This document shows positions 1-64,000 of a stretch of 64,000 nucleotides of DNA, in pieces. This stretch comes from a virus. The DNA lies in IMG/VR virus record IMGVR_UViG_3300009509_000006, positions 1 through 64,000 of that record; one strand, given 5' to 3'. The position numbers were made by a program, and so were the translations under genes. The stretch's first letter is position 1; every line of letters starts with the position of its first letter. Below the pieces are notes generated by a model. The model saw only the letters and a program-made list of their open reading frames with translations, was not told where the DNA came from and ran no database searches.

Positions 1-1
1 T

Positions 2-178
2 GAGAAGGTGGTCCTCGAGACCTACCCCTTCACCACCGATATCGCCTACAAGCTGAAGGAGTTCATCGAGGCAAACCCCGAGAAAGTGCGGGCTGCGTTC
101 GCACCTGTGATGGACGATCTCAGGAAGACCCTGCCGGCTCGCGAGAAAGCGCTCCAGAAGCGCAATCGGAGGTACTGA
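2..178 (+). CDS. Hypothetical protein, 3' end only (…EKVVLETYPFTTDIAYKLKEF…QKRNRRY*)
   Basis: Open frame from the window edge to TGA 176-178 with GC3-rich codon usage. Confidence 0.7.
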   Translation, partial: EKVVLETYPFTTDIAYKLKEFIEANPEKVRAAFAPVMDDLRKTLPAREKALQKRNRRY

Positions 179-258
179 TGGCACGCCGGTCATAGGCCCG
201 GTGAACGAGATCAAGAGGCTCGAGGGCGAGGCCGACGCGCTCCAGGAGACGAAGACCC

Positions 259-588
259 GTGGAAGACCTGTTGTACTACATCCTCGCGATCGTCGGTCTG
301 CTCGCGTTCGGTGCCGGGGGCGGCGGCCTGCTCATGAAGAAGCTCCGGGGCAAGGGCAAGAGCGGCGAAGCGGAGATCGATCCCGGCCCACCGCGTCCCG
401 TAAAGGAGCCTTCCGTGGCGCCGACTCCCGAGGCCGTCGAAGAGGCAGATGAGGCGGCCTCGAAGCTGGACGAGGAAGTTATCGACCTCGACGAACGAGA
501 GGACGAGATCGAAGCGAATCCACCCAGCGAGGACAAGCCCGACCCTGGCGTCGTCGCCTGGCTGAAAGACAAGGAGGAGGACGAATGA
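259..588 (+). CDS. Membrane-anchored protein (N-terminal TM helix, acidic tail); possible lysis/spanin-like
   Basis: AGGAG RBS before GTG; LLYYILAIVGLLAFG hydrophobic segment followed by basic residues; ATGA overlap with the next gene. Confidence 0.7.
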   Translation: MEDLLYYILAIVGLLAFGAGGGGLLMKKLRGKGKSGEAEIDPGPPRPVKEPSVAPTPEAVEEADEAASKLDEEVIDLDEREDEIEANPPSEDKPDPGVVAWLKDKEEDE

Positions 589-875
589 GTCGACGCACGT
601 GGAGCACGCTGTCCGAAGCGAGAGCGAGCTTTCGAGTGGGCAAGGTTCGCTACCCCGAGGACTTCCCATCTGTGCTGCTGTACAACAGCCCTACGCGGCG
701 GAGTCTACGAGAGGCAAGGGAGCGGCTCGAGGGGCTTCTCCGCGGCGACCTCATGGAGGGACCCACAGAAGAGCTGTCCGACGCGATCGAAGCGCTCGAC
801 GACCTGGAGCACGCCATGAGGAAAGCCGAGGGCAAGCTGTTCCAGTGGTTCCAGGAGCACAACGAGGGGGCGTGA
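585..875 (+). CDS. Hypothetical helical protein
   Basis: AGGAGG RBS, ATGA coupling upstream, TGATG coupling downstream. Confidence 0.7.
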   Translation: MSRRTWSTLSEARASFRVGKVRYPEDFPSVLLYNSPTRRSLREARERLEGLLRGDLMEGPTEELSDAIEALDDLEHAMRKAEGKLFQWFQEHNEGA

Positions 876-1318
876 TGCGATATGCGGCCGCACTCCTCGT
901 TCTTTTCCTACCCGCCGTATGCTTCGCGCAGGACGCACAGGACTGCCATACCGATCAAGCGAGCTTCTGGATCTGCGCCGGCGATCTGGCCTGGGTGAAC
1001 GGCTACCTCGTCCCGCCCACCGTCCTGGACCTGCGCGACTGCATGCTGTGGGAAGAGAAGGCGAAGCTCTTGCCCGAGTGCATCGAGCAGCGCGACGAGT
1101 TCCAGAAGCAACGGGACCAGGCACTCGCCGAAGTCACGAGCCTGGAGCAGCAGTACGCCGAGGCGCTCGAGTACGGTGACGGCAACCGTGAGCTCTACGA
1201 GGACTGCCACCGGGACCTAGAGGACCGCTTCGAGGTGTGGGAAGTCGGGCTGATCGCCGGGGGCACCGGGCTCGGGGCGATCTTGCTCGGGCTCGTGATC
1301 GGTGGCTTCGCGATGTGA
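875..1318 (+). CDS. Exported coiled-coil protein with signal peptide and C-terminal TM anchor; possible spanin-like
   Basis: Start reassigned to ATG 875 (MRYAAALLVLFLPAVCFA, signal-peptide-like); central heptads; C-terminal GLIAGGTGLGAILLGLVIGGFAM. Confidence 0.7.
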   Translation: MRYAAALLVLFLPAVCFAQDAQDCHTDQASFWICAGDLAWVNGYLVPPTVLDLRDCMLWEEKAKLLPECIEQRDEFQKQRDQALAEVTSLEQQYAEALEYGDGNRELYEDCHRDLEDRFEVWEVGLIAGGTGLGAILLGLVIGGFAM

Positions 1319-1344
1319 GTGCCCCCAGCAGGGATCGAACCTGC
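1319..1344 (-). other. tRNA 3'-half fragment (T-arm plus acceptor 3' strand), not a complete tRNA
   Basis: Minus strand reads GCAGG-TTCGATC-CCTGC-TGGGGGC-AC: perfect 5-bp T stem and 7-nt TTCGA loop; no convincing D or anticodon arm upstream. Confidence 0.65.
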
Positions 1345-1388
1345 GCTGTGCCTACTTGCGCTTGTTCCGCACGTGACGCCCCAACGGC

Positions 1389-1706
1389 TCAGGATACGAC
1401 GGCCTTCTTGACACCGTTGCCGAGAGCGGCGTCCTTTCCAGTCTTCGCACCGACGATCCTACGCTTGAGCGGGTCGGCGTTTGTCTTGTAGTGGAAGACC
1501 ATGCTCTTCGTCACGCCCGTGCCCTTCAGAACGGGGGTACCGCCCTTCATGCCCGCGACCACGAAGCGCTTGCCGCCGACACCGGCCTTGCTTTGGCGCG
1601 CGAAGCTCAGGAACACCGATTGGCCCTTCTTGGCGCTCTTGAGAGTAGCCAGCACAGGGTCCTTACCCTCAAGCAACAGGCGCCCTTCCTGGATCATATT
1701 CCTCAT
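1389..1706 (-). CDS. Basic (Lys-rich) putative internal head protein with leader MRNMIQEGRLLLE
   Basis: GAGG RBS; leader shared with genes starting at 4848, 58637, 58902 and 59849. Confidence 0.75.
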   Translation of the reverse strand: MRNMIQEGRLLLEGKDPVLATLKSAKKGQSVFLSFARQSKAGVGGKRFVVAGMKGGTPVLKGTGVTKSMVFHYKTNADPLKRRIVGAKTGKDAALGNGVKKAVVS

Positions 1707-1720
1707 CGCGTCCTCTCGTA

Positions 1721-3280
1721 TCAGAAAGCAGGGAAAGCGTTCGAGACGGCAATGAAGTCCATCTCGTCCATCGCCGCTTGCAGAGCTCTCATGGCGTCAC
1801 GGACGCTCTTGGCGCTTTTGGCTTTCACCAAGGCTTTCCGCCACCCCTTCAAGCCACCATCGCTCGGGGCGGATTGGAGCAGGTCTTGGTCGGCGTCATG
1901 GAGGAGGCGACCAATCATGTTCGAGATACCGATGAAGTCCATTGCGTCCATCGCGTTCTGGATGTGCTTGAGCGCCACCCCCACCTTCACCCGCAACAGC
2001 GACGCGGCCTTGAGCTCACTCCAGAATTCCTTCTCGGCTCCAGGGGCAGGCTCTCCGAAGTCGCCACCCGGAGCTTCGATCAAGGCGCGAGCACGCTCGA
2101 GCAGGTCGGAACTCTCCTTCTTGACTTTGTGCTTCGACTTGCCCGTCCATGGCGTTCCGATCTGACCGGTCCTCTTCTTGCCCTTCCTGGGCTTCCTCTT
2201 CTGGCGGTAGTGCCGCAGGTAGCCGGCGACGGCCTCGGGGTCACGGACGTCCTTGCGGGCCTTGAGCGCCTTGAGCGCCTTCGTGCCCTTGAGCTGTTCG
2301 GTCTCGGCGAGTGGGGAGCCACTCGCATCGGTGTCTTCGGCGAGAGCCTGATCGATGGCATTCGAAATCACCATGAAGTCCATCGAATCCATCGCGCGGC
2401 CGAGGGCCTGCATTGCGGCCCGCACGCTCGTTGCCTTCTTGGCCTGGAGCAGGTTCTTGCGCCAGCTCTTCCGCTCGCCCTCGCCGGGCTCGCGCTGGAG
2501 CTCCGCCGCGGAGGACTGCAGCATGTGGCCGATCGCGTTCGAGACGGCGATGAAATCCATCTCGTCCATCGCGTTCTGGATGTGCTTCAGCGTCTCGGCG
2601 ACATTCGGGCGCGTGATGGCGGCCTTCTGGATGTGCGCCTTGAAGCGCTTTGCCGCTCCAGGGTCGGGCTCGTACATCTCGAGGGCCACGTTCTCGAGGT
2701 CTTGTGCGACGGCGTCGGCGTAGAGCTTCGCGAGCTCCTCGGGGCCCTCGACATGGTCGAGCGACCACTTGCCCGGGGACCAGGACAGGCCGCCGCCTCC
2801 CCCTCCACCCATCGTTGTCGTGCCGCCGCCCACCGTCTGGTAGACCTTCTCCTTCTCTTGCTCCTGCCCGAGCGTCGGTGTCACGTGCCACTTCGACTTG
2901 GCCTGGGCCTTCTCCTTCTCTTTGGCCTTCTTCTGCGCCCAGGTCATTGTCTGAGCCTTGGCCTGCTGCTTTTGCTTGGCCTTCTGGGCCTCTTTGGCAG
3001 CCTTCTCGACCTTCTCACGGGGGGCGATCGCCACCCACTTCACCGAACCCTTCTGGATCTGGAACTTGCCACCGAGGCCCTTGAGGAAGTTCTCGAGCAT
3101 CTTCCTGGAGCCCTTGATCGAATGGTAGATCTTGACGACCACGAAATTCTTCGGGTCGGTCCGGTGGGGCCTGTAGTGGATCCCCTTCTTGCCATTGACG
3201 TAGTTGACGATGAAGTCCTGGCCTTCCTTCGGGATCGTGGCCTCTCGGATGATCTTCGCCACGGCGGGATGCACGGGCAT
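1721..3280 (-). CDS. Multi-module putative internal head protein with four AMDxMDFxxxSN repeats
   Basis: AGGAGG RBS; 519 aa; duplicated two-repeat helical module; internal leader-like SDLLERARALIE. Confidence 0.8.
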   Translation of the reverse strand: MPVHPAVAKIIREATIPKEGQDFIVNYVNGKKGIHYRPHRTDPKNFVVVKIYHSIKGSRKMLENFLKGLGGKFQIQKGSVKWVAIAPREKVEKAAKEAQKAKQKQQAKAQTMTWAQKKAKEKEKAQAKSKWHVTPTLGQEQEKEKVYQTVGGGTTTMGGGGGGGLSWSPGKWSLDHVEGPEELAKLYADAVAQDLENVALEMYEPDPGAAKRFKAHIQKAAITRPNVAETLKHIQNAMDEMDFIAVSNAIGHMLQSSAAELQREPGEGERKSWRKNLLQAKKATSVRAAMQALGRAMDSMDFMVISNAIDQALAEDTDASGSPLAETEQLKGTKALKALKARKDVRDPEAVAGYLRHYRQKRKPRKGKKRTGQIGTPWTGKSKHKVKKESSDLLERARALIEAPGGDFGEPAPGAEKEFWSELKAASLLRVKVGVALKHIQNAMDAMDFIGISNMIGRLLHDADQDLLQSAPSDGGLKGWRKALVKAKSAKSVRDAMRALQAAMDEMDFIAVSNAFPAF

Positions 3281-3290
3281 GGTGCCTCCT

Positions 3291-3389
3291 TCAGAATCTG
3301 CGTGGGCGCCTGAAGTAGTACACGAGCGCAGCTGTGCATACGAGGCCCCAGACGAGCAGGAAGAAGTAGAATGTCGTTGTCTCGCTCAT
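3291..3389 (-). CDS. 32-aa single-pass membrane peptide (MSETTTFYFFLLVWGLVCTAALVYYFRRPRRF)
   Basis: Hydrophobic helix followed by an Arg-rich stop-transfer tail; fills the gap after the transglycosylase. Confidence 0.55.
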   Translation of the reverse strand: MSETTTFYFFLLVWGLVCTAALVYYFRRPRRF

Positions 3390-3426
3390 CCGGGCCAGGA
3401 TAGCAGCATCGCTTTCGTGTCGTCCA

Positions 3427-4341
3427 CTACTGGCCGCCCTCTCCGTGCACCTCGAGGAAGTCGAGCTCGCGTTGCAGCTCTTCGATCGACCACTCGCGCA
3501 GAGCTGCCTCCTCGTATGGCACCTCGTTCCGGTCGTAGGCCTCCATGAGATCCTTGCGCAGAGACCGTCGTTTCTTGCGCGCCGCGTGCTTTGCCAATGC
3601 CTTGGCCTTGCCATCGAAGTAGACATAGCGCTCCTTGCCGACAGCCTTGAGGTCTTCGGGCGAGATGTACGGATCGCGGAGCGAGGCCTTCACCTTGAGC
3701 ATCTTGCGCTGCGCGAAGCCGCACTGACCCTTGTAGCTGTTCCTGGCCTTCGGCCCACACTTCCAGTGCGCCATCCAGTCGTGCAGCTGCCCGGCGCACT
3801 TCTCGTGGCTCTCGATCGCGTGCTTCACCTGGAACGCGGCGACCTGGGTGTTGACCCAGGGGTCGTACAGATCGTCCGGCTCCCAGTCGGTACCGTAGAA
3901 CGTGCGGGCCGAGTAGATCCAGTCGGGCTTCTGCTGGAACAGCCCTCTTTCGCCACCGGAACCTGTGGCATCGGCCTCGTAGGTGATCGGCCTGTCGTAT
4001 TCCGGCATCTTTGCGAACGTGAAGTCGAACCTGTAGCTGCTGTGTTCCGAGATCAGCAGCGCGCCTAGATCGTAGGGGTCAATGTCGATCGCCACCGCGG
4101 CCTTGTACGTGTACCACCCGAACTCCGGGGGCACTCCCGCGCGAGCGAGTCGAGATGTAAACAACGCCCCGTCAAGCAGCCCCACGAGCGGGTTGTGCCC
4201 GCTCCGAACGAGAAGCGCCCGAACCACGTCCGCTGAGGGGCCACCCGCGCCACCCGAGCTCGCCCTGTCCTCGGCGAGAACAGAGCCCGAGCAAAGGAGC
4301 AGGAGCGCGACGAAACACAGTGATAGTGCTGACTTCCTCAT
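3427..4341 (-). CDS. Lytic transglycosylase (SLT/lysozyme-like) with signal peptide; candidate endolysin
   Basis: GGGAGG RBS; signal peptide MRKSALSLCFVALLLLCSGSVLA; SLT-like motifs LLISEHSS, GERGLFQ, DLYDPWVN. Confidence 0.75.
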   Translation of the reverse strand: MRKSALSLCFVALLLLCSGSVLAEDRASSGGAGGPSADVVRALLVRSGHNPLVGLLDGALFTSRLARAGVPPEFGWYTYKAAVAIDIDPYDLGALLISEHSSYRFDFTFAKMPEYDRPITYEADATGSGGERGLFQQKPDWIYSARTFYGTDWEPDDLYDPWVNTQVAAFQVKHAIESHEKCAGQLHDWMAHWKCGPKARNSYKGQCGFAQRKMLKVKASLRDPYISPEDLKAVGKERYVYFDGKAKALAKHAARKKRRSLRKDLMEAYDRNEVPYEEAALREWSIEELQRELDFLEVHGEGGQ

Positions 4342-4387
4342 TCGAGCCTCCCTGTCACGTTATCGGCTATCACGAGCCTGGTGCCCG

Positions 4388-4416
4388 GATATATCAGAAG
4401 TGACAGAGAGGGCCAA
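4388..4416 (-). promoter_or_regulatory. Candidate sigma70-type promoter upstream of the transglycosylase
   Basis: TTGGCC-17 nt-TATATC with TG extension, in an intergenic gap. Confidence 0.35.
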
Positions 4417-4422
4417 GCGGGA

Positions 4423-4848
4423 TCAGCGTTCGCGCCAGGCTTTGTCGACAAGCTCCGGGATCTTCTTCATCCGGATCTTGTTCACGGCGTCTTTGAGCCC
4501 TGCATTCGACAGCAGTGCGAGCAAATGTCGCATCACCTCGGGGGCGTTGTACTTGTTGAACGCCGGGGTCTTCGGTTTGCGCTCCAGGAGTGCTCTTGCC
4601 GCGGCCATGGGATCCACGCTCTCGGCTTTCGGAGGCTGCCCGGGCTCTTTCTCGTTCGCTGGTTTTCCGTCCTTGTCTTGCGGGGGCGGGGGTGGCGGGG
4701 TCTCGCCTTTGGGGATCTTGTAGCGCTTTCTGAGCTTCGGGACGATACTCCGGATCACGTCGATTGGCGTCTCGGGCACTTTGGGCTGCTGCTCCGCGTC
4801 TTGCTCCCTGGCGAGCAGCAGTTGTGCCTCATCGATCAGGTCTCGCAT
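4423..4848 (-). CDS. Putative internal head protein with leader MRDLIDEAQLLLA
   Basis: GGAGG RBS; shared leader; Pro/Lys-rich. Confidence 0.75.
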   Translation of the reverse strand: MRDLIDEAQLLLAREQDAEQQPKVPETPIDVIRSIVPKLRKRYKIPKGETPPPPPPQDKDGKPANEKEPGQPPKAESVDPMAAARALLERKPKTPAFNKYNAPEVMRHLLALLSNAGLKDAVNKIRMKKIPELVDKAWRER

Positions 4849-4879
4849 GATGCCTCCGGGGCGATGTCACGCGAGAAGT

Positions 4880-5428
4880 CTACTCTGTGGGCGTGTCGAA
4901 GTGTAGAGGGCATCTCGGCGAGTAGATCTCGCCGTTTCCAGGGACGAGATCCTCCTCGAAGTGCTTCTTGCGAGCCGTGTAGACGGCTGTGGCGCCGCAC
5001 ACGTCGCAGTAGGCCTCCCGGGCCACCGTGATCTGGTCGGCGTGGCACAAGAGCTCCGGGATGCCGTCCCACGGCGACCCGTTCCACAGGAGCGTCAGCG
5101 CGGCGAGCACAATCTCCTTGCCCTTGCGCCTGAGCATCAGCGCCACGTCGAGCACCCCGGGCAGCATCTGGGCTTCTTCGACGAGGAACAGGTCGTAGTC
5201 GTCCTGGATCTCGAGCATCTGAGCTGCGTGCTGAATCCGCATCGCCGGCCACGCACGCCCCGTGCGGCTCTTGAGCGCAGCCTCCTCGTCTCTTGTGTCG
5301 ATCCTGGGGCGGAAGGCCCCGATACGAGCTGGGTTCCCTGACAGTGCGCTCTCAGCTCGCCCGATCAGATAGTCCGTCTTCCCGCTGAACATCGGGCCCA
5401 CTACGACGTGAATCTTCCCCGCTTTCAC
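4880..5428 (-). CDS. tdk: Thymidine kinase
   Basis: GPMFSGKT P-loop, (D/E)EAQ motif, CDVC zinc site, YSPRC C-terminus; start reassigned to GTG 5428 after GGAGG. Confidence 0.95.
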   Translation of the reverse strand: MKAGKIHVVVGPMFSGKTDYLIGRAESALSGNPARIGAFRPRIDTRDEEAALKSRTGRAWPAMRIQHAAQMLEIQDDYDLFLVEEAQMLPGVLDVALMLRRKGKEIVLAALTLLWNGSPWDGIPELLCHADQITVAREAYCDVCGATAVYTARKKHFEEDLVPGNGEIYSPRCPLHFDTPTE

Positions 5429-5570
5429 TGCGACCTCCGAAGAACACTCTCGATACAACCGAGGCCGAATAGTACAGGGATTCCCCGATCCCAGCGAGCA
5501 TCGCGGGGAGGGCCAGGGCCGCCTCAAGCAAGAACCGGAGAAGACTCTCGAGTACCCCGTAGACGCCCAT
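5352..5570 (-). CDS. Small hydrophobic hypothetical protein (MGVYGVLESLLRFLLEAALALPAML…)
   Basis: TGATG coupling to the SEC-C gene, GAGG RBS; overlaps the tdk start by about 77 nt. Confidence 0.4.
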   Translation of the reverse strand: MGVYGVLESLLRFLLEAALALPAMLAGIGESLYYSASVVSRVFFGGRSESGEDSRRSGPDVQREDGLSDRAS

Positions 5571-6076
5571 CACCGTGACCTCTGTTGTTGCTCGAGGCGC
5601 ACCAGGAGAGGCTCGGTCACAAGATGGTGAGGGAATTCCGCGCAGAACCCCTCCCACTTGTCATCGGGAATCGCGCCGATCCGGATCTCGCTTGCGTCGA
5701 ACCCGCCAGCGTTGGCCCATCGCTGCGCGTGGGCATAGCGCTCGAACACGAGCACGGTCTCGCCGTCGAGCGTGAGCACACCTGTATCCTTCCCTCTCAG
5801 AACAAAGCGCGTCCTGTTGCCCTCGTAGTGGTTTCGGACCTCCTTCATGCCCGAGACGCCGCGCACCCTGTGCCCACAGCAGTGCTTCATCTTGTGGCCA
5901 CTGCCGCAGGGACACTTCGCGTTGCGCCCGACCTTCGCGCCCGCGACGCGCTTCGTCCGGGATTTCTTCGGCGGGTCCTTCGGCGCGTCCTCAACGGCCT
6001 TCTTGAACCGCGCGGCCAATCCCGAACGATCCGGCCCCTCCATCTCGTCCAAGGCTTCGTTCAACTGCTCGTCCAT
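5570..6076 (-). CDS. SEC-C (SecA C-terminal zinc-binding motif) protein
   Basis: KVGRNAKCPCGSGHKMKHCCG; GGAGG RBS before ATG 6076. Confidence 0.9.
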   Translation of the reverse strand: MDEQLNEALDEMEGPDRSGLAARFKKAVEDAPKDPPKKSRTKRVAGAKVGRNAKCPCGSGHKMKHCCGHRVRGVSGMKEVRNHYEGNRTRFVLRGKDTGVLTLDGETVLVFERYAHAQRWANAGGFDASEIRIGAIPDDKWEGFCAEFPHHLVTEPLLVRLEQQQRSR

Positions 6077-6100
6077 TGCGGCCACCTCCATGCGCAAGCG

Positions 6101-6129
6101 ATGATATACAGCGTGTACACTGATCGCAA
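6101..6129 (-). promoter_or_regulatory. Sigma70-type promoter for the SEC-C/tdk unit
   Basis: TTGCGA-17 nt-TATCAT immediately downstream of a terminator. Confidence 0.6.
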
Positions 6130-6131
6130 GG

Positions 6132-6170
6132 ACAAAACGAAAGCCCCTGTTGGAGAGGCAGGGGCTTTCG
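6132..6170 (-). terminator. Intrinsic terminator
   Basis: 12-bp perfect stem CGAAAGCCCCTG/CAGGGGCTTTCG, 9-nt loop, followed by TTTTGT. Confidence 0.85.
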
Positions 6171-6210
6171 AATACCGTCGGCTGGGGGGCCTTCGGTGGA
6201 GGATGCTTTC
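6132..6210 (-). ncRNA. Candidate ~75-80 nt small RNA
   Basis: Bounded by a promoter match (6215-6243) and the terminator; no ORF. Confidence 0.4.
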
Positions 6211-6214
6211 GTAC

Positions 6215-6243
6215 AACGTAGAAGATCCGGCAAGTCCCCGCAA
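6215..6243 (-). promoter_or_regulatory. Candidate sigma70-type promoter pointing into the terminator
   Basis: TTGCGG-17 nt-TACGTT. Confidence 0.45.
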
Positions 6244-6256
6244 GGGGGTAACTTTC

Positions 6257-7153
6257 CTACAGCTTGGCGAACGCCGACGGATCCTCCAGTGTCTTGTGGC
6301 CCTTCGTGAACTTGAGCCAGTCTTTCCACTTGAAGCCGAAGACGGTGCAATCGTAGTCGTAGAGGAACTCGATGCGCTTGTAGCCCAAGGCCTTGATCTT
6401 CGGGATCAGCTGCGCCTTGGCCTTTTTCTTGTGAGGCCCACGGAAGCGGAGGCGGATGTTGTCGCCGTACTTTGTCTTCGCGGCGTAGACCGACGGCAGG
6501 ATCGTTTCCAGGGTGCCCTTTGGCTTGGGCACGTCAGGGCCGGTCTCCGTCGCCTTCCCTGGTTTCCCTGCCAACTCGCGACCAATGTCAGCAAACCTGG
6601 ACTCGGCAATCGCCTCGTTTCGTCGACGCACAAGGCCCCACAGCTTGCCGAGGAAGCCCTTGTCCTCCTTGTCGCTTTCTGGGCACGTGGCGAGCTTCTT
6701 GATCAACTCGACGAGCTTCGACGTGATGCTCTTGAGCAGCCCTTCGTCAAGTACGACGTCGAGAAGCGCCTCATGGATCTGGACGAAATCCGTGGTGTCG
6801 GTGATCTCGGTCATCTCGACCGCGCGGACCCTGGCTTTCTCCTCGAGGGCGTTGCACTGCTGCGCAAGCGCCTGGAGCGCGTCGGCGAGCGCCGTCACTC
6901 GAGCTCGACTGTACGAGTGCTCCAGGGTGCGGAGAGTGGCAGTCTCGATGCCTTCGAGGCCGAGGTTGCGCACGGCGTTGTCGAGACGGAAGCGGAGTTG
7001 TGCCTCGAGCGGCCAGGGCTCTCGAGCAGCCTCGAGCAGATCGGCGAGCGGGTCTCTACCAGAGCGATGCTCGGCGAGAATCGCGTGTGGGCTTCGGCGG
7101 GGGAGCAGGGTCAGACGCTCGAAGAGACTTGAGACCTTCTGGGAGCGTTTCAT
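6257..7153 (-). CDS. Hypothetical protein, possibly head-associated (helical N-half, basic C-terminal domain)
   Basis: GGAGG RBS; 298 aa; L/I-x-E junctions (ILAE, DLLE, AIAE). Confidence 0.75.
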   Translation of the reverse strand: MKRSQKVSSLFERLTLLPRRSPHAILAEHRSGRDPLADLLEAAREPWPLEAQLRFRLDNAVRNLGLEGIETATLRTLEHSYSRARVTALADALQALAQQCNALEEKARVRAVEMTEITDTTDFVQIHEALLDVVLDEGLLKSITSKLVELIKKLATCPESDKEDKGFLGKLWGLVRRRNEAIAESRFADIGRELAGKPGKATETGPDVPKPKGTLETILPSVYAAKTKYGDNIRLRFRGPHKKKAKAQLIPKIKALGYKRIEFLYDYDCTVFGFKWKDWLKFTKGHKTLEDPSAFAKL

Positions 7154-7517
7154 AGGTACCGTCCTCCGGGGTGTCTACCAGCATGAGCACTTCGTTGCGG
7201 GCCCAGCCAACGAGAGTACCGTCTCGGAGCTTGTAGCTCCAGGCGAAGTCGAGGCGCATGAAGCAGACACGGTCGCCGACCGCCACCTCGGCCTTCGGTC
7301 CCGCTGCGATCACCGTCGCCCACTTCGTGATTGGCGTGTTCCAGCCTCTCTTCGGGTCTTTTCCGGGAAGCCCGTAGTAGAAGTCGGCCTGCTTGTCCGT
7401 CAGGATGATGCCGCCTTCCGTGATCCGACGGATGGGATCGGTGCGCACGAACACGATGTCGTTGCGTGCTCGTATCTCGTGCCCAAGCTCCTCCCAAGTA
7501 TCCTCTGCGCGTTCCAT
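7056..7517 (-). CDS. groES: GroES/Cpn10-family co-chaperonin
   Basis: IRARNDIVFV, mobile loop TEGGIIL, ATVIAAGP, VAVGDRVCF; AGGAG RBS. Confidence 0.88.
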   Translation of the reverse strand: MERAEDTWEELGHEIRARNDIVFVRTDPIRRITEGGIILTDKQADFYYGLPGKDPKRGWNTPITKWATVIAAGPKAEVAVGDRVCFMRLDFAWSYKLRDGTLVGWARNEVLMLVDTPEDGTYETLPEGLKSLRASDPAPPPKPTRDSRRASLW

Positions 7518-7561
7518 GTCTTCGTCTCCTTTTGCCCCTCACGGGGGCGGGGTCAGCGCAT

Positions 7562-10312
7562 TCACTGGGGCACCGCTTGCTCCAGCGCGCGCCTGTACTG
7601 CCGCATCGAGTCACCGAAAGCCTCGGGCTGCTGGAAAGGGATCTGTTCGGCGTGCGCGTCGCCGCTCTCAATGTCTGCCGCGAATACGCCGCCCGACACC
7701 ATGCGACCTTGGGCTCGCAGGTCCACCAGATGGGCAGCTTTTCCGGCAATCTTACAGAGCGCTTCGTCCAGGCTGTCGGTCGGGTCACTGCGGAAGACGA
7801 TCCGGACCTGCTGGTCACGGTCGTCTGCCATGCCCGAGATGGGATCGGTGATGTTGAAGTCCTCGAACCGGGGCCCCAGGGCTTTCGCGAGCTCGACAGC
7901 CTCCTCCGGCCAGGTGTCGACGACGAGGTACGCGGCGAAAGGGCCGTCCGGGGCCGTGTTTGTCACCACTTCCTGGTGCGCCTCGAGGATGACATCGGGC
8001 GTATCGCTCGAGAAGAAGCGCATCTCATCGAGGCATGCCTGCATTGGGTCTGTTGCCTCGCCGTACTTCGGGAATTTCGGCACGCGGAACGCCGCGCCCA
8101 TGTGGGCGGGCTTGTCTCGGAGAGTAGCGTGCAGCTGTGCTCGTTGCGCCATCGCCTGGAGCGTCGCCTCCACGTTCTGGATCGAACCAGAAGTCCTGAA
8201 GAAAGGCGGCTCCTCGCCCTTACCCTCTGGGGTGAACGAAACATGGGCCTGAAGCGAGGCGGGACGTCCTCCTCGCGGAGACCAGGCCACAATCGTGTAG
8301 GTTCCGAACGGGGCTTCGAACGTCAAGACGCCCGGGAATGTCTTCTTCGGCTTTCCTGGCGCACTGTACGTGCTCTTCCGCGTCACCCTCCATTTCGTGT
8401 GGTCACCGAGGCCAGTGGGTGCCTTGGCCTCCTCGAGGCCCTCGGCCTTCGGCTTCTTGCGGTCGATGCCAGCCTCGTACTCGCCGACCTTGGTCGCGTG
8501 CTCTTCCTCGCCTGCGTGACGAGCTGCGGCCTCGCGGCCCTTCGCCGTGAGTTCTTTCGTCCCAGCCTTGTAGTAGCCCGCCTTCTGGCCAGCCGCCGTG
8601 CAGATCGCGAATGCGGACTCGGTGCTCTTGCCCTTGCCGGTGAGCTTTGCAACACAGTGCTGCATGAAGGCGTCGGCTTCCTCGAGGGGCTCTCCGGTAC
8701 CCAGGAAGACATCGAAGGCCTCGATCATGAGGTCGAAGGCCTTGTGGTCGACCGAGTCCCACATCTCGCGGTCCTTGAGACGCTCGAGGAACAGCCGCAC
8801 GCGCTTCATGAAGCCCAGGATGTTCTTGTAGAACACGTTGCCCACGGCCTTGTGCAGCTCTTTGCCCGCTCGCACGGCGTCCTCGAGCTCTTCCTTCGTG
8901 CATTCGCCCTTCTGCGCCACCTCGCGGAGGATGCGCCTCGCGGAAGCTCCGGTCTCGAGCATGTCCCGGACAGACTGGTGCAGAGAGGGCCCGTACTGCT
9001 TGATCACCTCGATGAGCTCGGAGTCGCTCATACTCTTGATCCCTGGAGTACTGTCGACAGTCTTGGGGCCCGGAAGCCACTTCGGGGGGAATCCCCACGA
9101 CTGCACCTGGCCGCGGAAGATCGGGAAGCTCTTCTGGAAGGCCTGCGCGTAGACCTTGTCGCGCACCTTGGCCAGGCGATCCAGAGCGTTGCCGAGACTG
9201 ATCAGGCCTTTGCGAATGCCCTTCCAGTGCGCACCTGAGAGCTTTTCCGCCTCCTCGATCACCTTGAAGGACGCCTCGAGCAGGTTGTCGCCCTGCTCCA
9301 TGGCCTTCTTCCAGTATTGCGAGATCTCGAGCAGCTTCTGGGTGTTGACCTGGATCAGCGCGGCCTCGACGTGAGCGGGCTTGTCCTCCCACCACAGCCT
9401 GGGACCGACAGCAGCATCGGTCCCTTCGTTTGCGGCCTGGTGAGCCTTGACTGCATCGAAGTAGGCCTTCTTGCGCTGGTCATGGTTCGGCTGCTTGAGC
9501 TTCTCGATGCCCTTCGCCTTGCCCTTCTCGGTGAGCTTCATGCCCGAGCTGTAGTAGCCGTGCTTCTGCCCCATCTTGCGGCACACGAAGCTGGCCTTCG
9601 ACAGCGGAGCACCTTTCTCGAGCATCGCGCCGGCGCAGTGCACGAACCACGAGTCCACCGAGCGGAACGGCTGAAAGCCCTCCTGCATCTCGTCCGGGGG
9701 CTCGGGCTCTTCCGCCTCGATGGCGGTCGTGTAGTCGTCACCGAAGCCCATGAGGCGCAGGACATCGGGGTGCACCTGCACTGGTGAAGGACGGGTCAGC
9801 CTGCTCGAAGCGCGCTCGATATCGGAGGGCGTCGTCTCGAACTCGGCCCGGAGCATCTCTTCGGCGAGCTTCTCGACCTGGCCCCAGGACAGCCGCCGGC
9901 CGTTCGTGCCCTGCGACGTGTCCACCCAGGAGAACACGGCCTTGGGATTGCCGATGTCCCTCTCGTCGAGGTCAACGAAACGGTGCGTCCGCACAACTCT
10001 GCCCCAGCCGTCACAATAGCCGGCCTCGACAACGTAGCCCGTGTGAGGATGGTGGCTTGCGCGCATGTAGAAGCGTGGCGGGACACGGTCGCCCTGGAGC
10101 ATTCGCTGATGGAGCTCCAGGCGTAGGCGAGAGGTGCCCTCCTGCGTAATCTGCGGGTGCACCTTGACGGCGCGTCCCGTGACCTGCTTGAGAAACTCGG
10201 CGATGGCGGGGGCCGCCTGCCGAAGAATGCCCTTGATCGCGTCGAGACGGTCTTCCGGTCGGGGCTCGCTCTCCGCCAGGGCGCGGAACTCGTCCAGAGC
10301 GTTGTTGAACAT
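7562..10312 (-). CDS. Large multi-module putative internal head (poly)protein, ~916 aa
   Basis: Start reassigned to ATG 10312 (AGGAG RBS; MFNNALDEFRALAE); two copies of an HC-x-KG-S/AF-x-C-GQK-GYY-LTxKG module. Confidence 0.8.
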   Translation of the reverse strand: MFNNALDEFRALAESEPRPEDRLDAIKGILRQAAPAIAEFLKQVTGRAVKVHPQITQEGTSRLRLELHQRMLQGDRVPPRFYMRASHHPHTGYVVEAGYCDGWGRVVRTHRFVDLDERDIGNPKAVFSWVDTSQGTNGRRLSWGQVEKLAEEMLRAEFETTPSDIERASSRLTRPSPVQVHPDVLRLMGFGDDYTTAIEAEEPEPPDEMQEGFQPFRSVDSWFVHCAGAMLEKGAPLSKASFVCRKMGQKHGYYSSGMKLTEKGKAKGIEKLKQPNHDQRKKAYFDAVKAHQAANEGTDAAVGPRLWWEDKPAHVEAALIQVNTQKLLEISQYWKKAMEQGDNLLEASFKVIEEAEKLSGAHWKGIRKGLISLGNALDRLAKVRDKVYAQAFQKSFPIFRGQVQSWGFPPKWLPGPKTVDSTPGIKSMSDSELIEVIKQYGPSLHQSVRDMLETGASARRILREVAQKGECTKEELEDAVRAGKELHKAVGNVFYKNILGFMKRVRLFLERLKDREMWDSVDHKAFDLMIEAFDVFLGTGEPLEEADAFMQHCVAKLTGKGKSTESAFAICTAAGQKAGYYKAGTKELTAKGREAAARHAGEEEHATKVGEYEAGIDRKKPKAEGLEEAKAPTGLGDHTKWRVTRKSTYSAPGKPKKTFPGVLTFEAPFGTYTIVAWSPRGGRPASLQAHVSFTPEGKGEEPPFFRTSGSIQNVEATLQAMAQRAQLHATLRDKPAHMGAAFRVPKFPKYGEATDPMQACLDEMRFFSSDTPDVILEAHQEVVTNTAPDGPFAAYLVVDTWPEEAVELAKALGPRFEDFNITDPISGMADDRDQQVRIVFRSDPTDSLDEALCKIAGKAAHLVDLRAQGRMVSGGVFAADIESGDAHAEQIPFQQPEAFGDSMRQYRRALEQAVPQ

Positions 10313-10325
10313 GGGGGTCTCCTGG

Positions 10326-10718
10326 TCAGAAGCGAATATGGATATGGATGTTCGGCATGCCGACGTGTCCGAAAGTGCTCGCCGAAGTCGTCGAAGTGCC
10401 CCAACCCGGGCCCACCATGACGAACTGCTGCGGGACAACGCGCCGTGGCGGCACCGGCTTCGGCACTTCCATGGCGAGTATAGCCTCGACCGTTTCCCGG
10501 ATCACCTTGAACTCCTCTTCTTTCGCCAAGTCATTCGGGTGCAGGTCGGGGTGCGTCTCACGCGCGACGCGCTTGAACTCTCGCTTGACGTACTTCTTCA
10601 GTGCCTCGAGAGCTCGGACGCGCCCATCGTAGGGGCCGTTCTTGATCGCCACGAGGGCAGCGGTCCCAATGCGTAGCCGCTGCATGGCGAATGATACTTG
10701 CTCGGGCGAGAGTGCCAT
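10326..10718 (-). CDS. J-domain (DnaJ-like) co-chaperone
   Basis: FKRVARETHPDLHPND…EEEFKVIRE, HPD motif in J-domain helical context. Confidence 0.85.
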   Translation of the reverse strand: MALSPEQVSFAMQRLRIGTAALVAIKNGPYDGRVRALEALKKYVKREFKRVARETHPDLHPNDLAKEEEFKVIRETVEAILAMEVPKPVPPRRVVPQQFVMVGPGWGTSTTSASTFGHVGMPNIHIHIRF

Positions 10719-11719
10719 CAGAACCTTCGTGTCTGCGGCTCCATCCGGGTGACGTAGCCGCGATTGTAGTCGTCGCGATCGAGAATGACGAGGTGATACC
10801 AGCTACCTTTGATCACATCGAGGGGTTTGACACGGGCCTTCTTGAGGGGTCCGAGGATCTCGTTGACGTCTCGCTTGTTCGAGAGCTTGATCACGATCTT
10901 GCTCTCGTCGACGTTGCCCTCTGGAGTCTTGAAGTCGTCGGTCTTCATGTCGAGATCGTAGACGAGCTCGGACAGCGCGACCTGGACCCGCTTCATTTTC
11001 ATCCGGCGCTTGAACTGGCCGCGCTGCGGGTTCTGCTTGAGCCACTTCTGGGCTTTCTGGAGCACCTTCATGTCGCGGTAGTTGCCCGTCTTCTGCATCA
11101 GGGCAATGGCTTCCTCGAAGGGCAGGAGCAAGACCTTCGACGTCTCGAAGTCCGTCTTCTTGAGCGCTCCAGTGGTCTGCACCATGACGTAGTAGTACGT
11201 CACGCTCATCGTACCCTCGAACTTGCCTAGGTTGGACCCTGGCAAGACCTTGGCGACGACGCCAGCCTCCTCCTCGACCTCACGGATCGCGGTCTCTTTC
11301 TTCCCCTCACCTTCGTCGACCCGGCCTTTCGGGAGCGTCCAGGCCTTGCCTCCGTACTTGCCCGAGGGCTGCCGGATGTAGACGTAGTTGATCTCGTCGG
11401 GGTGCAGGGAGGGGATGACGACACCCCCTGCCGAAACCCACTTTTCCGGCTTCTTGGGTTTGCCGTGCGGGGGCTCCTTGGGGCTCATGGGCAAGTCCGA
11501 AACGCTCGGAACATCGTCCCAGAACGACGAGCCCGCGGCGAACTTCGAGGGCGCTTTCTTCTTCGGCGGCTTCGGCGGCTTCTGCTTCTGCCCGGGCGCC
11601 CACGGCTCGTCGACGCCACTCACATTCTTGGGATCTTTCCAGAATGGGAGCCAGGCTTTGGAGTCGGCCTCGAGCAGTTTGGCAATGCCCCGGATTGCCT
11701 TGCGTGCAGTTCCCATCAC
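10718..11719 (-). CDS. Nudix hydrolase (Ap4A/Ap6A hydrolase-like) with N-terminal leader and extra C-terminal domain
   Basis: SAGGVV…WTLPKGRVDEGEGKKETAIREVEEEAGV, a complete Nudix box. Confidence 0.92.
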   Translation of the reverse strand: MMGTARKAIRGIAKLLEADSKAWLPFWKDPKNVSGVDEPWAPGQKQKPPKPPKKKAPSKFAAGSSFWDDVPSVSDLPMSPKEPPHGKPKKPEKWVSAGGVVIPSLHPDEINYVYIRQPSGKYGGKAWTLPKGRVDEGEGKKETAIREVEEEAGVVAKVLPGSNLGKFEGTMSVTYYYVMVQTTGALKKTDFETSKVLLLPFEEAIALMQKTGNYRDMKVLQKAQKWLKQNPQRGQFKRRMKMKRVQVALSELVYDLDMKTDDFKTPEGNVDESKIVIKLSNKRDVNEILGPLKKARVKPLDVIKGSWYHLVILDRDDYNRGYVTRMEPQTRRF

Positions 11720-12549
11720 CAGGCCTCCACAATGAAGTTCACCGGGACTCCCGTCGCGCCGGCCATTCCTGTGTGCGTGAACCCAACGTTCAAGACCGTG
11801 TCTGTAATCGCATTGTTCGCGGCGGTGCCGGGCAAGCCAACAAGGTCGACGGTAGCGGCGCCGCCGTTGGAAGCTGTGATCTCGAGCACTGGAGCGCTGT
11901 TGATGGCTGCGATGATGAGGTCCCGCACAGCGTCGGCATCGCCCCCGCCGGACAAGTCGACTTGGCGCAACGTGTCCGTTTCGACGACCGACCCGTCCTT
12001 GTCGAACTCGAAAGTAACGGCCGGGTTCGCCCCGTCATTCAGGACGAAGACCTCCCCATCGTTGATGAGCGCGGCCTCGATCGTCGTGATGTCCCCCTCC
12101 GCCAGGTCCCCACCGATACGCAAGGCGATTCCAGCCTCGTAGCGATTCCGGTAGACCTGCGCGGCTTCGTTCGAAGTTACCCCGCGCACATACCCGTGTG
12201 GGAGGATGCCGTCGAAGGAGAACTCGAGGTCTTCCCCTGTTCCCCCGTCGTGCGCAATGCGCATCGTCTGCGTGTGGATCATTGGCTTCGGGGCGGGAGG
12301 GATCCCGGGAACCACGGGGCGCTGTCCGCCTCCCATCGGAGTTCCGCCTTTCGAGAGGTCGCCGAACTGCACTGGGTCTGTCGACCCTGGAGCGACGTAG
12401 GGCGTCGGCTCGACAGTGTTCGCTCCAGGTTGGTCGATGTAGAGGTAGGCGTTTCCTGAGAAGCTCGGCGTCGTCGTGCCCTTGATCAGTACCCGGAATG
12501 ATCTATGGCCGGACGCCGAGCGTGGCGGCCAGCCGGTCGGGAAGGCCAT
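11716..12549 (-). CDS. Putative virion structural protein with DGxxFxLxDG…FEFD module
   Basis: Module also present in the tail sheath protein; Gly/Thr/Val-rich. Confidence 0.7.
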   Translation of the reverse strand: MAFPTGWPPRSASGHRSFRVLIKGTTTPSFSGNAYLYIDQPGANTVEPTPYVAPGSTDPVQFGDLSKGGTPMGGGQRPVVPGIPPAPKPMIHTQTMRIAHDGGTGEDLEFSFDGILPHGYVRGVTSNEAAQVYRNRYEAGIALRIGGDLAEGDITTIEAALINDGEVFVLNDGANPAVTFEFDKDGSVVETDTLRQVDLSGGGDADAVRDLIIAAINSAPVLEITASNGGAATVDLVGLPGTAANNAITDTVLNVGFTHTGMAGATGVPVNFIVEAW

Positions 12550-12550
12550 G

Positions 12551-12757
12551 TCATCTCTCCTCTGTCAGCAGCTGCGGGGCAGGGGTCTCCGCAGTCTCTT
12601 TCAAGTACAGATCCAGGGCCTTCGCCACCATGGCTCCAACAACCATGCCGCGCTTCGCGGCCTCGTTTGCGAGCGCCCGATACGTCGCCATGGGGATGAA
12701 GATCAGGGCGAGGTCGGATTCACCGGGAACCCCAACGCTTTCCTGAGCTTGTGCCAT
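12551..12757 (-). CDS. Small protein, possible ribbon-helix-helix DNA-binding fold
   Basis: LIFIPMATYRALANEAAKRGMVVGAMVAKALDLYL pattern. Confidence 0.6.
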   Translation of the reverse strand: MAQAQESVGVPGESDLALIFIPMATYRALANEAAKRGMVVGAMVAKALDLYLKETAETPAPQLLTEER

Positions 12758-13419
12758 TTGCTCGGCCTCTTCTCTTTCTCTCGTTCCAGTTTGCGTCGTC
12801 GCAACAAGTCGGCAACGAGGGCATTCGGATCAACGTGGTAGTCCCACGGAGGAGGGTGCCGACCGAAGGCCACGTTGCCTATGCCAGGATAGGGCATAGC
12901 ATGCCCTCCTGAAAAGATCCCGTTGGGACCTACCGCTACAGGGTGCGCCATGAACTCGTTCAAGAGGTCAGCTTTCGTGCGCAAGTCGACCACCTCGGAT
13001 TGCGGCGGCGAGGTGTTCGGGCCCGTGAAGCGAGCCGGCCCACCTGGAGCTCCCCCAGTTCGGGCCGAGGGCGGCGGCGGGCCATTCTGCAACCACTCGA
13101 TCGCCATCTTGAGCAGTTGCATGTCCTCTGGTGTGAGGTCGTAGTACGGGCGCGGCTCATGCTCCAGGGCTCGGTGAAGGATGGCGTCGGGGCCGTCTGA
13201 TGGGTACTCGAGGATCATGTCGCGAGCCCGAGCGAAGACGCGCTCGGCAGTCGCGGTGCGAAACGGGAACAGGGGCGCTTCGGGAATCGCCCCGGCGAAC
13301 TTGGGCGGGACGCCTGGGTGAAGTCCAGACACCGCACCACCCCCGAGGAAGATGGACCGGTTGAAGTTCCAGTCTTCGACCAGTCGGCGCATTCGCCTGG
13401 CAACCTGGCGCACTTTCAT
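12703..13419 (-). CDS. Hypothetical Pro/Gly-rich protein, possibly head-associated (MKVRQVARRMRRLVE leader)
   Basis: ATGA coupling to the upstream gene; 238 aa. Confidence 0.7.
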   Translation of the reverse strand: MKVRQVARRMRRLVEDWNFNRSIFLGGGAVSGLHPGVPPKFAGAIPEAPLFPFRTATAERVFARARDMILEYPSDGPDAILHRALEHEPRPYYDLTPEDMQLLKMAIEWLQNGPPPPSARTGGAPGGPARFTGPNTSPPQSEVVDLRTKADLLNEFMAHPVAVGPNGIFSGGHAMPYPGIGNVAFGRHPPPWDYHVDPNALVADLLRRRKLEREKEKRPSKWHKLRKALGFPVNPTSP

Positions 13420-14192
13420 CGCAAACCTGCCTTCTTGCGAGCCTCGAGCCCGTAAGGGAGGAATTGCTGTCCACCGGTCCCGTAGAAGAGGAGGCGTCCC
13501 CCGGTCATGATTTCAACGTCCGCCGAATTCTGTATAGCCTGCGGGAAGTTGATCGTGCCGCGCACCTGGGCGATCTGCGAGAATGCCAAGTCGACAGTGG
13601 CGATACGAGGAAATCCTGTGGGGAAGAAGGCCACGTAGGTGATGTCGCACTGCGTCATCACAGCAAAGATCGAATCCGGCGTGACGAGAGAATCGCCGTA
13701 CACACCGCCAGACACGCCGATCCCAGACCCCGGGATGAACAGCCGGACTTTCCTGGGGGCGAAGGTCACGGGAACGCCGAGTCCGCCCGCAGTGCCATAT
13801 GTCGGAAGCATGAATTGGCGGAGGAGTGATAGTGCAGTCCTGACGTCCACGTTGCGACGCAGGAGCCCCTCGCTTTTGACCCGCTGGCGAATCTCGTCTG
13901 CTTTGCTATCGCCCTGCGCCAGGTAGTCGATGTCGCTCGCAAAGTAGGCTGTGAACGAGATCAGCCGCTCCCCGCTGCCCACCCATTGGATCAGGGGCAG
14001 CGAAGCACCGGGGATCTCTTTCTGCTGGTGGTTGATCTGCTTTGTGTCCGAGATCGACTCGGGGAAATACTGGAAGATGAAGTCTTCCTCGAGGTCGTCC
14101 GTCTGCGCGTTCATCGCGGTCAGGATCACGTCGCCGCGCGCTTCGGTGTTTGTCTCGTTGATCGCCGCCGCGAGTTCGGATACGCCTGGCAT
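13416..14192 (-). CDS. Tail tube initiator/baseplate protein of the CIS-tube (Afp7/Pvc7, gp48-like) type, no LysM
   Basis: FQYFPESISD…IPGASLPLIQWVGSGERLISF…YVAFFPTGFPRIATVDLAFSQ. Confidence 0.7.
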   Translation of the reverse strand: MPGVSELAAAINETNTEARGDVILTAMNAQTDDLEEDFIFQYFPESISDTKQINHQQKEIPGASLPLIQWVGSGERLISFTAYFASDIDYLAQGDSKADEIRQRVKSEGLLRRNVDVRTALSLLRQFMLPTYGTAGGLGVPVTFAPRKVRLFIPGSGIGVSGGVYGDSLVTPDSIFAVMTQCDITYVAFFPTGFPRIATVDLAFSQIAQVRGTINFPQAIQNSADVEIMTGGRLLFYGTGGQQFLPYGLEARKKAGLR

Positions 14193-14500
14193 TACTTCTC
14201 CTCGGCCTCTTTTTCGGCCTTGCGGAAAGCCCGAAGGCGTTTCATGTAGGCGGATCGCTTCTCGGGGTCAATGCGGTGGGTCCGCTTGCGAGTCTTCCAC
14301 ACCAAGTGGTCGCAGCGCATCTCGCCCGAACGCACCATGCGACAGCGCCATCGCCGGCGCCTGCGGAAGGTCTTGCCGGCGGGGCCGGGGCCAAGCTCGT
14401 CTTTGTTGCGGAAGGGGTTGTGGGCGCTCTGCTCCAGAAGAGCCCGAAGCCTCTCGAGGTATGCGCTCCAGGTTGTGCAAGCCCGTGCGCTGCCGCTCAC
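14192..14500 (-). CDS. Basic hypothetical protein, possibly head-associated (YLERLRALLEQ)
   Basis: GTGA and TAATG couplings on both sides; Arg-rich. Confidence 0.65.
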   Translation of the reverse strand: MSGSARACTTWSAYLERLRALLEQSAHNPFRNKDELGPGPAGKTFRRRRRWRCRMVRSGEMRCDHLVWKTRKRTHRIDPEKRSAYMKRLRAFRKAEKEAEEK

Positions 14501-14838
14501 GCCGCCTCCGAGACAGCAGATGCGAATTCTGCCACCTCTACACGGTACACTTCCTGGACGCGCTCTGCAAAGGCCGGATCTCGCTTGAGTAGATGCGCGA
14601 AGCGGCCCTTTTGCCGGGGGTTATCGAACACGAAGTTCGTAACACCGCCCCGGCTTCGAATGAGGCCCACGTAGTGCCCGACGCGAGCTCGTAGCAGGAT
14701 CGTCATGCCGGCGCGGGTGCCCGAGGGTGTCAGCTTTCGCAGAAACTGGGTTTGGTCGAGCTCCAGCGGGTCCCTCTTGCGGGAAGGCACGAAGCGGTCA
14801 TCCCGCACGTGGCAGGGCTGGAGCACGATCCGGCTCAT
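14497..14838 (-). CDS. Hypothetical protein
   Basis: Tiles the operon; 113 aa. Confidence 0.7.
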   Translation of the reverse strand: MSRIVLQPCHVRDDRFVPSRKRDPLELDQTQFLRKLTPSGTRAGMTILLRARVGHYVGLIRSRGGVTNFVFDNPRQKGRFAHLLKRDPAFAERVQEVYRVEVAEFASAVSEAA

Positions 14839-14841
14839 GGC

Positions 14842-15198
14842 TCACACCGCGGCGATGAAGGTCTCTTCGGTGTCGGTGAAGCCGGTCTCGGAGGCGATCA
14901 CGAAGGTCACGATGCCGGCCTGGATGATCTGGTTCCACTCCTCGCGGGGCTCCATCGGCTTGTGCAGGTTGTGCTGCCGACGGAAGTCGGAAGGGTGCAT
15001 GGCGCGCTGGACGTCGTCGCCGGCCAAGCCGTTCGCGGCGAGCTCGCCAACCTGGTCGAATGGGAACGGGAGCGGCTGCACGACGTTCCCACCCGTGGCG
15101 ACCAGTCCCGCGGGATTCCCCGGGAGGTACTGCGCCGTGTTGATCTCTTCCAGGTAGTTGATGCGGGTGCTCAGTTGATTCTCGACGGTAACGAGCAT
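14842..15198 (-). CDS. Hypothetical virion protein
   Basis: AGGAGG RBS before ATG 15198 (MLVTVENQ…). Confidence 0.75.
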   Translation of the reverse strand: MLVTVENQLSTRINYLEEINTAQYLPGNPAGLVATGGNVVQPLPFPFDQVGELAANGLAGDDVQRAMHPSDFRRQHNLHKPMEPREEWNQIIQAGIVTFVIASETGFTDTEETFIAAV

Positions 15199-15255
15199 GT
15201 CGTCCTCCTGATTCTCGCCCCCGCGAGACAACCGGGAGCTGGTACGTTCTGTATG

Positions 15256-15666
15256 CTAATCCCCGGCAACGGAGATCGTCAACTCTGCATCATAGCTCCC
15301 CGGGTTGCTCACGTACAGTGCCGTCAAGCTGTCCGAAGTTACCATGAACACAGCCACCTTCGAGTCGTCCGGGGGCTTCAGCGGCAAGGGCGTATTCCCG
15401 ACGTCGTTGAGCTTGATCGAGAGCTCTGGAGCCGGGTGCTCCTCCGCTACCGGCGAAACGCGCAGCGCAAGGAAGCGTCCCACCGCGATGTTGTCCAGGT
15501 AGAACCGGACGTCTGCGGCGCCTTGCCCGACAACAGTCTTCCAGGATCCGCCCTCGGCGAACGAGTCGGTGCGCACCTGGAACTGCACGTTGCCGAGGTC
15601 TTTCTCGTCGGCCTGCGTGCTCGAGATCGAGTAGTCAAGCTTGAAGGTCAGTCGAACTGCCATCAC
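15256..15666 (-). CDS. Hypothetical beta-rich virion protein
   Basis: GAGGAGG RBS; coupled to the upstream gene. Confidence 0.75.
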   Translation of the reverse strand: MMAVRLTFKLDYSISSTQADEKDLGNVQFQVRTDSFAEGGSWKTVVGQGAADVRFYLDNIAVGRFLALRVSPVAEEHPAPELSIKLNDVGNTPLPLKPPDDSKVAVFMVTSDSLTALYVSNPGSYDAELTISVAGD

Positions 15667-15878
15667 TCCTCCTCACCGGGCAAGAGCCCGGCATCAAGAG
15701 CCAGGCGGAACAGAAGCTCGTCTTTCTCGACAGGGGTCATGTCCGCGAACTTCTTGTTGCCGAGGGCCTGGAGCCTGGACTCGGATCCCTTTCGTGCTTG
15801 CGCCTTCGCCCGCTTCTTCGCGCGCTCGGTAGCGAATCCCGCAATGTCTCTCGTTGTCTTCGCTGTCGTCGCCATCAC
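15663..15878 (-). CDS. Small hypothetical protein downstream of the tail fibre
   Basis: GGAGG RBS, coupled stops and starts. Confidence 0.7.
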   Translation of the reverse strand: MMATTAKTTRDIAGFATERAKKRAKAQARKGSESRLQALGNKKFADMTPVEKDELLFRLALDAGLLPGEEE

Positions 15879-16267
15879 TATCCCTCCACGAGTCCAGACT
15901 CACGCACTTCGAACTCAAGACTGGCAAGGTCGGTAGCGCCCGGAGGAACGGACGCGACCACAGCATACGCTACATAGTGCTCGAAAGGGCCGTCGTCAGC
16001 GAATATGTAGGGGTCCTCCTCCCCGAGCACATACTCGTCCACAAGGAACAGCACCTCTCCGGTCGCCTTCTCCTTGCAGATGTGAACGACAACGATGGTG
16101 CTCCCCTCGGGGTCTACGGAGACATCATGTTGCGTCTCTGCGATCACGAAGTCTTGACCGAAGTAATGAAGCGTCGTCTCTGCCAGCGTGAGGCGAAGAC
16201 CCTCTACCGCGAACGAGATGCTGTACACGATCTCCGGCAGCACCGTGTATATGCGTTGAATTTCCAT
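15878..16267 (-). CDS. Hypothetical protein, possible fibre assembly chaperone
   Basis: Acidic 129 aa directly after the long fibre gene. Confidence 0.65.
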   Translation of the reverse strand: MEIQRIYTVLPEIVYSISFAVEGLRLTLAETTLHYFGQDFVIAETQHDVSVDPEGSTIVVVHICKEKATGEVLFLVDEYVLGEEDPYIFADDGPFEHYVAYAVVASVPPGATDLASLEFEVRESGLVEG

Positions 16268-16276
16268 GTCTGGCCT

Positions 16277-19200
16277 CTATGCAGAGCTACCCTGCGAAGC
16301 GAACAAGATGAAGCGAATGTAGGTAGTGATGGAACCACCGTTGATCGGGACAGTTGCTCCAGTTGTCGAATTGAACATAGTGATCGTCATGCTCGCCGGA
16401 ATGACGCTCGTGCACTGGAGCAATTCTGTCGGGTTCGTACCACTCAAGCCGACACCCCCAGAGGTGATCGAGCTTCCGGATCCTGTGTCGGCAATCATCC
16501 CGGACGCAAACGTGATGACGAGCGCTCCAGTCCCGATGCTCGCGCTCGCGATGTTGATGCCCTGGATGTTCGTGATCACCCCGGCTGTGACCGTGATCTT
16601 GCCCCAGCACTTGACGACACCCTTGGCCCGGAGGTCATTGAGGAGAGTCTGGTTGTAGGGCGGGTTCCCCTTTGTGGCACCATATGTCGCCGTGGACCAG
16701 TCCATACCCCTGTCAAACGAGCGAATAGTTTTGTTGCCCGTCACGCTCGCGGCCATAAACGCTTCGCTGGTCGTAGCGTCCCAGGTCAGGTCGGTCCAAG
16801 TGCCCGCGCCAGCGTTCCGCTTCTCCAGGTAGAGGACCCCGGAATTGAGACGGATAGCCGTGGAGTCCTTCGTGTTGTCGTCCGCATTCCAGACGCCATT
16901 CCAGTAGGCGTTGGTCGTGATCCAGATGTCGTCCTCTCCAGATCCGTCGACATCGCGCCACAGACGGAACTTCGGGCCTCCAGAAGCCCCGGCGCTCCGA
17001 AAGATGCAGGTCCGACCACCGACAACGCCGCTCCAATCAATGTCTAGGCGAGCGCCCTGCGCCTGTGCAGGGAGATCGTCTAGCTCACCGCCCAGAGATA
17101 CCCGACCGCCAATATCCAGGTTCAAGAGCGCGTTGAAGTCGAAAGGCTTCTTGTCCCACGCCGAATCGAGCCACGTTGCAGTCCCGGAGGCCTTGTAGTC
17201 CGTCGTCAGGCCAAGCTCCCCGAACGTGTACTTTTGGGCGTTGTCCGCCGTGTTGTCTGCATTCCAGTCTGTACCGTCCCACTCGGCGTTGAATGTGACA
17301 ACGAGCTCCAAGCTGGCGTTCGAATACAGGCGTCCGTGTGCGCTCGCGGTCGCACCTCCGAGATCTATCAGGAGCGTGTACGTTGCCGTCCGGATCCTAG
17401 GTTTCAGGCGCGGGATGGCGGCTTCGGCAGTGCTCCCAGTGACCAAGTTTCCGACCTCGAGCACCGACATCAGACGCATGAGCTCAGGACTATCCCAGGC
17501 GGTGTTGGCCCAGCTCGCCGGGGGCGCGGCCTTCGTCTGGACCGTCAATCCTTGCGTCCCGAACTCGTATATCCAAGCGTCGTCACCACCGGCGTCGTCC
17601 GCTTCCCAGACCGATCCAGAAGAATCCCATTTGGCGTTGTACGTATAGATGAACTGGCCGGAATATCCGCAGTACAAGCGCGTTCCGGGGTATGTGCCAG
17701 GAGCTTTCGATTCCCACAGGAGGTTGAAGGCCGAATTGCGAAGGGGCGCTGTGATACGCGCCAGGGCAGCATCATCGGCAGTGCCGAGGAGGTTGGCGCC
17801 GAGGTTGTCGATGAGGCTACGGACGTCGAGCTTCTCGCTCGTCCAGGCACCATCGGCCCACGTGCCCGCACCAGCCGGACGGTAGAACGCCGTCATCCCG
17901 TCCTCGCCGAACACGACCTTCCTGGAATCCTCACTCGTCTGGTCGGCGGTCCAGACAGTGCCGCTATAGCTCGCGTTGTACGTCAGCACCCATTCGTTGT
18001 CGGCGCCGCTGAACAAGCGCGTGTGGCCATTGAAGGCATCGCCCCAGTCCCGAACCAGCGTGAACGTGTTGCTCCGGATCCGTGGCCAGAAGCGCGCCAC
18101 CGTCGCCGCTTCGGCGTCCGAGGACAAGAGGTCCAGGCCGGCGTCCAGCCTCCCAGCGGTGCGGAGCATGGGCGGCTCCGGCCACGATCCGTTCGACCAG
18201 GACGCGGGCGTCGTCTCGTAGAACCAGCTGACGAAGCTGCCGTAGTTGAACTCGTACTTCCAGGCCTCCGCGCCTACATTGTCGGAATTCCAGTTGGAGC
18301 CGTCCCATCTCGCATTCAGGGTGATCACCCACTCGCCGTTCGAGGACACGTACAGCCTACCGACCTCGGAGGAAGTCACCTCCGATTCCCACATGCAGGT
18401 GAAGGTCCCGTTCAGACCTGGAGCGGCGATTCGAGGCCTCGCAGCCTCCGCAACAGACCCCAGGACGTTCCCGCCGAAATTCGACAGCACCGTCGGGTGC
18501 GCAATGGATTCGTCCCAGGCGGATTCCGACCATGTCCCGGCGCCGGCCGCTCGCGAATAGCCGAGCATGCCGTAGCGGCTAATCACGAACTTCTGGCTGT
18601 CGAGAGAGATGTCGTCCGCCTGCCACACAGTGCTCGAGAAGTAGGCATTGTATGTGATGAACAGCTCGTTCAGAGCACCCGAGAAGAACCGCAGCTTTCC
18701 GTTGGAGGGCCCACCGCTCTCTTGCAGGAGAGTGATCTTGGTGGACCGCACGCTGGGGGCATAACGTGGTGTCGTGGCCGCTTCGGCATCGGAGCTGTTG
18801 AGAGCAGACCCCGCTCTCAATTGGCCTGTGGTTGGGAGCATCGGCGGCTCGGGCCACGCGGTATCCAGCCACGAGGCCGGACAGGTGTCGTAGACCCAGG
18901 CAGTCAAGTTGTCTCGATCGTAGACGTACTTCGACGCGGTATCGCCAACGTCGTCGGAATTCCAATCCGCACCGTCCCAGCGCGCGTTCATGGTGATTAT
19001 GAACTGGGCGCCGCTTCCGCTGTACAACCGGAGGACTTGCGTCGAACTGATCTCGGTCTCCCACAGCAGCGTGAACGAGGTCGCGATGCCCGGAGCCGTG
19101 ATGCGAGCCAGTGCCGCCCGCGTTGCCGTACCAATGTCGCCTTCGCCGAGCGCGAGTTGCCCGAGAGCGACCTCCAGGCCCCAACTCGTCCCGCGCCGCC

Positions 19201-20392
19201 CGATGTTCATGCGCGGATTGGACGGGTCCATCGAGATCTGGGCTGCGTCATCCGTGAACGCTCCGGGTTGATTTCGCTCGATGGTAAGCCTCGACGTCGC
19301 CACCGGACGCCGAAGCGTGTCACCAAGCCCGATGAACTGGCCCTTCTCCTCAAGGAAGAGCTCGAGGCAATCCAGGTAGTATTTGTCGCCCGCACCACTG
19401 TACGTAAGGCCGGAGTGTGTGAGCTGCACACGCCGAATGAACGCCGCCGTCGACACTGCGGGGATCTCGTATTCCGCCTCGACGAGCCGGAAGTCGGCAT
19501 CCACACTTGAGAGGTCGATTACGACCAACGTGATCGGCGTAGCCGTACCCAGGTCCGTGTCGGCCATGTCCAAGGTGATGCCGACAACACCGCCCGTGGG
19601 CACAGCCAGGTTCTTGATCCAGAACCGCACGTAGATGTGCTGCCCGGGGAGAACCGGGGCATCGAGACCCTGGAACAAGTAGCCGGTGTGAGAGCCCGCG
19701 TTGGCCCAGTAGAATGCCAGACTCTTTCCGCCATACTTCGATGCTGCCGTGGTTGCGTACCAGTTGCCGATCGATCCGGACAACGGAAATACCTGCCACA
19801 CACGATGGCTGTCCTCGTAGAGGTTCATGCCATCTTCGGCCCACTCGAACGAGGGGTCTTCGAGCATCTGGCGCCATGGCACCCGCCCTGGAGCTTCGAA
19901 CTGCCATGCCGAGGTGCGATACAGTGGCTTGATCCGCGAGTACGAGATCAGGCCTGCGGCTGGAACTTCAACCCAACCGAGCACCACGAGCTCAGCACGC
20001 TCCGAGGCTCCCGTGAACTCGTCCGAGGGCGAGAGCTCGTAGGCTCGAATCTCGCCGTAGGTATCGGCGCCGACCGCATACTCGACGAAGACGGCGATCA
20101 CGACCTCTTTGTTGGCGTAGGCCGAAAGGTCGAGCGAGAAAAGGCCCCCCGTCTTCCGCACGGTGAGGTTGTAGCCGTCCAGCGTCTGAACCGCACACAC
20201 GTGGTCGTTGGCATCGGGATCTGGATTGACATCGACTGTGAGCACCGAAGCGCTCGTGCCCATCTTGAAGCCGCGATAGATCCCGTGCGGCGTGTGCACT
20301 GCGAGCTTCTGGTTCAGGCTCTCCGTCACGAGCGGCGTGCGGTAGCGAGACGTGATCGCAGTTGCGGCGATGTCCTCAAGTTTCGTAGGCAT
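16277..20392 (-). CDS. Long tail fibre/receptor-binding protein with seven Trp-rich repeats and a CBM-like domain
   Basis: 1371 aa; repeats with core (I/L/Y/V)TxNAx(W/Y/F)xxxxWx(S/A)D; LEDPSFE…YYLD jelly-roll-like segment. Confidence 0.85.
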   Translation of the reverse strand: MPTKLEDIAATAITSRYRTPLVTESLNQKLAVHTPHGIYRGFKMGTSASVLTVDVNPDPDANDHVCAVQTLDGYNLTVRKTGGLFSLDLSAYANKEVVIAVFVEYAVGADTYGEIRAYELSPSDEFTGASERAELVVLGWVEVPAAGLISYSRIKPLYRTSAWQFEAPGRVPWRQMLEDPSFEWAEDGMNLYEDSHRVWQVFPLSGSIGNWYATTAASKYGGKSLAFYWANAGSHTGYLFQGLDAPVLPGQHIYVRFWIKNLAVPTGGVVGITLDMADTDLGTATPITLVVIDLSSVDADFRLVEAEYEIPAVSTAAFIRRVQLTHSGLTYSGAGDKYYLDCLELFLEEKGQFIGLGDTLRRPVATSRLTIERNQPGAFTDDAAQISMDPSNPRMNIGRRGTSWGLEVALGQLALGEGDIGTATRAALARITAPGIATSFTLLWETEISSTQVLRLYSGSGAQFIITMNARWDGADWNSDDVGDTASKYVYDRDNLTAWVYDTCPASWLDTAWPEPPMLPTTGQLRAGSALNSSDAEAATTPRYAPSVRSTKITLLQESGGPSNGKLRFFSGALNELFITYNAYFSSTVWQADDISLDSQKFVISRYGMLGYSRAAGAGTWSESAWDESIAHPTVLSNFGGNVLGSVAEAARPRIAAPGLNGTFTCMWESEVTSSEVGRLYVSSNGEWVITLNARWDGSNWNSDNVGAEAWKYEFNYGSFVSWFYETTPASWSNGSWPEPPMLRTAGRLDAGLDLLSSDAEAATVARFWPRIRSNTFTLVRDWGDAFNGHTRLFSGADNEWVLTYNASYSGTVWTADQTSEDSRKVVFGEDGMTAFYRPAGAGTWADGAWTSEKLDVRSLIDNLGANLLGTADDAALARITAPLRNSAFNLLWESKAPGTYPGTRLYCGYSGQFIYTYNAKWDSSGSVWEADDAGGDDAWIYEFGTQGLTVQTKAAPPASWANTAWDSPELMRLMSVLEVGNLVTGSTAEAAIPRLKPRIRTATYTLLIDLGGATASAHGRLYSNASLELVVTFNAEWDGTDWNADNTADNAQKYTFGELGLTTDYKASGTATWLDSAWDKKPFDFNALLNLDIGGRVSLGGELDDLPAQAQGARLDIDWSGVVGGRTCIFRSAGASGGPKFRLWRDVDGSGEDDIWITTNAYWNGVWNADDNTKDSTAIRLNSGVLYLEKRNAGAGTWTDLTWDATTSEAFMAASVTGNKTIRSFDRGMDWSTATYGATKGNPPYNQTLLNDLRAKGVVKCWGKITVTAGVITNIQGINIASASIGTGALVITFASGMIADTGSGSSITSGGVGLSGTNPTELLQCTSVIPASMTITMFNSTTGATVPINGGSITTYIRFILFASQGSSA

Positions 20393-20401
20393 TGATCACT
20401 C

Positions 20402-20914
20402 TCAGAAGATGACGCGCACCAGGTTGAGGAGAGGGAACGCGGAGGTCTTCGTCTGTTGCGGGAAGGTGCCGTAGGCAACCATGAGCTTCTGGCCAACGAA
20501 GACCGGGTGGTCCATGAACACCCCGATCTCCCAGATCTCGGGGCTGTTGCCGAAACCGTCGTCATTGAACTCGGTGGCATCGAGCAAGCACCGGATCTCG
20601 AGCGTCGAGGGCGAGACGAAGCTCATGTCGGCGCTCGTCAGAGCTTTCGAGAAGTTGCCACGCTCATCGGTAGCGTAGCGCTGATTCGCCGGTGCCCGCG
20701 TCCCATCGACGATCGCGTCGATGTCCTGGATCGTATTGTCGACACGGCGCAGGTTGTCTTCGGGCGTGCGCGGTTCTTTTCCTGTCCCAGGGTTGACCCA
20801 GCCGCCCTCCCCGACTTTGAACAAGTCGATTGTGGCAAAGGACAGGAGGTCGCCAAGCATCTGCGGCAGGTACTTCCTGAAGTCTACGGTCACTTCGGCC
20901 GGGATGACAGCCAT
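20402..20914 (-). CDS. Baseplate/fibre attachment protein (tail-collar-like)
   Basis: Start at ATG 20914 (GGAGAGG RBS); FKVGEGG…IWEIGVF…MVAYGTFPQQTK. Confidence 0.7.
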   Translation of the reverse strand: MAVIPAEVTVDFRKYLPQMLGDLLSFATIDLFKVGEGGWVNPGTGKEPRTPEDNLRRVDNTIQDIDAIVDGTRAPANQRYATDERGNFSKALTSADMSFVSPSTLEIRCLLDATEFNDDGFGNSPEIWEIGVFMDHPVFVGQKLMVAYGTFPQQTKTSAFPLLNLVRVIF

Positions 20915-20922
20915 GGCCTCTC

Positions 20923-21303
20923 CTACTGGAGCGAGACGATCAAAGCTCCCGCGGCGATCTGGTAGGTGTCGCCACTGCGGACTTGCTCGGGGTTGTTCAG
21001 CTTGGCGTGAAACATCATATTCCCGCCCGGCTCGTAGATGGCAGCATAGCGGATTGTGCCCCAGCTGGCTGTAGCCGTTGGGAACGTGATGAGTGCCGCG
21101 TTCGTGCACTGGCCGCCCGCAGCCGCATTGAAAACAACTGTCTGGCGTGCGTAGCTACCGCCCGAGACCTCGGTACCGCTCCCGGCGTCCGTCGGGTCCG
21201 TGAGGAACAGGGCGAGGCGCACGGACACAGGCGAGACCATCGCGTTGTTTCGGAGCACGTGCTCCAAGAGTTGGTTCTCGAGCCAGTCGGACATCGCCGT
21301 CAT
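20923..21303 (-). CDS. Small phage tail protein
   Basis: SDWLENQLLEHV…LALFLTDPTDAGSGTEVSGGSYARQ…ITFPTATASWGTI, a widespread phage tail family pattern. Confidence 0.85.
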   Translation of the reverse strand: MTAMSDWLENQLLEHVLRNNAMVSPVSVRLALFLTDPTDAGSGTEVSGGSYARQTVVFNAAAGGQCTNAALITFPTATASWGTIRYAAIYEPGGNMMFHAKLNNPEQVRSGDTYQIAAGALIVSLQ

Positions 21304-24137
21304 GTTACTGTCCCCGTGATGCTCATGGAGCCGGTGCCTCGGAAAATAGCGAGCGGCCCTGGAGCGTCAACAACCACTCGGAGCGCTCGGTCGGCCGGGT
21401 ACAGGTCTGCGTCCACCTCGTCTGCGTAGACGGTGACAGGCGAATAGAGCACCGCACCGCTAGGACCGAGCGCTTCAACCTCGGCGCGGATCGCCATCGT
21501 AGCCTCAATGGCCTGCGTGCGCAGTAGAACCATTTCGACGTGTGCCGGCTTCACCTGCTCGAGGCGTGTGATAAGGCGCTCCCACGCCCTCTCGATGGCG
21601 AGCGGCCCCTCGCTAGCGAGCTCGGCGGTCAGGGAGGCCGTCACCAGGATCTTGTACGAGGGACAGACCGAGCACATCGAGACTTCTTCGCACTGGTAGC
21701 GCAGGATCGCATCCCCGAGCACCGGAGCCGCGACAGCCGTCACCTCGAAGTCGTATTCGGGCGGCGGGCCCACCGCGCTCTGCGTCGGCAGCGTCTCGAT
21801 CCAGTACGTCTCGCCATTGTCGTCCTCCAGGAGCCAGCGGCCAATGATCAGGATAGCCTCGGGCAGCGTCGGGAACTCGTCCTTGCCTCCGCTGAAGTTC
21901 ACGAGGGGCTCGGGGCCTGTGAGCGGCGACGCTCCTGTGCCCGTCGCCGTCGCAGTCACGGTGGGAACCGCCCCGTTGATCGCAGCTGCGACGAGCAATG
22001 CGGTGTTCTTCGTCGGATCCAGGACACCGGCGCCGTCCGTGCCGAGATAGACTTCGAAGCCAGGATTCAGATAGGTCACGCTCAAAGGAGCATTGGGCGT
22101 CGGTGTCTGGCTGAACACCTCGACCGTGATCAGGTTGCCCCCGACACCAGGCGCGTTGGCCACCAGGTTCACGGTTCCGTTCGTGCCAAATCCGATCGCT
22201 GCGGACGCGATTGCACCCGTGCGGTGCTCCACGGTGACGCGATACCGATTCGTGTAGAGTTGCGTGGCAGCTATGATTGAGACAGGGAGGTCCGAGCTCC
22301 AGTCCGCCTCCCAGCAGTATTGATCGAGGTCGAAAGTGAACGCGCCGTCCGTCTCCGAAACGACCACGTCGTGCACGAGCTCCTGAATGACCTCGTCATA
22401 GTAGGGCAGCGTCGGAGCTCTGTTCCCATACAGGCGCACGAGTGTCCACGCGAGATTCGGGTTCGCTGCATCAGGCAACGTTGCCAGATCCGCGGGGTCG
22501 AGCTCGATGGTCTGCGCGTCGATGTAGGCTGCGACCGTGTACAAGCCGTCATTGCCCGATCCAGATCCGCTGATCCGAAGATTCAGGCCGACGTGGCCTG
22601 GCCGGAATTCCGCTGTTGGTGACGAGAAGAGCGCAGGCCACGTTCCCGTCAAGCTGCCGTCCGCTCCGTTGTGGTCCCCCTCGCCCGCCTCTACCCGAAG
22701 AGCCGAGGGCAGGTTCTCGAAGTGCTGCTTCGAGATACGCCAGAGCTGATAGGCAGCAACCTCGAAGCCACTCAACGCTCCGACAATGCGATACGAGTCG
22801 GGAACGCCCTTGATAGGAACCCAGTCCGAGACGTGGCGGACCCAGGCCCGCTGGCGCGCTTCTGTCTGCTGCGTGTCGACCTCGATCCCGAAGTCTACAG
22901 CGAGGCGCTCCAGGAGGGAGGGCGCGAAGACCTCGACCTGTGCGGTATCGCCCACCAGGGTCTTCGGCAGCGAGCGCCATAGCACGGTAGTATCAGGGGA
23001 CAGGCTCGAGTCGAGGTCCAGGGTGTTGACATCGACGAAGTTGATGATCTCGTACAGCCCGTCATTGCCCGAAGCCGAATTCCGAATCTCGAGAAGCTTG
23101 CCGACGTCTTCGATCGCAAAGGTAGCCGACGGCGAATAGACCTGGGACGGGGAGTTGACCTCGAGGTCAACTCCGCTCTTTTCGACGACGCCCTTTGGCG
23201 TAGCAACGCTCGAGACATCGATCTGTGGAAATGGAAGGAGGGCCCAATTCAGAGGTCCAGCGTCTGGGGCGAGGGATACCAGCGCTCCAGTTGTGTCGGC
23301 CAGTGTGACCTCGAGGGCCGAATCGACGGTGCTGATCTCGTACTTTCCGTCGTTGTCGCCGTTCTCGAATCCTGTGATGACGAGGGGGCGGCCCACATCC
23401 TGGATCTTGAAAGCGGCGAGCCCGGACCGGAAGCGTCCCGAGGACAGGATCTCTCCATCGCTCCCGGACCTGTCGACGAGGATTGCCCTCATCTCATTCG
23501 GGAAGCGCCGCCGAGCAACAACATCGAATAGCGTCTCCCCATCGTTCAGAATCCAGCCCGGTGCAATGTCGTCGACATCGCCCGATACGACCTCGTAGGT
23601 CAGGATGCCTTCTTCCAGGCCGATCTGAGTCTGGAGCCCCCAGGCAAGTGGGCCGACATCCGCCGAGATCAGGGGGTCGGTGACGACGGTCTGCCGGTCC
23701 ACGATTGTCGAGATCACGAAGCGCTGATTGTTCGTCGGAACGGAGCTGCCCCTGATCGTCAGAATCTTGCCGACGTCTTTCTCTTCGAAGCGGGCATTCG
23801 GAGCGTAGAAGGACCCAAGGCTCGGCGCTGCTCCAGTGATCCCACGCTGCTCGATCGCGCCGTACTGAATGATCTGCTCACCCAGGCGCACCAGGGTCGT
23901 CTCGTCGTAGCGGCTCCGAACGGTGAGGGGGTCGCGTTGCTTCGTGATGTCTCGGATCCGAAGGCGCAAGAAGTCGAAGGGCACCCGGATAGACTCCATC
24001 CAGTCTTCCAGGAAGCCACCGATGTTCGCGTCGGCCTGGCGCTCGAACTCCTCGAGGAGCCACCAGAAGACCTGCCTCCCCCAAGGCCATTCGCCGAAGG
24101 GCTCCTGCCCAAATGGTCCCATCCCGAAGCCGGGCAT
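21300..24137 (-). CDS. Baseplate wedge protein (P2 gpI/T4 gp7-like) with inserted repeat domains
   Basis: LLERLAVDFGI…RQRAWVR…IKGVPDS and RLEQVKPAH; four FxxxDVG+…NDGxYxI repeats. Confidence 0.75.
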   Translation of the reverse strand: MPGFGMGPFGQEPFGEWPWGRQVFWWLLEEFERQADANIGGFLEDWMESIRVPFDFLRLRIRDITKQRDPLTVRSRYDETTLVRLGEQIIQYGAIEQRGITGAAPSLGSFYAPNARFEEKDVGKILTIRGSSVPTNNQRFVISTIVDRQTVVTDPLISADVGPLAWGLQTQIGLEEGILTYEVVSGDVDDIAPGWILNDGETLFDVVARRRFPNEMRAILVDRSGSDGEILSSGRFRSGLAAFKIQDVGRPLVITGFENGDNDGKYEISTVDSALEVTLADTTGALVSLAPDAGPLNWALLPFPQIDVSSVATPKGVVEKSGVDLEVNSPSQVYSPSATFAIEDVGKLLEIRNSASGNDGLYEIINFVDVNTLDLDSSLSPDTTVLWRSLPKTLVGDTAQVEVFAPSLLERLAVDFGIEVDTQQTEARQRAWVRHVSDWVPIKGVPDSYRIVGALSGFEVAAYQLWRISKQHFENLPSALRVEAGEGDHNGADGSLTGTWPALFSSPTAEFRPGHVGLNLRISGSGSGNDGLYTVAAYIDAQTIELDPADLATLPDAANPNLAWTLVRLYGNRAPTLPYYDEVIQELVHDVVVSETDGAFTFDLDQYCWEADWSSDLPVSIIAATQLYTNRYRVTVEHRTGAIASAAIGFGTNGTVNLVANAPGVGGNLITVEVFSQTPTPNAPLSVTYLNPGFEVYLGTDGAGVLDPTKNTALLVAAAINGAVPTVTATATGTGASPLTGPEPLVNFSGGKDEFPTLPEAILIIGRWLLEDDNGETYWIETLPTQSAVGPPPEYDFEVTAVAAPVLGDAILRYQCEEVSMCSVCPSYKILVTASLTAELASEGPLAIERAWERLITRLEQVKPAHVEMVLLRTQAIEATMAIRAEVEALGPSGAVLYSPVTVYADEVDADLYPADRALRVVVDAPGPLAIFRGTGSMSITGTVT

Positions 24138-24172
24138 TGCCGCTACCTCATCAGAAGGTCATCGCAAGGAGA

Positions 24173-24487
24173 TCATTCCCCGTATTTGACCCCCGAGATC
24201 CCATCCCACAACCCGTTGACGGACGTCTCGATCTGCACGTCAGTAATGGTCGAGGGATCATCGACTTCGCCGATGTCTGCCGCGACCGCAGCGTAGAACG
24301 AGACAAGAAGCGCCTCGTCATTGCGGAACACCCGCTGACATACAAGGTGTCGTTTGTCGACTTGCTCCTGGCTCGAAGACGCAGGGTCCTCACCGACGAA
24401 CGCATTCGCGGACTTGTACACTTGAGCCCGAACCCGTTTGCGAAATTCCGCGTCGACTTCCGTGTCTCCGATCTGAAGCAATGACAT
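24173..24487 (-). CDS. Hypothetical protein, possible fibre chaperone
   Basis: GGAGG RBS before ATG 24487; ends ITDVQIETSVNGLWDGISG. Confidence 0.7.
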   Translation of the reverse strand: MSLLQIGDTEVDAEFRKRVRAQVYKSANAFVGEDPASSSQEQVDKRHLVCQRVFRNDEALLVSFYAAVAADIGEVDDPSTITDVQIETSVNGLWDGISGVKYGE

Positions 24488-24532
24488 GACCGTTCCTCCT
24501 GCTTTCTCGCTCAACGCCCTTGAACGTCACCA

Positions 24533-27500
24533 TTACGAAATTCGAGAGATGAACAGCGTCCCGAACCAGTGGATCGTTTTATCGACGGCACCAGTAGCCA
24601 AAATTGTGATGTTCGCTGGAGCGGCTGTACCCAGAGCGACAGTCCATGCAGCGTCATCCTCTGCAATTGGTGTGACAGTGGGGGTACCAACATAGGACAC
24701 GGTTCCACCAATGTTCTTCACCACCGCCGAGATTTCGTAGCCGGCACTATCTCCGACCGTACCGGCTGTACCGCCAGTCTGTCGGGCAACGATTAGGATC
24801 TTGAGTGCCCAGGTATGATTAATGTTGATGGCCACGTTTGACGACGACAGGTCATTCATCCAGAGCTCGGTCGGCGTTGCATCCGTCGTGGTCTGCATCA
24901 CTGTCAAACGACAATACTGAGAACCTCCGGGAGCTACCCCAGACAGGAGGTCTCCGCTGTGCGCGTACATGCCTTGTTGGTCTGCTACAACTCGTTGACC
25001 GTGCGCCACCCCGTAGATTCCAAGTACACCCGTCGTGCAGTTGAAACCGAAGCAAGCAGAACCGAAAGCCCGATTTGCATCGTCCCACTCAGTACCCTGG
25101 ACGTACCCCGCCCTGAACGCATATTTGCTCTTGTCGAACAGCATGCGAGAGTCGCCATCCGTACCGATATCGTCCAGGCTTGTCGACCCAAAAACAAAGT
25201 CGGCAGCCGCCGTCACGATCCCCGAAAGGGACTGAACCTCGTTCGCCCCGCTATCGTACTCGAACCCACCTCCCGGCATGTTCCCGAGTGTGACTGCTTT
25301 CAGTTTGTCACTATCGGCACTGTCGTGAAGCAACAGCCAATCGGACGTGACAGGATTCGCTTTGACAGCCTTGTACTTGAACCACTCGTCGCTCACGCGG
25401 ACGAAGTCCGTGACACGACTCGACGGGTCTGGATTGAGGAGCGAGTCCGCGAGCCCGCCGCCGCCCTTGACAGAGCAGGCTCCTGACCCAGAGTTGAAGT
25501 AGAGGTAGCCGCCCACCACGAACTGGCGCGCATGCAGCTGGCACCCGCTCGGTACAGAGCAATTGCCCTCCGCATACGAGTCCTGAATGTAGATCACACT
25601 GCTGGGGCCGATTATCTGCAGGAACCCCAGGATGTGCACGTTGTTGAAAAATCCGCCAGTGTTGCCCGGATGCGGCCCTGCGGACTGGGAACCGTAGAAG
25701 GCCAAGTTCCCGCGGAACGTAAGGAACGCGGCGCTGAAGCCCTTCATGCCGCCGGACGGCTGTGCAAACGAGGCCGAATACTCCTGTCGGCAAGAGTACA
25801 CCCAGCCATCCATCATCTGGAGCTCGCCGACATTGTAGATGTTGTTGATGTAGTCCGACTTGATGTCGTCCATCCGAATTATCACAGCCGTTCTCGCGTA
25901 ACAGCCGTACTCCAGATAGCAGCTATTGAGCTCCAGCCCCTCCGAGAGGAGCGTACTGTTCGCAGAAACCCCGGCAACCAGGAGAGAGACGTGGCCCGTA
26001 CCGCCGTCGACCGACAGGTTTGCCAACTCCACCGAAGCGGGCCAAGCCGTATCGGCCACCAGCGTGCCCCAGTTGGCGGCATACTGGGACCAGCTTGCAG
26101 ACGCCGCGAGCATGGCGTCCATCGAGGCCTTGGTGGCCTGAGTCACGATGATCCCAGGCTTCGCCGCCGTGGGCCGAATCACACACCGGTCGCTGAGCTC
26201 CTGTGTCGGCCCAGAGAGCCCCACAATGGCGAGGAAGTTGCTGTCCTTGATATAGACCGTCTCGTCATACAGCCCCGGATACACGTAGACGGTCCCGCCG
26301 CCTGCATTGGCGATGGCATCCACTCCGCCCTGGATCGTAACGAATGCGGTGGTCAGGTCGTTGTTGTCGATTGCATCGCTTGAGTTCGGATCCACTCGTG
26401 CCATCGCAGTCGAAGTAGCAGCGCCACCACCCGCGAGCAAATCCGTTACTGTGCCGTTCGACTCCTCTCGGAACTTCAGATGATTGTCTGCCGGGTCGAC
26501 GAACAAAGCCCCCTCGGTAGTGCCCGTTATAGGGGTGCTCGTCTCGGCCTCTTTCAGGATCATGGCAGTCGAAACGCGCACGCGCCCATCCGCCCCCGAG
26601 CCGTCACCCGATCCAGCAGTCAGGTTGACATCACCACCCGCGCCGTTCGATCCAGGGGACGCATTCGAAGCTATAGCACTGATGTCTTCTCCAGCGGCCA
26701 ACAATGCCGCCAGACCACCCGCGAGGCTCAACGGGTTCCCTTGAGGAGCAGTGACTCTGTCGCCGGAGGACACCAGGATGTCATAGCCACCAGTGGCGTT
26801 TCCAAGCGCCAATGTCTGCGCCAGGGTCTCACCACCACCTGAGAGCAGGTCCGTTACCGTCCCGTCCGACTCCGCTCGGAACTTCAGGTGGTTGTCTGCG
26901 GGATCGACGAACAGTGCGCCCTGATCCACCCCCGTGCTCGGCGCAGAACCCTCATCGAACACGATTCCAGTCGGATCGATCAGGCCAGCTACCGTTAGCT
27001 TGCCCGTTACCTCCATGTTGCCTTCGGCCTTGACAACCCCAGCGGAACCGGAGCCAACAGCTGCTCCAGGGACAAGGCGAACGTCCCCACCGTCTCCGTT
27101 TGGCGACCCGCCCCGACCGCCCTGAATTAGAGCATTGCCCCCAACACTGCTCGAGGTGCCTCCCTCGCCGCCTTTGACAATAGCTCCGCCGCCGTAGACG
27201 CCGTCGCCCCCAGTACCTCCGGTAATCTGAACATCACCACCAATGTTTCCGCTGGAACCCTCGCCTCCGCGTATTGTTATGCCACCGCCCTCACCGGCGA
27301 GGCCGTCACCGCCAATAATCGAGATCCCACCTGCGTCAGCCGATCCGTCCAACGTCCACAGGCGGATGTCTTTTCCCTCCGGCGCTGTTATCTTATCCCC
27401 GGAGCTCAACACGATGTCAGTGCCGCCGGTGAGGTTCCCAGCCGCAAGCGTTGTCGCAAGGTCTTCAGCGCCACTGGGCAGCGTGAACAGCGATCCGGAG

Positions 27501-27928
27501 AACCCCGTGTCGATCACACGACCGTCGCGCCAGTAGAGCAGAGTGCCCTTGCGAATCGCGAGCATCAGGCCCGCATCCGTCAAGGGCACCTGGGACGCAA
27601 CGAATACCGGCGTGGTCGTGTTGGCCACGGGGTGTCGGGTCAGGTTCACGTAGAGCAGTTCGCCGTTCTGGACGATCGCGGAGCCTGCCGAGATAGTCCA
27701 CAACAGGCCAGTGATCGTCGCATTGAGCAGGATATCCGCGCTCCAGATGAGCTGCCCGGTTGTTGCGTTCCAGGAGACCGTACCGCCCTCCATGAGGACG
27801 AGGTTGCGGTCCTCCCTGCTCGTGTAGATCGCGGCGTCGAACTCGCGGAGCGTGGACTCGATTTCGTCGAACCAGGGGTCCTTGCGGAAATTCGGATAGA
27901 AGATACCGAGTCGGGGGGTCGTAGGCAT
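24533..27928 (-). CDS. Tail fibre/tailspike with Gly-rich shaft and pectin-lyase-like beta-helix
   Basis: 1131 aa; GGxVxIxGGxG repeats; FVTIQGGVDA…VYVYPGLYDE; duplicated GALFVDPADNHLKFR module. Confidence 0.8.
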   Translation of the reverse strand: MPTTPRLGIFYPNFRKDPWFDEIESTLREFDAAIYTSREDRNLVLMEGGTVSWNATTGQLIWSADILLNATITGLLWTISAGSAIVQNGELLYVNLTRHPVANTTTPVFVASQVPLTDAGLMLAIRKGTLLYWRDGRVIDTGFSGSLFTLPSGAEDLATTLAAGNLTGGTDIVLSSGDKITAPEGKDIRLWTLDGSADAGGISIIGGDGLAGEGGGITIRGGEGSSGNIGGDVQITGGTGGDGVYGGGAIVKGGEGGTSSSVGGNALIQGGRGGSPNGDGGDVRLVPGAAVGSGSAGVVKAEGNMEVTGKLTVAGLIDPTGIVFDEGSAPSTGVDQGALFVDPADNHLKFRAESDGTVTDLLSGGGETLAQTLALGNATGGYDILVSSGDRVTAPQGNPLSLAGGLAALLAAGEDISAIASNASPGSNGAGGDVNLTAGSGDGSGADGRVRVSTAMILKEAETSTPITGTTEGALFVDPADNHLKFREESNGTVTDLLAGGGAATSTAMARVDPNSSDAIDNNDLTTAFVTIQGGVDAIANAGGGTVYVYPGLYDETVYIKDSNFLAIVGLSGPTQELSDRCVIRPTAAKPGIIVTQATKASMDAMLAASASWSQYAANWGTLVADTAWPASVELANLSVDGGTGHVSLLVAGVSANSTLLSEGLELNSCYLEYGCYARTAVIIRMDDIKSDYINNIYNVGELQMMDGWVYSCRQEYSASFAQPSGGMKGFSAAFLTFRGNLAFYGSQSAGPHPGNTGGFFNNVHILGFLQIIGPSSVIYIQDSYAEGNCSVPSGCQLHARQFVVGGYLYFNSGSGACSVKGGGGLADSLLNPDPSSRVTDFVRVSDEWFKYKAVKANPVTSDWLLLHDSADSDKLKAVTLGNMPGGGFEYDSGANEVQSLSGIVTAAADFVFGSTSLDDIGTDGDSRMLFDKSKYAFRAGYVQGTEWDDANRAFGSACFGFNCTTGVLGIYGVAHGQRVVADQQGMYAHSGDLLSGVAPGGSQYCRLTVMQTTTDATPTELWMNDLSSSNVAININHTWALKILIVARQTGGTAGTVGDSAGYEISAVVKNIGGTVSYVGTPTVTPIAEDDAAWTVALGTAAPANITILATGAVDKTIHWFGTLFISRIS

Positions 27929-27937
27929 TCCTGCCTC

Positions 27938-28357
27938 CTAAAAGGACAAGCGGGTCACGCCTGGAACGAGGCGGAAGGTGCTGGGGCGCACGACGGGGTA
28001 GCGCTTGCCGTTGTACGGTCCCGAAGTGAACTTCACCCAGATATCGAAGAAGTAGTCGCCGAGGTCCATCGTGTGCGTGTCCGCGGGCGTCAGATAGAAC
28101 TCTGCCACGCCACCGAGGTCATTCGTGATCTGGGCTTGCGTGGGCTCCGTCGAGACCTTCTGGATCAGCGGCTCGCGATCCTCGAGGGCCTTCTTGATGG
28201 TCATGTAGACCACGCCGCCCGTGAGCGGGAAGGGGATCCGCTTTTTGACGCCAGTGGGATCCGGTTGCGTCACGGACAACCGAATCGTCTTGCTCTCGCC
28301 CTGGATCACTTCGAGAGCGTTCTTCGGCAGAAGCAACGACGCTTGACTCAGGCTCAT
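27938..28357 (-). CDS. Ig-like virion/baseplate protein (BppU N-terminal-like)
   Basis: LEVIQGESKTI…LTPADT…GDYFFDIWV. Confidence 0.65.
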   Translation of the reverse strand: MSLSQASLLLPKNALEVIQGESKTIRLSVTQPDPTGVKKRIPFPLTGGVVYMTIKKALEDREPLIQKVSTEPTQAQITNDLGGVAEFYLTPADTHTMDLGDYFFDIWVKFTSGPYNGKRYPVVRPSTFRLVPGVTRLSF

Positions 28358-28806
28358 GCGCAGATCCTCACCATGCCTTCGATCTCTTCGACAAGGGAGA
28401 CTTCACCGACGATCTGCACCTCGGTGACTTCGCCCGAGATAGCATCGCTTGTGCTGAGCTCTCCTGCAACATCCACGACCTCGAGGTGCCCGGTGATCTC
28501 CTCCTCGGTCACATCTTCGAGGAATACCTCCAGCTGGCACACCCCCACCACAACCTGTGGCGCTGCACCACCGCTCTCGTCCAGGTAGAGGAGCTCGACC
28601 GTGTCGCCCACCCGAGGCGGCGGACTGTCGTCGACCTCTACCTCGCCCGTGTTCGGGTCAATCTCAGTCAGGCAGTCTTTCGGAAGGAGCTGGCCGTTCA
28701 GAAAATACCGGACGGTGCCCGCCCCGTATGGCGCGGTCGGGGTGTAGAATGTCGTGTTCGCCCCATCAACCACACCGATAGCCGGCTCAACCCGCTGGAA
28801 TCCCAT
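28354..28806 (-). CDS. Virion protein with GxxDGxNxxF…LNGQ domain
   Basis: GVVDGANTTFYT…VRYFLNGQ…PPRVGDTV; paralog of 28873-29103. Confidence 0.75.
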   Translation of the reverse strand: MGFQRVEPAIGVVDGANTTFYTPTAPYGAGTVRYFLNGQLLPKDCLTEIDPNTGEVEVDDSPPPRVGDTVELLYLDESGGAAPQVVVGVCQLEVFLEDVTEEEITGHLEVVDVAGELSTSDAISGEVTEVQIVGEVSLVEEIEGMVRICA

Positions 28807-28827
28807 GCCCCCTCCCGTGCCCCTCCC

Positions 28828-28855
28828 AGTCTACTCAGTCCACGATGTAACGCAA
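28828..28855 (-). promoter_or_regulatory. Candidate internal promoter
   Basis: TTGCGT-16 nt-TAGACT in an intergenic gap. Confidence 0.35.
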
Positions 28856-28872
28856 TCCCCGTTCACAGGGAA

Positions 28873-29103
28873 TCACAGGGGGTAGTACATGATCAGAACG
28901 TGATCGCCCGTTCGAGGGGGCACTTTGAAACGGATCTTGGAATAACCGATTTCATCGAAGCCATCGGTGTCGCTCGCGGGCTTGTGCTGGCCGTTCAGCC
29001 ACACCCGGACGGTCCCGGCGACGTAGGGCGCCTTCGTCTTGAAGATCACCCGCACGCCGTTCGGGATGTCAACAGCATCTTCGTAGATCGCAACAGGCAT
29101 CAT
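28873..29103 (-). CDS. Small virion protein (NGVRVIF…VRVWLNGQ…PPRTGD)
   Basis: Paralogous motif to the 28354-28806 gene; coupled to patatin. Confidence 0.75.
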   Translation of the reverse strand: MMPVAIYEDAVDIPNGVRVIFKTKAPYVAGTVRVWLNGQHKPASDTDGFDEIGYSKIRFKVPPRTGDHVLIMYYPL

Positions 29104-29966
29104 CCCGCCATTGCGGCGTCGGCCTTGCCCCGCTCGATCATGCGCCGGATCTTCTCGGGGTCGAAGTCCAGGGACGAGCAGCCGAGCCCTGTCCTGGGCC
29201 GAACGACCCGAATCGGAATGTGGCGCCGGCCAGGCCCACCGCGACCGTCCGCAATCCGTTCGTTGTGCCGCACAGCCAGCTTCAGGTCGTTCTCGACGAT
29301 CTCGTTCGTCATGATGCTGAGCGTTCGCTGAGCGATGTCGATCGCATCCGGGTCCTTGAGTGGGCTCCAGGTTGCCGGATAGGTCTGGGTCATTATGACA
29401 TCGACCTCGGTGGCGCCGGCGTCTATCGCAGCCTTCAGAGGGGTCACTGTCCGGATCCCGCCGTCCGAGTAGAGCTCGCCGTCGATCCGGATGGGAAGCA
29501 GGAACACCGGGTAGCTCGCGCTCGCCAGGACCGCACTGACGAGGTCTTCGGTGGTCTCGTCGAACAGCGTGTACTCGCCGGAGTCGAGAGACACAGCGCC
29601 CATTCGCAGGACCTTCCCGCTCTGAAGCACCTTGTCACGATCAACGTGGGCTGCAATGAGTTCTCGGAGCGGAGCGCTGTTGTACAGGGCGGGCTGCCAC
29701 AGCCCGTGGATCATGCCGAGCGGGAACCATCGCTTGTAGACGTCTGGAGTCGAGACCCCGGTCCATATGTCGTGGAGTTCGCTCCAGGCTTTCTTCTCGT
29801 CGCCCTTCTTGTGCTGCACGAGTTTGAGCGCGTTGATGGCACCAATACTCGTCCCCGCATTGATCTCGTAGTGGCGCTCCTCGTCATGGAGCCAGCGATG
29901 CAGCACGCCGACTTGGTAGGCACCCTTCGCACCGCCACCCGACTGCACAAGTGCTCGGATCGTCAT
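29100..29966 (-). CDS. Patatin-like phospholipase
   Basis: SGGGAKG oxyanion motif, GTSIG nucleophile, ASASYP, DGG; start ATG 29966 overlaps the upstream TGA. Confidence 0.93.
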   Translation of the reverse strand: MTIRALVQSGGGAKGAYQVGVLHRWLHDEERHYEINAGTSIGAINALKLVQHKKGDEKKAWSELHDIWTGVSTPDVYKRWFPLGMIHGLWQPALYNSAPLRELIAAHVDRDKVLQSGKVLRMGAVSLDSGEYTLFDETTEDLVSAVLASASYPVFLLPIRIDGELYSDGGIRTVTPLKAAIDAGATEVDVIMTQTYPATWSPLKDPDAIDIAQRTLSIMTNEIVENDLKLAVRHNERIADGRGGPGRRHIPIRVVRPRTGLGCSSLDFDPEKIRRMIERGKADAAMAG

Positions 29967-32005
29967 GTCTCGTTCGCGCTCAGAGTTGTGGAAGTGCCGT
30001 CGTCCTGGAGGCTTCCAGAGGTGTTCCCGAGAAGATTGCAAGCTGCCACGATGCAGTTGGCGGATCCGGAGGCTACGAGTACACCGTACCCACTATTGCT
30101 CATGCAGCGATTCCCATTGACTACCACGTTGTCATTCCCTCGTGTGTCGATTCCATCACCCATGTTGCCGGACACAACGTTTCCGTGAACAGACGTATCC
30201 GGTCCGGCTGCAATACCATCACCACTGTTCCCAGATACTCTGTTCGACCCGATGACACATCCACTGTCGCCCTGGGCACCTATTCCGACGCCGCTGTTGT
30301 CAAAGATTCGGTTCCCAATGATCGCCCCATTGTCCCCCGCCTTGATCCCGCTCCCGTTGGCGCCAATTACGTTGTTCGAAACAATGTTCTCCGCGCCATC
30401 GAAATCCAAGCCGGCCTGCTCGTTCCCTGTGATCGTACAGCTGTCGATGACAGCACTTCCCGTCGTTCCAGCTGTGCTGATCCCCTTCCCGACATTGGAA
30501 CACGACAGCGAATCCGTGATGTTCACGTGCGTCGTAGTGCCCAGGAGGCGGATTCCGTTTCCGCCGTTCGCCATAGCGTTCGTTGTGTCAATGATGACAT
30601 CTTCGCAGTCTGTGATCTCGAGACCGTGCCCATTCGAGTTCACGAAGCTGCACGACGTCAGCTGCATGACATGCGAGGACTCAATGTGGACAGCGTCGGA
30701 CAGGGAATCCTTGACGATCAAGCCCAGCAGGAAGCACTCACCGGAATGGGAGGCGTGAACAGCCGGGGCGGTAGCTGTCCCGCACGCAACACACAGGGCA
30801 GTCTGAACAACAACGTTCATGCACTGCTGCAGGATGATGGCGCTTGAGTCCGATCCGTAGCCGATGACGACAAGATTCTGAAGCAGGGCACCCTGCACCA
30901 TACTTTGTGCACGAAAGGACAGACCCGAGACCGTCTTCCCTCGATACGTCCTTGCGAGAGTGAGGTGCGTGTCGTCTGTTACCGTGTCGATCTCGTGCCA
31001 TATGTGGTCGATCCGGATCCAGTCTCCATCCTGAACCGACGTGAAGCTCGTGCCCGTTCCCGTAACGGCAGCCGTGCCCGACGTGATAGCAATCGTTCCC
31101 GTTTCCGTCGATCTCGACGTGTCGCCCACAAAGATCTTGTTGCTCGCTCCAGCGAGGACGATCCGGGCCTTCCCTGGGGCCTCCCCTAGGATGCCCCCAT
31201 CCTCCGGGACGTTGATGTCGCTCGTTTCGACGTAGGTCCCGTTCCTGACGAAGACCATCTTGGCGCCGCTACCGAACGCTTCCGCGATGCTCGTGAAATC
31301 CCCGTCCCCACCGGAATCAACAACAGCGTCATAGGTTCGCGGGCCAATGTCCGCGTCGGAAATGAGACCGGCGAATTGCGCCAGAGTTGCCGACGTATGG
31401 TCTCCAGAGCTGGCAATGCTGTGCAGGCGCGTGTGGTGCTGGTTCGGCTGCACGTTCGACAGGCTCGCATGGTTGATGTCGCTGCTCTGGAGCATCGTCG
31501 CGTCGACCATACCCTCGGAGTCCAGAACGATCGGCTTGCCTGCGTCAGGTGCTCCAGTGGAGGACGAGATGTGCTCGGATTGCGGGTAGTACCGAGCGTC
31601 TCCTCGCGTATCGTTGTGGTATTGGGAATGGTCGTCGTCTCCGAGGCCTGTGAGGTCGCCGTGGTCTCCACTGAGCGAGGGGTCTGCTGCTGTCAGGAAA
31701 GCCCGGACATCTGTGATGCTCGTGATCGTCCCGTTTGAAGCGAAGACCTTCGCGAGGCGAACGTGCATGACGCCGGAGGGCCATCCTGTTATCGAGACCT
31801 GGAGCGTCGCGGAAGCGTCGACGTAGACGTAGTTGGTCTCGTCGTCTGTGACAGAGACCCCGAGAGCACCATCGAAGCTCCCCTTGTTCCCAGCCAGGTC
31901 GTACTGGAACCTCGAGACGTCGATCTGCAAGTCGTTGCTCTGCTCTACCAGCCCGTCGCGGAACGTGGTCTCGATCTGAAGCGATCCTACGACTGTGTTC
32001 GGCAT
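29963..32005 (-). CDS. Tailspike with right-handed parallel beta-helix (possible depolymerase)
   Basis: Start ATG 32005 (GAGG RBS); GDGDFTSIAEA…VFVRNGTYVE; many IxGNxxxxNxGxGI coils; His motifs HGDLTGLGDDDH. Confidence 0.85.
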   Translation of the reverse strand: MPNTVVGSLQIETTFRDGLVEQSNDLQIDVSRFQYDLAGNKGSFDGALGVSVTDDETNYVYVDASATLQVSITGWPSGVMHVRLAKVFASNGTITSITDVRAFLTAADPSLSGDHGDLTGLGDDDHSQYHNDTRGDARYYPQSEHISSSTGAPDAGKPIVLDSEGMVDATMLQSSDINHASLSNVQPNQHHTRLHSIASSGDHTSATLAQFAGLISDADIGPRTYDAVVDSGGDGDFTSIAEAFGSGAKMVFVRNGTYVETSDINVPEDGGILGEAPGKARIVLAGASNKIFVGDTSRSTETGTIAITSGTAAVTGTGTSFTSVQDGDWIRIDHIWHEIDTVTDDTHLTLARTYRGKTVSGLSFRAQSMVQGALLQNLVVIGYGSDSSAIILQQCMNVVVQTALCVACGTATAPAVHASHSGECFLLGLIVKDSLSDAVHIESSHVMQLTSCSFVNSNGHGLEITDCEDVIIDTTNAMANGGNGIRLLGTTTHVNITDSLSCSNVGKGISTAGTTGSAVIDSCTITGNEQAGLDFDGAENIVSNNVIGANGSGIKAGDNGAIIGNRIFDNSGVGIGAQGDSGCVIGSNRVSGNSGDGIAAGPDTSVHGNVVSGNMGDGIDTRGNDNVVVNGNRCMSNSGYGVLVASGSANCIVAACNLLGNTSGSLQDDGTSTTLSANET

Positions 32006-32007
32006 GG

Positions 32008-32637
32008 CTATTCTTCCTCTTCGTAAGCCCAGATACTGGCCTGGAAGTACAACAGATTGGCGTTGTCCAGATCGTCGCGGATCCGGATTCGGATCCAATC
32101 CGAAGTTGCGTCGTCCAATCCCACGCGCCCGCCGAAGGACAAGCCAAAGGCAATCGCATCGTTCGTCCCACGGTCGAAAAAGGTCTCCGATGTCCGAAGG
32201 AGAAAGAAGTCCTCGTTACGCTGTACGCTCCCCAACTCTGTTTCTACCCCTTGCGCCTTTACGGTGATCTGCACGCCGTTTGCGAGCGATGCGATCGCCC
32301 CGAAGTTGTCTACACCAAACTCGATGTTCCGGCTCACGAAGACGATGCGCAGCTCGCTAAGAAGCACGCTTTGGTCCGTTTCGGGAGCATACAGGAAGTC
32401 GACCGGGGTAACGCTCCCATCGACGAGCATGTCAGGGCTGCCACCCGTTTCCGTGAGGAGCGCGTTTATGATCTGCGCTGGGTTTGCAGGAAGAGCATTG
32501 ACCGTGACATCGAGCGTCTCTCCTTCCTTGAAGCTCGTTTCGACCTGGAGCCTGTAGATAGCGTCGTCGAGGACCAAGCCAACTGGGTTCCCGGAGGGAT
32601 CCCGCAGAACCACGCTCCCTTCGACCAGACGGAACAT
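32008..32637 (-). CDS. Hypothetical virion protein
   Basis: MLVDGSVTPVDFLY…FGAIASLANGV…IRDDL; TGATG coupling. Confidence 0.75.
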   Translation of the reverse strand: MFRLVEGSVVLRDPSGNPVGLVLDDAIYRLQVETSFKEGETLDVTVNALPANPAQIINALLTETGGSPDMLVDGSVTPVDFLYAPETDQSVLLSELRIVFVSRNIEFGVDNFGAIASLANGVQITVKAQGVETELGSVQRNEDFFLLRTSETFFDRGTNDAIAFGLSFGGRVGLDDATSDWIRIRIRDDLDNANLLYFQASIWAYEEEE

Positions 32638-33089
32638 CAGCTCTCAACCGTGGCAAGTGACGTCACGAGCCCACCCGTTCTCGTGATGTCGTGTGTCAGC
32701 GTCTGCACCAGCACTCCAGTGCCGTCGTACTGCTTCTCGACTACTTGCGAGACCTGGCCGCCACTGCGTGTGATCAGCGTCTCTCTGACCTTCGTTGTCT
32801 TTCCCACATCTGTCCAGACCGTGATATTCGAAATCTGGCCCGCGGACCTCGTCACCTCTGTGTAGGTCGATTCGGCGAGTTGATGCACCAGGGAATCGAC
32901 GAGCTCGTGCTTGGCTGGAGTGAAGCTCGGATCGAAAGCTCCTTCGCCGTCCACCATCTCGAAGCGGTCGGGGCTCCCGGACACGTACCGAATGATCCCG
33001 TCGCCTTCACCAGGGTCACCGTCGGAGTACATCTGGATGTGGTCGTGCTCCTGGATTGGGCCCGGGAGCCTATCCGGCGTTCTGCCCAT
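32637..33089 (-). CDS. Hypothetical virion protein
   Basis: MGRTPDRLPGP…; TRxxGQV beta repeats. Confidence 0.75.
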   Translation of the reverse strand: MGRTPDRLPGPIQEHDHIQMYSDGDPGEGDGIIRYVSGSPDRFEMVDGEGAFDPSFTPAKHELVDSLVHQLAESTYTEVTRSAGQISNITVWTDVGKTTKVRETLITRSGGQVSQVVEKQYDGTGVLVQTLTHDITRTGGLVTSLATVES

Positions 33090-33624
33090 CGCTCGCTTCT
33101 GCCTCTTCCTCGGCTATCCGCCTCTGCTTGATCGTCGGGCCGGGATGCACCCCCGTTGGGGCGCGCCCCTCGCCGACGTACATGGGATCCCCGTCTTCCA
33201 TGACGATTTCGCCTTGCTCCAGGGCCGCGCGGAGAGCTGCCAGGCGAGCGATCTCGGCCTGATGCTGCTTCTCCAACTCGTCGACGATACGAGCCAGGGT
33301 CTGAGCGCTCCCCATGGCCACGGCGCGCTTGTGCTCCGCCGAATCTTTGAGCGAGGCAACGCACCCCCACGCTCTGTTCAGGAACGTCTTCGCGAATTTC
33401 GCCGCTGCGATCTGCTGCTCCCCGTCCAGTCCCCCCAACTCTGTGTCCCGTTCTTCTTCGAGCACAGCGTGCAAGTCCTGGATGCGCTCCAGGGCCGTTT
33501 TGAAGCCCGCGACTTGGCCGTCTAGCCGCAGGAGTTGCCCCTCCACCTGGAGCTTCTGCTCATCGTACCTCTTCCCGGATTCTCTGAGCATCGCAAGCTT
33601 GATCTCGGTCTTCGCAGGATTCAC
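33070..33624 (-). CDS. Coiled-coil hypothetical protein
   Basis: AGGAG RBS; heptad pattern. Confidence 0.75.
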   Translation of the reverse strand: MNPAKTEIKLAMLRESGKRYDEQKLQVEGQLLRLDGQVAGFKTALERIQDLHAVLEEERDTELGGLDGEQQIAAAKFAKTFLNRAWGCVASLKDSAEHKRAVAMGSAQTLARIVDELEKQHQAEIARLAALRAALEQGEIVMEDGDPMYVGEGRAPTGVHPGPTIKQRRIAEEEAEASDGQNAG

Positions 33625-33649
33625 GTTCGTCTCCTATTGGGAAAGGGCA

Positions 33650-35572
33650 CTACGCACTCGTGCCCCAGATGATCATCGTGATCACGTCGTTGATTCGAAC
33701 AACCATCTCGAATTTCAGGTCTCCGTTCGCTGGGGTGTCGCCTGGGTAGACATCGTGATTTGCCGCGGCGTCGGCACCACAGCGCTGGAGTTGACCGTTC
33801 AGGAAGATGTCCACGTCGTCGACGAAGGTCACGCCCGAGTAGTCACCGAGCTGCGCGTCGATATTTGGGGAGCCCCCGGCACCGGTCACATTGGTGTCCG
33901 CTGGGATCACGGCCGCCGTTACCACAGCCACGCTCTTGTGCCGGTTCTCCTTGAAGGATGCCTGGTAGATGGCATCCATCAGCGAGACCTCGCCGAACGC
34001 CGTCTTGTAGTTCGTCCAGCTGGCGGCGTCCTCGGAGAGCTTGACGCCGTTCGTGTCCGTCCACCCGGACTGGTTCCCGTCGTCGAAGTAGAGCTCCCTC
34101 GCGCCATTGAGGTGCAAGTCGTTCGCGCCAGTGGTCTCGATGTGCCCGGCAGTCACTCCGATGTCGATCTCCACCCCACCGGTGTCGACCTTGATCTCGT
34201 TGGCGAAGTCCGTCGTCACGGCATCGATGTCGAACACGTCGACGTCGTTCTCTACGGCGACCGTGCTCGTACCGCCTGCGGAGCCCTCCGTGATGACAAA
34301 CAGGTCCGCCTCGGCGTTATCCCGGATCTTCCAGAAGATGCCCGCGGACTCGAGGTCCAGCGTCGCGTTCGTGGTCAGGTCGACCGGCGTCGTGCCCTGC
34401 TGATCGTAGGCAGTCTGCCTGCTGACCGTCGTGGCTCCGGCAAGGTCCACGAAGATCCCGGTCAGGAACGCCTGCTCTGGAATGTTGTCGAGGCTCGTCC
34501 GCTGCACGTAGGCATAGTTGATCGACTTCCCGCCAATGTCGGCGCCGTCTGCCGGGATCAGGTCGTCTCCCGTGCTGTTGAGCTTCACGAACGAGATCTG
34601 CACCTGGTGGTCCGAGTCGTTGAACGTGTCGCCGTCGACGACACCGCTCTCGGCCTGCAAGAGGCCCCAGATGTCTCGGCCGTCCGAGCCCTCGATCGTC
34701 TCGCGAGTGCTGCCGTCCACGATCAGAACGAGGTTCTTGGGGCGGATAGCGTTCGCCCCCGAGACCTCGGTGAGCGCGAAGCTTCCGACATCGCCGGAGA
34801 GCGTTGCGACAACAGCTCCCTCTGCATTCCCGGCATTGACCGCAGCCGTTTCGGTTGGCACCTCCGAGCTCGCCGCGCTCAAGACAACAACGTCGCCGGC
34901 ACCACCGGACAACGTCGCACCGCCCCACGACAATCGCACACCGGACGTGCTCTCCGTCGTTGCGATCGTGTTCCCGTTCGTACCCTCGACCTTCGCCGTC
35001 GCATTCATGGTGTCGCCGGCCCCAGCAGAAGCCGACACCGTAGGATGCAATGTGGTACTCAAGGCATAGACAGTTCCCGCACCGGGGCCGAGGTTGATAG
35101 CCGCAATCAGGTTGTCGATCGTATTCGAAGCCGAAACACCGTCGATCAGCACGTACCCATCGACATCCGTCAACGAGGTGACGAAAGTGTACGTCTTCGT
35201 GTCGATCGTGACCGTGTCTCCGTTGTTCGGTTGTGAAAGGAACGTCAGCACCCCGGTTGCCGCGACTCCCGCTGGAACCGAAACATCGGTCAGAAGCTGC
35301 GTGCGGAACAGGAAGCGCTTCTCCTCGATGTCGTCGAGGTCGAAGTTCAGGTCGTAGAGACCCCTCTTCTTGGTGTTGACGGTAGGGACGTCATCGTACC
35401 AGTTGAGAGACCCGTCCGCGCGCAAGACCCTGTTGATCTGCGACCGGAGCGCATCCGCGTCGTCATTGCCCGAAGCCGCGTTGGTCTCCAGGGTAGAGCC
35501 CGCAGCCAGATTGTCCAAGTAGACCCTGGCGTTCCGGATCTGGGTGTCCTGGTTCAAGAGCGATCTGGACAT
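33650..35572 (-). CDS. Virion structural/fibre protein
   Basis: GGAGG RBS before ATG 35572; Gly/Thr/Asp-rich; GDTVTI…NLIAAIN insert; C-terminal DIFLNGQLQ. Confidence 0.8.
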   Translation of the reverse strand: MSRSLLNQDTQIRNARVYLDNLAAGSTLETNAASGNDDADALRSQINRVLRADGSLNWYDDVPTVNTKKRGLYDLNFDLDDIEEKRFLFRTQLLTDVSVPAGVAATGVLTFLSQPNNGDTVTIDTKTYTFVTSLTDVDGYVLIDGVSASNTIDNLIAAINLGPGAGTVYALSTTLHPTVSASAGAGDTMNATAKVEGTNGNTIATTESTSGVRLSWGGATLSGGAGDVVVLSAASSEVPTETAAVNAGNAEGAVVATLSGDVGSFALTEVSGANAIRPKNLVLIVDGSTRETIEGSDGRDIWGLLQAESGVVDGDTFNDSDHQVQISFVKLNSTGDDLIPADGADIGGKSINYAYVQRTSLDNIPEQAFLTGIFVDLAGATTVSRQTAYDQQGTTPVDLTTNATLDLESAGIFWKIRDNAEADLFVITEGSAGGTSTVAVENDVDVFDIDAVTTDFANEIKVDTGGVEIDIGVTAGHIETTGANDLHLNGARELYFDDGNQSGWTDTNGVKLSEDAASWTNYKTAFGEVSLMDAIYQASFKENRHKSVAVVTAAVIPADTNVTGAGGSPNIDAQLGDYSGVTFVDDVDIFLNGQLQRCGADAAANHDVYPGDTPANGDLKFEMVVRINDVITMIIWGTSA

Positions 35573-35660
35573 GCAAGCCTCCGCATCGAGGGTCGTCTCC
35601 TTCGCCAATAGTAGCAGGCGACACCCTTCTTCGTCATGCCCACATTCCGAGCAGTCGAGT

Positions 35661-37841
35661 TCAGGAGGCTTCTACGGTAACTGCCGTGACAGATCCGCGG
35701 GTCACGACCTCCCCGGATTCAACGATCAGGTTGCCCTTCGCGTCGAGCTTGTCCGTCAGCGTGCTCGATCCCTCCAGGTACCCTTCGATCGTTATGTTCA
35801 CGTATCTAACCCCCGCCGTGCCCTTGAACGCATTGTAGAACTCGTCCAGGTACAGGCTCGCAGCGAAGGCTCGGTCACGGAGCACACCTTCGGCAAGAGC
35901 CGTCAGAGTCGCCTTCAAGACGTCGAGTGAGTAGCCAGTCAAGATCCCGGCTCGGATCGAGACAACAGCGGGGACGAGGTAGTCTTCTCCCGAGACGACT
36001 CGAACGGACTGCGTCGTTTCCTTTCGAGCCTCGAGGTACGCTTGCAGAGAGCGCACCAGGGCGGTCGTTGGCGTCGTGTAGAAGCCCCCAGCATCCCTGG
36101 TCAGGATCGGGACGGTGATGAGATTCGATTTGCAGTCTGCCGACAAGAGCCGGTCAATGTGGTCAAAGATCTCTTCTGTGTAGCCCTCGACGAGGCTCGA
36201 GACGTCCTGGACCGCCGTGTCTATGTCCTCGAGGTCTTCGTAGATGCCCGTTGGCGGAGGCCCGGGCTCGCCCGCTTCGGTCTCGATGAGAGTCCGCTCG
36301 GTCTCGAGTGTGTCCAGGAGCGAGTCGGCCTGAGCTACAGTCAGACCAATCGCGAAGGCCCGGTCCCGCGCCTGGCCCATCACGGTGATCTCGTTGTCGA
36401 CACCCGTCCAGATCACAGCCGAAGCCGTCAGGATGTCCCCGGCCGAACCGTCGATCGAATCGAAGTAGGCCTTGAGCGCATTCTTGTCCGCGGTGGTCAA
36501 CTGTGACGTCGTCGGGTCGTCAGCGATGGCATCGACGGCTGCTTTTCCGTCCGTCACCTTACCCTGAATGTGGACCGCTCCGGCATCGACCTCGTTCGCC
36601 TTGTTCTTGACGACGCGCCCGTCTGCGATAGCGCCCTGGAGCCCCGTGTCGATCCCCGTCGTCTCCGTCGCAATGTCCGTCAAGCGGTCGGTGATCACGC
36701 CGAGCGCCGTCCGAATCAAGTCCAGAGCGGCCTCGGAGTCCGCAACGGCTTGTGTGACTGTAGGCTCGGGCTCCTGCACCGTGTTGTTGATGTCCTGGAG
36801 CAGGCTGCGCAGCGTCAAGTCCTGCTGAGCGGACCGAGCGGACAGAGCTCGAGCGACAGCGACTCGCCCAGCCACGGGATCCGTGTAGGCGCCCGCGAGG
36901 CTCTCGTAGTCCTCTTGTGTGACCGCAACCTTCCGGCTCTTCCATACCTTCGGGGCATTCGCCTTTGCTTGCTCCAGTGTTTCTGGGTCGTCTCCTCCCT
37001 TCGAGCCCTCCGGGTTGGTGACCGTCATAGGGATCGTTTGGAAGCCAATCACCAGAGGCGTGATTACCGCCGTGATTGTCCCGCTCGAAACCTGCCCGGC
37101 CTTGCCCCGCGAGGCCACGTAAACAGCAACGATCGTCGCATTCGTCGCCGGGATGTTTCCGGCCAGGGCGTTGCCAAACGCGAGAGTCGGGGGAGTGTCG
37201 ATGTAGGCGATCTCGAACTGGTCCGAGGCCTCGAAGACCAGCACTTCGTTCTCTACCCAGGCAGCGCCATCGACGGAGACAGCGACGCCCTGGACGATGT
37301 ACTTGTCCTCTGGAACCCGCCGCAGCTGAAAGACCTGGTTTGCACCACCATCGGAAACGAAGGTCTCTGTGACGGTCTCGCCCTCGTAGGCAGGGACTAC
37401 CTTGACAGTTTCGCCGGGCGAGAAGATCACCTCTTCGGCAGCTTCGAAGATCAAGCCGTCCGGGCCGAGGAACTGGAATCCCGGGTGGATAGGGACGTCG
37501 AAGGCATATGTCGAGTTCAACGTCACCTGCAGGTCCACCGAGCTCGCAATCGCGGGGCTGATCTTGTAACCCAGCTGGCGCGCCAGGAGCGTGACGGCTC
37601 TCGGTGTCCGAGCGGTCCCGATGAACATATCGGTCACGCGCCGGTCGAGATAGAAGCTCAGCGTGTCAAGCGCGAAAGCTGTGTGGTCGAACAGCAGCGT
37701 TCCCAGGCTGCCAACCGTGAAGTCGTTGAAGATCGCAGCGAATCGCACCTGCGTGCGCGCGCGGAGCTCGTCGAGATGCGAGTCGAAGTCGAAGCCGACA
37801 TACGACACCCGGTTCAAGTCGGTTCTGGCCATGAGGCTCAC
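35661..37841 (-). CDS. Baseplate wedge protein (baseplate J/T4 gp6-like) with long helical insertion
   Basis: YVGFDFDSHLDEL…LSFYLD…LGYK…SDGGANQVF…FGN…GNIP…GGDDPET…AVTQEDY. Confidence 0.9.
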   Translation of the reverse strand: MSLMARTDLNRVSYVGFDFDSHLDELRARTQVRFAAIFNDFTVGSLGTLLFDHTAFALDTLSFYLDRRVTDMFIGTARTPRAVTLLARQLGYKISPAIASSVDLQVTLNSTYAFDVPIHPGFQFLGPDGLIFEAAEEVIFSPGETVKVVPAYEGETVTETFVSDGGANQVFQLRRVPEDKYIVQGVAVSVDGAAWVENEVLVFEASDQFEIAYIDTPPTLAFGNALAGNIPATNATIVAVYVASRGKAGQVSSGTITAVITPLVIGFQTIPMTVTNPEGSKGGDDPETLEQAKANAPKVWKSRKVAVTQEDYESLAGAYTDPVAGRVAVARALSARSAQQDLTLRSLLQDINNTVQEPEPTVTQAVADSEAALDLIRTALGVITDRLTDIATETTGIDTGLQGAIADGRVVKNKANEVDAGAVHIQGKVTDGKAAVDAIADDPTTSQLTTADKNALKAYFDSIDGSAGDILTASAVIWTGVDNEITVMGQARDRAFAIGLTVAQADSLLDTLETERTLIETEAGEPGPPPTGIYEDLEDIDTAVQDVSSLVEGYTEEIFDHIDRLLSADCKSNLITVPILTRDAGGFYTTPTTALVRSLQAYLEARKETTQSVRVVSGEDYLVPAVVSIRAGILTGYSLDVLKATLTALAEGVLRDRAFAASLYLDEFYNAFKGTAGVRYVNITIEGYLEGSSTLTDKLDAKGNLIVESGEVVTRGSVTAVTVEAS

Positions 37842-38218
37842 CCGATGGGAAGTGGAATCAGCACTTGATCGGCCTGCCCGGTAGACCGCACCGCGTAGTC
37901 GATCTGAACGATGATCTCATTATCGTACCGATCGATCGAGACGTTTCGAAGTATGACGCGAGGCTCATAGCGGCCAACGACCGTCAAGACTTCCGTTCGG
38001 ATGTTCTCCGCTAGCAGCACGTCGTTGTTCTCGAACACGAACCGGAGGGACTGCGTCCCCGCGGCGCGTCGCATAACACGCTGACCTCGAGACATCCTGA
38101 ACAGCCGTGTCAGGTCCACGGCGACCAAGTCGAGATCCGAAGAGGGCAAGGGGAACTGCGACCCCTCTTTCCGAAAGGGCCAAGCGAAGCCCCGCGTGAT
38201 GGTAGAGTTCGTGGCCAT
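37838..38218 (-). CDS. gp25: Baseplate protein, GPW/gp25 family
   Basis: GFAWPF…GQRVMR…VFE…RYEPRV; start ATG 38218 overlaps the upstream TAA. Confidence 0.88.
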   Translation of the reverse strand: MATNSTITRGFAWPFRKEGSQFPLPSSDLDLVAVDLTRLFRMSRGQRVMRRAAGTQSLRFVFENNDVLLAENIRTEVLTVVGRYEPRVILRNVSIDRYDNEIIVQIDYAVRSTGQADQVLIPLPIG

Positions 38219-38589
38219 TACAAGAGGTCCAGGGGGCATAGGGGGAGTGCCGGGAGCTGCGGGAATGGGATCGTGAACGAGAACGAGAAATTCAGCGAGA
38301 TGAAAGGCAGTGTGATCGTCGGCAACTGGGGCAACGGGATGTTCAGGTCAAACGAGGGAAGGGCCGGGAGCTGCGGGAATGGGATCGTGAACGAGAACGA
38401 GAGGTTCAACGATATGAACGGCAACGTGATCGTGGGCAGCTTTGGGAGCGGGATGTTCAGGTCGAAGGAAGGCAGGGCCGGCAGCTGAGGGAATGGGATC
38501 TCAAGGCTCAACGAGATGGATAGTGAGGGCAGAGCCGGCAGCTTGATCGTCGGCGGGAACGGCGGGAATTTGCATAGCGTATCAGCCAT
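38218..38589 (-). CDS. Pro/Leu/Phe-rich repeat protein next to the spike
   Basis: Start ATG 38589 (MADTLCKFPPF…), coupled at both ends; 38-aa tandem repeats. Confidence 0.75.
   Translation of the reverse strand: MADTLCKFPPFPPTIKLPALPSLSISLSLEIPFPQLPALPSFDLNIPLPKLPTITLPFISLNLSFSFTIPFPQLPALPSFDLNIPLPQLPTITLPFISLNFSFSFTIPFPQLPALPLCPLDLL
38249..38515. repeat. 114-bp tandem repeat (about 2.3 copies) encoding IPFPQLPALPSFDLNIPLPxLPTITLPFISLNxSFSFT
   Basis: GCCGGGAGCTGCGGGAATGGGATCGTGAACGAGAACGAG recurs at about 38249 and 38363; third partial copy at about 38477. Confidence 0.85.
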
Positions 38590-39080
38590 CAGATCACAGT
38601 CACAGGAGTGTTCGAAGGGAGCAGAACCATGGGGATCCCTACCGTAGCAGCATGCAAGCACGCGGCAACCCCAGCAGCTGCCGTCTCAGCTGTGTTCCCG
38701 ATGTTCGCAAAGATCCCGGTGAGGCACGGCACGAGCCCAGCGACTCCAGGAACAGCCACTGGCGCTCCAGAGTCCGCGCCCGCAGTGAACACGACAGGGG
38801 GCAAGGTCCAGAAAGTGGTCAGAGCGGTCACGAAGGCTTGCGCTGCCGTCGCCGGGCTGCCGGTCTTGGGCTCGGTCCAAGTTGCGATGAGCGTGCCACG
38901 GAAGAGCTCGGGCTCCAATCCTGTGAACAGCGGTGTCGCTGGCGTCGGCACGGTAGTAGCTTGCGCAGCGTAGTCCGCATACGCCTTCGCCCACTTGTCC
39001 GCCGTATCGAACAGGACCTTCGGGGGGTTCTGGAAAATCGATCTCAGAGCGTTCTCAAGCGTAGCTACTACCAGAGGCAT
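38589..39080 (-). CDS. Hydrophobic spike-adjacent hypothetical protein
   Basis: GAGG RBS; Ala/Thr/Pro-rich; lies between the spike and gp25. Confidence 0.75.
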   Translation of the reverse strand: MPLVVATLENALRSIFQNPPKVLFDTADKWAKAYADYAAQATTVPTPATPLFTGLEPELFRGTLIATWTEPKTGSPATAAQAFVTALTTFWTLPPVVFTAGADSGAPVAVPGVAGLVPCLTGIFANIGNTAETAAAGVAACLHAATVGIPMVLLPSNTPVTVI

Positions 39081-39081
39081 G

Positions 39082-40014
39082 TCACCTCGTCTTGACGGAT
39101 TGGGAGAGCATAGCGGGAAGCGCGGGCTCGATCGGAGGGCCGGAGGGCCCTGTACCTGTGGGATGCTGGTGCTTGTTAAGCCAGGTCAGGAGGTCCTCTC
39201 CGAAGACGAGAGACTTGCTCGCCCCGTCACCAATCGCAACCGTGCCGCCTTTGATGTTCACGGTGGGGCCGGTCAGGTGGATATTCTTGCTCGCCGTGAC
39301 TGAGCACTCGCCGTTCGCGAGCAGCACGTAGTTGCCTGCCTTGTCCACCATCTGCACGCCGGAAGAGTTCAGTGTGATCGTGTTGCCATTCTGGTCCATG
39401 ATCGTGATGTTGCCGTCCGTGGCATTCATGTTGATGTTGGACCCCTCCTTGTTCACGAGCTGGATCGACCCGTCTTCGTTGAAGCTCAGGAACGAATACT
39501 CGCCCTGCGTTCGGTCTGCCGATTCCTTCGGGTCTGTGAGGGCGGGGTCTCCAGGGTCGGGCTTGTGCCACAACAGGCGAACCCGTTCGTTCCCGGGTTC
39601 GTCATTGAACACGAGCAGGTGCCCCATGCGCGTGACCATCCCACGCCGCTGCGGGACGGAGTTCGAATACTGGAACTCTACTGGGAGGTCTCTGGGGTCG
39701 TAGCCGAACCAGCCGCCGTAGTAGACATCCGGTTTCGACGGGTCACCGCACTCGAAGCACACACGCACGGCGTCGCCAACCTCGGGCGGCCAGAAGTTCC
39801 CGCGATCGTCTCCAGCACCGGCGAAGGCTGGGTCGATCCACAGATCGAGAGCCTGATCCTGCCCAACTGCCGGGCAGACTGCCTGGATCCGGCCTCGCTC
39901 CTCTGGGTCGTCGTTGCGAGTTACTATCGCTCTGTAGTCCCCGTAGTAACGGCGGAAAGCCTCCAGGCCCGCTCGAGCGAGGCGCTCCAGGAAAGCTCCG
40001 AGTGCTGTTGCCAT
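39082..40014 (-). CDS. Baseplate central spike (gpV/gp5 OB-fold plus beta-helix)
   Basis: YYGDYRAIV…DDPEERGRIQ…PPEVGDAVRVCFECGDP; C-terminal HQH metal-binding tip. Confidence 0.92.
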   Translation of the reverse strand: MATALGAFLERLARAGLEAFRRYYGDYRAIVTRNDDPEERGRIQAVCPAVGQDQALDLWIDPAFAGAGDDRGNFWPPEVGDAVRVCFECGDPSKPDVYYGGWFGYDPRDLPVEFQYSNSVPQRRGMVTRMGHLLVFNDEPGNERVRLLWHKPDPGDPALTDPKESADRTQGEYSFLSFNEDGSIQLVNKEGSNINMNATDGNITIMDQNGNTITLNSSGVQMVDKAGNYVLLANGECSVTASKNIHLTGPTVNIKGGTVAIGDGASKSLVFGEDLLTWLNKHQHPTGTGPSGPPIEPALPAMLSQSVKTR

Positions 40015-40023
40015 AGCGCACCT

Positions 40024-41463
40024 CTACCCAAGTGCAATGGGCTCGACCTCGACGTAGTCGTACTGCGTGGAGTCGAAATCTTGACTCCCGACCTTGCCCT
40101 TCGACCTGATGCTCGATGGCAGGAACTGCTCACCAAGATTCGACGTGTTACTGATACAGGACACCGTCATCTCTGCGCCGCTCGCCCCGATCGTGTAGGA
40201 GACCTTCAAAGCTCCGTACAGAGTAGCGTCGTGCCGATTCGAGATACCGATCACCTTGGCGATGTCGCCCGGAAAGAACTGCGGGTCCATCAGAGTCGTG
40301 ATCTCAAGCTCGATGCCCATCCCGGATGTCATCGCGTCGTATTCGGACTTGGCCGCATCCAAGACCCTGGACCGCTCCGGGTTGCCCGGATAGAAGTCGC
40401 CTCCGTCACCCGAGTCGCTCTCCGCCGGGTAGGAATCCGTGGCCTCGGCCTGGGTGGCGGCGTCCGCCGTCCGGCCCACCAACGCGATCGCATCGTTCAC
40501 GAAGTGCTGGAGCAGCTTCCGGGACGAGGAGGTGATGTCCCTGAGCAGAACACCCCTGCAAGCTCCAGGCGCGTACACGGCGTTCGTAGGGCTGTCTACG
40601 CTGAGGATCGGGAAGACCCCCTCGACCGGCCCGACAACACCACCAGGGAAGTCGAACAGGCGGAAGGCCCGCTTGATCTCACCGGAGAAGAGCCGATTGA
40701 CCGGGAAGATATGAATCGTGTTCTCCACCAGGGTCATGGTGCACCGAGCCTCGCGCACCAGGTTCCACACGAAAGCCCAGTCCGAGAGATAGCCCTGGGC
40801 GATGCACTCCTTGTTGATCTTCAGGAGGCTGAGCGGACTGTCGGGCTGAATTCCGGCTCCGGCCTCCGCAGTCACCAAGTCCGCGTTGACCTCGAGGTTG
40901 CGCTTGATCGCCCTGTCACCCGAGGGTTGGATCGTCTCCCACGCGCCCCTTTCAATCTCGACCTCTGCGGCCAGCTGCGAGGATGTCGGGCCCTTGATCA
41001 CGGTCTCGATGATCTCGAGCCGAGTCTTGTTGTTGAACGTGCGGCCAGAGTGCTGCCGCAGCGCCGAGTAGCCGCCGGTGCCCTGTGCCGTCAGCGTGAT
41101 CCCGACGTCGATTCCTGTCGAGACTTCTGGGGGTAGCAGGATCCCCGTGTAGACCGGCGAGAGCACGATGCCCTCGGGCGCTCCGGCCGAGTAGCCGAAC
41201 TGAACTTCCAGACTCGAGACGCCCCACTCAATGAGCGGCGAATTGATGAAGGCCTGGCCATCCCGAAACGTCGGGGAGAGCGTCGCGGTGATTCGTGGCA
41301 CCTCGCCGAGCTCGAGGTCGACAGTCAAGTTCTCGAGGAAGGGCAGCGCTGGCGGCACATCGGGGCCGAGGTCCGGCACGTTGGTCCACAGGGGCACGCG
41401 ACCGAGCGGGCTGTCGATCACGGCGATTGCAATCGGAGAGTAGTAGTCGAAGACGCCAGGCAT
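40024..41463 (-). CDS. Baseplate hub protein (gpD/gp27-like)
   Basis: Position between LysM and spike; VQFGY, QGYLSDWAFVWNL, DPQFFPG…IGISNRHD. Confidence 0.8.
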   Translation of the reverse strand: MPGVFDYYSPIAIAVIDSPLGRVPLWTNVPDLGPDVPPALPFLENLTVDLELGEVPRITATLSPTFRDGQAFINSPLIEWGVSSLEVQFGYSAGAPEGIVLSPVYTGILLPPEVSTGIDVGITLTAQGTGGYSALRQHSGRTFNNKTRLEIIETVIKGPTSSQLAAEVEIERGAWETIQPSGDRAIKRNLEVNADLVTAEAGAGIQPDSPLSLLKINKECIAQGYLSDWAFVWNLVREARCTMTLVENTIHIFPVNRLFSGEIKRAFRLFDFPGGVVGPVEGVFPILSVDSPTNAVYAPGACRGVLLRDITSSSRKLLQHFVNDAIALVGRTADAATQAEATDSYPAESDSGDGGDFYPGNPERSRVLDAAKSEYDAMTSGMGIELEITTLMDPQFFPGDIAKVIGISNRHDATLYGALKVSYTIGASGAEMTVSCISNTSNLGEQFLPSSIRSKGKVGSQDFDSTQYDYVEVEPIALG

Positions 41464-41506
41464 GTCCGGTACACGTACCGTTTAGTGGGTGAAATGATTG
41501 TCAAGG

Positions 41507-41821
41507 TCAGAACTTCGCGAACTTCTTCCTCATCTCCTGGAGCACGTATCGGGGCGACGGGATCCGGATCGTCTCGCCCTGATTCAGGTCGGTAGGCTCG
41601 ATCTCCATGCCATTGGCAGCAGCGATCACATGCTTGTAGAGCTCGGCACCGTAGTACCGGAAAGCAAGGGCGTCGAGCGTGTCGGCGGCAAGCACAACGT
41701 ACTGGATGTCGTCTGGCTGATCGGGGATGTCGGGGTACTCGATCATACCCCAGAACTCGAAGCCGTCGATCTTGAAGATCTCTCCGAAGCGCAATCGGCT
41801 ATCCACTCGTACCCGTGGCAT
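41507..41821 (-). CDS. LysM/tail X (gp53-like) baseplate protein
   Basis: YVVLAADTLDALAFRYYG…VIAAANG…GETIRIP. Confidence 0.88.
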   Translation of the reverse strand: MPRVRVDSRLRFGEIFKIDGFEFWGMIEYPDIPDQPDDIQYVVLAADTLDALAFRYYGAELYKHVIAAANGMEIEPTDLNQGETIRIPSPRYVLQEMRKKFAKF

Positions 41822-41822
41822 G

Positions 41823-44800
41823 TCACCCTCTTGTTCGGGTCATGTTGCCGCTCCGAGCAACCCCGGTCTCGAAAGCCCCGCTCTCTCGTGCCGTCGAAGA
41901 TGCCGTCTTGAGCCGCGCGCCTTGCTTTCGGGGTGTCGCTTTCGCTCCAGAGGCCTCGACAGCCGCGATCAGCCGCTCGAATTTGACCTTGTAGTCCTCG
42001 TACCATTTCGGGAAATGGATGGCCTGGTACATGGCCTCATCAATGCTCAAGCCATCGAGTGGAGGAACCTCGGCCGGGGTAGGCGTTACTGCCGCTTCGA
42101 CACCTGCCTGGAGTTCCTGTGCGGAACTCGCGATGCGCTCCAGGGCAGCCAGGGCCATGCGCGCCGAATCCAGGTCTGCCATGATGGCAGTGACCGCCGT
42201 GTCCGTCATGTCGAGGATGTTGCCCCACGCGGTTCCCCAGCTGACCTGGATGTCTGTCGCGAGGCCCTCGAACTTGCTCGCCATGCTGTTCGTGAAAGCG
42301 CTCGTGATACCGATCATGCCGGTCTGCCACAAGGACCAGATCTGCATGGCGGTGTTGGTATCGTCTGAGATGATCCGCGACAGAGTCGGATCCGGCTCTG
42401 ACACAACGACCTGCAGGGGAACCTTGAGGGGCTCGCCCGGCGAATCCGGCGACCCGCCCATCCCGGACAGCCCGGTCGTGATGTTCGCTCTCAGCATAGC
42501 GAGGGATGCAGACATCCATGTGGTGAGTGTGGGCCAAGATTCCTGGAATCCAAGCAAGAGTTCCCCGACAAAGCCGCCGCCCACCTTGGACAGCTTGCTC
42601 AATGGACTGCTCGAGTCTTCGGGTGGCGAGCTCCAGGGCAAGTACTCCATCAAACCGTCCAACTTCTCGGTCAAGAAGTTCTTGACGTCCTCCCATTTCT
42701 TCTCGAGACCTTCCAGGAATTGGCCAATGAACCCGACCGCGGCGTTGTACATGGCTGCGCCGGCGCTGATCACGGGTGTGATGAACGTCCCCGTCACCCA
42801 GTCCCCGATTGTCGACAACGCATCGCTGATCGGTTGCACGATGTAGGCTTGGACAGAGCTCGAGACCCATTCTGGCAACGTGGCCAGCCAGTTGATGGCG
42901 TTGAAGAACGCGGTCTGGAACGACGAGGCGACATCCGTGATCAGTTCCTTCAGAGCAGTGAAGTGTGTGGAGGCGCCCTCGACCAGGGTCGTGATGATCT
43001 CGGAGAAGAAGGACAGGAAGCTGTCAAGCACCTCACCCATGAAAGCGAAGGCGCTCGCGAACCAGTCAGGGATGATCGACTCACCGAACAGCCAATTCCA
43101 GATTCCGGTCAGCCAATCGCTGAACGCCTGCCACCCCTGCTTCCATGTGTCGAGAAGCGAGTTCATGAAGTCGAAGACAAGGCCAACGCTTTCCTTCAAG
43201 CCATCCCAAGAGTCCGAAATCTTCGTGACGACATTGCGCATAACAGCGCCGACGGCGGGGAAACGCCGCTCGAACCATTCGGTGATCCCCTTGAGCACAC
43301 CAATGACGAGGTCTCCGACAAGCTTGATTCCTGCCCAAGCCAATTCTGGAATCATTGCGAACAGCGAGGGGATATACTTGATCACCTTCAGGGGTGCATC
43401 GACGAACAAGAACTTCCAAGCACTGAGCGCGAAGTCGATGAGGATGGGCATGGCCGTTGGAAGAAACGACCGCAACTCATCCCCGAGGGTGTCCGCAATC
43501 CCACTCACGATGGGGCCGAGATTCCCAAAGAAGCCCAGTATGATCTCCAGAGCCTGGTTCGCCCAGATGGGGATCTGGCCGAGCAGCGACTGGACGAACG
43601 GAAGCACGGCATAGAGAGCCGAGAAAGCGACACCGATCGCCATCTCAGTGAAAGTCCCGTACAGGGCCGCCAAATCCAAGCCACCGAGGAACGCGAAGGC
43701 GCTGTTCACGAACGTGATGAGGGCCTGCCCGACCGTCCCGGCGGCACTGAGCAGCGCCACGACCACCTTCGAGATCGCACCCTCAACAGCATCACTCAAG
43801 AGAAATCCGAGCACGCTCTCGACGGTACCGAAGGCAGTGTCGAAGATGCTCTGCCACGGGATCTTCGATACCAGTGCCTTCAACGCGCCGGATACCGTCG
43901 TGTAGTAGCTCACCACGAGCGGGAGGGCCCTCTGCACGCCATCCCCTATGAACGTCATGAGCTGCTGGCCGGCGGACCGGAGCGCCATCCCGATCGATTC
44001 CCAGTCGATCCCTTGGAGCATCAGGCCGAAGAGCTTGAGGCCACCGTAGACGACGCCGAAGAGCGCCTTGGCGATGCCGACCCACGGCAGGTTCGCTACG
44101 AAGTTCACGAGCGTCACGAAGGCCTTCCCAAGGAAGTCCCCAATGCGCCCCATCACAGAGCCCCAGTCGAGCTTGGCGAGGCTGCGGTAGAGCCCGCCGA
44201 ACACCATTCGGAAGGTCTCGACGAACAGCTCGATAGCTTTGCCGACTTTGGTCTTTGCTCCGCGCGTAGGATCGAACACCGCGAGGATCTCGTCCCACAC
44301 GATAGCCATGCGCCCTGGAGCACCCTTGGCCTCGCCGACGAAGTCCGCAATCAGGTTGTCCCAGAAGTTCTCCCAACCGCCGAACACCCACTCGATAAGA
44401 TAGGCCTGTCGGTACAGGTAATCCCCTAGCTCAGACAGAGCGTCGACAGCCATGTCAAAAGCCGCAACGAGCACCTCACCAACTACTCTCGCCACCTTCT
44501 TGACGTCCTCGACCATTATCTCGAGGGCCTCGGACGTCGTTTTGCCCTGTGCCTTCAGGTCCGCGAAGCGAATCAGGCCGATACCCATGACTGCCGTGAG
44601 GGCGCCCCAGGGGCTGATGAGGTCGTCGAGCTTGATGCCCATCGCACCGAGAGCAGTCAGCGCCGGCGCGATCTCCCCGACCACCCGGCCGAACAGGATC
44701 GACATGGGTTGGAGCGTCTTCGGGATGAAGGCCTGCACTCCGATCTGGTGTACCTCGGAAAGCTTCTCGATGAGCCCACCCATCGGGCCGCCTTCCTTGA

Positions 44801-46118
44801 CGATCTCGGTGAGCCGCTGGTTGAACTTCTTGAACTCCTTTGCCGAGTCCCGGACGAATTCCCGCGCGGCAGGCCGAGCGATCTTGCGGAAGCCGTGCTC
44901 GAACGATTCGATCGCGCGGTCGTAGCGCTCTTGCAGGGTCAAACCAGAGCTGTGCGCCTCCCTTCCGAGCTTCCCGAGGTCCACGGTAGCGGTCTGGATG
45001 CTGCTCATCAGGTCGAGCGTTTTGTCGTCCGCGTGCTCCAGGAACATGAGGAAGTCACCACCAATCTCCTCACCGAAGGCCTTCTGCATTTGCGTGCGGA
45101 GGTAGTTGACTGCCCCGGGTTGATCGTGGAGCATCTGCTCCCAACCACCGGCATTCTTGACGAGCTTGTTGAGCGCGATGCCGAATTCTGCGGGACCCTG
45201 TTTTAAGGCATCCATGGCGAACTGGACGTCGCCCGTCGAGCTCGTGAGACGCGAGAGCATCTCTGGTAGTTGCTTGCCCTCCCCAGCCAGCATGTCCTGA
45301 AACTGTTGCCGCTGCTCGGTCATCGCGTTGGCAAGGCCGAGAGCCTTCTCCCTCGCAACGTCAGAATCCTGCGAGAACTTGAACATGCCCGCGGACAACG
45401 CCATCGTCTGCTGCGCAAACGCCTTGGCCTGCTCGGGCGAGTCGCCGAGCAGCCTGCGCTGCTGCATCAGGTCCGTGAACTCCTTCATCTGATTGAACGC
45501 AGCGCCAATGTCTCCTTGGACTACGCCCATGGCATGCAGAGAGCCTACGAACTGCGCAACCCCCTCTTCGCTCAGACCCACCTCGCGCGTCATGCGCATT
45601 GTCTGGTTCCGGATCAGGTCTGCGGATACGCCAAAGCCTTCGGCGAACCGAGCAACGTCTTTGGCGCCCTCGAGCCCGAGGGCCCGAAGCTCGTCGCCGG
45701 CCTCTTTGAAGGCACGAAGGGACTCGGCGGCAGTCTTGACATCCGTGTTGAGCGAATATGCCATGCCCGCGGCCTTACCGGTGAAGTCCTTGAGCTCATC
45801 CCCGGTGAAGCCGAAGTTGGCACCCATGGCGCGGGCCTCCTTGCCCATACTCGCCATCTGCGATTCTAGCGACGTCGACAGGTTGATCCCTGTTTCAGCC
45901 GAGCTCGCGATGTCGCCGATCTTGTCCTTCAGCATGCCGACCGACTGCAAGAAGGTCTGCATCTTGAGCTGCCCGAGCATTGACTTCGTGGCGTCGCCCA
46001 CGCCTCGAACAGCCCTTGAAACCGCTTCGAATCCCGCGCTGATCTTGTCCTGCATCCCGAGCAGGCCCTTGTCCTTCGCACCGAAGGAGAAGCCCAATCC
46101 CATAAAATTCAGCGCCAT
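41823..46118 (-). CDS. Tape measure protein
   Basis: 1431 aa; helical; periodic Trp/Phe repeats and hydrophobic middle; follows the chaperone gene. Confidence 0.92.
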   Translation of the reverse strand: MALNFMGLGFSFGAKDKGLLGMQDKISAGFEAVSRAVRGVGDATKSMLGQLKMQTFLQSVGMLKDKIGDIASSAETGINLSTSLESQMASMGKEARAMGANFGFTGDELKDFTGKAAGMAYSLNTDVKTAAESLRAFKEAGDELRALGLEGAKDVARFAEGFGVSADLIRNQTMRMTREVGLSEEGVAQFVGSLHAMGVVQGDIGAAFNQMKEFTDLMQQRRLLGDSPEQAKAFAQQTMALSAGMFKFSQDSDVAREKALGLANAMTEQRQQFQDMLAGEGKQLPEMLSRLTSSTGDVQFAMDALKQGPAEFGIALNKLVKNAGGWEQMLHDQPGAVNYLRTQMQKAFGEEIGGDFLMFLEHADDKTLDLMSSIQTATVDLGKLGREAHSSGLTLQERYDRAIESFEHGFRKIARPAAREFVRDSAKEFKKFNQRLTEIVKEGGPMGGLIEKLSEVHQIGVQAFIPKTLQPMSILFGRVVGEIAPALTALGAMGIKLDDLISPWGALTAVMGIGLIRFADLKAQGKTTSEALEIMVEDVKKVARVVGEVLVAAFDMAVDALSELGDYLYRQAYLIEWVFGGWENFWDNLIADFVGEAKGAPGRMAIVWDEILAVFDPTRGAKTKVGKAIELFVETFRMVFGGLYRSLAKLDWGSVMGRIGDFLGKAFVTLVNFVANLPWVGIAKALFGVVYGGLKLFGLMLQGIDWESIGMALRSAGQQLMTFIGDGVQRALPLVVSYYTTVSGALKALVSKIPWQSIFDTAFGTVESVLGFLLSDAVEGAISKVVVALLSAAGTVGQALITFVNSAFAFLGGLDLAALYGTFTEMAIGVAFSALYAVLPFVQSLLGQIPIWANQALEIILGFFGNLGPIVSGIADTLGDELRSFLPTAMPILIDFALSAWKFLFVDAPLKVIKYIPSLFAMIPELAWAGIKLVGDLVIGVLKGITEWFERRFPAVGAVMRNVVTKISDSWDGLKESVGLVFDFMNSLLDTWKQGWQAFSDWLTGIWNWLFGESIIPDWFASAFAFMGEVLDSFLSFFSEIITTLVEGASTHFTALKELITDVASSFQTAFFNAINWLATLPEWVSSSVQAYIVQPISDALSTIGDWVTGTFITPVISAGAAMYNAAVGFIGQFLEGLEKKWEDVKNFLTEKLDGLMEYLPWSSPPEDSSSPLSKLSKVGGGFVGELLLGFQESWPTLTTWMSASLAMLRANITTGLSGMGGSPDSPGEPLKVPLQVVVSEPDPTLSRIISDDTNTAMQIWSLWQTGMIGITSAFTNSMASKFEGLATDIQVSWGTAWGNILDMTDTAVTAIMADLDSARMALAALERIASSAQELQAGVEAAVTPTPAEVPPLDGLSIDEAMYQAIHFPKWYEDYKVKFERLIAAVEASGAKATPRKQGARLKTASSTARESGAFETGVARSGNMTRTRG

Positions 46119-46127
46119 GTGCCTCCC

Positions 46128-46331
46128 TCATCGTCGCCGGCGTCGAAGTCGTGCGCGGGACGCACGCTGCTGGTCCCGCTCTCGTTGGTCTGCCTCCACC
46201 AGAGAGCATATCAGTCTGTACCTGCGACCAGAAGGCATTCGTTTGACGGCTTCCTCTGTCTGGTTCACCCGCCCAATGAGGAAGAAGATCTCTTTTTCCA
46301 GCGAGCTTGCGACGCCGAAGGGAAGAAAAAA
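46128..46331 (-). CDS. -1 frameshift extension of the tail assembly chaperone (GT-like)
   Basis: Frame without its own RBS (FFLPFGVASSLEKEIFFL…MPSGRRYRLI…) entered at T TTT TTC. Confidence 0.7.
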   Translation of the reverse strand, partial: FFLPFGVASSLEKEIFFLIGRVNQTEEAVKRMPSGRRYRLICSLVEADQRERDQQRASRARLRRRRR

Positions 46332-47107
46332 CTCGGCTGCCCGGGATTGATGTCGAGCTCCCAGGGAATATTGCACCCCTGGCACTTGAGCTCCACCGTC
46401 GTGTCGACCCCGCCATCAACCTTGGCGAACTCGGCAGCGAGGTAGTCTCGGTCCTGCGAGTGCATGGCCTGCAGGTGCAACCGGTTGGGCGGCATGCCGT
46501 TGATGTCTGTGATCCGGAGCTGCAGCTCGACGCTGATCGGGGCCATGTCGCCGGAAAGCCGGTCCCGCTCCACCTCGGCATCCCCATCCACGCACTTGAA
46601 TCGGACCAAGTCTCTCGAGTACGGCAACCTGACCTCGTAGAGGCGCTTCATAGGGTCCGCCATTGGCACCACCGGCAAAAGCCCCAGATCGTAGTTGAAC
46701 GTGTTCATGTGCGAGCAGGTCGCCCTGGGGCACCTCTCGCGGAACGGGAACATATCGCCGTGCGTCACCCGGCGGATCCCGAAGAAAAGAAAGGTTCTGT
46801 CGCCAATAAGAAGCTTTCTTGTCAGCCCCTGAATCAGGCGCCTCTCCTCAATGTAGAGACCCTGCTCCGGGTTGCCCACCCTCTCGATGCACGCACCAAG
46901 CAGCAGATCCATCTTGCGATCGGCCGGCACGTGCTTCGAAGACAGCATGTCCTCTTCCACGCCTGTTGTTCCGCGCAGCTTCACCTCAGTGTGCAGCACA
47001 TTGTTCTCGTCAATGTAGCCACACGGCATGGTGAACACCCCGATGTCCGAGGACGGCTCCTTCAATTGGCTCTCGATGAGCCCTTCTACTGCTATCGTGT
47101 CAGACAT
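46265..47107 (-). CDS. Tail assembly chaperone/T4 gp26-like baseplate hub assembly protein
   Basis: EEDML…LLIGDRTFLFFGIR…CPRATC…DGGVDT…CQGC…SFFFP. Confidence 0.85.
   Translation of the reverse strand: MSDTIAVEGLIESQLKEPSSDIGVFTMPCGYIDENNVLHTEVKLRGTTGVEEDMLSSKHVPADRKMDLLLGACIERVGNPEQGLYIEERRLIQGLTRKLLIGDRTFLFFGIRRVTHGDMFPFRERCPRATCSHMNTFNYDLGLLPVVPMADPMKRLYEVRLPYSRDLVRFKCVDGDAEVERDRLSGDMAPISVELQLRITDINGMPPNRLHLQAMHSQDRDYLAAEFAKVDGGVDTTVELKCQGCNIPWELDINPGQPSFFFPSASQARWKKRSSSSLGG
46325..46331 (-). other. Programmed -1 ribosomal frameshift slippery heptamer TTTTTTC
   Basis: In-frame AGT TTT TTC (X XXY YYZ) joining ORF 46265-47107 to frame 46128. Confidence 0.75.
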
Positions 47108-47651
47108 TTCGCCCCCCGACCTCGTCCCAGGCTTCGAGCCACATCATGAGAAGGGCCTTGGTCGTCTCCGTCACCGTCAGGCCTTCGCCGCGCGCCAGCC
47201 CCTTGAACTGCATGTACGTGTCCTTGCCCACCCAGACGTTCACCTTCACATCCGCCTGGACATCCTGGTAGTTGACCAGGTCGCTGTACAGCTCCCGCTT
47301 GTCCACGAAGCGCACCATGAGATAGCGCACCAGGCTCGAGAGCGAGTTGTACCGGTTCTTGCCCTTCAGGACAGCGCGAAGGCGCTCGTACAACTCCCGG
47401 GACATGAAAAAATTCACAGCCCGTGACGGCTCCTTCTCGTTCGACGACAAGTCGCACGCGAAGTCGCAGGTGCGACACAGCAGAACCGAGTTCGACACAG
47501 CCACCTGGCCGCCGAGGTCCTCCGGCACAACCAGGCGCACGACCAGTCGATCCGTTTCCCCGCAGTTCACACAGCGCGACCCGTGATGGAGCCACACCGC
47601 CCGCTCGAACGGAATCCCGTTCGCCTCCAACACTTCAATTTCTTCTCTCAT
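47100..47651 (-). CDS. Degenerate HNH-like zinc finger fused to tandem ribbon-helix-helix-like domains; probable regulator
   Basis: RCVNCG…VVPEDLGG…SNSVLLCRTC with His residues missing; VNFFMSRELYERL…SLSSLVRYLM and VNVWVGKDTYMQFK…TVTETTKALL. Confidence 0.75.
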   Translation of the reverse strand: MREEIEVLEANGIPFERAVWLHHGSRCVNCGETDRLVVRLVVPEDLGGQVAVSNSVLLCRTCDFACDLSSNEKEPSRAVNFFMSRELYERLRAVLKGKNRYNSLSSLVRYLMVRFVDKRELYSDLVNYQDVQADVKVNVWVGKDTYMQFKGLARGEGLTVTETTKALLMMWLEAWDEVGGRNV

Positions 47652-47661
47652 CGACCTCCTC

Positions 47662-47712
47662 CACGGTTACACTACCTCTGATAGATGTATATCAACCGTG
47701 AAGTAAGGTCAA
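47662..47712 (-). promoter_or_regulatory. AT-rich promoter/operator with two overlapping inverted repeats
   Basis: CACGGTT…AACCGTG (47662-47700), TGATA-6-TATCA (47679-47694); TTGACC upstream on the minus strand. Confidence 0.55.
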
Positions 47713-47716
47713 TTCT

Positions 47717-47893
47717 CTATCGCCGCCTGCGTTTCTTGCGGGCTCGCTTCAAGCGCATGAACACGGACATGTCGTCGGGGTCGAGGATCCACGAGTCGGG
47801 CACACTTCGCAGAGGCGGGAAAGTGGCCTTTGTGAAGTAGCCCACGTTGGCGGTCGTGGTCTGCTCGCTCATGCGCCAGCGTCTTCGTGCCAC
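47717..47893 (-). CDS. 58-aa basic peptide containing a copy of the capsid protein N-arm (absent from the ORF track)
   Basis: MARRRWRMSEQTTTANVGYFTKATFPPLRSVPDSWILDPDDMSVFMRLKRARKKRRRR*; GTG 1 nt after the tube gene stop (alternative ATG 47872). Confidence 0.75.
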   Translation of the reverse strand: MARRRWRMSEQTTTANVGYFTKATFPPLRSVPDSWILDPDDMSVFMRLKRARKKRRRR

Positions 47894-47894
47894 G

Positions 47895-48659
47895 TCAACC
47901 CCCTGCGAGCGAGACCTCGGTGAACTGCTCGACCTCGATGTCGAGCTCCATGATGCTCACCTCGCTCGACATGGCATCGAAGTCGCTGGCGACCTTGTAC
48001 CGGGTCGGAATGCAACTCTTGAGCTTCCACGCTCGAGCGGGAAGGCGATCAACCTTCGCGCCCAGGCCTCCGAAGTCGAGAGCGGCGCCCAACGCCGTAG
48101 CTGCTCCAGTGAGTGTAGGGCCGCCGAAGAGCCCCGCCAGCAGGATCCCGAATCCGAGGCCCGCGTTGCCGAGCCCGTAGTGCGCGAAAGTCTGCACGAG
48201 GAGGAGGTCTCGGCGATACGTCACGCCGCCGATCCTCGGAAACCCGAAGAGGCCGCCTACAGAGGCAAGGGCGAGCGCAGCAGTTCCTACGTTCTCGCCA
48301 ATACCCTCGCTCAAGGCGCCGCCTCCGATCGTCAACGAGAGCCCGTACTGCTTCGACTGGAAGTCCTCGGTGTCGCCAGAGACGGCAGTCTTGATCCAGC
48401 GGTAGAAGTCGGAGTCGTAGAAGAGCGCGCCCCTCTGAAGCGTCATAGTGGACACGCCTGCCGCCTTGACGACCTTCCGCGGGTAGGGCCAGTTCCCTTC
48501 CTGGATGGTCTCGAACTCGACGTAGAGCTCGGGCGCAGTGATCTCAGAGAAGCCGAACAGGGGCGTGAATATGGGGAGCGCGAGCGCCTCGATCGGGGCC
48601 ACGTCAATCAAGTAGAACGGATACACCTGCAAGTGGTCTTGCAGGGCCGATCTGGTCAT
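47895..48659 (-). CDS. Tail tube-like protein 2 (gp19 family; tube initiator) with hydrophobic insertions
   Basis: GFSEITAPE…IQEGN…TLQRG…FYRWI…AWKL…PTRYKVASDFDAMSSEVSIMELDI. Confidence 0.88.
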   Translation of the reverse strand: MTRSALQDHLQVYPFYLIDVAPIEALALPIFTPLFGFSEITAPELYVEFETIQEGNWPYPRKVVKAAGVSTMTLQRGALFYDSDFYRWIKTAVSGDTEDFQSKQYGLSLTIGGGALSEGIGENVGTAALALASVGGLFGFPRIGGVTYRRDLLLVQTFAHYGLGNAGLGFGILLAGLFGGPTLTGAATALGAALDFGGLGAKVDRLPARAWKLKSCIPTRYKVASDFDAMSSEVSIMELDIEVEQFTEVSLAGG

Positions 48660-48677
48660 GGTGACCCCTCACTGGAA

Positions 48678-49232
48678 TCAGGGAGCGTACTCGATGCTCT
48701 CGACATTCTCGTAGGCGATGTCCAGCTCCTGGATCGAGACTTCGGACGAAGTGGCGTCGAGGTCGCCACTGAACTTGTGACGTGTCGGGAAGGACTGGTG
48801 CAGGATGAACTGCCGTCCCGTCCCGGCGTCCAGGTTGAGCTTCGTCTGGTTCTCGCCCCCGGCGCCCGGGAAGCCACGGCTCAGCGTGTTCTCGCGGTGG
48901 AACTGCGTGATGAGCACCTTCGCGCGGTACTCGCCCGATCCCTCGATCACAACACGGAGCCAGTCCCAGAAGGCCGAGCTCTGTCTGGTCACACCACGGC
49001 TGAATGTGCAATCCGACATGCTCGGCTTGCCCGGATACTTGCGGGTGTAGATGTCGGTCCCTTCGGAGTACTCGGCCGGCTCGACCGTGACCTCGGGCGT
49101 GGTGATTGCCGAGAAGCCCGCCTGCGGGTAGCCGGGGATGCGCTGGAAGTACAGGCGCTCCCCGATCCCGATGGCGTCCGCGTGGAACCGGAAGCCCTGA
49201 AGGAAATCGGAAGATTCTGGTCTCGACGACAT
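48678..49232 (-). CDS. gp19: Major tail tube protein (T4 gp19/Afp1 family)
   Basis: DFLQGFRF…AGFSAITTPE…EYSEG…KYPG…FSRGV…FWDW…GDLDATSSEVSIQELDIAYE. Confidence 0.93.
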   Translation of the reverse strand: MSSRPESSDFLQGFRFHADAIGIGERLYFQRIPGYPQAGFSAITTPEVTVEPAEYSEGTDIYTRKYPGKPSMSDCTFSRGVTRQSSAFWDWLRVVIEGSGEYRAKVLITQFHRENTLSRGFPGAGGENQTKLNLDAGTGRQFILHQSFPTRHKFSGDLDATSSEVSIQELDIAYENVESIEYAP

Positions 49233-49284
49233 AGTCGACCTCTTGCTTGTGCGTCAGAGAAATGGACTCCCGGCATCAGAAGGA

Positions 49285-49893
49285 TCAGGACTCACGACGG
49301 ATCAGGACGAAGACTTCTCCGACCGCAGTGCTGTCGCTCCGATACACGAACAGACCCTTGGTGACTGCCGGAGTTGCCACCGCAGAGGCATTGTCCGAAG
49401 CGTCGGCACGCCCCAGGGAGGTACTGTCCATCGTGGCGAGCACATTCCCAGCACCAGCCGCCTCGTCCCGGAGCTCCCACGTGCCAGCCACCGCAGTGCT
49501 GATCTTCGCCCAGGCATCAACGACGCGGAACTTGTAGGGCAGGTTGTCGAGGGCATAGGCGACCACGTCATCAGCGCCACCACCGCCAACAGGGCAATTG
49601 ATGCGAAGGAGAGCCACGCCGGAAAGCAGAGCTGCCGCGGCGACTTCCTGGAAGTCGTCACCGGTGATCGAGTTCGGCGGGGCCATCAGACCCGAGGCGA
49701 GCTCGTCGGCTGTGTACTCGATGGAAAAGGAGATGTTGCCCAGGGCGAGCTGCTCCTGAACAACGCGGAGACCGGGCACCTCGGAAGGCGACCGGTTCTC
49801 GAGCTCGAGCGTCGCGCCACCGGGGAGCGTGTAGTAGAAGTCGCCCAGGTGGATCGCGTCGCTGGTCAGGTTGACGATCGTGAACTTTGCCAT
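49285..49893 (-). CDS. Hypothetical virion protein
   Basis: GGAGG RBS; 202 aa; between sheath and tube. Confidence 0.75.
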   Translation of the reverse strand: MAKFTIVNLTSDAIHLGDFYYTLPGGATLELENRSPSEVPGLRVVQEQLALGNISFSIEYTADELASGLMAPPNSITGDDFQEVAAAALLSGVALLRINCPVGGGGADDVVAYALDNLPYKFRVVDAWAKISTAVAGTWELRDEAAGAGNVLATMDSTSLGRADASDNASAVATPAVTKGLFVYRSDSTAVGEVFVLIRRES

Positions 49894-49948
49894 CTCTTGA
49901 GACCTCCATACCGGAAGGCGGAACCGGGCCCTGTGGCCCAGGCGCCTA

Positions 49949-52858
49949 TCAGGTCAACGTCTTCTGCGTGAATCGGAACCGCACGAACTCGGCAGGCTTC
50001 TGTGGCGCCAGAGCGATGTCAATGATCACCTGGCCAGCGTCGATGCTCTCTGGAGAGTTGTTCGTGCTGTCCACCGTGACGATGAAGGCCTCGGAAGGCT
50101 GGGCGCCTGCCAGGATGCCTTCGTTGAACAGATTGAGGAAGAAGCCCTCGAGCTGCGCCTTGATCCGGGTCCACAGGGCCGGGCCGTTGTTCTCGAACAC
50201 GATCCAGAACGTCGAGTTGTAGACGCTCCGCTCGGCAAACATGAACATCCGCCGCGTCGAAATGTAGCGCCAATCGCTCTGATTCGAGATCGTGCGAACG
50301 CCCCAGACAGCTCGGCCGGTCGCCGCGCTTGCGATGAGCGGGTTGATCTTGTTCGGGTAGACCGTGTTCCGCTCTTCGATGTCGGGCTCGGTCTCGAGAC
50401 CCGTGACGAAGCGGAGCTGGCCGTCGACGACTCCACCGGGAGCCTTGCCGACGTTGCGGTCGTTGTCGGTCCGCGCGTAGATCCCAGCGATGTGCCCCAG
50501 AGGCGGGATCAGAAGGTCTCGGTTGTCCGATAGCGGATCCGCGATCTTCACCCACGGCCAATACAGGGCGGCCCACTTCGAGAAGCGTTGGAGCGTGTAC
50601 CGGAACCAGCTGACCGCCTCTTGTGCGGTGAGCGCGGACGGAACGGCCAGGATAGCGAAGCGGTCGCCACCGTGCGGGAGCGCTTCCCGAGCGTCGCAGT
50701 AGTCGAGGATGTCGCCCGTGATCGTCGTGTCGCCGGCCCAGTCTGGCACGATCAACTGCAAGAGCTCGTCGACCTTGTTGAACGCGAAGATGCCTTCGTA
50801 GTTCGGGCTGAGAGTCGGGCTCGTGAACTGGTTTCGCCCCCACTGTGTCGTCGAAGTGAACGTCCCGTTCGTCCCTTCTGCGTAGCCCTTGGTCGTGTCG
50901 CCAAAGTCTTCGTCGTGCTGCGTCTCTTCGGGCTCGGTGTAGTAGTTCAGGACGGCGAGCGTCCCGTTCTTGATCGGGTGCCCGGCGACCACCGTCACGT
51001 CGATCAAGCCGCTCGAGTACGTGATCTCGTTCGTTCCGGCGGCATCGATGTCCCCGGTCAGATTGCCGGCCCCGTCATCGATGATCGTGCGAGTGCTGTC
51101 GTCCGTCGCCGACGTGTACGTGAGCGAGAAGGTGCGAGGCTGCACGGGGGCGTTTCCGACATAGTCCTGGATCGTTCGACCGCCCGTTGTCTCGTCCCCG
51201 CCGACCAGAACTCGATAGCGCGGGACAGCCTGGAGCTGCCCCGGAGCCTCGTTGCCTCCGGGCTCGTTGACCACGACCAGATCCGAGAGATCGTTGACCA
51301 CATCGGCGAAGAACTTGGTCGAGGTGTCGTCCGAGAAGTCGAGCTCTTCGTAGGGCTCGCTGATCGAGTAGTCCTGGAGCGAGCTGTTGTACTCCAGCAC
51401 CTGGAAGTCGAAGCGGCTGAACTGCCCGGTCTCCGCAGTGTAGTAGTCGACGTTGCCCTTCACACGCAGGCGCACGTCATTGCCCCACTCTCCACGAGAG
51501 GACGGGTCGAGGTCCCAGGCGTAGATGTTGTAAGTCCACAGGATCGGGCCGCCGTTCCCGGCGCCAGTGGGGCCAATGGGTGCCGTCGAGAAGTTGAGCG
51601 TGTACGACCCGTCGTCGTAGTCGACAACAGAGGCCGCGGCAACATCCCCTGTGATGTTCCCGGCACCATCATCCGTCGCGGTCTTGGTGTCGCTCGCGAG
51701 GTCATAGTCCGCCGTCACAAGCGAGTTGGCATCGATGGCCACGGCGGTGCGCAGAGACCACACACCGGTGCGGCAATCCATGATGGCGTACACACCCGAG
51801 GGAGGAGGTGTCGCAGCCGTCGCATAGGTCCAACGGTCGATCTTCACCGAAAGAACCGCTGTGCGAGGTGTTCCGCCTGCTTCCCACTTGAGGGTCACAC
51901 TCCCACCAAGGTAGGAGAACAACGCCTCGTCGAGACCCGGACCATCGACGCCTCCGGTCGGTTGCGTCACCGTGATCGCGCCACCGGTCGTGTTCTCGGC
52001 CCACGAGGTAACGTTCCCTGCCGTTCCGGGGTTCGTGTTGTAGATGTCGACCTGGGACAGGCTCGCGTTCTGCGTCGCGGACTTCAACGTGAGGCCGGAG
52101 GCCACACCATTGATCGCCGCACGCATGGCTTCGGCGACATCGTCTGTGGAAGCGACGGCGCTGATATCGACGGGGACGTTTCCAGCAGTCACCGAGGAAT
52201 CGTCGTCGAACTCGAACACGGTCGGCGTGTTGATCCCGTCGTCCAGCGTGAACGTATCACCATCGACGATCTGCAGAGCGCCGAACGCCGTGACGACCAT
52301 GCGACCGTCGGCACCTCTGCCGTCCGGGAGCTGTCCTCCAAACTTCGTGGAAGACCCATCCCCAACAACCGCACCAGTTCGGCCGCTCGCGTTCGACACG
52401 GCGCTCGTCGGCGACGACCCGAGCTCACGCCACCGAATCTCGACAGATTCGGGCACGATAGGGGTGTCGCCGTCATTGACTTTCAGCCCGGTTGTGATCG
52501 CGGTCTTCGAGAATGCGGTCGTGGTCCCGTCGCCCGTCTCAGCTTCGTAGTCGTATTGCTTCGACTGAATCTTGGCCTCGGCGAGCGTCGCGTCCCCTGG
52601 CACGACACGGACAATGTAGGCGCGCCTTCCTCCGTTCGCGAAGTAGGCCGCCATGGAATGGCCCAGGAAGCTCTCTTGCGTGAGCGCCCCGAACTTTCGG
52701 GTGTAGTCGTCGAAAGACGTCACCAGCGTTGCAAGATTCTCGGGCCCCTTGGGCGAGTAGCCGAGGCCGCCAACGGTGGAGGTCGAGACCCCCTGGATCA
52801 CTTGCACCTGGGACGGCACCTCTTCGATGAAGACGCCAGCACTCAGGATCTCTGCCAC
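49949..52858 (-). CDS. gp18: Tail sheath protein with large inserted domains
   Basis: SAGVFIEEV…YFANGGRRAYIVRV…AALYWPW…IPPLGHIAGIYARTD…VGKAPGG…VWGVRT…WRYISTRR…VFENN…KPAEFV. Confidence 0.97.
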   Translation of the reverse strand: MAEILSAGVFIEEVPSQVQVIQGVSTSTVGGLGYSPKGPENLATLVTSFDDYTRKFGALTQESFLGHSMAAYFANGGRRAYIVRVVPGDATLAEAKIQSKQYDYEAETGDGTTTAFSKTAITTGLKVNDGDTPIVPESVEIRWRELGSSPTSAVSNASGRTGAVVGDGSSTKFGGQLPDGRGADGRMVVTAFGALQIVDGDTFTLDDGINTPTVFEFDDDSSVTAGNVPVDISAVASTDDVAEAMRAAINGVASGLTLKSATQNASLSQVDIYNTNPGTAGNVTSWAENTTGGAITVTQPTGGVDGPGLDEALFSYLGGSVTLKWEAGGTPRTAVLSVKIDRWTYATAATPPPSGVYAIMDCRTGVWSLRTAVAIDANSLVTADYDLASDTKTATDDGAGNITGDVAAASVVDYDDGSYTLNFSTAPIGPTGAGNGGPILWTYNIYAWDLDPSSRGEWGNDVRLRVKGNVDYYTAETGQFSRFDFQVLEYNSSLQDYSISEPYEELDFSDDTSTKFFADVVNDLSDLVVVNEPGGNEAPGQLQAVPRYRVLVGGDETTGGRTIQDYVGNAPVQPRTFSLTYTSATDDSTRTIIDDGAGNLTGDIDAAGTNEITYSSGLIDVTVVAGHPIKNGTLAVLNYYTEPEETQHDEDFGDTTKGYAEGTNGTFTSTTQWGRNQFTSPTLSPNYEGIFAFNKVDELLQLIVPDWAGDTTITGDILDYCDAREALPHGGDRFAILAVPSALTAQEAVSWFRYTLQRFSKWAALYWPWVKIADPLSDNRDLLIPPLGHIAGIYARTDNDRNVGKAPGGVVDGQLRFVTGLETEPDIEERNTVYPNKINPLIASAATGRAVWGVRTISNQSDWRYISTRRMFMFAERSVYNSTFWIVFENNGPALWTRIKAQLEGFFLNLFNEGILAGAQPSEAFIVTVDSTNNSPESIDAGQVIIDIALAPQKPAEFVRFRFTQKTLT

Positions 52859-52870
52859 TGTATCCTCCTA

Positions 52871-53170
52871 TCAGCCCTTCTTGCTCGTCGCCTTTTTCTT
52901 GCTTGTCGTCCTCTTCTTCGGAGCCGGCTTATCGGGCTTCGGCTCGGGCTCGACAGGAGCAGACGCCGTCGCGGGTACGGGCTCAGGCTCGGGGTCTGGT
53001 TTCGGGGCTCTCCGAGCGAGAATGCGGAGCTTGTACAGCCGCACAAGCTCCGGCGAGCCCTCGAGCTCCTCGGGCACCTCGACCCACTTCCGCGGAGGGA
53101 AGCTCTGCGAACTGCCGTCTCTCAGAGTAGCGGCACGTGGGCTCCGCGTCTTGTTGTAGTAGCTAGCCAT
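52871..53170 (-). CDS. Small protein upstream of the sheath, Pro/Lys-rich tail
   Basis: GGAG RBS; tiles the operon. Confidence 0.7.
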   Translation of the reverse strand: MASYYNKTRSPRAATLRDGSSQSFPPRKWVEVPEELEGSPELVRLYKLRILARRAPKPDPEPEPVPATASAPVEPEPKPDKPAPKKRTTSKKKATSKKG

Positions 53171-53930
53171 CGTGGATCTCGCTCCGAATCGTCGGGATTT
53201 GCGTTACAGCACGCCTCACTTCCGGGGGATTGAGGTCGATTTCACCCTGAACGCGCAAACTCAACCGGAACCCTATCTTCCGCGCAGTCACATCGAGGAG
53301 CTCGTCTTCCGTGTCGATACTCTCCGCATCAGCGTGGTACGTGCGGACGTCTCCTATGGTATCAACTACGCGGACGTTGCAATAGGGTTGATAGATGCTC
53401 ATGACGTAGTGGAAGATCGCGCCAGCCTGGTTTCGCGGGCCTTCCACATTCACCCCACCACGGTTGCGGGCGAGCACCTGGATGCCGTAGCTGATATCGA
53501 ACGGGACCGCCTGGGGCGTGAACTCATAGGAGTCGTACCCATAGACCTTCCGACCGTCTGGGTACTCGATCACAGTCGGCAAGGCTCCCTTTGCAGGCGC
53601 GCGGTATTGCGTGTTGCCCGGATGCCACCGGTTCATTGCCCGCTCTATCCCTTCTCGCATCACAGCGATCATGGGCATCTTCGCGTCGGCGAGCATGTCG
53701 TCCGGGTTCCCGAAGATGATGGGGATTCCGGGAAGCCCCGGAGGAGGACAGACACCGGTGATGCCCATGTCCTCGATCGTCGCGATCGTGATGTAGTAGT
53801 CAGCTCCGACCTTTGTAGGGTTCAAGGTCAGCACCACCCCGGAGTCGAAGTCCCGGAGCGTAACGCGCCCACACCGAGCGCGTCCGAGGCTCCGGTCCTC
53901 GTGATCCAGGCTAGCAACTACGTTCGGCAT
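53163..53930 (-). CDS. Tail terminator/sheath stabiliser (gp15-like)
   Basis: LRDFDSGV…IPIIFGNP…MPMIAV…PFDISYGIQV; position before the sheath. Confidence 0.7.
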   Translation of the reverse strand: MPNVVASLDHEDRSLGRARCGRVTLRDFDSGVVLTLNPTKVGADYYITIATIEDMGITGVCPPPGLPGIPIIFGNPDDMLADAKMPMIAVMREGIERAMNRWHPGNTQYRAPAKGALPTVIEYPDGRKVYGYDSYEFTPQAVPFDISYGIQVLARNRGGVNVEGPRNQAGAIFHYVMSIYQPYCNVRVVDTIGDVRTYHADAESIDTEDELLDVTARKIGFRLSLRVQGEIDLNPPEVRRAVTQIPTIRSEIHDG

Positions 53931-53934
53931 GGGT

Positions 53935-54336
53935 TTACGCGCCCGCGTTCACCTGGGATCGAGCAATCGACAGGGCACGCTCGCCGAGACCGCAAGTGGC
54001 CGCCCGAGCGATCCAGATCGCCAGGCCCTTCTGGTCGTTCGGGATTTCGAAGAGCAAAGCCTCCTCGATCATCTGGTCAATGGCCGTGCCGACGCACTGC
54101 ATGGCTCCGTCCACAGTGAGCCCGTACTCGACGCCGATCGCATCGACGATGTCCTCGATGTAGCGATCGAAGTCGTGCGTGACGCCAGTGATGTTCGTGG
54201 CCTTGCCGGTACCAGGCAGACTGCCGTGTCGATCGGTTGCGGCTTCGCCGAGCGCCTCCTTGGAGGAGTCGAACTCCATGTCGCCAATGATCTTGTCACG
54301 GATGCCTTCCAGAACGGCGTTGAATTCCGAATTCAT
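53935..54336 (-). CDS. Hypothetical acidic protein
   Basis: GGAG RBS; 133 aa. Confidence 0.75.
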   Translation of the reverse strand: MNSEFNAVLEGIRDKIIGDMEFDSSKEALGEAATDRHGSLPGTGKATNITGVTHDFDRYIEDIVDAIGVEYGLTVDGAMQCVGTAIDQMIEEALLFEIPNDQKGLAIWIARAATCGLGERALSIARSQVNAGA

Positions 54337-54345
54337 GCTTCTCTC

Positions 54346-55158
54346 CTACGCGCGGATTCCGAGGGTCTTCTGGAACTTGAAGTAGTCCCCGAGCTGGCTT
54401 GCTGACATCCGAGTAGATGCCACCGGACGCTTCCAGCCCCGGTACATCGGATCCATCATAGTGCGAACCCAGGCTTTCTGGGAACGAGCAATCCCCAAAA
54501 ACCCCGACAGGACACGCCGGACAGCGGGGCGCCAGTGAGGTCGAGGCTTCATGCCACCGAGGCCGAGCTCCAAGCGAAGCGCTTCGAAGGCAATGTCAGG
54601 AGCAGCTCGGACCGAAGGCATCGCCTTCTTTTTCTTGTCGCCTCGCACCCCGGCTTTCGCCAATTGCGGACGCCACTCTTTCTCGTCCCTACGGCGCTGC
54701 TTGGCGACACGCTGCACCTCTCGCACATGCACACGGCGCGAGACGAGCCGCGCGTCCGCCTTCTTCGGAGCGAAGGGTAGGGTGTCCAAAGTCCAAGGGG
54801 AAAAGCGGGCCAAGATAGCGATCTCCTCTGGAAGCCTGCGTTGGCGCCGACGAGGCTCAACATACAGAACCAACTTTTGAGCGTCAACACGGCTTACCCG
54901 CTTAGAGCGAGGCGTAGCGCGGACGATCCAGCCACCCTCGTCCTTCGACAGGCCCACGATCCGGTCGACACGAAAGGCTTTGCGGTATGCTTTCCAGTCC
55001 GTACCCTGGGGCACTTTGGAGAGCACTCGCGTCTCAACGTGCTCCGCAACGACTCGGGGCACATCGTCCAGAAGAGCTCTTGTCCGGTCCTGCCACTCCT
55101 TCAGGAGGCGCGCCAGTTGCTTGACGCTCTCGCCCGGTCTGACCCGAATTTCAATCAT
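54346..55158 (-). CDS. Basic neck/tail completion protein (HK97 gp10-like C-terminus)
   Basis: Start ATG 55158 (GAGG RBS); LRLELG…MKPRPHWRPAVR. Confidence 0.65.
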   Translation of the reverse strand: MIEIRVRPGESVKQLARLLKEWQDRTRALLDDVPRVVAEHVETRVLSKVPQGTDWKAYRKAFRVDRIVGLSKDEGGWIVRATPRSKRVSRVDAQKLVLYVEPRRRQRRLPEEIAILARFSPWTLDTLPFAPKKADARLVSRRVHVREVQRVAKQRRRDEKEWRPQLAKAGVRGDKKKKAMPSVRAAPDIAFEALRLELGLGGMKPRPHWRPAVRRVLSGFLGIARSQKAWVRTMMDPMYRGWKRPVASTRMSASQLGDYFKFQKTLGIRA

Positions 55159-55606
55159 TCGCCTCTCTCGCCAAGGCTCGGGCGTTCTCCGCAAGGAGAG
55201 CCGAGAGAGTCTTCGGTCGGTCGCGCTCCAGTTTGTCGACTGTGAGCAGGAAGCCGTCGCGCTTCACAATGATCTCGTTCGGACGCCTCGGGCGCTCGAG
55301 GGGCTCCAGGTCTGTGAGGAAAGAGAGATGCTCTTCGCACACGCCGACCTTGCCGTCGTGTCCCTTGACGCCGACAGCGTAGGCTGTGTTGTTGCCGCAC
55401 ACGAAGCACCACGAGACCATAGCCTCCGGGGTCAAAGGGCCTTCGTACTCCGGGAACACCTTGCCGCCAATCGGTCCACAGCACGACTTGCCAAGGCAGC
55501 GCTTGCCTGGGACACCCGCTTCTCGCGCTCGCCAGAACTTCGTGCACGTGGCACAGACCATACCGAGGCCCTTGGACATCACAGCTTGGATGGCAGCGAC
55601 GTTCAT
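55151..55606 (-). CDS. Cys-rich zinc-finger-like hypothetical protein
   Basis: CATC, C…CCGP, CFVC, CEEH. Confidence 0.7.
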   Translation of the reverse strand: MNVAAIQAVMSKGLGMVCATCTKFWRAREAGVPGKRCLGKSCCGPIGGKVFPEYEGPLTPEAMVSWCFVCGNNTAYAVGVKGHDGKVGVCEEHLSFLTDLEPLERPRRPNEIIVKRDGFLLTVDKLERDRPKTLSALLAENARALAREAND

Positions 55607-56226
55607 GGACAGGGGCCCTCCGGCGAATCGATGATTTTCTGCTCGGGCGTGAAGGTCGTATTCCGCCTGATGTCAAAAAGGAACCCTACAAACGCCGGTC
55701 CGTCAAACAAGTGCCCGTCGTCGGCAACCTGCGTGACATCGAAGAAGTAGCCCTCGCCACCGGAAGCACCATCGAAGTACGGGATCCGCCAGAACTCGAG
55801 GATGTCTCCTTCGGAGGGCGCCGGACATCCCACACGCTCGAATTCACGCCTGGGGATCCACGCCTCCGTGTACCACTCGATCCGAAACCCGGTCTCCTCG
55901 GCGGTAGCGGATCCGGGCTCGTGCCCCACGAAGGCAAACATCTTGAAAGGCCCGTTCCAAGCTCGGTTGATGGGCTCGTTGTAGACGGGATCGACATCGG
56001 TGTTGTCTGCGTCGAAGCTGTAGTAGCGGATCTCGACACCGCAGATCCGGATGTGCTCGTTGGCCCACAGGTCGAAGAGGGGGAGCTCGACGTCGGTCAG
56101 GCGCAGAGTGAACGTGGCCAGTTGTTCGCCGTGGACTTCACCGACAACGTGCTTCTCTTCCTCTTCGTAGCCACCGAGGGATTGAAGGTGCCAGCGCATA
56201 TCGGGGACGTCGTGCTGCCTCGGCAT
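55603..56226 (-). CDS. Neck/head-closure protein (gp14-like)
   Basis: EHIRICGVEIRYY…VDPVYNE…PSEGDILEF; follows the gp13-like gene. Confidence 0.75.
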   Translation of the reverse strand: MPRQHDVPDMRWHLQSLGGYEEEEKHVVGEVHGEQLATFTLRLTDVELPLFDLWANEHIRICGVEIRYYSFDADNTDVDPVYNEPINRAWNGPFKMFAFVGHEPGSATAEETGFRIEWYTEAWIPRREFERVGCPAPSEGDILEFWRIPYFDGASGGEGYFFDVTQVADDGHLFDGPAFVGFLFDIRRNTTFTPEQKIIDSPEGPCP

Positions 56227-56229
56227 GAC

Positions 56230-56979
56230 TCACCCCGTGATGAAGGGCATTGGCATGCCCGCCTTGATGATGTCCTCGTCGAGCGTCCGCATCTCTTCCT
56301 GCCCTTCCGAGAGAATGTCGCGGCCATCGAGCTGGCGCTCGCCTTGTGCTCCAGGGAAACCGGCGTACTTGGATCGTATCCGGCCCACGAGGATCTTCGC
56401 GTTGGCGAGCATGTGGCGCCTCACCAGCTGGTGGTCGAAGTGCCGGAGCTCAGTGAACGCGATCGAGGCGCTGCTGTAGACGAGCATCATCTGGCCTGAG
56501 GTGCGCGGCGCCGGGCTCAGGATCACCTTGCGCGTGTACTCGTCCCAAATCCAGTTTGCATCCGCCGACATCACCCGCTTCGCCATCTCTGTGTACTGGA
56601 TTGCCTGCGCCAGGCTCGAGTACAGCCCCGCCGACTCGGGGGCTGCGAAGACGTCGTAGGGGATCTTCTCGTCTGCCAGGATGTAGGGCGAGAACACCAT
56701 CGTGAAGTCGTGCGGTGCCGAAGGCAAGAGCACCTCTACAACATCGTCGCAGTCGTCCGGCACATCGTACTCGACAACATTGGTAGCCACATCGATCAGT
56801 CGGTATCGCGCCACGCCCTTCTTCGAGATGAACCAGTCCTTCGCGTCCTCGACGAGGTCATCGAGGTGCGCGGGGTGTAGCTCCACTTTGAGGATTGGAG
56901 CGCCAAGACGACGGAGCACCCACTTCTGGAGTTGCTCTTCGTCCATGACAATCTGGCGAGAGCGGGCCGAATAGGTCAT
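56230..56979 (-). CDS. Neck/head-tail adaptor (gp13-like)
   Basis: WVLRRLGAPILKVEL…LANAKILVGRIRSKY…PG…LDGRDILSEG…MPFITG. Confidence 0.88.
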   Translation of the reverse strand: MTYSARSRQIVMDEEQLQKWVLRRLGAPILKVELHPAHLDDLVEDAKDWFISKKGVARYRLIDVATNVVEYDVPDDCDDVVEVLLPSAPHDFTMVFSPYILADEKIPYDVFAAPESAGLYSSLAQAIQYTEMAKRVMSADANWIWDEYTRKVILSPAPRTSGQMMLVYSSASIAFTELRHFDHQLVRRHMLANAKILVGRIRSKYAGFPGAQGERQLDGRDILSEGQEEMRTLDEDIIKAGMPMPFITG

Positions 56980-57371
56980 GCGTCAATGGCCTCAAGCTGC
57001 TCAAGGATCGCAGCCTTCACGGTCTTGCGGTCCTTGTTCTCTTCCTCGTACTCGAGAACCTCTCGAAGCTCCTCCGCCGTGAACTCGTACTGCTCGACGG
57101 TCTCGATGACCTCGGTCGCACGCAGGCTGTCGTAGTCCTCGATGGGGAATTCGGTCTCGACGGAGGGGTCCAGGTCATCGGGATCCGGACATCCTTCTTC
57201 GGGAGCGTCGGCCTCGGCCACCTTCGTGTCGTCGGGCTCCTGCTTTGGCGCCTCCACATCCTCGAACAGGTGGGGCATGATCTTCGCCACTTCCTCGGAG
57301 ACGAGGTCTCCGTATCGATACGCCCTACCACGATGGTAGAGTATCGAACCCTTTGTCTTCAGCCTTCTCAC
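56976..57371 (-). CDS. Acidic protein with a small C-terminal helical domain
   Basis: PIEDYDSL…ELREVLEYEEENKDRKTV; GGAGG RBS. Confidence 0.75.
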   Translation of the reverse strand: MRRLKTKGSILYHRGRAYRYGDLVSEEVAKIMPHLFEDVEAPKQEPDDTKVAEADAPEEGCPDPDDLDPSVETEFPIEDYDSLRATEVIETVEQYEFTAEELREVLEYEEENKDRKTVKAAILEQLEAIDA

Positions 57372-57380
57372 GGGGACCTC

Positions 57381-58028
57381 CTACCCCTCGAGCACAGGGC
57401 CCGAGCTCAAAATTTCCGAAGCGACGAGTTCGAGCGGGTCCACCGTGTTCCGCTTCCCGCTCGCTCGCTCCTCGTAGATATCATCGTCTTCGCCCGGCAT
57501 CTCTTCGGGACCCTTGTACGGAGAGCGAATGACAGGGTCGTTGCGGTAGCCACCGCGTTCCCCCTCAAGGAGGGGGCCACGACGCAGGATCTCTTCGGCA
57601 AGCGCGTCTTCGACATCAGGGTCAAACAGGCCACCCTCCGGATCCGTAGGTGGCGCCCCTCGGACCGGACGCGGCTCACGGGCAGGAGCATGCACTGCTC
57701 CCTGCGATTCGTGGATCTCACGGCGCAGCACCCGGATGTCGGCACCAAGCTGGTCCACACGACCCGAGAGGTCCTCGACCAACTGGATCAGGTGCACGAG
57801 CAGTTTTGCGCTCGGTGGGATCGCAGGCCGCTCGGTATCCTCTCGGGGGTCTCGGTCGCGCCCCAGGTCTTTCGCTGGGACCGTTCGAGCCGGCGACCTG
57901 TACAGGGATTGCCTGGGCGCTCGGGAACGCTCCAGGGCCTCCTCGTCTTGTTCGCGCATGGGGCTGATACCCATCCCTCGCAATTGCGAGAGTACGTTCT
58001 GAACTCGCTCGTCGCCTCGCCTCGGCAT
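57381..58028 (-). CDS. Hypothetical largely disordered protein with central coiled coil
   Basis: AGGAGG RBS; 215 aa. Confidence 0.7.
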   Translation of the reverse strand: MPRRGDERVQNVLSQLRGMGISPMREQDEEALERSRAPRQSLYRSPARTVPAKDLGRDRDPREDTERPAIPPSAKLLVHLIQLVEDLSGRVDQLGADIRVLRREIHESQGAVHAPAREPRPVRGAPPTDPEGGLFDPDVEDALAEEILRRGPLLEGERGGYRNDPVIRSPYKGPEEMPGEDDDIYEERASGKRNTVDPLELVASEILSSGPVLEG

Positions 58029-58112
58029 CTCTTCCTCCTTCGTCTCCTTAGTCTGGGCCGAAACGACCCAGCCCGTCCAGTATAGAGACGAGACACAGGC
58101 GAAGAAAGGCGC

Positions 58113-58637
58113 CTACTTCCCAGGAAACTCCTTCTTGAGCTTCGATTCCACAGCCTTGTTCCACGACTTGAGCTTCGGGCCCTCCCACCAGCGCGACGCC
58201 GCGGCGCCGACAGCCGCAGCGCCTCCCCAGAAGGGGTCGTACCGCCCGTACAGCTGCTTCGTGTCCGAGATCTTTGCGCTGGCGTGCCCAACGAGGTGTC
58301 GAGCGTTGACGAGCTCCGGTGGAAGGATCATGAGGAGGCCTTCCTTCCTGAGCATCTCAACAGTGAAGTCCGTACCCTTGAGCATTCCTCGGGCGTCGTC
58401 CATCGCGCTTTTGCCAATGTCGAATCCCTGCTCGCGCGTCAGGTACTTGCGCCCGTAGGCAACGCCCTTCTTCCACTGGGCCTCGGCAAACTTCGATCCG
58501 GACAAGGATTTGCCGAATTTGTCCTTGTAGCCCATGAAGGGCTTCTTCCACTCTTCGTGTGGGACAGGAGGATCGGGAAATTGCGCCTCAAGCTTGCCCT
58601 CGAGCAGGTCCCGGCCCTCTTGGATGAAACGTCGCAC
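58113..58637 (-). CDS. Putative internal head protein with leader MRRFIQEGRDLLE
   Basis: Shared leader; Lys/Trp-rich. Confidence 0.8.
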   Translation of the reverse strand: MRRFIQEGRDLLEGKLEAQFPDPPVPHEEWKKPFMGYKDKFGKSLSGSKFAEAQWKKGVAYGRKYLTREQGFDIGKSAMDDARGMLKGTDFTVEMLRKEGLLMILPPELVNARHLVGHASAKISDTKQLYGRYDPFWGGAAAVGAAASRWWEGPKLKSWNKAVESKLKKEFPGK

Positions 58638-58638
58638 A

Positions 58639-58902
58639 TCAGCCCCCTACTTCCTTGAGCTTCGCGGCCACTTCGGGGTCCTTGCCCCAGCGCTTCCTGA
58701 CAGCCGCCTTCACGGCAGGGTAGTCACTGGAGTCACCACGCTTCGCCTGGATGTAGGCGAGAGCGCGGATCGCGTGCTCCTGGTCATGGATCGGCCACCC
58801 CTTGCGCTCGGGGAAGACGAATGACGACTTTTTCATGCGCTCGCGCTTCCCTGGCGTGATCTCGTCGAGCAGCGCACGTCCTTCTTCGATCAGGTCTCGC
58901 AT
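58639..58902 (-). CDS. Putative internal head protein with leader MRDLIEEGRALLDE and DUF6582-like domain
   Basis: Start ATG 58902 overlaps the upstream TGA; SSFVFPERKGWPIHDQEHAIRALAY. Confidence 0.8.
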   Translation of the reverse strand: MRDLIEEGRALLDEITPGKRERMKKSSFVFPERKGWPIHDQEHAIRALAYIQAKRGDSSDYPAVKAAVRKRWGKDPEVAAKLKEVGG

Positions 58903-59849
58903 CACACAACTCCCATGTCCTGGAGCACAGTGACCACACCCTTCTTGATGCGGTTCTGGCTCTTTGGCGTGAGGTGTTTCTTGATCTCGCGCCATGTGTT
59001 GGATTGCCCGAGCAGAAACGTCACCGCCTTGCTCTGCGGCCACGCTACGAGTTTCGCTCTGTGCGCGCCAACCAGGTCCCGAACCTGCGCGGAAATCTCC
59101 TGCATGTAGGCCTTCACCTCTTCGGGCGAGTTGTAGTAGCGAGCCTGGCGCTCCTTCGCCTTGGCCTTCGCCTGAGCTCGCTGCTCTTTCGGACTGTCCG
59201 GCGGATGCAATCCCACCTTCGTGAGGGTCATCTTCAGCCGCTCAGTTGAGTCGCCGATCCCGAGCTCTTTTCGCTTCCGGGCGATCAGTCGGTGCGAGAC
59301 CTCGCCATAGCCAGCTGCCTTCAAAATCTGCGAGATCTGCCTATCCGAGAAGGGATGAACAGGGTTCTCCTGCTGGAGCAGCGCTACGATGTGACGCTCC
59401 AGGCTCTTCTTTCGCAGCACGTCCTTGGCGTGGGTGATCTCGTGCATGAGGGCGTACTTCATGGCGCCCTGAATGCTCGACATCTCGGTCCCACGCAAGA
59501 GCGGCACGAGCTCGCCGGCACCGAGATTTCCGTTCAGCATCATGTTGATGATTCGCTCTTTCGGCGCGTAGACGGCACCCAGAAAGAGCCCGCGCACGCC
59601 GGGCCTCTTGACGCTGATCACCGAGACCGGAATCTCGCGCTTCTTGCCCTTGACATCGGACACAGTGATCTTCTCGGTGGCCCACAGCTTGTCGCCGATC
59701 GGCTTGGTCGGTTGCACCCTCGCCATGCTCTGGAGCGCGGGCACGAACTGGCCCATGAGCCGCTTGACGAGCATCGTAACGACTTGGTCAGGCAGCTTGA
59801 TCGGGCGGGCTTCGAGGAGCTTGTGCCCTTCCGTGATCAGGTCTCGCAT
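58902..59849 (-). CDS. Putative internal head protein: leader MRDLITEGHKLLE, HEXXH zincin-like domain, inserted sigma-54 C-terminal DNA-binding-like domain
   Basis: LMHEITH…YYNSPEEVKAY; ENPVHPFSDRQISQILKAAGYGEVSHRLIARKRKELGIGDSTERLK. Confidence 0.8.
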   Translation of the reverse strand: MRDLITEGHKLLEARPIKLPDQVVTMLVKRLMGQFVPALQSMARVQPTKPIGDKLWATEKITVSDVKGKKREIPVSVISVKRPGVRGLFLGAVYAPKERIINMMLNGNLGAGELVPLLRGTEMSSIQGAMKYALMHEITHAKDVLRKKSLERHIVALLQQENPVHPFSDRQISQILKAAGYGEVSHRLIARKRKELGIGDSTERLKMTLTKVGLHPPDSPKEQRAQAKAKAKERQARYYNSPEEVKAYMQEISAQVRDLVGAHRAKLVAWPQSKAVTFLLGQSNTWREIKKHLTPKSQNRIKKGVVTVLQDMGVV

Positions 59850-59858
59850 GGCTACCTC

Positions 59859-59897
59859 AAACAGAAAGGCCGCCCACCCAGATCGGGGGAGCGGCCC
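59859..59897 (-). terminator. Intrinsic terminator after the major capsid gene
   Basis: GGCCGCTCCCCC-GATCT-GGGTGGGCGGCC stem followed by TTTCTGTTT. Confidence 0.75.
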
Positions 59898-59938
59898 AGT
59901 ACGACCGTGTCAATGGAACGACCCGAGACCGAGCCGCA

Positions 59939-61435
59939 TCAGATGTTGAGCACGCGGACCTGCCCGTAGTATTCGGCCCGAAGCAGCTTCTTCGCGTAGC
60001 GGGTACGCAGACCCTTACGGAAGCTCATGTCATTCGGATCCAAAAAGGTGGGCGTCACCTGCAACGGGACGTAGGGGGCCCAGACGAACCCGGCGTCCAA
60101 GTACGAGCCGCCCTTGAGGCCCAGCATCGCGAAGTCGGACGCGAAGAACGGGTCGACGTAGACGACCCACTTCCGCATCAGGGTGCCGGCCTTGTAGACG
60201 CCGAACTGGCCGTGCTGCGTCAGGGGGCGCGGCATGTCGGCCGGTCCGAGCGGGCTCTCGCCGCCGCTCACCCAGATCGGGCGGTAGTCGCCGTGAGTGG
60301 TCAGCTGCTCCATCAGAGCGCTGATCTCGGGCGAGGTCACAATCCAGTTCGCGGGCGCACGCAGGGTCCGCTTGTGGATCGAGTTCGACACCTGGGACAG
60401 CACGGTGACGAGCGACCGGAGGTGATCGATCTCGGCGATGCCGCTGGGCGGGATCCGATCGAAGGTTCCACCGCTCCCGGTCGAGGCCAGGAACAGGTCC
60501 TGGATGATCTCCCGGTCGATCTCGAGCGCCATCTCGCTCGCCGCTGCAGCGACCAGCTCCGTCTCGGCTTCGAGCCCCTGCAGGTTGCGCAGGTCCTCAG
60601 CCGCTTCCGAGCTCCAGAGAGCCTTGAGACGACGCGGGACCGCCTCGATGACGGCTTTCTTCACGTCGAGCTGCACTTCGGGCAGCTTGGTGTTGAGCTC
60701 GCCGTCGTAGCTGTAGTACATCTTGATCTGGTGGCCAGCCACGGGGTCGACGGCGAAACGCACACCCGCCAGGGCACCATTCGAGTAGTTCAGGGTGCCG
60801 GCGGTGAGATCGGTGCTGGTGTCCGCGGCACCACTCGCCAGGAACTTGCCCTCCTGAATCACGGACCCGGCCGCATCGAGGTCGCGGATGATCACGTCAT
60901 AACCGCGATCGGTACTCGGCTTGTGCACCGGAGTGAGAGCCAGATTCACACTGATCGGCACACCACTGGGACCGTAGTCCGAGCCGGTACCGGTGGCGAG
61001 GATTTCACCATTCACGAACTCCGAGCTGTAGTAGCGGTCGAAGTCGCGCGGGAACACGTCGCCGCGAGTCGTTTCCCCCTTGGTCGTACCGTAGACATAG
61101 TCCAGGTAGAACACGGCGCCCTGCGGCGCGGTCATGGGCTGCACCGAGACGATCTCGTTCACGATCAAGTTCGGGAACACACGGCTGAGCACCGGGAACA
61201 CGAATTTCGTGAAGTAGCCCACATTGATGGCCCTCGTCTCTTCGTTCATGCTACGAAGGTGACGGGCCTGGTTCTCGTAGAGCATCGCCATGCAGCCCCG
61301 AATGTAGCGCTCGTGGCGACAGCGATCCGGCATCCCTTCCAGAAGGGGTGCCCACTTCTCCACGTATGCGCCGACGAGACGGCGGTCGGCGATGGTGCCA
61401 CTGCTATCTTCGATCACAACTCGACGAGCTTCCAC
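59939..61435 (-). CDS. gp23: Major capsid protein, T4 gp23 family
   Basis: KWAPLLEG…ENQ, RVFPNL…IVSVQPMTAP…FYL, RRLKALWS…EIDREII, GFVWAPYVPL…KGLRTRY; GGAGG RBS. Confidence 0.98.
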   Translation of the reverse strand: MEARRVVIEDSSGTIADRRLVGAYVEKWAPLLEGMPDRCRHERYIRGCMAMLYENQARHLRSMNEETRAINVGYFTKFVFPVLSRVFPNLIVNEIVSVQPMTAPQGAVFYLDYVYGTTKGETTRGDVFPRDFDRYYSSEFVNGEILATGTGSDYGPSGVPISVNLALTPVHKPSTDRGYDVIIRDLDAAGSVIQEGKFLASGAADTSTDLTAGTLNYSNGALAGVRFAVDPVAGHQIKMYYSYDGELNTKLPEVQLDVKKAVIEAVPRRLKALWSSEAAEDLRNLQGLEAETELVAAAASEMALEIDREIIQDLFLASTGSGGTFDRIPPSGIAEIDHLRSLVTVLSQVSNSIHKRTLRAPANWIVTSPEISALMEQLTTHGDYRPIWVSGGESPLGPADMPRPLTQHGQFGVYKAGTLMRKWVVYVDPFFASDFAMLGLKGGSYLDAGFVWAPYVPLQVTPTFLDPNDMSFRKGLRTRYAKKLLRAEYYGQVRVLNI

Positions 61436-61466
61436 TTCGCCGTCCTCCTACTGTTGGTTTCCGGGG

Positions 61467-63017
61467 TCAATCCGCTCCAGGCGGCATCAACTCCTTCAGG
61501 GCTCCGAGGCCAACACCGAGACCATTGAAATCGGTGTCCTCACTGAGTGCTCTCCTGACAGGCGTATCCGGCCAGGGCTCCTCCTCGTCGAACGGTGTGT
61601 GTCCGACTCCGCCCCCCAATTGACGGCGAATCCGCGAAACCGTGGATTCGATGGCCTCCAGCGAACGCTTCGGAGGCCGGAACTGCTCGATGATCGAGTC
61701 GACGTCTTCGCGAGACGACAGGGCCGATCGGTCGAACACTTCCCTGATCTGCTTGGCCCTCGGGTGCTTGCCGATACGTCTCTCCCCGTACAGCTGAAGG
61801 CCCGTGATGTGCAGTGCTTCGGCAGACTTGTGTAGCGCGGTCTCCAGGTCGCGCACACGGTCGTGCAGCTGCTCGAACTGAGCTTCGGCGCGCTCGGTGA
61901 GCTCGCGGTGTTGCTCCTGCGCCTGTTCCTCCTCCAGACGCAGCTCTTCGAGATGCTCTTGCACAGAGGCGAGCTTCGACTGGAAGTCCGCCTCGGATTC
62001 GAACCGCGAGAGGTCTCCGACCAGTTGCCGCACACGCTCGGCATCCGGGTTCTGGTGCAACTCTCGCTCCATGTACCAGGCGAACCCGGCCACCTGGGCC
62101 AGAGTCACCAGCTTCTCGTTCTCTTCCTCGAGTTCGGCCACGCGGGCACGCACCTTGTCTCTCGACTCTCGCAGCCGAGCGATCTCTTCGTCTCTGCGCT
62201 CCAGGGCTTCGCGGGCTTCTCCGGATCGCATGAAAGGCGCGAGAGCCTCTCGGATCACGTGGAAGGCCTCGACCTTCTGGAGCGTCTCGTCGCTGCGCAG
62301 CTCGGCCCGGACGTCCGCCTCGACGACCGTGCGCAGCTCGGACATTCGCGTCAGGATGTCCGTGGCGATCTCGGCATTCATGTCGGGATCGCCCGAAGCG
62401 TTCTCTTCGGGAAGGAACTCGTCCCCTTCCGGGAACTCGATACCTTCGAACAGGAGCATGCTGTCAAGGTCGACACTCTCGCCGACCATTGTCGGGTAGG
62501 CGGTCTGATCCGCGGGGTCGGCAACGAAGTCGAATGCGATGAGCTTGTAGTCCTCCTGGACCACGTTCTCGCCGAACTCGTTTGGCTTCGTCGTCCCGTA
62601 GCCTCGGGACGAGATTCCGACCTTGCCTCCCTCACGCAGGATGGCTGCGAGATCCTTGCCCGCCGCCGTACCGAGGATCTGCGCCTCGCCGTACACGACA
62701 TCGTCGCGGACCTCGAGCTTCGTGATCAGGTGGCTTGCCCTGGACAGCTTCGTTTTGCCGTCTTCTGGATGATCGAGCTCGCCGTAGCACTTTCGCTCAG
62801 CAAGGCGCGGCAACAGGCGCTTGATCTCCCGCTCCCACAGAGCCTTTGGGTAGACGCGCTTATTTTCGGTCGGGATACCGGCGCGGGCGAACTCACCGCG
62901 CATGAAAAGACGCTTCGTTGCCACGTCTTCGACGAGCTCGAGCTCGGTCCCCTCGATCCACTCGATGAGATGATTGAGGTCGCCGACCTTCGTGTCTTCT
63001 GTGAGCTGCTTCGTCAT
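61467..63017 (-). CDS. gp21: Prohead protease (T4 gp21 type) fused to a scaffold-like coiled coil
   Basis: NKRVYP, GELDHP, SHLI, GISSRGYG, FDFVADP; Glu-rich heptads; start reassigned to ATG 63017 (MTKQLTE) in a TGATG overlap. Confidence 0.93.
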   Translation of the reverse strand: MTKQLTEDTKVGDLNHLIEWIEGTELELVEDVATKRLFMRGEFARAGIPTENKRVYPKALWEREIKRLLPRLAERKCYGELDHPEDGKTKLSRASHLITKLEVRDDVVYGEAQILGTAAGKDLAAILREGGKVGISSRGYGTTKPNEFGENVVQEDYKLIAFDFVADPADQTAYPTMVGESVDLDSMLLFEGIEFPEGDEFLPEENASGDPDMNAEIATDILTRMSELRTVVEADVRAELRSDETLQKVEAFHVIREALAPFMRSGEAREALERRDEEIARLRESRDKVRARVAELEEENEKLVTLAQVAGFAWYMERELHQNPDAERVRQLVGDLSRFESEADFQSKLASVQEHLEELRLEEEQAQEQHRELTERAEAQFEQLHDRVRDLETALHKSAEALHITGLQLYGERRIGKHPRAKQIREVFDRSALSSREDVDSIIEQFRPPKRSLEAIESTVSRIRRQLGGGVGHTPFDEEEPWPDTPVRRALSEDTDFNGLGVGLGALKELMPPGAD

Positions 63018-63238
63018 CAGTACCGCCGCCATCGAAACTGACCCCGTAGCGGGGTCCTATCCAGGAGACCGGGCTTCTTGCGAACAACCCGGGACTTGCG
63101 CTGTGTGGCCTTCTGGTAGTTGAAAGCGTCTCTCCTCCCACTCGAGGTGGACACGCGGCGTCCCCGCGTCGAATGCGAGAGCGTAGGCCTTGTCGGTTTG
63201 ATTCGCCGGCGCGCTACGATCCCGCGGTTCCGCCTCAG
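63017..63238 (-). CDS. Arg-rich 73-aa ORF without canonical start (CTG start or -1 frameshift extension); absent from the ORF track
   Basis: LRRNRGIVARRRIKPTRPTLSHSTRGRRVSTSSGRRDAFNYQKATQRKSRVVRKKPGLLDRTPLRGQFRWRRY*; CTGA overlap upstream, TGATG overlap downstream. Confidence 0.6.
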   Translation of the reverse strand: MRRNRGIVARRRIKPTRPTLSHSTRGRRVSTSSGRRDAFNYQKATQRKSRVVRKKPGLLDRTPLRGQFRWRRY

Positions 63239-63981
63239 TCTTCCCCCTGGTCGTCGCCCTCCACGATGCTCTCGTACACCTCGCAGGCGTCGAGAAGAAC
63301 CGAGAACTGCGATTCGAAAGCCTCTTGAAGAGCCTCGAGGTCCTCGATGTCACCCTCTTCGATGGCATCGACAACCGTGCCGGCGAGGTTCGCCAGGCCC
63401 ACGCAGCTGTCCGCGAGCTCGGCGAGCTCTTCGTCCTCGTCTTCGTTCGCGAAGAAGCGGAACGCCTCGCTCAGAAGCGCCGCGATCTCCTGGATGTACC
63501 CGAAACCCTCGTGCGCTTCGGTCAGGACATCGTCACGGTCGATCTCGACCGCCTCGGGCTCGGTGTGATCGACGAGACCCTTGATCTCGCTGATCAGGTC
63601 CGTGATGCGCCCCAGGGCGACATCGTCTTCCTTGCGAGTGCCCTTTCGGAGAGCCGCAGCTGCGACCTTCTCCTTGTGGGTCTGCCACTGCGGGCGTTCG
63701 TACTTCTTCTCGCGCTTTCGAGCGGCAGCCTTTCCTTTGCCACCTCGGCGATAGCGCCGGCCACGAAGAAGCTCCTTCATGGGAGTCCTTGCCAATGTCT
63801 TTTTCGTCCCGATGCGACGCTTGATTCGGACGCGCTCTTCGAGCTCGCCGTCCTTGTCGTCGTCGTCGCCCTCGAGCTCGGGGTCCGTCGTGACCTCGTC
63901 CTCCTCGGGGAGCACGTCTTCGCTCAGGAGCCCGATCGCCTTGAGGTCCTCTTGCAGGGACCGCACTACGACGTTGTACAT
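63235..63981 (-). CDS. Prohead core/scaffold protein (gp67/gp68-like)
   Basis: AGGAGG RBS; alternating acidic and very basic blocks, many L-x-E sites; upstream of the protease. Confidence 0.75.
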   Translation of the reverse strand: MYNVVVRSLQEDLKAIGLLSEDVLPEEDEVTTDPELEGDDDDKDGELEERVRIKRRIGTKKTLARTPMKELLRGRRYRRGGKGKAAARKREKKYERPQWQTHKEKVAAAALRKGTRKEDDVALGRITDLISEIKGLVDHTEPEAVEIDRDDVLTEAHEGFGYIQEIAALLSEAFRFFANEDEDEELAELADSCVGLANLAGTVVDAIEEGDIEDLEALQEAFESQFSVLLDACEVYESIVEGDDQGED

Positions 63982-64000
63982 TCCGATTCCTCCTACTCGC

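Follow-up and report, generated by a model that had tools for sequence, protein, structure and literature searches.

The locus analysed here raises the question of why five otherwise unrelated genes of an uncultured virus should begin with the same short peptide, and of what this peptide may do for the proteins that carry it. The window (the whole stretch of DNA under analysis, 64,000 nucleotides of a 98,058-bp record) had been described in an earlier note as holding a candidate new system, in which an N-terminal tag loads a varied payload into the prohead and is cut by a gp21-type protease. Our results indicate that the leader is probably a capsid-targeting propeptide of the kind carried by the internal proteins of phage T4 (IP/CTS).

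A common leader on five genes

The leader comprises 13 residues (13-14 aa) at the N-terminus of five minus-strand genes, called here cargos A to E, whose starts at 59849, 58902, 58637, 4848 and 1706 were all confirmed. A six-frame search of the whole 98,058-bp record with the pattern M-R-x-[LMF]-I-x-E-[GA]-x-x-L-L yielded five matches (0.005 expected from codon shuffles), and all five sit at the start codon. Residues 5-7 read I-x-E in all five members, and L-x-E occupies residues 11-14 in four of them, the exception being cargo D. When 396 N-termini were scored with an HMM of the leader, A to E reached 26-32 bits and every other N-terminus 5.6 bits or less (random 30-mers reach 7.0 bits). The six "looser versions" of the leader proposed earlier fell within the background of this comparison, all with E of at least 2 over the same 396 N-termini: the candidate at 10312 scored -0.4 bits, the start of the Nudix gene 1.0, that at 13419 3.7 (at Met10 and not at residue 1), that at 14500 2.5 (at residues 19-23), the internal SDLLERARALIE of 1721-3280 3.2 and RITDLISEIKGL of the core gene 2.0. 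We also discarded a half-match, GRALLE/S (here and below a slash marks the junction), at 87440 outside the window, since this segment falls within the domain match of the gene product, a Cas4/RecB-like exonuclease. As the completeness of the record is only about 57%, this census of the leader family is partial.

Three of the cargos, A, B and C, immediately follow the gp23-type capsid gene. Cargo A (58902..59849, minus strand, 315 aa) carries the leader MRDLITEGHKLLE/A, encoded by 59811-59849 and followed by the linker ARPIKLP; in its AF2 model the leader forms a detached helix (residues 2-13) plus linker, the leader having pLDDT below 50. The body of A had been called a metallopeptidase/sigma-54 chimera, and the second half of this description held: it contains an inserted RpoN-type DNA-binding domain (Sigma54_DBD, 2.6e-8), which superimposes on the RpoN domain 2o8k with 38% identity and an rmsd of 2.5 A. 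An HExxH...D motif is invariant in the alignment of five family members, and no zincin fold was found for this body with Foldseek (PDB) and VIA-align wide, whose output consisted of the RpoN/HTH insert and of unspecific helical similarities (Z below 8). As the fold searches found the RpoN domain only, the basis of the metallopeptidase label is the HExxH...D motif.

Cargo B (58639..58902, minus strand, 87 aa) has the leader MRDLIEEGRALLDE/I, and its start codon overlaps the stop of A by 1 nt (TGATG), through which the two genes are predicted to be translationally coupled. Its body is DUF6582-like, as had been proposed, and the domain begins exactly where the leader ends, at residue 14, from which it matches PHROG 16160 (5e-8). 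Among 205 representative clusters of homologues most alignments begin at residue 13-15 and many have no prefix at all. No genome was traced for the homologues with MRELLE-type prefixes (scan P0021 was empty), all relatives found in scan P0069 for B homologues were fused or had no prefix, and T4-type head genes did not accompany them, and tblastn gave no match in cultured phages. Cargo C (58113..58637, minus strand, 174 aa, GTG start, leader (M)RRFIQEGRDLLE/G) is an ORFan whose sole match among 5.8 billion clusters was itself.

Cargos D and E lie away from the head genes, surrounded by genes of nucleotide metabolism. D (4423..4848, minus strand, 141 aa) begins 31 nt behind a thymidine kinase gene with the leader MRDLIDEAQLLLA, which has I-D-E at residues 5-7, lacks L-x-E at 11-14 and runs into a Pro-rich linker; a second leader-like segment, ARALLE/R, occupies residues 84-96. 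E (1389..1706, minus strand, 105 aa, leader MRNMIQEGRLLLE/G) is an ORFan with a body pI of 11.3, and its gene stands 14 nt behind that of a 519-aa protein. Word-indexed homology searches with A, C and E matched only their own clade or the query proteins, and the ESM Atlas gave no usable lead for C and E. Pairwise comparison of the five bodies detected no significant similarity, in agreement with the earlier note. What the note had said of most cargos, that they are Lys-rich, applies to all five: the proteins, of 87-315 aa, contain 10-14% Lys and have body pI values of 9.7-11.3 (proteome medians 4.4% and 5.8), and only 5-11% of the small proteins of the proteome are comparably basic and Lys-rich.

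A, B and D begin with an identical stretch of 15 nt, ATGCGAGACCTGATC, as would be seen if the leader mattered as DNA or mRNA only, as a scar left by recombination or a cassette for translation initiation, and its peptide had no function; in T4, moreover, the same 30 nt encoding MKTYQEFIAE open both ipII and ipIII, and cassette exchange therefore does occur. Nevertheless, we consider this explanation highly improbable. C and E hold the same peptide with other codons at five of the seven conserved positions, and the codons of conserved residues differ within the family (Arg CGA/AGG; Glu GAA/GAG; Gly GGG/GGA/GGC; Leu CTC/CTG/TTG/CTT), which argues for selection on the peptide. Residues I5, G8, L11, L12 and E13 are invariant in A-family members that are 19-67% identical, and no conserved sequence was found upstream of the five genes.

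The head module and its protease

The capsid gene (59939..61435, minus strand; Pfam Gp23, 6e-64) encodes a propeptide with two sites, KWAPLLE/G at residues 27-34 and SMNE/E at about residue 65, just ahead of the mature N-arm. Both are kept in 25 relatives, and KW.PLLEG also occurs in the gp23 propeptides of T4 and of the Rhodothermus phage RM378. The neighbouring gene (61467..63032, minus strand) encodes a gp21-type S77 prohead protease (Peptidase_S77, 59-62 bits, above the cut-off) that is 31% identical to T4 gp21 and apparently intact: the blocks GEL[DN]HP and G[IV]SSRG are kept, GELDHP and GISSRG aligning with gp21 residues 81-86 and 137-142, where we take His85 and Ser140 to be the catalytic residues. 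Its S77 domain (about residues 40-185) is fused to a 330-aa Glu/Arg-rich coiled-coil, presumed to act as scaffold, in which [LIM]xE reaches a density of 0.036, around three times background; in five relatives the protease ORFs measure 525-639 aa. A further gene (63235..63981, minus strand) encodes a protein of 248 aa, acidic at its ends and basic in between, whose [LIM]xE density of 0.052 is around four times background, T4 gp22, gp67 and gp68 being likewise enriched. It lies between portal and protease, at the position of T4 gp67/gp68, and is presumed to be the prohead core protein. Just upstream of it stands the gp20-type portal gene (64882-66714; Portal_T4, 1.1e-60). The order portal-core-protease-capsid matches that of T4 genes 20-67-68-21-22-23, and the record also encodes a head-tail adaptor and a tail sheath.

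Common leaders on unrelated bodies also mark systems in which a maturase recognises its substrates, and the leader could on these grounds resemble that of RiPPs and be what a dedicated chaperone or modifying enzyme recognises. This seems very unlikely to us, given that the only enzyme of matching specificity is the head protease and that no enzyme gene lies consistently near the leader genes among the relatives inspected. There is also no radical-SAM (PF04055) match in the 98-kb record, about 57% complete, in a search whose control matched 14 of 14 genomes, although in an incomplete record such an absence is not proof.

The gap between the capsid gene and A (59850..59938, minus strand) contains a GC-rich hairpin followed by UUUCUGUUU. 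The hairpin appears in both the MFE and the centroid folds and looks like a terminator or attenuator; the z-score of the whole gap was not significant and a consensus scan called no terminator in it. If the hairpin acts in this way, A to C would be read-through products with a dosage below that of the capsid protein. The T4 late promoter TATAAATA was not found within the window, and a consensus scan for sigma-70 promoters and terminators around A to C gave nothing useful.

Leader families in related uncultured phages

Related genomes carry leader families of their own on unrelated bodies (6 genes in G002, 5 in G003, 6 in G006, 3 in G009, 3 in L053 and 1 in L092), whereas G005, G007 and G008 showed no clear family at the threshold used. 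These families are strictly N-terminal (the distance to a start codon is 1-7 residues for all 27 six-frame matches), and each ends in L-x-E ahead of A, S, G or T. A scan of IMG/VR with the back-translated leader gave three matches, one of them (L092) within the clade. The orthologue of A with 67% identity bears the leader of its own genome, and the junction E/ARPI is kept.

A second type of leader was recognised in the window itself, where a gene at 53935..54336 (minus strand) encodes a 133-aa acidic protein with the N-terminus MNSEFNAVLE/GIRDK. In G003, five genes begin with the N-terminus of the family to which this protein is orthologous. There are at least two leader types, each native to one conserved protein family. 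Both end in [LF]LE/[GA], and type 2 reads LLEGI, to be compared with LLEG[IML] in the capsid protein. That the leaders imitate the capsid protein's own propeptide is a tentative idea which we think doubtful. Were the LLE element indeed a docking and cleavage code common to the T4 superfamily, any protein acquiring it by recombination would become capsid cargo; sequence data could then be used to predict which proteins uncultured T4-like phages inject, and engineered loading could make use of the same tag.

The common ending bears as well on the possibility that the leader is an amphipathic helix acting in the infected cell (in oligomerisation, membrane or DNA association, or on a host factor) and that the proteins are never packaged. 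In three of the five members the leader has a larger hydrophobic moment than shuffled leaders have, and D and E belong to non-structural operons, as such a role would allow. However, this explanation accounts neither for the L-x-E and small residue that close each of the clade's independent leader families, nor for the presence of three members in the capsid operon together with the same LLE/G in the capsid propeptide. The leader does not resemble a signal peptide either, 3-4 of its 13 residues being charged, and on balance we regard a purely intracellular role as unlikely.

Proposed mechanism and comparison with known systems

Under the capsid-targeting reading, the leader proteins would be produced alongside the head proteins, A to C by read-through from the capsid operon, and the amphipathic N-terminal helix on its flexible Pro-rich linker would dock onto the prohead core, formed by the coiled-coil extension of the protease and/or the 248-aa protein and assembling on the gp20 portal. 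Once the gp23 shell had closed round the core, the gp21-type serine protease would cut after the Glu of (L/I)-x-E, degrading the core, trimming the capsid protein and releasing the leader with a cut behind E13/E14 and perhaps another behind E7. The mature basic cargos would then stay with the packaged DNA and be ejected with it into the host, where they may have a role.

T4 N-terminal targeting peptides are 10-19 aa long. The diverse internal proteins of T4 have only the conserved CTS in common (PMC3012670, PMC9026906), and the CTS with its gp21 cleavage at L/I-x-E has been described (PMC9026906, PMC3012670, PMC9958956). The proposal of a prohead-loading tag cut by a gp21-type protease fits every sequence test that we ran, namely the T4-syntenic module, the S77 protease, the (L/I)-x-E ends, the basic cargos, the genome-specific leaders on an orthologous cargo and the N-terminal position in relatives; with the T4 paradigm already in the literature (PMC3012670, PMC9026906), it cannot be called a new system. 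The gp20, gp21 and gp23 machinery of T4 is homologous to that found here, and its IPI, IPII, IPIII and Alt likewise carry a short N-terminal propeptide ending in (L/I)-x-E on unrelated small basic proteins (IPII, 100 aa, pI 9.6; IPIII, 193 aa, pI 9.7). The IP genes of T4 are also dispersed, some begin with an identical DNA cassette, and the cargo is hypervariable and includes ORFans. There are also differences. The leader is unrelated to the T4 peptide MKTYQEFIAE, with which it has no more in common than Met1 and a broadly hydrophobic/acidic pattern, and appears to be a functional analogue of the CTS on homologous machinery rather than a homologous tag. It is longer (reaching about 30 aa in G006), offers two candidate cleavage sites and occurs in at least two types. 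In addition, a long coiled-coil forms part of the protease, where T4 has gp22 as a separate protein, and one cargo bears a sigma-54 RpoN DNA-binding domain.

Other head-loading systems are more distant. In phiKZ, 201phi2-1 and SPN3US a diverged gp21-like protease cuts many head-internal proteins after the Glu of a short motif, and many of these are ejected (PMC9026906, PMC5694885, PMC10052503). The motif there is S/A/G-x-E instead of (L/I)-x-E, and the propeptides are long and are not described in those accounts as one short common N-terminal tag; the capsid protein and protease of our virus match the T4 Pfam families directly. In phage P1 an N-terminal region of the Dar antirestriction proteins reportedly targets cargo into a myovirus head for injection, although the head is said to be of another lineage and loading to need an ordered Dar/Hdf set. 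Encapsulins also send unrelated cargo into an HK97-fold shell by a short portable peptide, but they lack portal, tail and maturation protease, and the peptide, usually C-terminal, stays in place; our virus is a tailed phage that encodes a portal, a head-tail adaptor, a tail sheath and an S77 protease, and does not fit an encapsulin cargo-loading system.

The leader is probably a further instance of a known strategy and not a new mechanism. It extends the T4 principle of one tag for many cargos to a deeply diverged branch of the T4 superfamily that is uncultured and high in GC. Here the tag evolves genome by genome with orthologous cargo keeping pace, and leaders native to conserved proteins have spread onto ORFan genes in particular lineages. 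Together with the L-x-E rule the leader nominates proteins that are likely packaged and possibly injected, A to E here and about 30 across the clade. These are candidates for host takeover or counter-defence, and one of them bears a sigma-54 promoter-binding domain.

The common leader and the genes that bear it

A six-frame search with the motif M/V-R-x-[LMFIV]-I-x-E-x3-L-L returned five matches, at 59849, 58902, 58637, 4848 and 1706 (the minus-strand starts of the genes called here cargos A to E), against 0.005 expected from codon shuffles, and no sixth copy was found in the remainder of the 98,058-bp viral record (62% GC; about 57% complete by CheckV), of which the window is the first 64 kb. 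We called the genes ourselves by heuristics on GC3 and start codons, and the minus strand holds nearly all genes of the window. The leader opens with ATG in four genes and with GTG at 58637, each start following either a Shine-Dalgarno-like motif or coupling to the stop codon of the previous gene. Past residue 15 there was no significant pairwise similarity among the five proteins, which upholds the claim of the earlier note that unrelated genes carry one leader. With the leader HMM these members scored 26-32 bits, and no other N-terminus exceeded 5.6 bits. The six looser versions listed in the same note scored from -0.4 to 3.7 bits (E of at least 2) and were rejected as members, their scores being below the 7.0 bits reached by random 30-mers.

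Cargos A, B and D have an identical start, ATGCGAGACCTGATC, and C and E keep the same leader residues with different codons (Arg CGA/AGG; Glu GAA/GAG; Gly GGG/GGA/GGC; Leu CTC/CTG/TTG/CTT). No conservation was found upstream of the five leader starts. The A family (five sequences, 19-67% identical) keeps I5, G8, L11, L12, E13 and the R15-P16-I17 junction without change. Because the codons vary while the residues are kept, and because of these invariant positions, the leader is, by sequence comparison, under selection as a peptide; the synonymous variation runs counter to a purely nucleic-acid cassette, a reading that we consider highly improbable. A recent exchange of cassettes is suggested by the 15-mer common to A, B and D. 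The leader is moderately amphipathic, and in all five members a Pro-containing stretch comes after it. AlphaFold2 modelled A with a mean pLDDT of 79.8; the body is confident in this model, and residues 2-13 make up a helix, at pLDDT <50, that is detached from it.

Putative cleavage sites and the head module

The T4 protease gp21 cleaves after the Glu of L/I-x-E, and the propeptides of T4 internal proteins, of 10-19 residues, direct these proteins to the core and are later removed (PMC9026906; PMC9958956). Short N-terminal peptides ending in [LI]-x-E are also found in T4 head-core proteins (Alt MELITE, gp67 MEGLIE, gp24 MAKINELLRE, gp21 MNEPQLLIE). The leaders have I-x-E at residues 5-7 in every case and L-x-E at residues 11-14 in four of the five, the next residue being G, A or I. 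The capsid protein of the phage has KWAPLLE/G (the slash marks the presumed cleavage point) and, just ahead of the N-arm, a further site, [LM]-x-E/[ED]-T; 25 relatives, the most distant at 38% identity, keep both, and KW.PLLEG occurs in T4 gp23 and RM378 too. We regard the leader as probably a propeptide of the T4 capsid targeting sequence (CTS) type. A recognition tag for a maturase is an improbable alternative, no radical-SAM gene having been found in the 98,058-bp record at its completeness of about 57%.

Upstream of A lie a gp20-type portal gene (64882-66714, just beyond the window; Portal_T4, 1.1e-60), a gene for a 248-aa protein with acidic ends, presumably of the prohead core (63235-63981, minus strand), a gene for a 521-aa protease (61467-63032, minus strand) and, between the latter and A, the gp23-type capsid gene (6e-64); adaptor and tail sheath genes follow downstream. 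This order matches T4 20-67-68-21-22-23. Residues 40-185 of the protease are a Peptidase_S77 domain (the T4 gp21 family), 31% identical to gp21 and retaining the GEL[DN]HP and G[IV]SSRG blocks, and the protease is fused to a Glu/Arg-rich coiled-coil extension of 330 residues. The fusion is present in every clade member checked, including all five relatives (G006-G010), with ORFs of 521-639 aa (525-639 in the relatives) and extensions of about 330-450 residues, and a separate gene for a gp22-like scaffold did not come to light; the extension probably stands in for it. Compared with a proteome density of 0.012, [LIM]-x-E reaches 0.052 in the 248-aa protein, and the protease protein has 0.036; T4 gp22, gp67 and gp68 are likewise rich in such sites.

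Between the capsid gene and A (59850-59938, minus strand) there is a GC-rich hairpin followed by UUUCUGUUU, likely an attenuator that would set the ratio of cargo to capsid expression. Ten [LIMF]LE[GA] motifs occur in the proteome, six of them in the first 45 residues of their protein. KLLE/A at residues 13-17 of the Nudix protein (10718-11716, minus strand) and DLLE/A at about residues 38-42 of a 298-aa protein (6257-7153, minus strand) could be protease sites, the enrichment beyond the leaders being marginal. Separately, a small ORF (47717-47893, minus strand) encodes a mini capsid-like peptide. Its first match is to capsid residues 57-93, which include the M-x-E site and the N-arm NVGYFTK (E 1e-7; nucleotide identity of 79% over 47 nt); a match to residues 450-486 (E 0.002) comes next, and a run of Arg/Lys closes the peptide. 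A second capsid or vertex paralogue may have left it as a remnant, or it may be a decoy.

The putative cargo proteins

The bodies of A to E have a pI of 9.7-11.3 and 10-14% Lys, whereas 5% of the small proteins of the proteome reach 10% Lys and 11% reach pI 9.7, so that the Lys-rich character noted earlier holds for all five. T4 IPII and IPIII, as read from the T4 record, are comparable (100 and 193 aa; pI 9.6 and 9.7).

Cargo B is a DUF6582-like protein, as had been proposed, with Pfam and PHROG matches starting at residue 14. An exhaustive search gave 205 representative clusters whose alignments begin mostly at residue 13-15. In many homologues that stand alone the domain is the very start of the protein; from these alignments, the leader of B is an add-on. 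Some stand-alone homologues (P0021, P0043, P0048, P0069 and P0004) have the prefixes MRELLERLEG, MRQLLERL, MRELIEAL, MRELLEKL and MRMSALLEA, and these, with their L-x-E site, resemble leaders of the CTS type.

In the case of cargo A (58902-59849, minus strand), the suggested metallopeptidase/sigma-54 chimera stands in its second half: a sigma-54 RpoN-box DNA-binding domain at residues ~145-205 (Pfam 2.6e-8, above the cut-off; 38% identity and rmsd 2.5 A to 2o8k) is inserted after a HExxH...D motif. Support for the metallopeptidase half comes from this motif, which is invariant in the family; a zincin fold was not recovered. The insert is limited to direct orthologues of A and is missing from A-like paralogues in two relatives (G001 and G002). 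Cargos C and E each matched only themselves among 5.8 billion clusters. Residues 84-96 of D (4560-4617, minus strand) form an internal leader-like segment, MAAARALLE/RKPK (HMM 5.5 bits), with an in-frame GTG at 4617 and ATG at 4608, and two leader-bearing modules may have been fused in D, or D may have an internal start.

Leaders in related phages and the T4 precedent

Sixty-six IMG/VR loci were retrieved by capsid protein, eight whole contigs were read, and leader families were sought by an unbiased search for N-termini common within genomes. Six genes in G002/G001 carry ..LSE.[VI]E[RK]GR.LL.E/A and relatives of it, five in G003 MN..IN[KR]LLE/G[IV]RR..GE/A, six in G006 MKI[VLM]E[GD][LV]EL.P..F...P.L[ST]E/A, three tandem genes (99, 201 and 574 aa) in the complete G009 MNI.E.IR.AAGL.E/[AS], three in L053 RFNTLLE/AI and one in L092 MRKLIGEADALLE/K; G005, G007 and G008 had no clear family at the threshold used. 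Within each family the bodies are unrelated, except for the recurring A family, and all 27 motif matches (six-frame, start codons ignored) sit 1-7 residues from a start codon. What the differing leaders have in common is the N-terminal position and an L-x-E ending before a small residue. An amphipathic helix on proteins that are not packaged is an unlikely reading, as it leaves this universal ending unexplained, and also the placement in the capsid operon. In G008 (L109-L113), a conserved DNA element beginning TTGAC and translating as MTTADLS.YKG occurs 11 times on the minus strand (29.8-80.5 kb) before different ORFs, and has the look of a repeated early promoter of the sigma-70 type, not of a peptide leader.

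The G002 orthologue of A (67% identical) bears the leader of its own genome, MSISETIERGRELLDE/ARPI, with the junction conserved, which indicates that the leader goes with the genome rather than with its cargo. A conserved acidic protein has the G003 leader as its native N-terminus, and its orthologue in the window is encoded at 53935-54336 (minus strand; MNSEFNAVLE/GIRDK). By this orthology two leader types coexist in the window phage, each native to one conserved family (that of A and that of the acidic protein). Both types have also passed, on the same comparisons, to ORFan genes of certain lineages.

The earlier note had presented the leader as a new system, a claim that does not survive comparison with T4. 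The internal proteins of T-even phages are already described as a highly diverse set in which only the CTS is conserved (PMC3012670, citing Repoila et al. 1994), and it has been suggested that the CTS may serve in evolution as a mechanism to load various proteins (PMC9026906); ipII and ipIII, as the T4 record shows, have an identical 30-nt cassette encoding MKTYQEFIAE. By this analogy, the leader system of the window phage is probably a further instance of the known T4-type CTS principle, with a tag that is unrelated in sequence to that of T4 and longer, and with particulars of its own in the two types of tag, whose donor families can be identified, the fusion of protease and coiled coil, and a cargo with an RpoN domain.

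Follow-up and report, generated by a model that had tools for sequence, protein, structure and literature searches.

The window analysed here covers the opening 64 kb of an IMG/VR viral contig of 98 kb, with 62% G+C and an estimated completeness of 57%; cultured phages are only distant from it, the highest capsid identity being 35%. On the minus strand, the structural genes follow the order prohead protease, capsid, neck and sheath, two gp19-family tube genes, a small ORF, an HNH-like gene, a gene for a 280-aa protein and a tape-measure-like gene. Part of the peptide encoded by the small ORF resembles the capsid protein around its putative maturation site, and the features on which this resemblance bears are as follows.

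61467-63032, minus strand: prohead protease of the T4 gp21 type, 521 aa, with a long C-terminal extension (Peptidase_S77 5.7e-16; PHROG head maturation protease 1.8e-45)
59939-61435, minus strand: major capsid protein of the gp23 type, 498 aa (Pfam Gp23 6e-64; matches T4 gp23 structures in the PDB)
61178-61249, minus strand: capsid residues 63-86, MNEETRAINVGYFTKFVFPVLSRV, holding the putative maturation site and mature N-terminus
49949-52858, minus strand: neck genes and a sheath gene
48678-49232, minus strand: tube-1, gp19 family
47895-48659, minus strand: tube-2, a second tail-tube-like gene, 254 aa (Pfam Phage_T4_gp19 1.7e-13), directly upstream of the small ORF
47899-47904, minus strand: Shine-Dalgarno-like AGGGGG, 5 nt 5′ of the small-ORF GTG, read from the sequence
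47717-47893, minus strand: small ORF, 58 aa from the GTG at 47893 or 51 aa from the ATG at 47872, stop codon at 47717-47719
47801-47872, minus strand: segment of the small ORF resembling the capsid N-arm, residues 8-31, MSEQTTTANVGYFTKATFPPLRSV
47832-47845, matched by 61209-61222: 14-nt exact in-frame match between the small ORF and the capsid gene, encoding VGYFT
47720-47755, minus strand: Arg/Lys-rich C-terminal tail of the small ORF, RLKRARKKRRRR, within a helix predicted by AF2 at residues 39-57
47100-47651, minus strand: 183-aa gene downstream of the small ORF, with a degenerate HNH-like zinc module and, after it, two ribbon-helix-helix-like (RHH) units
After the 280-aa gene, minus strand: tape-measure-like gene, 1431 aa

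A single nucleotide separates the end of the tube-2 stop codon from the GTG start of the small ORF, whose GC3 of 0.80 is of the coding type seen in the neighbouring genes (0.79-0.85). Scanning the surroundings of the ORF revealed neither a promoter nor a terminator. The translation and its ending in an Arg-rich tail are as the sequence-only reading had given them. In the AF2 model (mean pLDDT 69) the basic tail is helical and residues 1-38 are predicted to lack regular structure, as expected for a short linear motif. The peptide had also been described as unannotated; this is not wholly accurate, as its 51-aa form had already been listed by a gene caller in a public protein collection.

Three further observations concern the surrounding genes. 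The extra C-terminal part of the prohead protease spans about 330 residues and is possibly a fused scaffold. Directly after the capsid gene, the 315-aa product of 58902-59849 (minus strand) matches a Sigma-54 DNA-binding domain (PF04552, E 2.6e-8). Just upstream of the tape-measure gene, an 85-aa Arg-rich ORF at 46128-46385 (minus strand) overlaps the 3′ end of the 280-aa gene (46265-47107) in another frame; it matches an ORF of about 49 aa in relatives, ‘MEVWH...RRRR’, and the arrangement recalls overlapping or frameshifted tail-chaperone pairs known from other phages.

The likeness of the small-ORF peptide to the cleavage site and mature N-arm of the capsid, proposed from the sequence alone, is statistically real. 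BLASTP places peptide residues 2-38 on capsid residues 57-93 with 17/37 identical positions (E 2e-7), and the local score of 73 was reached by none of 3000 shuffles (23.7 ± 3.7; z about 13). When the 98-kb genome was searched in six frames with the capsid, the peptide was the sole match apart from the capsid itself (E 1e-3). The capsid does carry Glu at 65/66, as had been stated, and the putative cleavage motif reads M-N-E in the window capsid and M-S-E in the peptide. Window capsid residues 79-118 align with T4 gp23 residues 95-134, which places the shared segment, in T4 terms, where the N-fist ends and the N-arm begins. A PDB profile search did not bear out a link to the N-terminus of T4 gp24.

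The 14-nt identity to which the sequence-only reading had drawn attention exists, and the peptide and capsid genes both read it in frame, but it is simply VGYFT written in preferred codons and has no independent support value beyond the protein similarity. Nucleotide identity is 59% over the 37 aligned codons, with many synonymous differences; since the synonymous sites have diverged, the likeness is kept at the protein level, which speaks against recent copying. A recent gene conversion or recombination scar was therefore rejected, the 14-mer being all that is common; an old patch conversion may have taken place. A capsid paralogue, fragment or pseudogene was likewise rejected: in addition to the low nucleotide identity, only about 30 residues match and Pfam Gp23 is not detected in the peptide. 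As for an internally deleted capsid paralogue, the second BLASTP segment that would suggest it pairs peptide 20-56 with capsid 450-486 (E 0.002) and does not rise above chance, its score of 35 being equalled by two unrelated open frames of the genome. This match to the capsid C-terminus was also discounted because the acidic-then-basic pattern is a trait of the family to which the peptide belongs.

Other capsid-like ORFs were observed in relatives. The closest by capsid (G001; IMGVR_UViG_3300017963_000204, loci L093/L094) has a 534-aa ORF at 59738-61342 on the minus strand in which capsid-like pieces are permuted, in the order capsid 271-294, 21-68 and 443-488, the best piece being 50% identical (E 3e-13); no counterpart of it was found in the window’s genome. 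Another relative (G002; IMGVR_UViG_3300028840_004580, locus L089) carries at 33244-33576, some 4 kb past its capsid gene in the downstream direction, a second ORF resembling capsid residues 134-244 (39%, E 1e-18), which suggests a duplicated insertion domain.

The small peptide has many relatives of its own size. When 1.84 billion representatives were scanned in full with the family HMM, 224 clusters were retrieved, counted at 50% identity with a cut-off of E<=1e-3, so that the family comprises at least 224 clusters; nearly all are 51-112 aa long, with a median of 70. A word-based search with a profile of nine members gave 50 clusters of proteins, 56-123 aa long and none of them named. Typical members are about 60-70 aa and belong to a lineage of uncultured myoviruses with gp23-type capsids. 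No named relatives were found in Pfam, PHROGs, PDB sequences, cultured-phage genomes or the ESM Atlas. The layout of the family comprises an N-terminal W-E-T-L-D helix, an E-Q-T-T-S-x-N-V-G-x-Y-x-V-P-L-G-x-P-L-R-R core, a Pro-rich stretch and, often, a basic tail, the full consensus being M..DWETLDTEKLLRRQ.EQ-H-E-Q-T-T-S-x-N/G-V-G-G/A-Y/F-x-V-P-L-G-x-P-L-R-R/P with the Pro-rich stretch after it and, in many members, a Lys/Arg tail at the end. The helix is not universal (84/153 members). A Glu stands one or two residues before the TTS core in 111/153 and is absent within two residues in 42/153, and the tail has a net charge of +4 or more in 71/153. Between close members, pN is 0.09-0.16 against a pS of 0.45-0.83 (dN/dS about 0.1), indicating strong purifying selection.

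A word-based search found no longer fused forms at E<=1, which is weak evidence. The full HMM search recovered a few proteins of 147-302 aa with an embedded motif, together with a 1104-aa repeat protein that is a false positive. Since the motif is embedded in larger proteins (277, 233, 147 and 112 aa), it behaves as a portable module would. One Lys-rich protein of 302 aa from the representative search (P0179) carries the motif twice, as E-A-T-G-A-A-S-A-G-G-Y-S-A-P-L and E-A-T-T-S-A-S-V-G-V-Y-D-A-P-I; it comes from an apparently A+T-rich phage, and the motif therefore reaches beyond the high-G+C lineage.

The position of the small gene is conserved. In 29/29 relatives examined, the order is tube-1, tube-2, small gene, HNH/RHH gene, 280-aa gene and tape-measure gene; the set combines 9, 15 and 9 loci, representing 29 distinct viral contigs of IMG/VR relatives collected through capsid- and tube-based searches. 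In one relative (G005) an extra ORF lies between the small gene and the HNH/RHH gene. Where there are insertions, the small gene usually keeps to the HNH/RHH gene and not to tube-2 (L081, L139). The gap between tube-2 and the small gene was observed to be an insertion hot spot, holding a 750-aa gene in L081 (4078-6330), about 3.6 kb in L139 (about 1400-5000) and several extra genes in L079 (4429-6192), where the motif stands at the N-terminus of a 277-aa protein. The HNH/RHH neighbour lacks the catalytic His, and its AF2 model (pLDDT 76) gives weak Foldseek matches to an HNH nickase and to TraY/VirC2. The neighbour is probably a DNA-binding protein and not a mobile homing endonuclease. A homing-endonuclease scar was rejected as the origin of the small ORF, the HNH-like neighbour being conserved in position in all relatives, degenerate, and accompanied by RHH units.

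The window copy is the lowest-scoring member of the family, and its core is a mosaic. The first half is of the family type (EQTTTANVG, identical to several members), followed by a capsid-type YFTK..FP.L in which the near-invariant P and G of VPLG give way to K-A-T-F-P. It has no W-E-T-L-D helix, its N-terminus reading VARRRWRMS, and it retains the acidic stretch and the basic tail of the family. A family profile built from eight members with the window excluded (A4) matches the 98-kb genome only at 47777-47890 on the minus strand (E 1.1e-4). Synteny, coding-type GC3, purifying selection within the family and a family-profile match confined to this place together show, at the level of sequence, that the small ORF is a genuine small gene and a divergent ortholog of a widespread, uncharacterised family. 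The sequence-only reading had allowed that the ORF might be a non-conserved recombination scar; what was found is a conserved position and a family under selection.

The window copy lacks two family features that are otherwise near-invariant and could therefore be non-functional and decaying, or it could be a non-functional mosaic produced by illegitimate recombination with the capsid gene. The missing W-E-T-L-D helix, the replaced P and G of VPLG and the low profile score would fit a loss of function, which we nevertheless consider improbable: the frame is open, with a start 1 nt past the tube-2 stop, an SD-like AGGGGG and coding GC3 periodicity, and the acidic stretch and basic tail are kept. 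Moreover, the synonymous divergence from the capsid gene shows that the patch is old, although at the protein level it is still intact.

The resemblance to the capsid is not confined to the window. With the window excluded from both sides, hhalign aligns the family with the capsid N-arm in 29 columns free of gaps (E 4.4e-6); when capsid residues 1-110 are the target, the match falls on capsid 64-93 with an E of 2.3e-6, and the two alignments span 29-30 ungapped columns. The family match hence starts at the putative maturation-site Glu and runs to RR-x-FP. The capsid consensus in these phages is L-N/T-E-E-T-R-T-V-N-V-G-S-F-T-K-F-I-F-P-V-L-R-R-V-F-P-N-L. When the family HMM was run on 40 related contigs, 29 gave a match. 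In the 23 relatives with a capsid gene, the capsid N-terminus was the HMM’s only match besides the small gene, 12 of them showing both and 11, whose tail region is missing, the capsid N-terminus alone; in three further contigs the small gene was the only match. Likeness to the capsid N-arm is thus a family-wide trait that extends beyond a single ORF (profile-profile E 2e-6 to 4e-6).

Two elements of the earlier proposal of an N-arm mimic did not extend in this way, even though the sequence-level likeness on which it was built proved family-wide. The M-x-E cleavage site is not a family feature, P3 usually being Gln (Q-H-E or similar) rather than Leu, Ile or Met. Co-variation with the cognate capsid, which had been suggested as a check, was not found, the window peptide scoring 66 against its own capsid and 69 against that of another phage. 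The window copy is the most capsid-like member compared (14/27 identical to its own capsid, against 4-11/27 in 12 other phage pairs), and it alone carries the hydrophobic F-x-x-F-I-F residues of the capsid, which are absent from the family. The contigs of the two nearest relatives (capsid core NVGYFTKFIFPVLTRV, 75% identical in the capsid) end before the tail-tube region, and the co-variation comparison therefore covers more distant phages.

We tentatively favour, at clearly less than an even chance, the reading that the small protein imitates the capsid N-terminus and shares its partner in head assembly. Its disordered core would act as a short linear imitation of the capsid N-terminus and engage that partner during head assembly, which would bring the small protein into the prohead. 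There the S77 protease might cut after the conserved Glu (in the window Glu10, M-S-E|Q), and the leftover basic peptide (in the window 48 aa, starting QTTTANVGYFTK) would stay with the DNA. The S77 protease gene adjoins the capsid gene, and T4 gp21 is known to cleave after Glu, at I/LxE motifs and more weakly at xxE (PMC12991175). In the T4 prohead the N-terminal region of gp23 faces the scaffold core: it lies inside the unexpanded head, probably touching that core (PMC9546572). The frequency of a Glu before the TTS core, the strongly basic tails, the AF2 prediction of an unstructured 1-38 followed by a helical tail, and the portability of the motif in larger proteins are all in keeping with a protein targeted to the prohead.

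Several observations sit less well with prohead targeting. The gene is always found in the tail cluster beside a DNA-binding protein, outside the head module; P3 is usually Gln and not Leu or Ile, and the Glu is missing in about a quarter of members. The similarity continues for about 28 residues past the scissile bond, more than recognition by a protease needs. Finally, the family outside the window copy lacks the capsid F-x-x-F-I-F residues, and cognate co-variation was not found.

The length of the similarity is better explained if the small protein is a shell-binding surrogate of the N-arm, docking in the groove meant for a neighbour’s N-fist or N-arm, for example at portal-vertex sites, with or without cleavage. 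It would then cement the shell or lock the head to the tail, with its basic tail touching DNA or acidic surfaces. The similarity does cover the entire mature N-terminus to RR-x-FP and not the cleavage site alone. In T4 the N-fist (gp23* 66-91) makes inter-capsomer contacts after expansion (PMC7136217), and the five copies that face the portal are disordered (PMC7136217; PMC9546572). The window copy possesses the hydrophobic positions of the capsid, and a gene in the tail operon suits a component delivered at head-tail joining. Most members, however, have Y-E-V-P-L-G-x-P where the capsid has F-T-K-F-I-F-P and would be a poor match for the pocket that receives the capsid segment. Co-variation with the cognate capsid was not found, and once the T4 head has expanded its N-fist is on the outer face, which offers no obvious target to a DNA-binding tail. 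We rank docking on the shell close behind prohead targeting, since it accounts better for the residues past the cut and poorly for the lost hydrophobic ones, and regard it as fairly unlikely in its own right. In its most general form, proposed on sequence grounds, the whole family would consist of free-standing mature capsid N-termini, trans-acting ‘N-arm’ peptides that fill capsomer grooves (for example around the portal) or time the expansion of the lattice. This, too, we judge unlikely.

None of the roles suggested by the sequence-only reading (portal, DNA tether, protease or decoy) explains the strict place of the gene in the tail cluster beside a DNA-binding protein. The synteny would be explained best if the small protein belonged to the tail module or to the handling of DNA ends, its capsid likeness being a relic, either of a partial duplication that took in the 5′ portion of the capsid gene or of a gene-conversion patch within the lineage. 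It might then work with the HNH/RHH protein, for instance as the partner of a regulator or as a short basic peptide that binds DNA or serves as a pilot. The neighbour’s predicted tandem-RHH DNA-binding fold, the frequency of basic tails in the family, and the persistence of the small gene beside the HNH/RHH gene despite insertions (with the exception of G005, where an ORF intervenes) would all agree with such a role. A mere relic should drift, however, and conservation in the family is highest precisely in the capsid-like core; in the window’s lineage the sequence has shifted toward the capsid and not away from it. We consider this tail or DNA-end role unlikely, giving it no more weight than the family-wide N-arm peptide.

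Least probable in our view, slightly behind a loss of function in this copy, is a role in counter-defence or protease modulation, in which an abundant look-alike would soak up a sensor of capsid N-terminal peptides or of protease activity, or would temper the protease itself. Hosts do sense the T4 capsid and prohead-protease activity, and CBASS CD-NTases are activated by gp21 cleavage (PMC12991175). The ORF of permuted capsid pieces in the closest relative hints at a reuse of capsid fragments within the clade. A catalytic sensor, though, would not be stopped by a competing substrate, no defence context is known, and synteny within a structural module conserved across many phages is unlike the variable islands typical of anti-defence genes.

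Small phage proteins are mostly unannotated, and here a 58-residue ORF leads to an undescribed family that numbers at least 224 clusters, keeps a fixed synteny, is under strong purifying selection and has a core statistically similar to the mature N-terminus of the capsid. If the core uses the partner of the capsid, whether scaffold or protease or the N-arm groove, phages would have turned a segment of the capsid into a portable address or plug, and this would offer a handle on two matters in T4-type heads, the recruitment of proteins other than the capsid and the completion of the portal vertex with its symmetry mismatch. Were the trans-acting N-arm reading true, the family would represent a new class of capsid accessory that mimics the capsid’s own arm; and if the likeness is a mere relic, it is still a new conserved component of the tail cluster.

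Adenovirus pX/mu and the C-terminal peptide of pVI are small precursors that are cut by the virion protease and yield basic, DNA-associated peptides. They are alike in concept only, a functional analogy, as the viruses and the sequences are unrelated. Relative to the N-fist/N-arm of gp23-type capsids, the similarity extends over 29-30 ungapped columns, with 14/27 identities in the window copy, but the family consists of small proteins without the HK97-fold body and the relation at the DNA level is limited to a 14-mer. The nearest known kind is that of the small protease-processed prohead proteins of T4-type phages. T4 IPI-III, gp67 and gp68 are small prohead proteins with a capsid targeting sequence that are cut by gp21 (PMC9026906; PMC5694885). 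Like them, the members described here are small proteins of phages with gp23/gp21-type heads, in which the S77 protease could remove a short N-terminal segment that has Glu at its end, and charged peptides would stay in the head. They differ in having no sequence similarity to the T4 proteins and in their location, the T4 genes lying in or near the head module and the family genes in the tail cluster. Furthermore, the targeting sequence of the T4 internal proteins is unlike the gp23 N-terminus, whereas the core of this family resembles that of its capsids.

Follow-up and report, generated by a model that had tools for sequence, protein, structure and literature searches.

What does a DNA-binding domain of the sigma-54 type do inside a phage protein that carries a metallopeptidase-like HExxH motif? 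The question is raised by a gene for a 315-aa protein (taken from the list of open reading frames) in the head region of an uncultured, T4-like phage. The analysed DNA, here called the window, is a stretch of 64,000 nucleotides, namely positions 1 to 64,000 of the IMG/VR record IMGVR_UViG_3300009509_000006, which in full is 98 kb long. An original prediction, made from the window's letters alone, saw in the protein either an injected DNA-targeted protease or a sigma-54 mimic that acts on sigma-54 promoters. The protease part of this prediction is plausible, but the mimicry part, a block of -24/-12 promoters, is unsupported in the form given. Our preferred reading, to which we assign a probability of about one half, is a packaged and co-ejected zincin that docks on DNA and is functionally ArdC-like.

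Gene and domain arrangement

The features of the gene and of its surroundings are collected in Table 1. The start ATG of the gene is preceded by GAGG 6 nt upstream, and the AlphaFold2 (AF2) model of the protein has a pLDDT of 90.7 and a pTM of 0.80. The N-terminal half is modelled with helices at residues 21-45 and 126-144 and strands at 54-64, 70-80, 89-95 and 100-106. The linker behind the inserted domain contains a helix (220-239) and has seven Lys or Arg among its 28 residues.

Table 1. Features of the zincin-like gene and of related genes, in coordinates of the whole window
Feature	Coordinates	Strand	Remarks
Whole zincin-like gene	58902..59849	-	Order: leader, N-terminal zincin-like half, RpoN insert, basic linker, Glu helix, C-terminal helical bundle
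13-residue leader MRDLITEGHKLLE	59811..59849	-	I-T-E is residues 6-8, L-L-E is residues 11-13
N-terminal half of zincin-like domain, residues 14-146	59412..59810	-	Long helix, four strands, active-site helix
HEITH, residues 136-140	59430..59444	-	H136, E137 and H140 are the predicted zinc ligands and catalytic base
Inserted RpoN-type three-helix HTH domain, residues 147-211	59217..59411	-	Pfam match covers residues 140-204
RpoN-box-equivalent helix SHRLIARKRK	59268..59297	-	phmmer alignment to 2ahq/2o8k
Basic Lys/Arg/Ala-rich linker helix, residues 212-239	59133..59216	-	Leads the chain back to the catalytic domain
YYNSPEE motif and C-terminal helical bundle	58905..59132	-	N240, E244 and A247 invariant; W286 nearly invariant
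gp23-type major capsid protein	59939..61435	-	Pfam Gp23 E 6e-64; phrog_138
S77 (T4 gp21-type) prohead protease with long site-rich C-terminal region	61467..63032	-	Peptidase_S77 E 5.7e-16; phrog_207 E 1.8e-45
GC-rich hairpin, then UUUCUGUUU	59858..59897	-	In the 89-nt spacer between capsid and zincin genes; fold prediction
Second leader-bearing gene, 87 aa, basic	58639..58902	-	Weak DUF6582 and phrog_16160 matches
Third leader-bearing gene, 174 aa, GTG start, basic	58113..58637	-	No known family
Distant leader-bearing gene, 141 aa, basic	4423..4848	-	No known family
Distant leader-bearing gene, 105 aa, pI 11	1389..1706	-	No known family

Identity of the inserted domain

The domain that interrupts the zincin-like part of the protein is a true RpoN-type domain. 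The Pfam profile Sigma54_DBD (PF04552, with a curated gathering cut-off of 22.8 bits) matches it with 34.2 bits (E 2.6e-8) at profile positions 94-158 of 160, and the match was found again in a six-frame search of the genome (34.8 bits). A phmmer search of PDB sequences returned sigma-54 chains only, the best being the Aquifex RpoN domain (2ahq/2o8k, E 1.5e-4). Foldseek with the AF2 model likewise placed 2o8k, a sigma-54 RpoN domain in complex with -24 DNA, at the top of the PDB (probability 1.00, TM by target 0.61, 36% identity), and this is the best structural match of the insert. Sigma-54 chains (5ui5, 8re4) were aligned with the insert by VIA over 50-51 residues (rmsd 1.9, 29-36% identity) at a Z of 4.9, a value that is by itself not distinctive for a small HTH domain. 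We also weighed, and rejected, a generic HTH of the transposase or homeodomain kind as the identity of the insert: HTH_32 reaches E 0.09, as against 2.6e-8 for Sigma54_DBD. The sigma-54 DNA-binding-like domain that the original prediction had noticed is therefore real, and the stretch in question (IVALLQQ...ERLK) corresponds to residues 154-206 (nt 59232-59390).

The recognition helix was suspected to be altered, and the phmmer alignment to 2ahq/2o8k upholds this, with SHRLIARKRK standing opposite ARRTVAKYRE. The window protein retains R456, A459 and R462 at the equivalent positions and has I and R in place of V458 and K460, respectively. The protein lacks the canonical RpoN box with both R455 and R456, as R455 is replaced by H; the equivalents of T457 and Y461 are replaced as well. 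All four insert-bearing proteins conserve the equivalents of R456, A459, K460 (as K or R) and R462, and have H, F, H or P in place of R455. In E. coli sigma-54, R455A or R456A abolishes binding to the -24 element (PMC7175178), and R456 determines the preference for GG (PMC12096077).

Only about 65 positions at the end of the profile are matched, and neither the activator-interacting region of sigma-54 nor its core-binding domain or ELH-HTH is present. The Pfam search gave no match to PF00309 or PF04963 in the window protein, and the 98-kb record has no bEBP (PF00158). The insert is 44% identical to a repeat of a multi-HTH protein that is not a sigma-54, as against 29-36% to the sigma-54 chains compared.

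Insertion into a viral HExxH family

Insert aside, the window protein is a member of an unnamed family whose proteins measure about 245 aa and are almost all viral; the family is found mostly on large viral contigs (150-485 kb) of large and jumbo phages. The RpoN domain is inserted into this conserved HExxH family, as was originally proposed. Homologue matches span residues ~10-149 and ~235-315. The spacer between HExxH and YYNxPxE has 15-46 residues (mode 26) in about 140 family domains and 64 in one; a pattern scan found spacers of 92-97 residues only in the window protein and two close relatives, and a fourth insert-bearing protein, P0004, has a derived spacer of ~102. Since a spacer of 92-102 residues is confined to the window protein and these three relatives, the RpoN domain is an insertion. 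Sigma54_DBD matches are obtained in exactly four of the 104 family members.

The RpoN insert is retained in a homologue that is only 36% identical overall. A recent capture of the insert from a host gene was rejected because its GC and GC3 match the remainder of the gene. At the same loop a 64-residue Lys/Arg-rich insert is present in P0098, which belongs to the same well-supported clade.

A word-indexed search with the insert alone returned only the window protein and one close relative, and a metagenome scan found the known relative again and nothing further. P0004 and P0079 are absent from IMG/VR, and tblastn of the window protein against 50,697 GenBank phage records gave no match. Scans of bacterial genome contigs provide no host clue, because they yielded nothing for the insert-bearing clade and only two short MAG contigs for the base family. 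The suggestion of a myxobacterial host is not supported.

Catalytic motifs and predicted fold

H136, E137, H140 and E244 are invariant in the 104 sequences, in which the mean column identity is 12%. Three RpoN-repeat proteins apart, almost every one of the ~150 listed matches has an HExxH, and D143, three residues past HEITH, is shared by at least 90% of family alignment A3. All insert-bearing proteins have HExxH, D143 and E244 intact. The AF2 model predicts the order helix, beta-sheet, HExxH helix, Glu helix, in which HEITH sits in helix 126-144 and E244, the predicted third zinc ligand, at the start of helix 242-269. The window protein is probably a zincin-like metallopeptidase.

In Pfam searches with the window protein or the family, matches to peptidase families all stay below the respective cut-offs. 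The peptidase matches below threshold are all to zincins among the families listed (for the 104 members, the first 25 of 46). Peptidase_M91 (9/104, best E 0.003) is the commonest sub-threshold family overall among these, followed by Zincin_1 (3/104); further matches are to M90, M48 and Tox-MPTase2. The family profile had no match among PDB sequences, and Foldseek against the PDB found no zincin fold at E <= 0.001. The best peptidase fold matches, PprI (8sln, Z 4.6-4.7 over 98 residues) and CapP (7t5t, Z 4.5), fall in the noise range, and no convincing peptidase fold was obtained from PDB Foldseek and VIA wide (the full model and an insert-less paralog model) or from BFVD (full model only). The same domain also occurs inside large polyvalent proteins of 735-2646 aa, which possess two to four HExxH motifs and in some cases SprT-like or M91-like modules.

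Head module and leader

The gene stands directly after the capsid gene, as first noted, and its position in the head module together with its leader is in agreement with a role as cargo. The 13-residue leader is common to five genes of the window whose products are otherwise unrelated, and it did not arise in any of 20 triplet shuffles. It ends in I-x-E and L-x-E, which are sites of the T4 prohead-protease type, and the family homology begins at ARPI, directly past it. The five leader-bearing proteins have a pI of 9.7-11.0, and only 20% of the ~80 predicted proteins have a pI above 9.6. Beyond the leader the zincin has just two L/I/M-x-E sites, at residues 137 (inside HExxH) and 251 (just past YYNSPEE), both within predicted helices of the AF2 model. 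Such sites cluster in the first 66 residues of the major capsid protein (33, 54, 65), and the product of the prohead protease gene has 19 of them. The ATG of the neighbouring 87-aa gene overlaps the zincin stop codon as TGATG. The hairpin upstream of the zincin gene may be a leaky terminator; it was not among the calls of a simple terminator scan.

We read the leader, by analogy with T4, as a capsid-targeting propeptide that the prohead protease would cut off. In T4 itself, Alt is cleaved at ITE-6 (PMC5694885), and a capsid targeting sequence is the sole common feature of the T4 internal proteins (PMC5694885, PMC3012670). In the related phage L002, five leader-bearing genes lie between the genes for the major capsid protein and the neck, and only the zincin is common with the window. 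This turnover of putative cargo resembles the hypervariable internal-protein loci of T4 (PMC3012670), and by the same analogy the gene set matches the T4 internal-protein pattern. In more distant phages no recognisable capsid gene visibly adjoins the family locus, and tblastn with the capsid protein, protease and neck proteins of the window gave no matches in these loci. Gp23 searches of these distant records are uninformative, as control genomes gave no match either.

Proposed role and alternative explanations

In our preferred reading, the leader would direct the zincin into the prohead core, where the T4-type prohead protease would trim it after E13 and/or E8, as happens with Alt and the internal proteins of T4. 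After maturation, the basic zincin would enter the host together with the DNA. The RpoN-type HTH, placed in the loop that connects the HExxH helix to the third-ligand helix and predicted to lie beside the substrate cleft, would dock the enzyme on duplex DNA, probably with a sequence preference other than the canonical TGGCAC. The peptidase would attack proteins on or nearing the DNA at the start of infection, for example those of host defence or of the nucleoid, and might be activated by DNA. The arrangement points to a protease that acts while bound to DNA. We counted against this reading that the R455 equivalent is not conserved, that the peptidase fold matches lie in the noise range, that peptidase matches in Pfam remain below threshold, and that the family in more distant phages has no recognisable capsid gene visibly beside it; the peptidase could also serve self-processing and not host attack (PMC5512222).

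Mimicry of sigma-54 would mean that the insert binds the canonical -24 element (TGGCAC) and either competes with the holoenzyme or recruits the peptidase to sigma-54, its activators or RNAP at such promoters, which would shut off the sigma-54-dependent responses of the host. The identity of the insert as a true RpoN domain, the ability of the isolated Aquifex RpoN domain to bind -24 DNA alone (PDB 2o8k) and the retention in all four proteins of the GG-setting R456 equivalent (PMC12096077), and likewise of A459, K460 (K/R) and R462, all speak for such binding. However, R455A alone abolishes -24 binding (PMC7175178), and the equivalent residue is H, F, H or P. The replaced T457 and Y461, the absence of the core-binding domain and of the -12-reading ELH-HTH, and the closer similarity of the insert to a non-sigma-54 RpoN-like repeat likewise argue against mimicry, which we consider quite unlikely. 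It is similarly improbable that a captured sigma-54 domain addresses an injected peptidase to -24-type elements, where the holoenzyme or its activators would be removed or the site occluded. If true, this would switch off stress and defence responses that depend on sigma-54 while the infection is only minutes old, and the phage would be the first virus to target the sigma-54 regulon by mimicking the DNA-reading module of the sigma factor itself. We also considered whether the phage genome carries or avoids -24/-12 sites and rejected this, as the counts equal expectation (TGGCAC-N5-TTGC with one mismatch, 3 vs 3.5 expected; TGGCAC, 45 vs 44.9).

The protein might instead perform housekeeping inside the head, with the HTH and basic linker binding the packaged phage DNA (for anchoring, condensation or ejection) and the peptidase trimming co-packaged cargo or itself. 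All leader-bearing proteins are basic, like the DNA-embedded internal proteins of T4 (PMC3012670), the Lys/Arg-rich insert of P0098 suggests selection for a general affinity to nucleic acids, and autoprocessing is the favoured role of the metallopeptidases (MPTases) in polyvalent proteins (PMC5512222). Yet a folded, sequence-reading HTH that is kept down to 36% overall identity exceeds what charge neutralisation needs, and TGGCAC-type words are neither enriched nor avoided in the phage genome. A single-domain protein moreover offers no polyprotein to process, and the S77 protease already accounts for removal of the leader, so that we regard housekeeping as a tentative and rather unlikely explanation. 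The chance is slim that the protein stays unpackaged and acts late, in the cytoplasm, as a regulatory protease of the ImmA/IrrE/CapP type; its DNA module and zincin would then together sense DNA and cleave a regulator. The DNA-activated zincins PprI and CapP are the sole peptidases in the VIA lists, and an IrrE N-terminal-like phage protein is among the weak BFVD rows, but PprI and CapP score within the noise range, and there is no Peptidase_M78 match among the Pfam families listed. The position in the head module, the common leader and the translational coupling with leader-bearing genes favour packaging. Least credible is a catalytically dead scaffold, in which the HExxH fold would be structural and the protein purely a DNA-binding factor: the family has no characterised member, but the invariance of H136, E137, H140 and E244 over such diverged sequences is typical of selection on catalysis.

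Implications

The RpoN domain counts as a sigma-54 hallmark, and here it separates the two predicted catalytic helices of a conserved zincin-like protein of viruses; we found no description in the literature of an RpoN domain in a phage protein or within an enzyme. RpoN-like HTH modules thus circulate outside sigma factors. If our preferred reading of a packaged, DNA-docked zincin holds, the protein would be a compact natural DNA-addressed protease that is delivered with the viral genome, a phage counterpart of ArdC, and would give a first functional handle on the unnamed zincin family of large viral contigs and polyvalent proteins. The portable 13-residue leader would then mark ejected cargo in a deep-branching T4-like lineage, and would allow the injected proteins of that lineage to be listed from sequence alone.

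Comparison with known systems

With the RpoN domain of sigma-54 (PF04552; 2o8k, 2ahq, 5ui5) the insert shares the three-helix HTH, the P-[FL]-S-D motif, the frame of the recognition helix and the L-G-I tail. It differs in standing alone, without the other sigma-54 regions, in a box altered at the equivalents of R455, T457, Y461 and E463, and in being embedded within an enzyme, whereas the sigma-54 copy is C-terminal. SprT/Spartan/Wss1, IrrE/PprI and CapP are metalloproteases with an activity tied to DNA binding; their DNA-binding parts are of other folds and are not known to lie between the HExxH and Glu helices. The concept of a DNA-tied metalloprotease is common to these DNA-dependent zincins and the window protein, and weak fold matches to PprI and CapP exist, but no significant match to them was obtained in sequence or structure.

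T4 IPI-III and Alt offer a close model for the leader. Here as there, unrelated basic proteins have only a short N-terminal leader ending in I/L-x-E in common, gp23-type capsid and gp21-type protease genes are present, and the gene content is hypervariable among relatives (PMC3012670, PMC5694885). The leader sequence of the window proteins is a different one, packaging is predicted, and the cargo is a predicted enzyme with a putative DNA-reading domain.

The claim that no equivalent had been described was too strong, as a DNA-binding module and a zincin are combined in two described analogues that travel with DNA, namely ArdC and the polyvalent-protein MPTases (PMC7213743, PMC5512222). The polyvalent-protein MPTases (Iyer, Burroughs, Anand, de Souza and Aravind 2017, PMC5512222) have an HExxH helix and a Glu helix with variable inserts between them, carry an Asp three residues past HExxH, and reside in head-associated proteins that are delivered together with DNA. 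The window family, too, occurs inside multi-HExxH proteins of 1000-2600 aa, whereas the window protein itself stands alone with 315 aa and a T4-style leader. The phage-type MPTase variant combines this Asp with a conserved His at the end of strand 2 (PMC5512222); D143 is present in at least 90% of alignment A3, and there is no conserved His among the invariant or nearly invariant columns. Pfam MPTase-PolyVal is not among the families listed (in the 104-member search, the first 25 of 46), and RpoN or sigma-54 domains have no occurrence in PMC5512222.

ArdC (R388/pSa) consists of an ssDNA-binding domain and a C-terminal metalloprotease and overcomes the restriction of the recipient (PMC7213743). 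We found no sequence homology to ArdC and no ArdC-related Pfam match in the window protein, and consider ArdC an analogue only. Its ssDNA-binding fold (ArdC-N) is separate and N-terminal and its vehicle is conjugation, whereas the window protein has an HTH of the dsDNA type inside the catalytic domain and the capsid as its predicted vehicle. The likeness lies in the joining of a DNA-binding module to a zincin, which in the window protein, as in ArdC, would serve incoming foreign DNA at its first moments in a new cell.

The phage head module

The IMG/VR virus record of which the window forms the initial 64 kb (98 kb in all; 57% complete by CheckV estimate) has a GC content of about 62% across the whole window and carries on its minus strand, at window 56-64 kb, a T4-type head module. 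Its capsid protein shares no more than 35% identity with any of the 2,406 GenBank phage records that it matches, which indicates a deep-branching lineage. The prohead protease joins its S77 domain (residues ~40-185) to a Glu-rich region of ~330 residues with 19 [L/I/M]-x-E sites and weak, sub-threshold matches to helical families, and the product looks like a protease-scaffold fusion. The zincin gene stands directly after the capsid gene, as the original prediction had it; the 89 nt between them contain a GC-rich hairpin with a U-tract, and also a GAGG ribosome-binding site. The hairpin was not reported by a simple terminator scan; it may be a leaky terminator, lowering cargo expression relative to the capsid.

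Features of the window phage and of the related phage L002
Feature	Position	Strand
S77 (gp21-type) prohead protease with long C-terminal extension	61467-63032	-
gp23-type major capsid protein	59939-61435	-
GC-rich hairpin, then UUUCUGUUU, between capsid and cargo genes	59858-59897	-
Zincin ORF (315 aa)	58902-59849	-
Leader-bearing neighbour (87 aa)	58639-58902	-
Starts of the four further leader-bearing genes	58902; 58637 (GTG); 4848; 1706	-
Head-tail adaptor	56230-56979	-
LAGLIDADG-type homing endonuclease gene	L002:5319-6161	+
158-aa ORF in cargo cassette	L002:9010-9486	+

An RpoN-type domain inserted in a zincin-like protein

The sigma-54 RpoN-type domain in the zincin is real. Residues 140-204 match positions 94-158 of the 160 in the Pfam Sigma54_DBD profile (E 2.6e-8; 34.2 bits, the curated cut-off being 22.8 bits), and a PDB sequence search retrieves hardly anything but sigma-54 chains, led by the Aquifex RpoN domain (E 1.5e-4) in an alignment that takes in the recognition helix as well as the P-x-S-D motif and L-G-I tail. 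The insert forms three helices (147-159, 169-181 and 186-195) in an AF2 model built from 104 homologs (pLDDT 90.7, pTM 0.80), for which Foldseek ranks first the RpoN domain solved by NMR on -24 DNA (probability 1.00, 36% identity); a VIA structure search gives sigma-54 chains at Z 4.9 and rmsd 1.9. The predicted sigma-54 DNA-binding-like domain is confirmed by both the profile and the model.

That it is an insertion, as likewise predicted, is evident from its relatives: 217 were recovered at E <= 0.001 when 1.84 billion cluster representatives were searched exhaustively with HMMER. Most have 230-290 aa and align to the query over two stretches, residues ~10-149 and ~235-315; HE-x-T/S-H is present in nearly all. 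Across 104 aligned sequences, whose mean column identity is 12%, H136, E137, H140, N240, E244 and A247 do not vary. The spacer that separates HExxH from Y-Y-N-x-P-x-E has a mode of 26 residues (range 15-46) in ~140 domain instances, and a pattern scan found spacers of 92-97 only in the query and two relatives of 66-67% identity. P0004, a 36% identical relative, also has the insert (derived spacer ~102) with a weaker Sigma54_DBD match. Exactly 4 of the 104 aligned members match this profile. In a quick ML tree, these four fall into one clade with two insert-less proteins and P0098 (SH-aLRT 96), compatible with either a single or a multiple origin of the insert. L002 encodes an insert-bearing zincin and the insert-less paralog P0005 tail to tail. 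Recent capture is ruled out, as GC and GC3 of the insert equal those of the rest of the gene. P0098, whose spacer is 64, has a Lys/Arg-rich insert of 64 residues in the same loop between the HExxH and Glu helices, which may be a hot spot for gaining nucleic-acid-binding segments.

The model runs from a long helix through a four-stranded sheet, the HExxH helix and the insert to a helix opening with the invariant Glu, and the zincin core has the same element order, with variable inserts between the HExxH and Glu helices (Iyer et al., PMC5512222). D143 is the Asp three residues past HExxH, as in the phage-type zincin variant of the same survey. No Pfam peptidase family exceeds its threshold in the zincin or its family; those named below threshold across the 104 members are all zincins, most often Peptidase_M91 (9 members), then Zincin_1 (3), and also M90, M48 and Tox-MPTase2. 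The same domain occurs within polyvalent proteins of 735-2646 aa; these have two to four HExxH motifs, and some also SprT-like or M91-like modules. At two viral loci (L017 and L009) a giant protein of this kind is encoded immediately upstream of a few genes, the last of which is a probable head maturation protease; in L009 a portal-like gene additionally precedes it. Neither the full model nor that of the insert-less paralog (pLDDT 84.3) yielded a convincing peptidase fold match in structure searches, the sole peptidases listed being PprI (Z 4.6-4.7) and CapP (Z 4.5), both DNA-activated zincins and both within the noise range. Strong motifs together with weak fold matches lead us to call the host domain zincin-like.

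Leader and cargo cassette

The first 13 residues of the zincin recur as a leader on four further window genes with otherwise unrelated products, a pattern that had no occurrence in 20 triplet shuffles. The leader contains I-T-E and L-L-E; T4 gp21 cuts the Alt N-terminus at ITE-6, and all T4 internal proteins have a short common N-terminal sequence which targets them to the core and is then taken off by gp21 (PMC5694885, PMC3012670). Family homology starts exactly past the leader, at A-R-P-I, and the junction [L/I/V]-x-E-[A/T]-R-[P/A]-I, found in 17 domain instances, is always within 40 residues of the N-terminus and does not occur in the interior of polyvalent proteins. Outside the leader, [L/I/M]-x-E sites of the zincin are confined to 137 (in HExxH) and 251 (just past the Glu motif), both within predicted helices; in the capsid protein they are ~5 times denser in the first 66 residues than in the rest, with one at residue 65. 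All five leader proteins have a pI of 9.7-11.0, in a proteome (~80 predicted proteins) with a median of 5.7 and 20% above 9.6. The zincin stop overlaps the start of the next cargo gene (TGATG). For the small, basic 87-aa neighbour there is a match to phrog_16160 (E 5e-8) and a sub-threshold one to DUF6582.

The capsid protein of L002 is 75% identical to that of the window, and its capsid-to-neck cassette comprises five leader-bearing genes, the zincin being the only one in common. The 158-aa ORF of this cassette, 39% identical to major capsid protein residues 134-244, represents a free-standing copy of a portion of that protein. A homing endonuclease gene directly follows the capsid gene in L002, and none does in the window.

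Possible function

Judged from sequence, the zincin is predicted to be packaged in the head. The leader would direct it there and the prohead protease would trim it; the basic product would exit together with the DNA, the inserted HTH would dock it on duplex DNA beside its own active-site cleft, and it would cleave DNA-associated proteins early in infection, possibly upon DNA-dependent activation. We give this joint reading a probability of about one half. Leader, head-module position and RpoN insert of the predicted injected, DNA-targeted protease are observed, while packaging, ejection, DNA binding and cleavage are what we infer from them. With the same leader and basic charge, the protein could instead organise packaged DNA or process other cargo, for which we see a distinctly smaller chance.

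The originally predicted mimicry of sigma-54 at its promoters appears unlikely. SHRLIARKRK aligns (phmmer) with A454-E463 of E. coli sigma-54, and the helix is indeed altered, with H for R455. Mimicry would agree with the R456 equivalent, which sets the GG preference and is re-codable to other dinucleotides (PMC12096077), being invariant in the four insert-bearing proteins; the A459, K460 (as K/R) and R462 equivalents are also retained. However, these proteins have H, F, H or P at the R455 position, and R455A and R456A each abolish -24 binding (PMC7175178). Moreover, Pfam detects the RpoN domain alone, without the -12-reading ELH-HTH, core-binding domain or region I, and the insert is closer to one repeat of P0079 (44% identity) than to Aquifex (36%) or E. 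coli (~30%) sigma-54. P0079 is a 278-aa protein with three RpoN-like repeats (three Sigma54_DBD stretches in Pfam); P0067 has seven such stretches and P0080 six matched by phmmer. These repeats imply that RpoN-like HTH modules with variable recognition helices exist outside sigma factors, a pool that may be the source of the phage insert. All three proteins are metagenomic; the N-termini of P0067 and P0080 are signal-peptide or lipoprotein-like, and one source annotates P0079 as 'sigma54-like'. We know of no described family of tandem RpoN-like HTH repeat proteins. In the phage genome, sigma-54-type promoters are not above chance (3 versus 3.5 expected), TGGCAC is unbiased, and no bEBP is encoded in the 98-kb record. 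A non-packaged regulatory protease like IrrE or CapP seems slightly less probable still, and a dead enzyme very improbable.

The most under-represented words of the 98-kb genome (Markov expectation) include palindromic hexamers (AGTACT 6 versus 30.5 expected, TCCGGA 60 versus 102, AGATCT 40 versus 73, ACATGT 6 versus 23; also CTGCAG and CGGCCG), which looks like restriction-site avoidance.

Comparison with known systems

The original view that no equivalent has been described goes too far: our literature search turned up no account of a Sigma54_DBD/RpoN domain within an enzyme or in any phage protein, and the polyvalent-protein survey (PMC5512222) does not mention it, but DNA-binding modules coupled to a zincin and brought in with invading DNA are already known as a general theme. 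The cargo cassette is hypervariable between the window phage and L002, as are T4 internal-protein loci, and the logic of the proposed zincin model resembles that of ArdC (PMC7213743).
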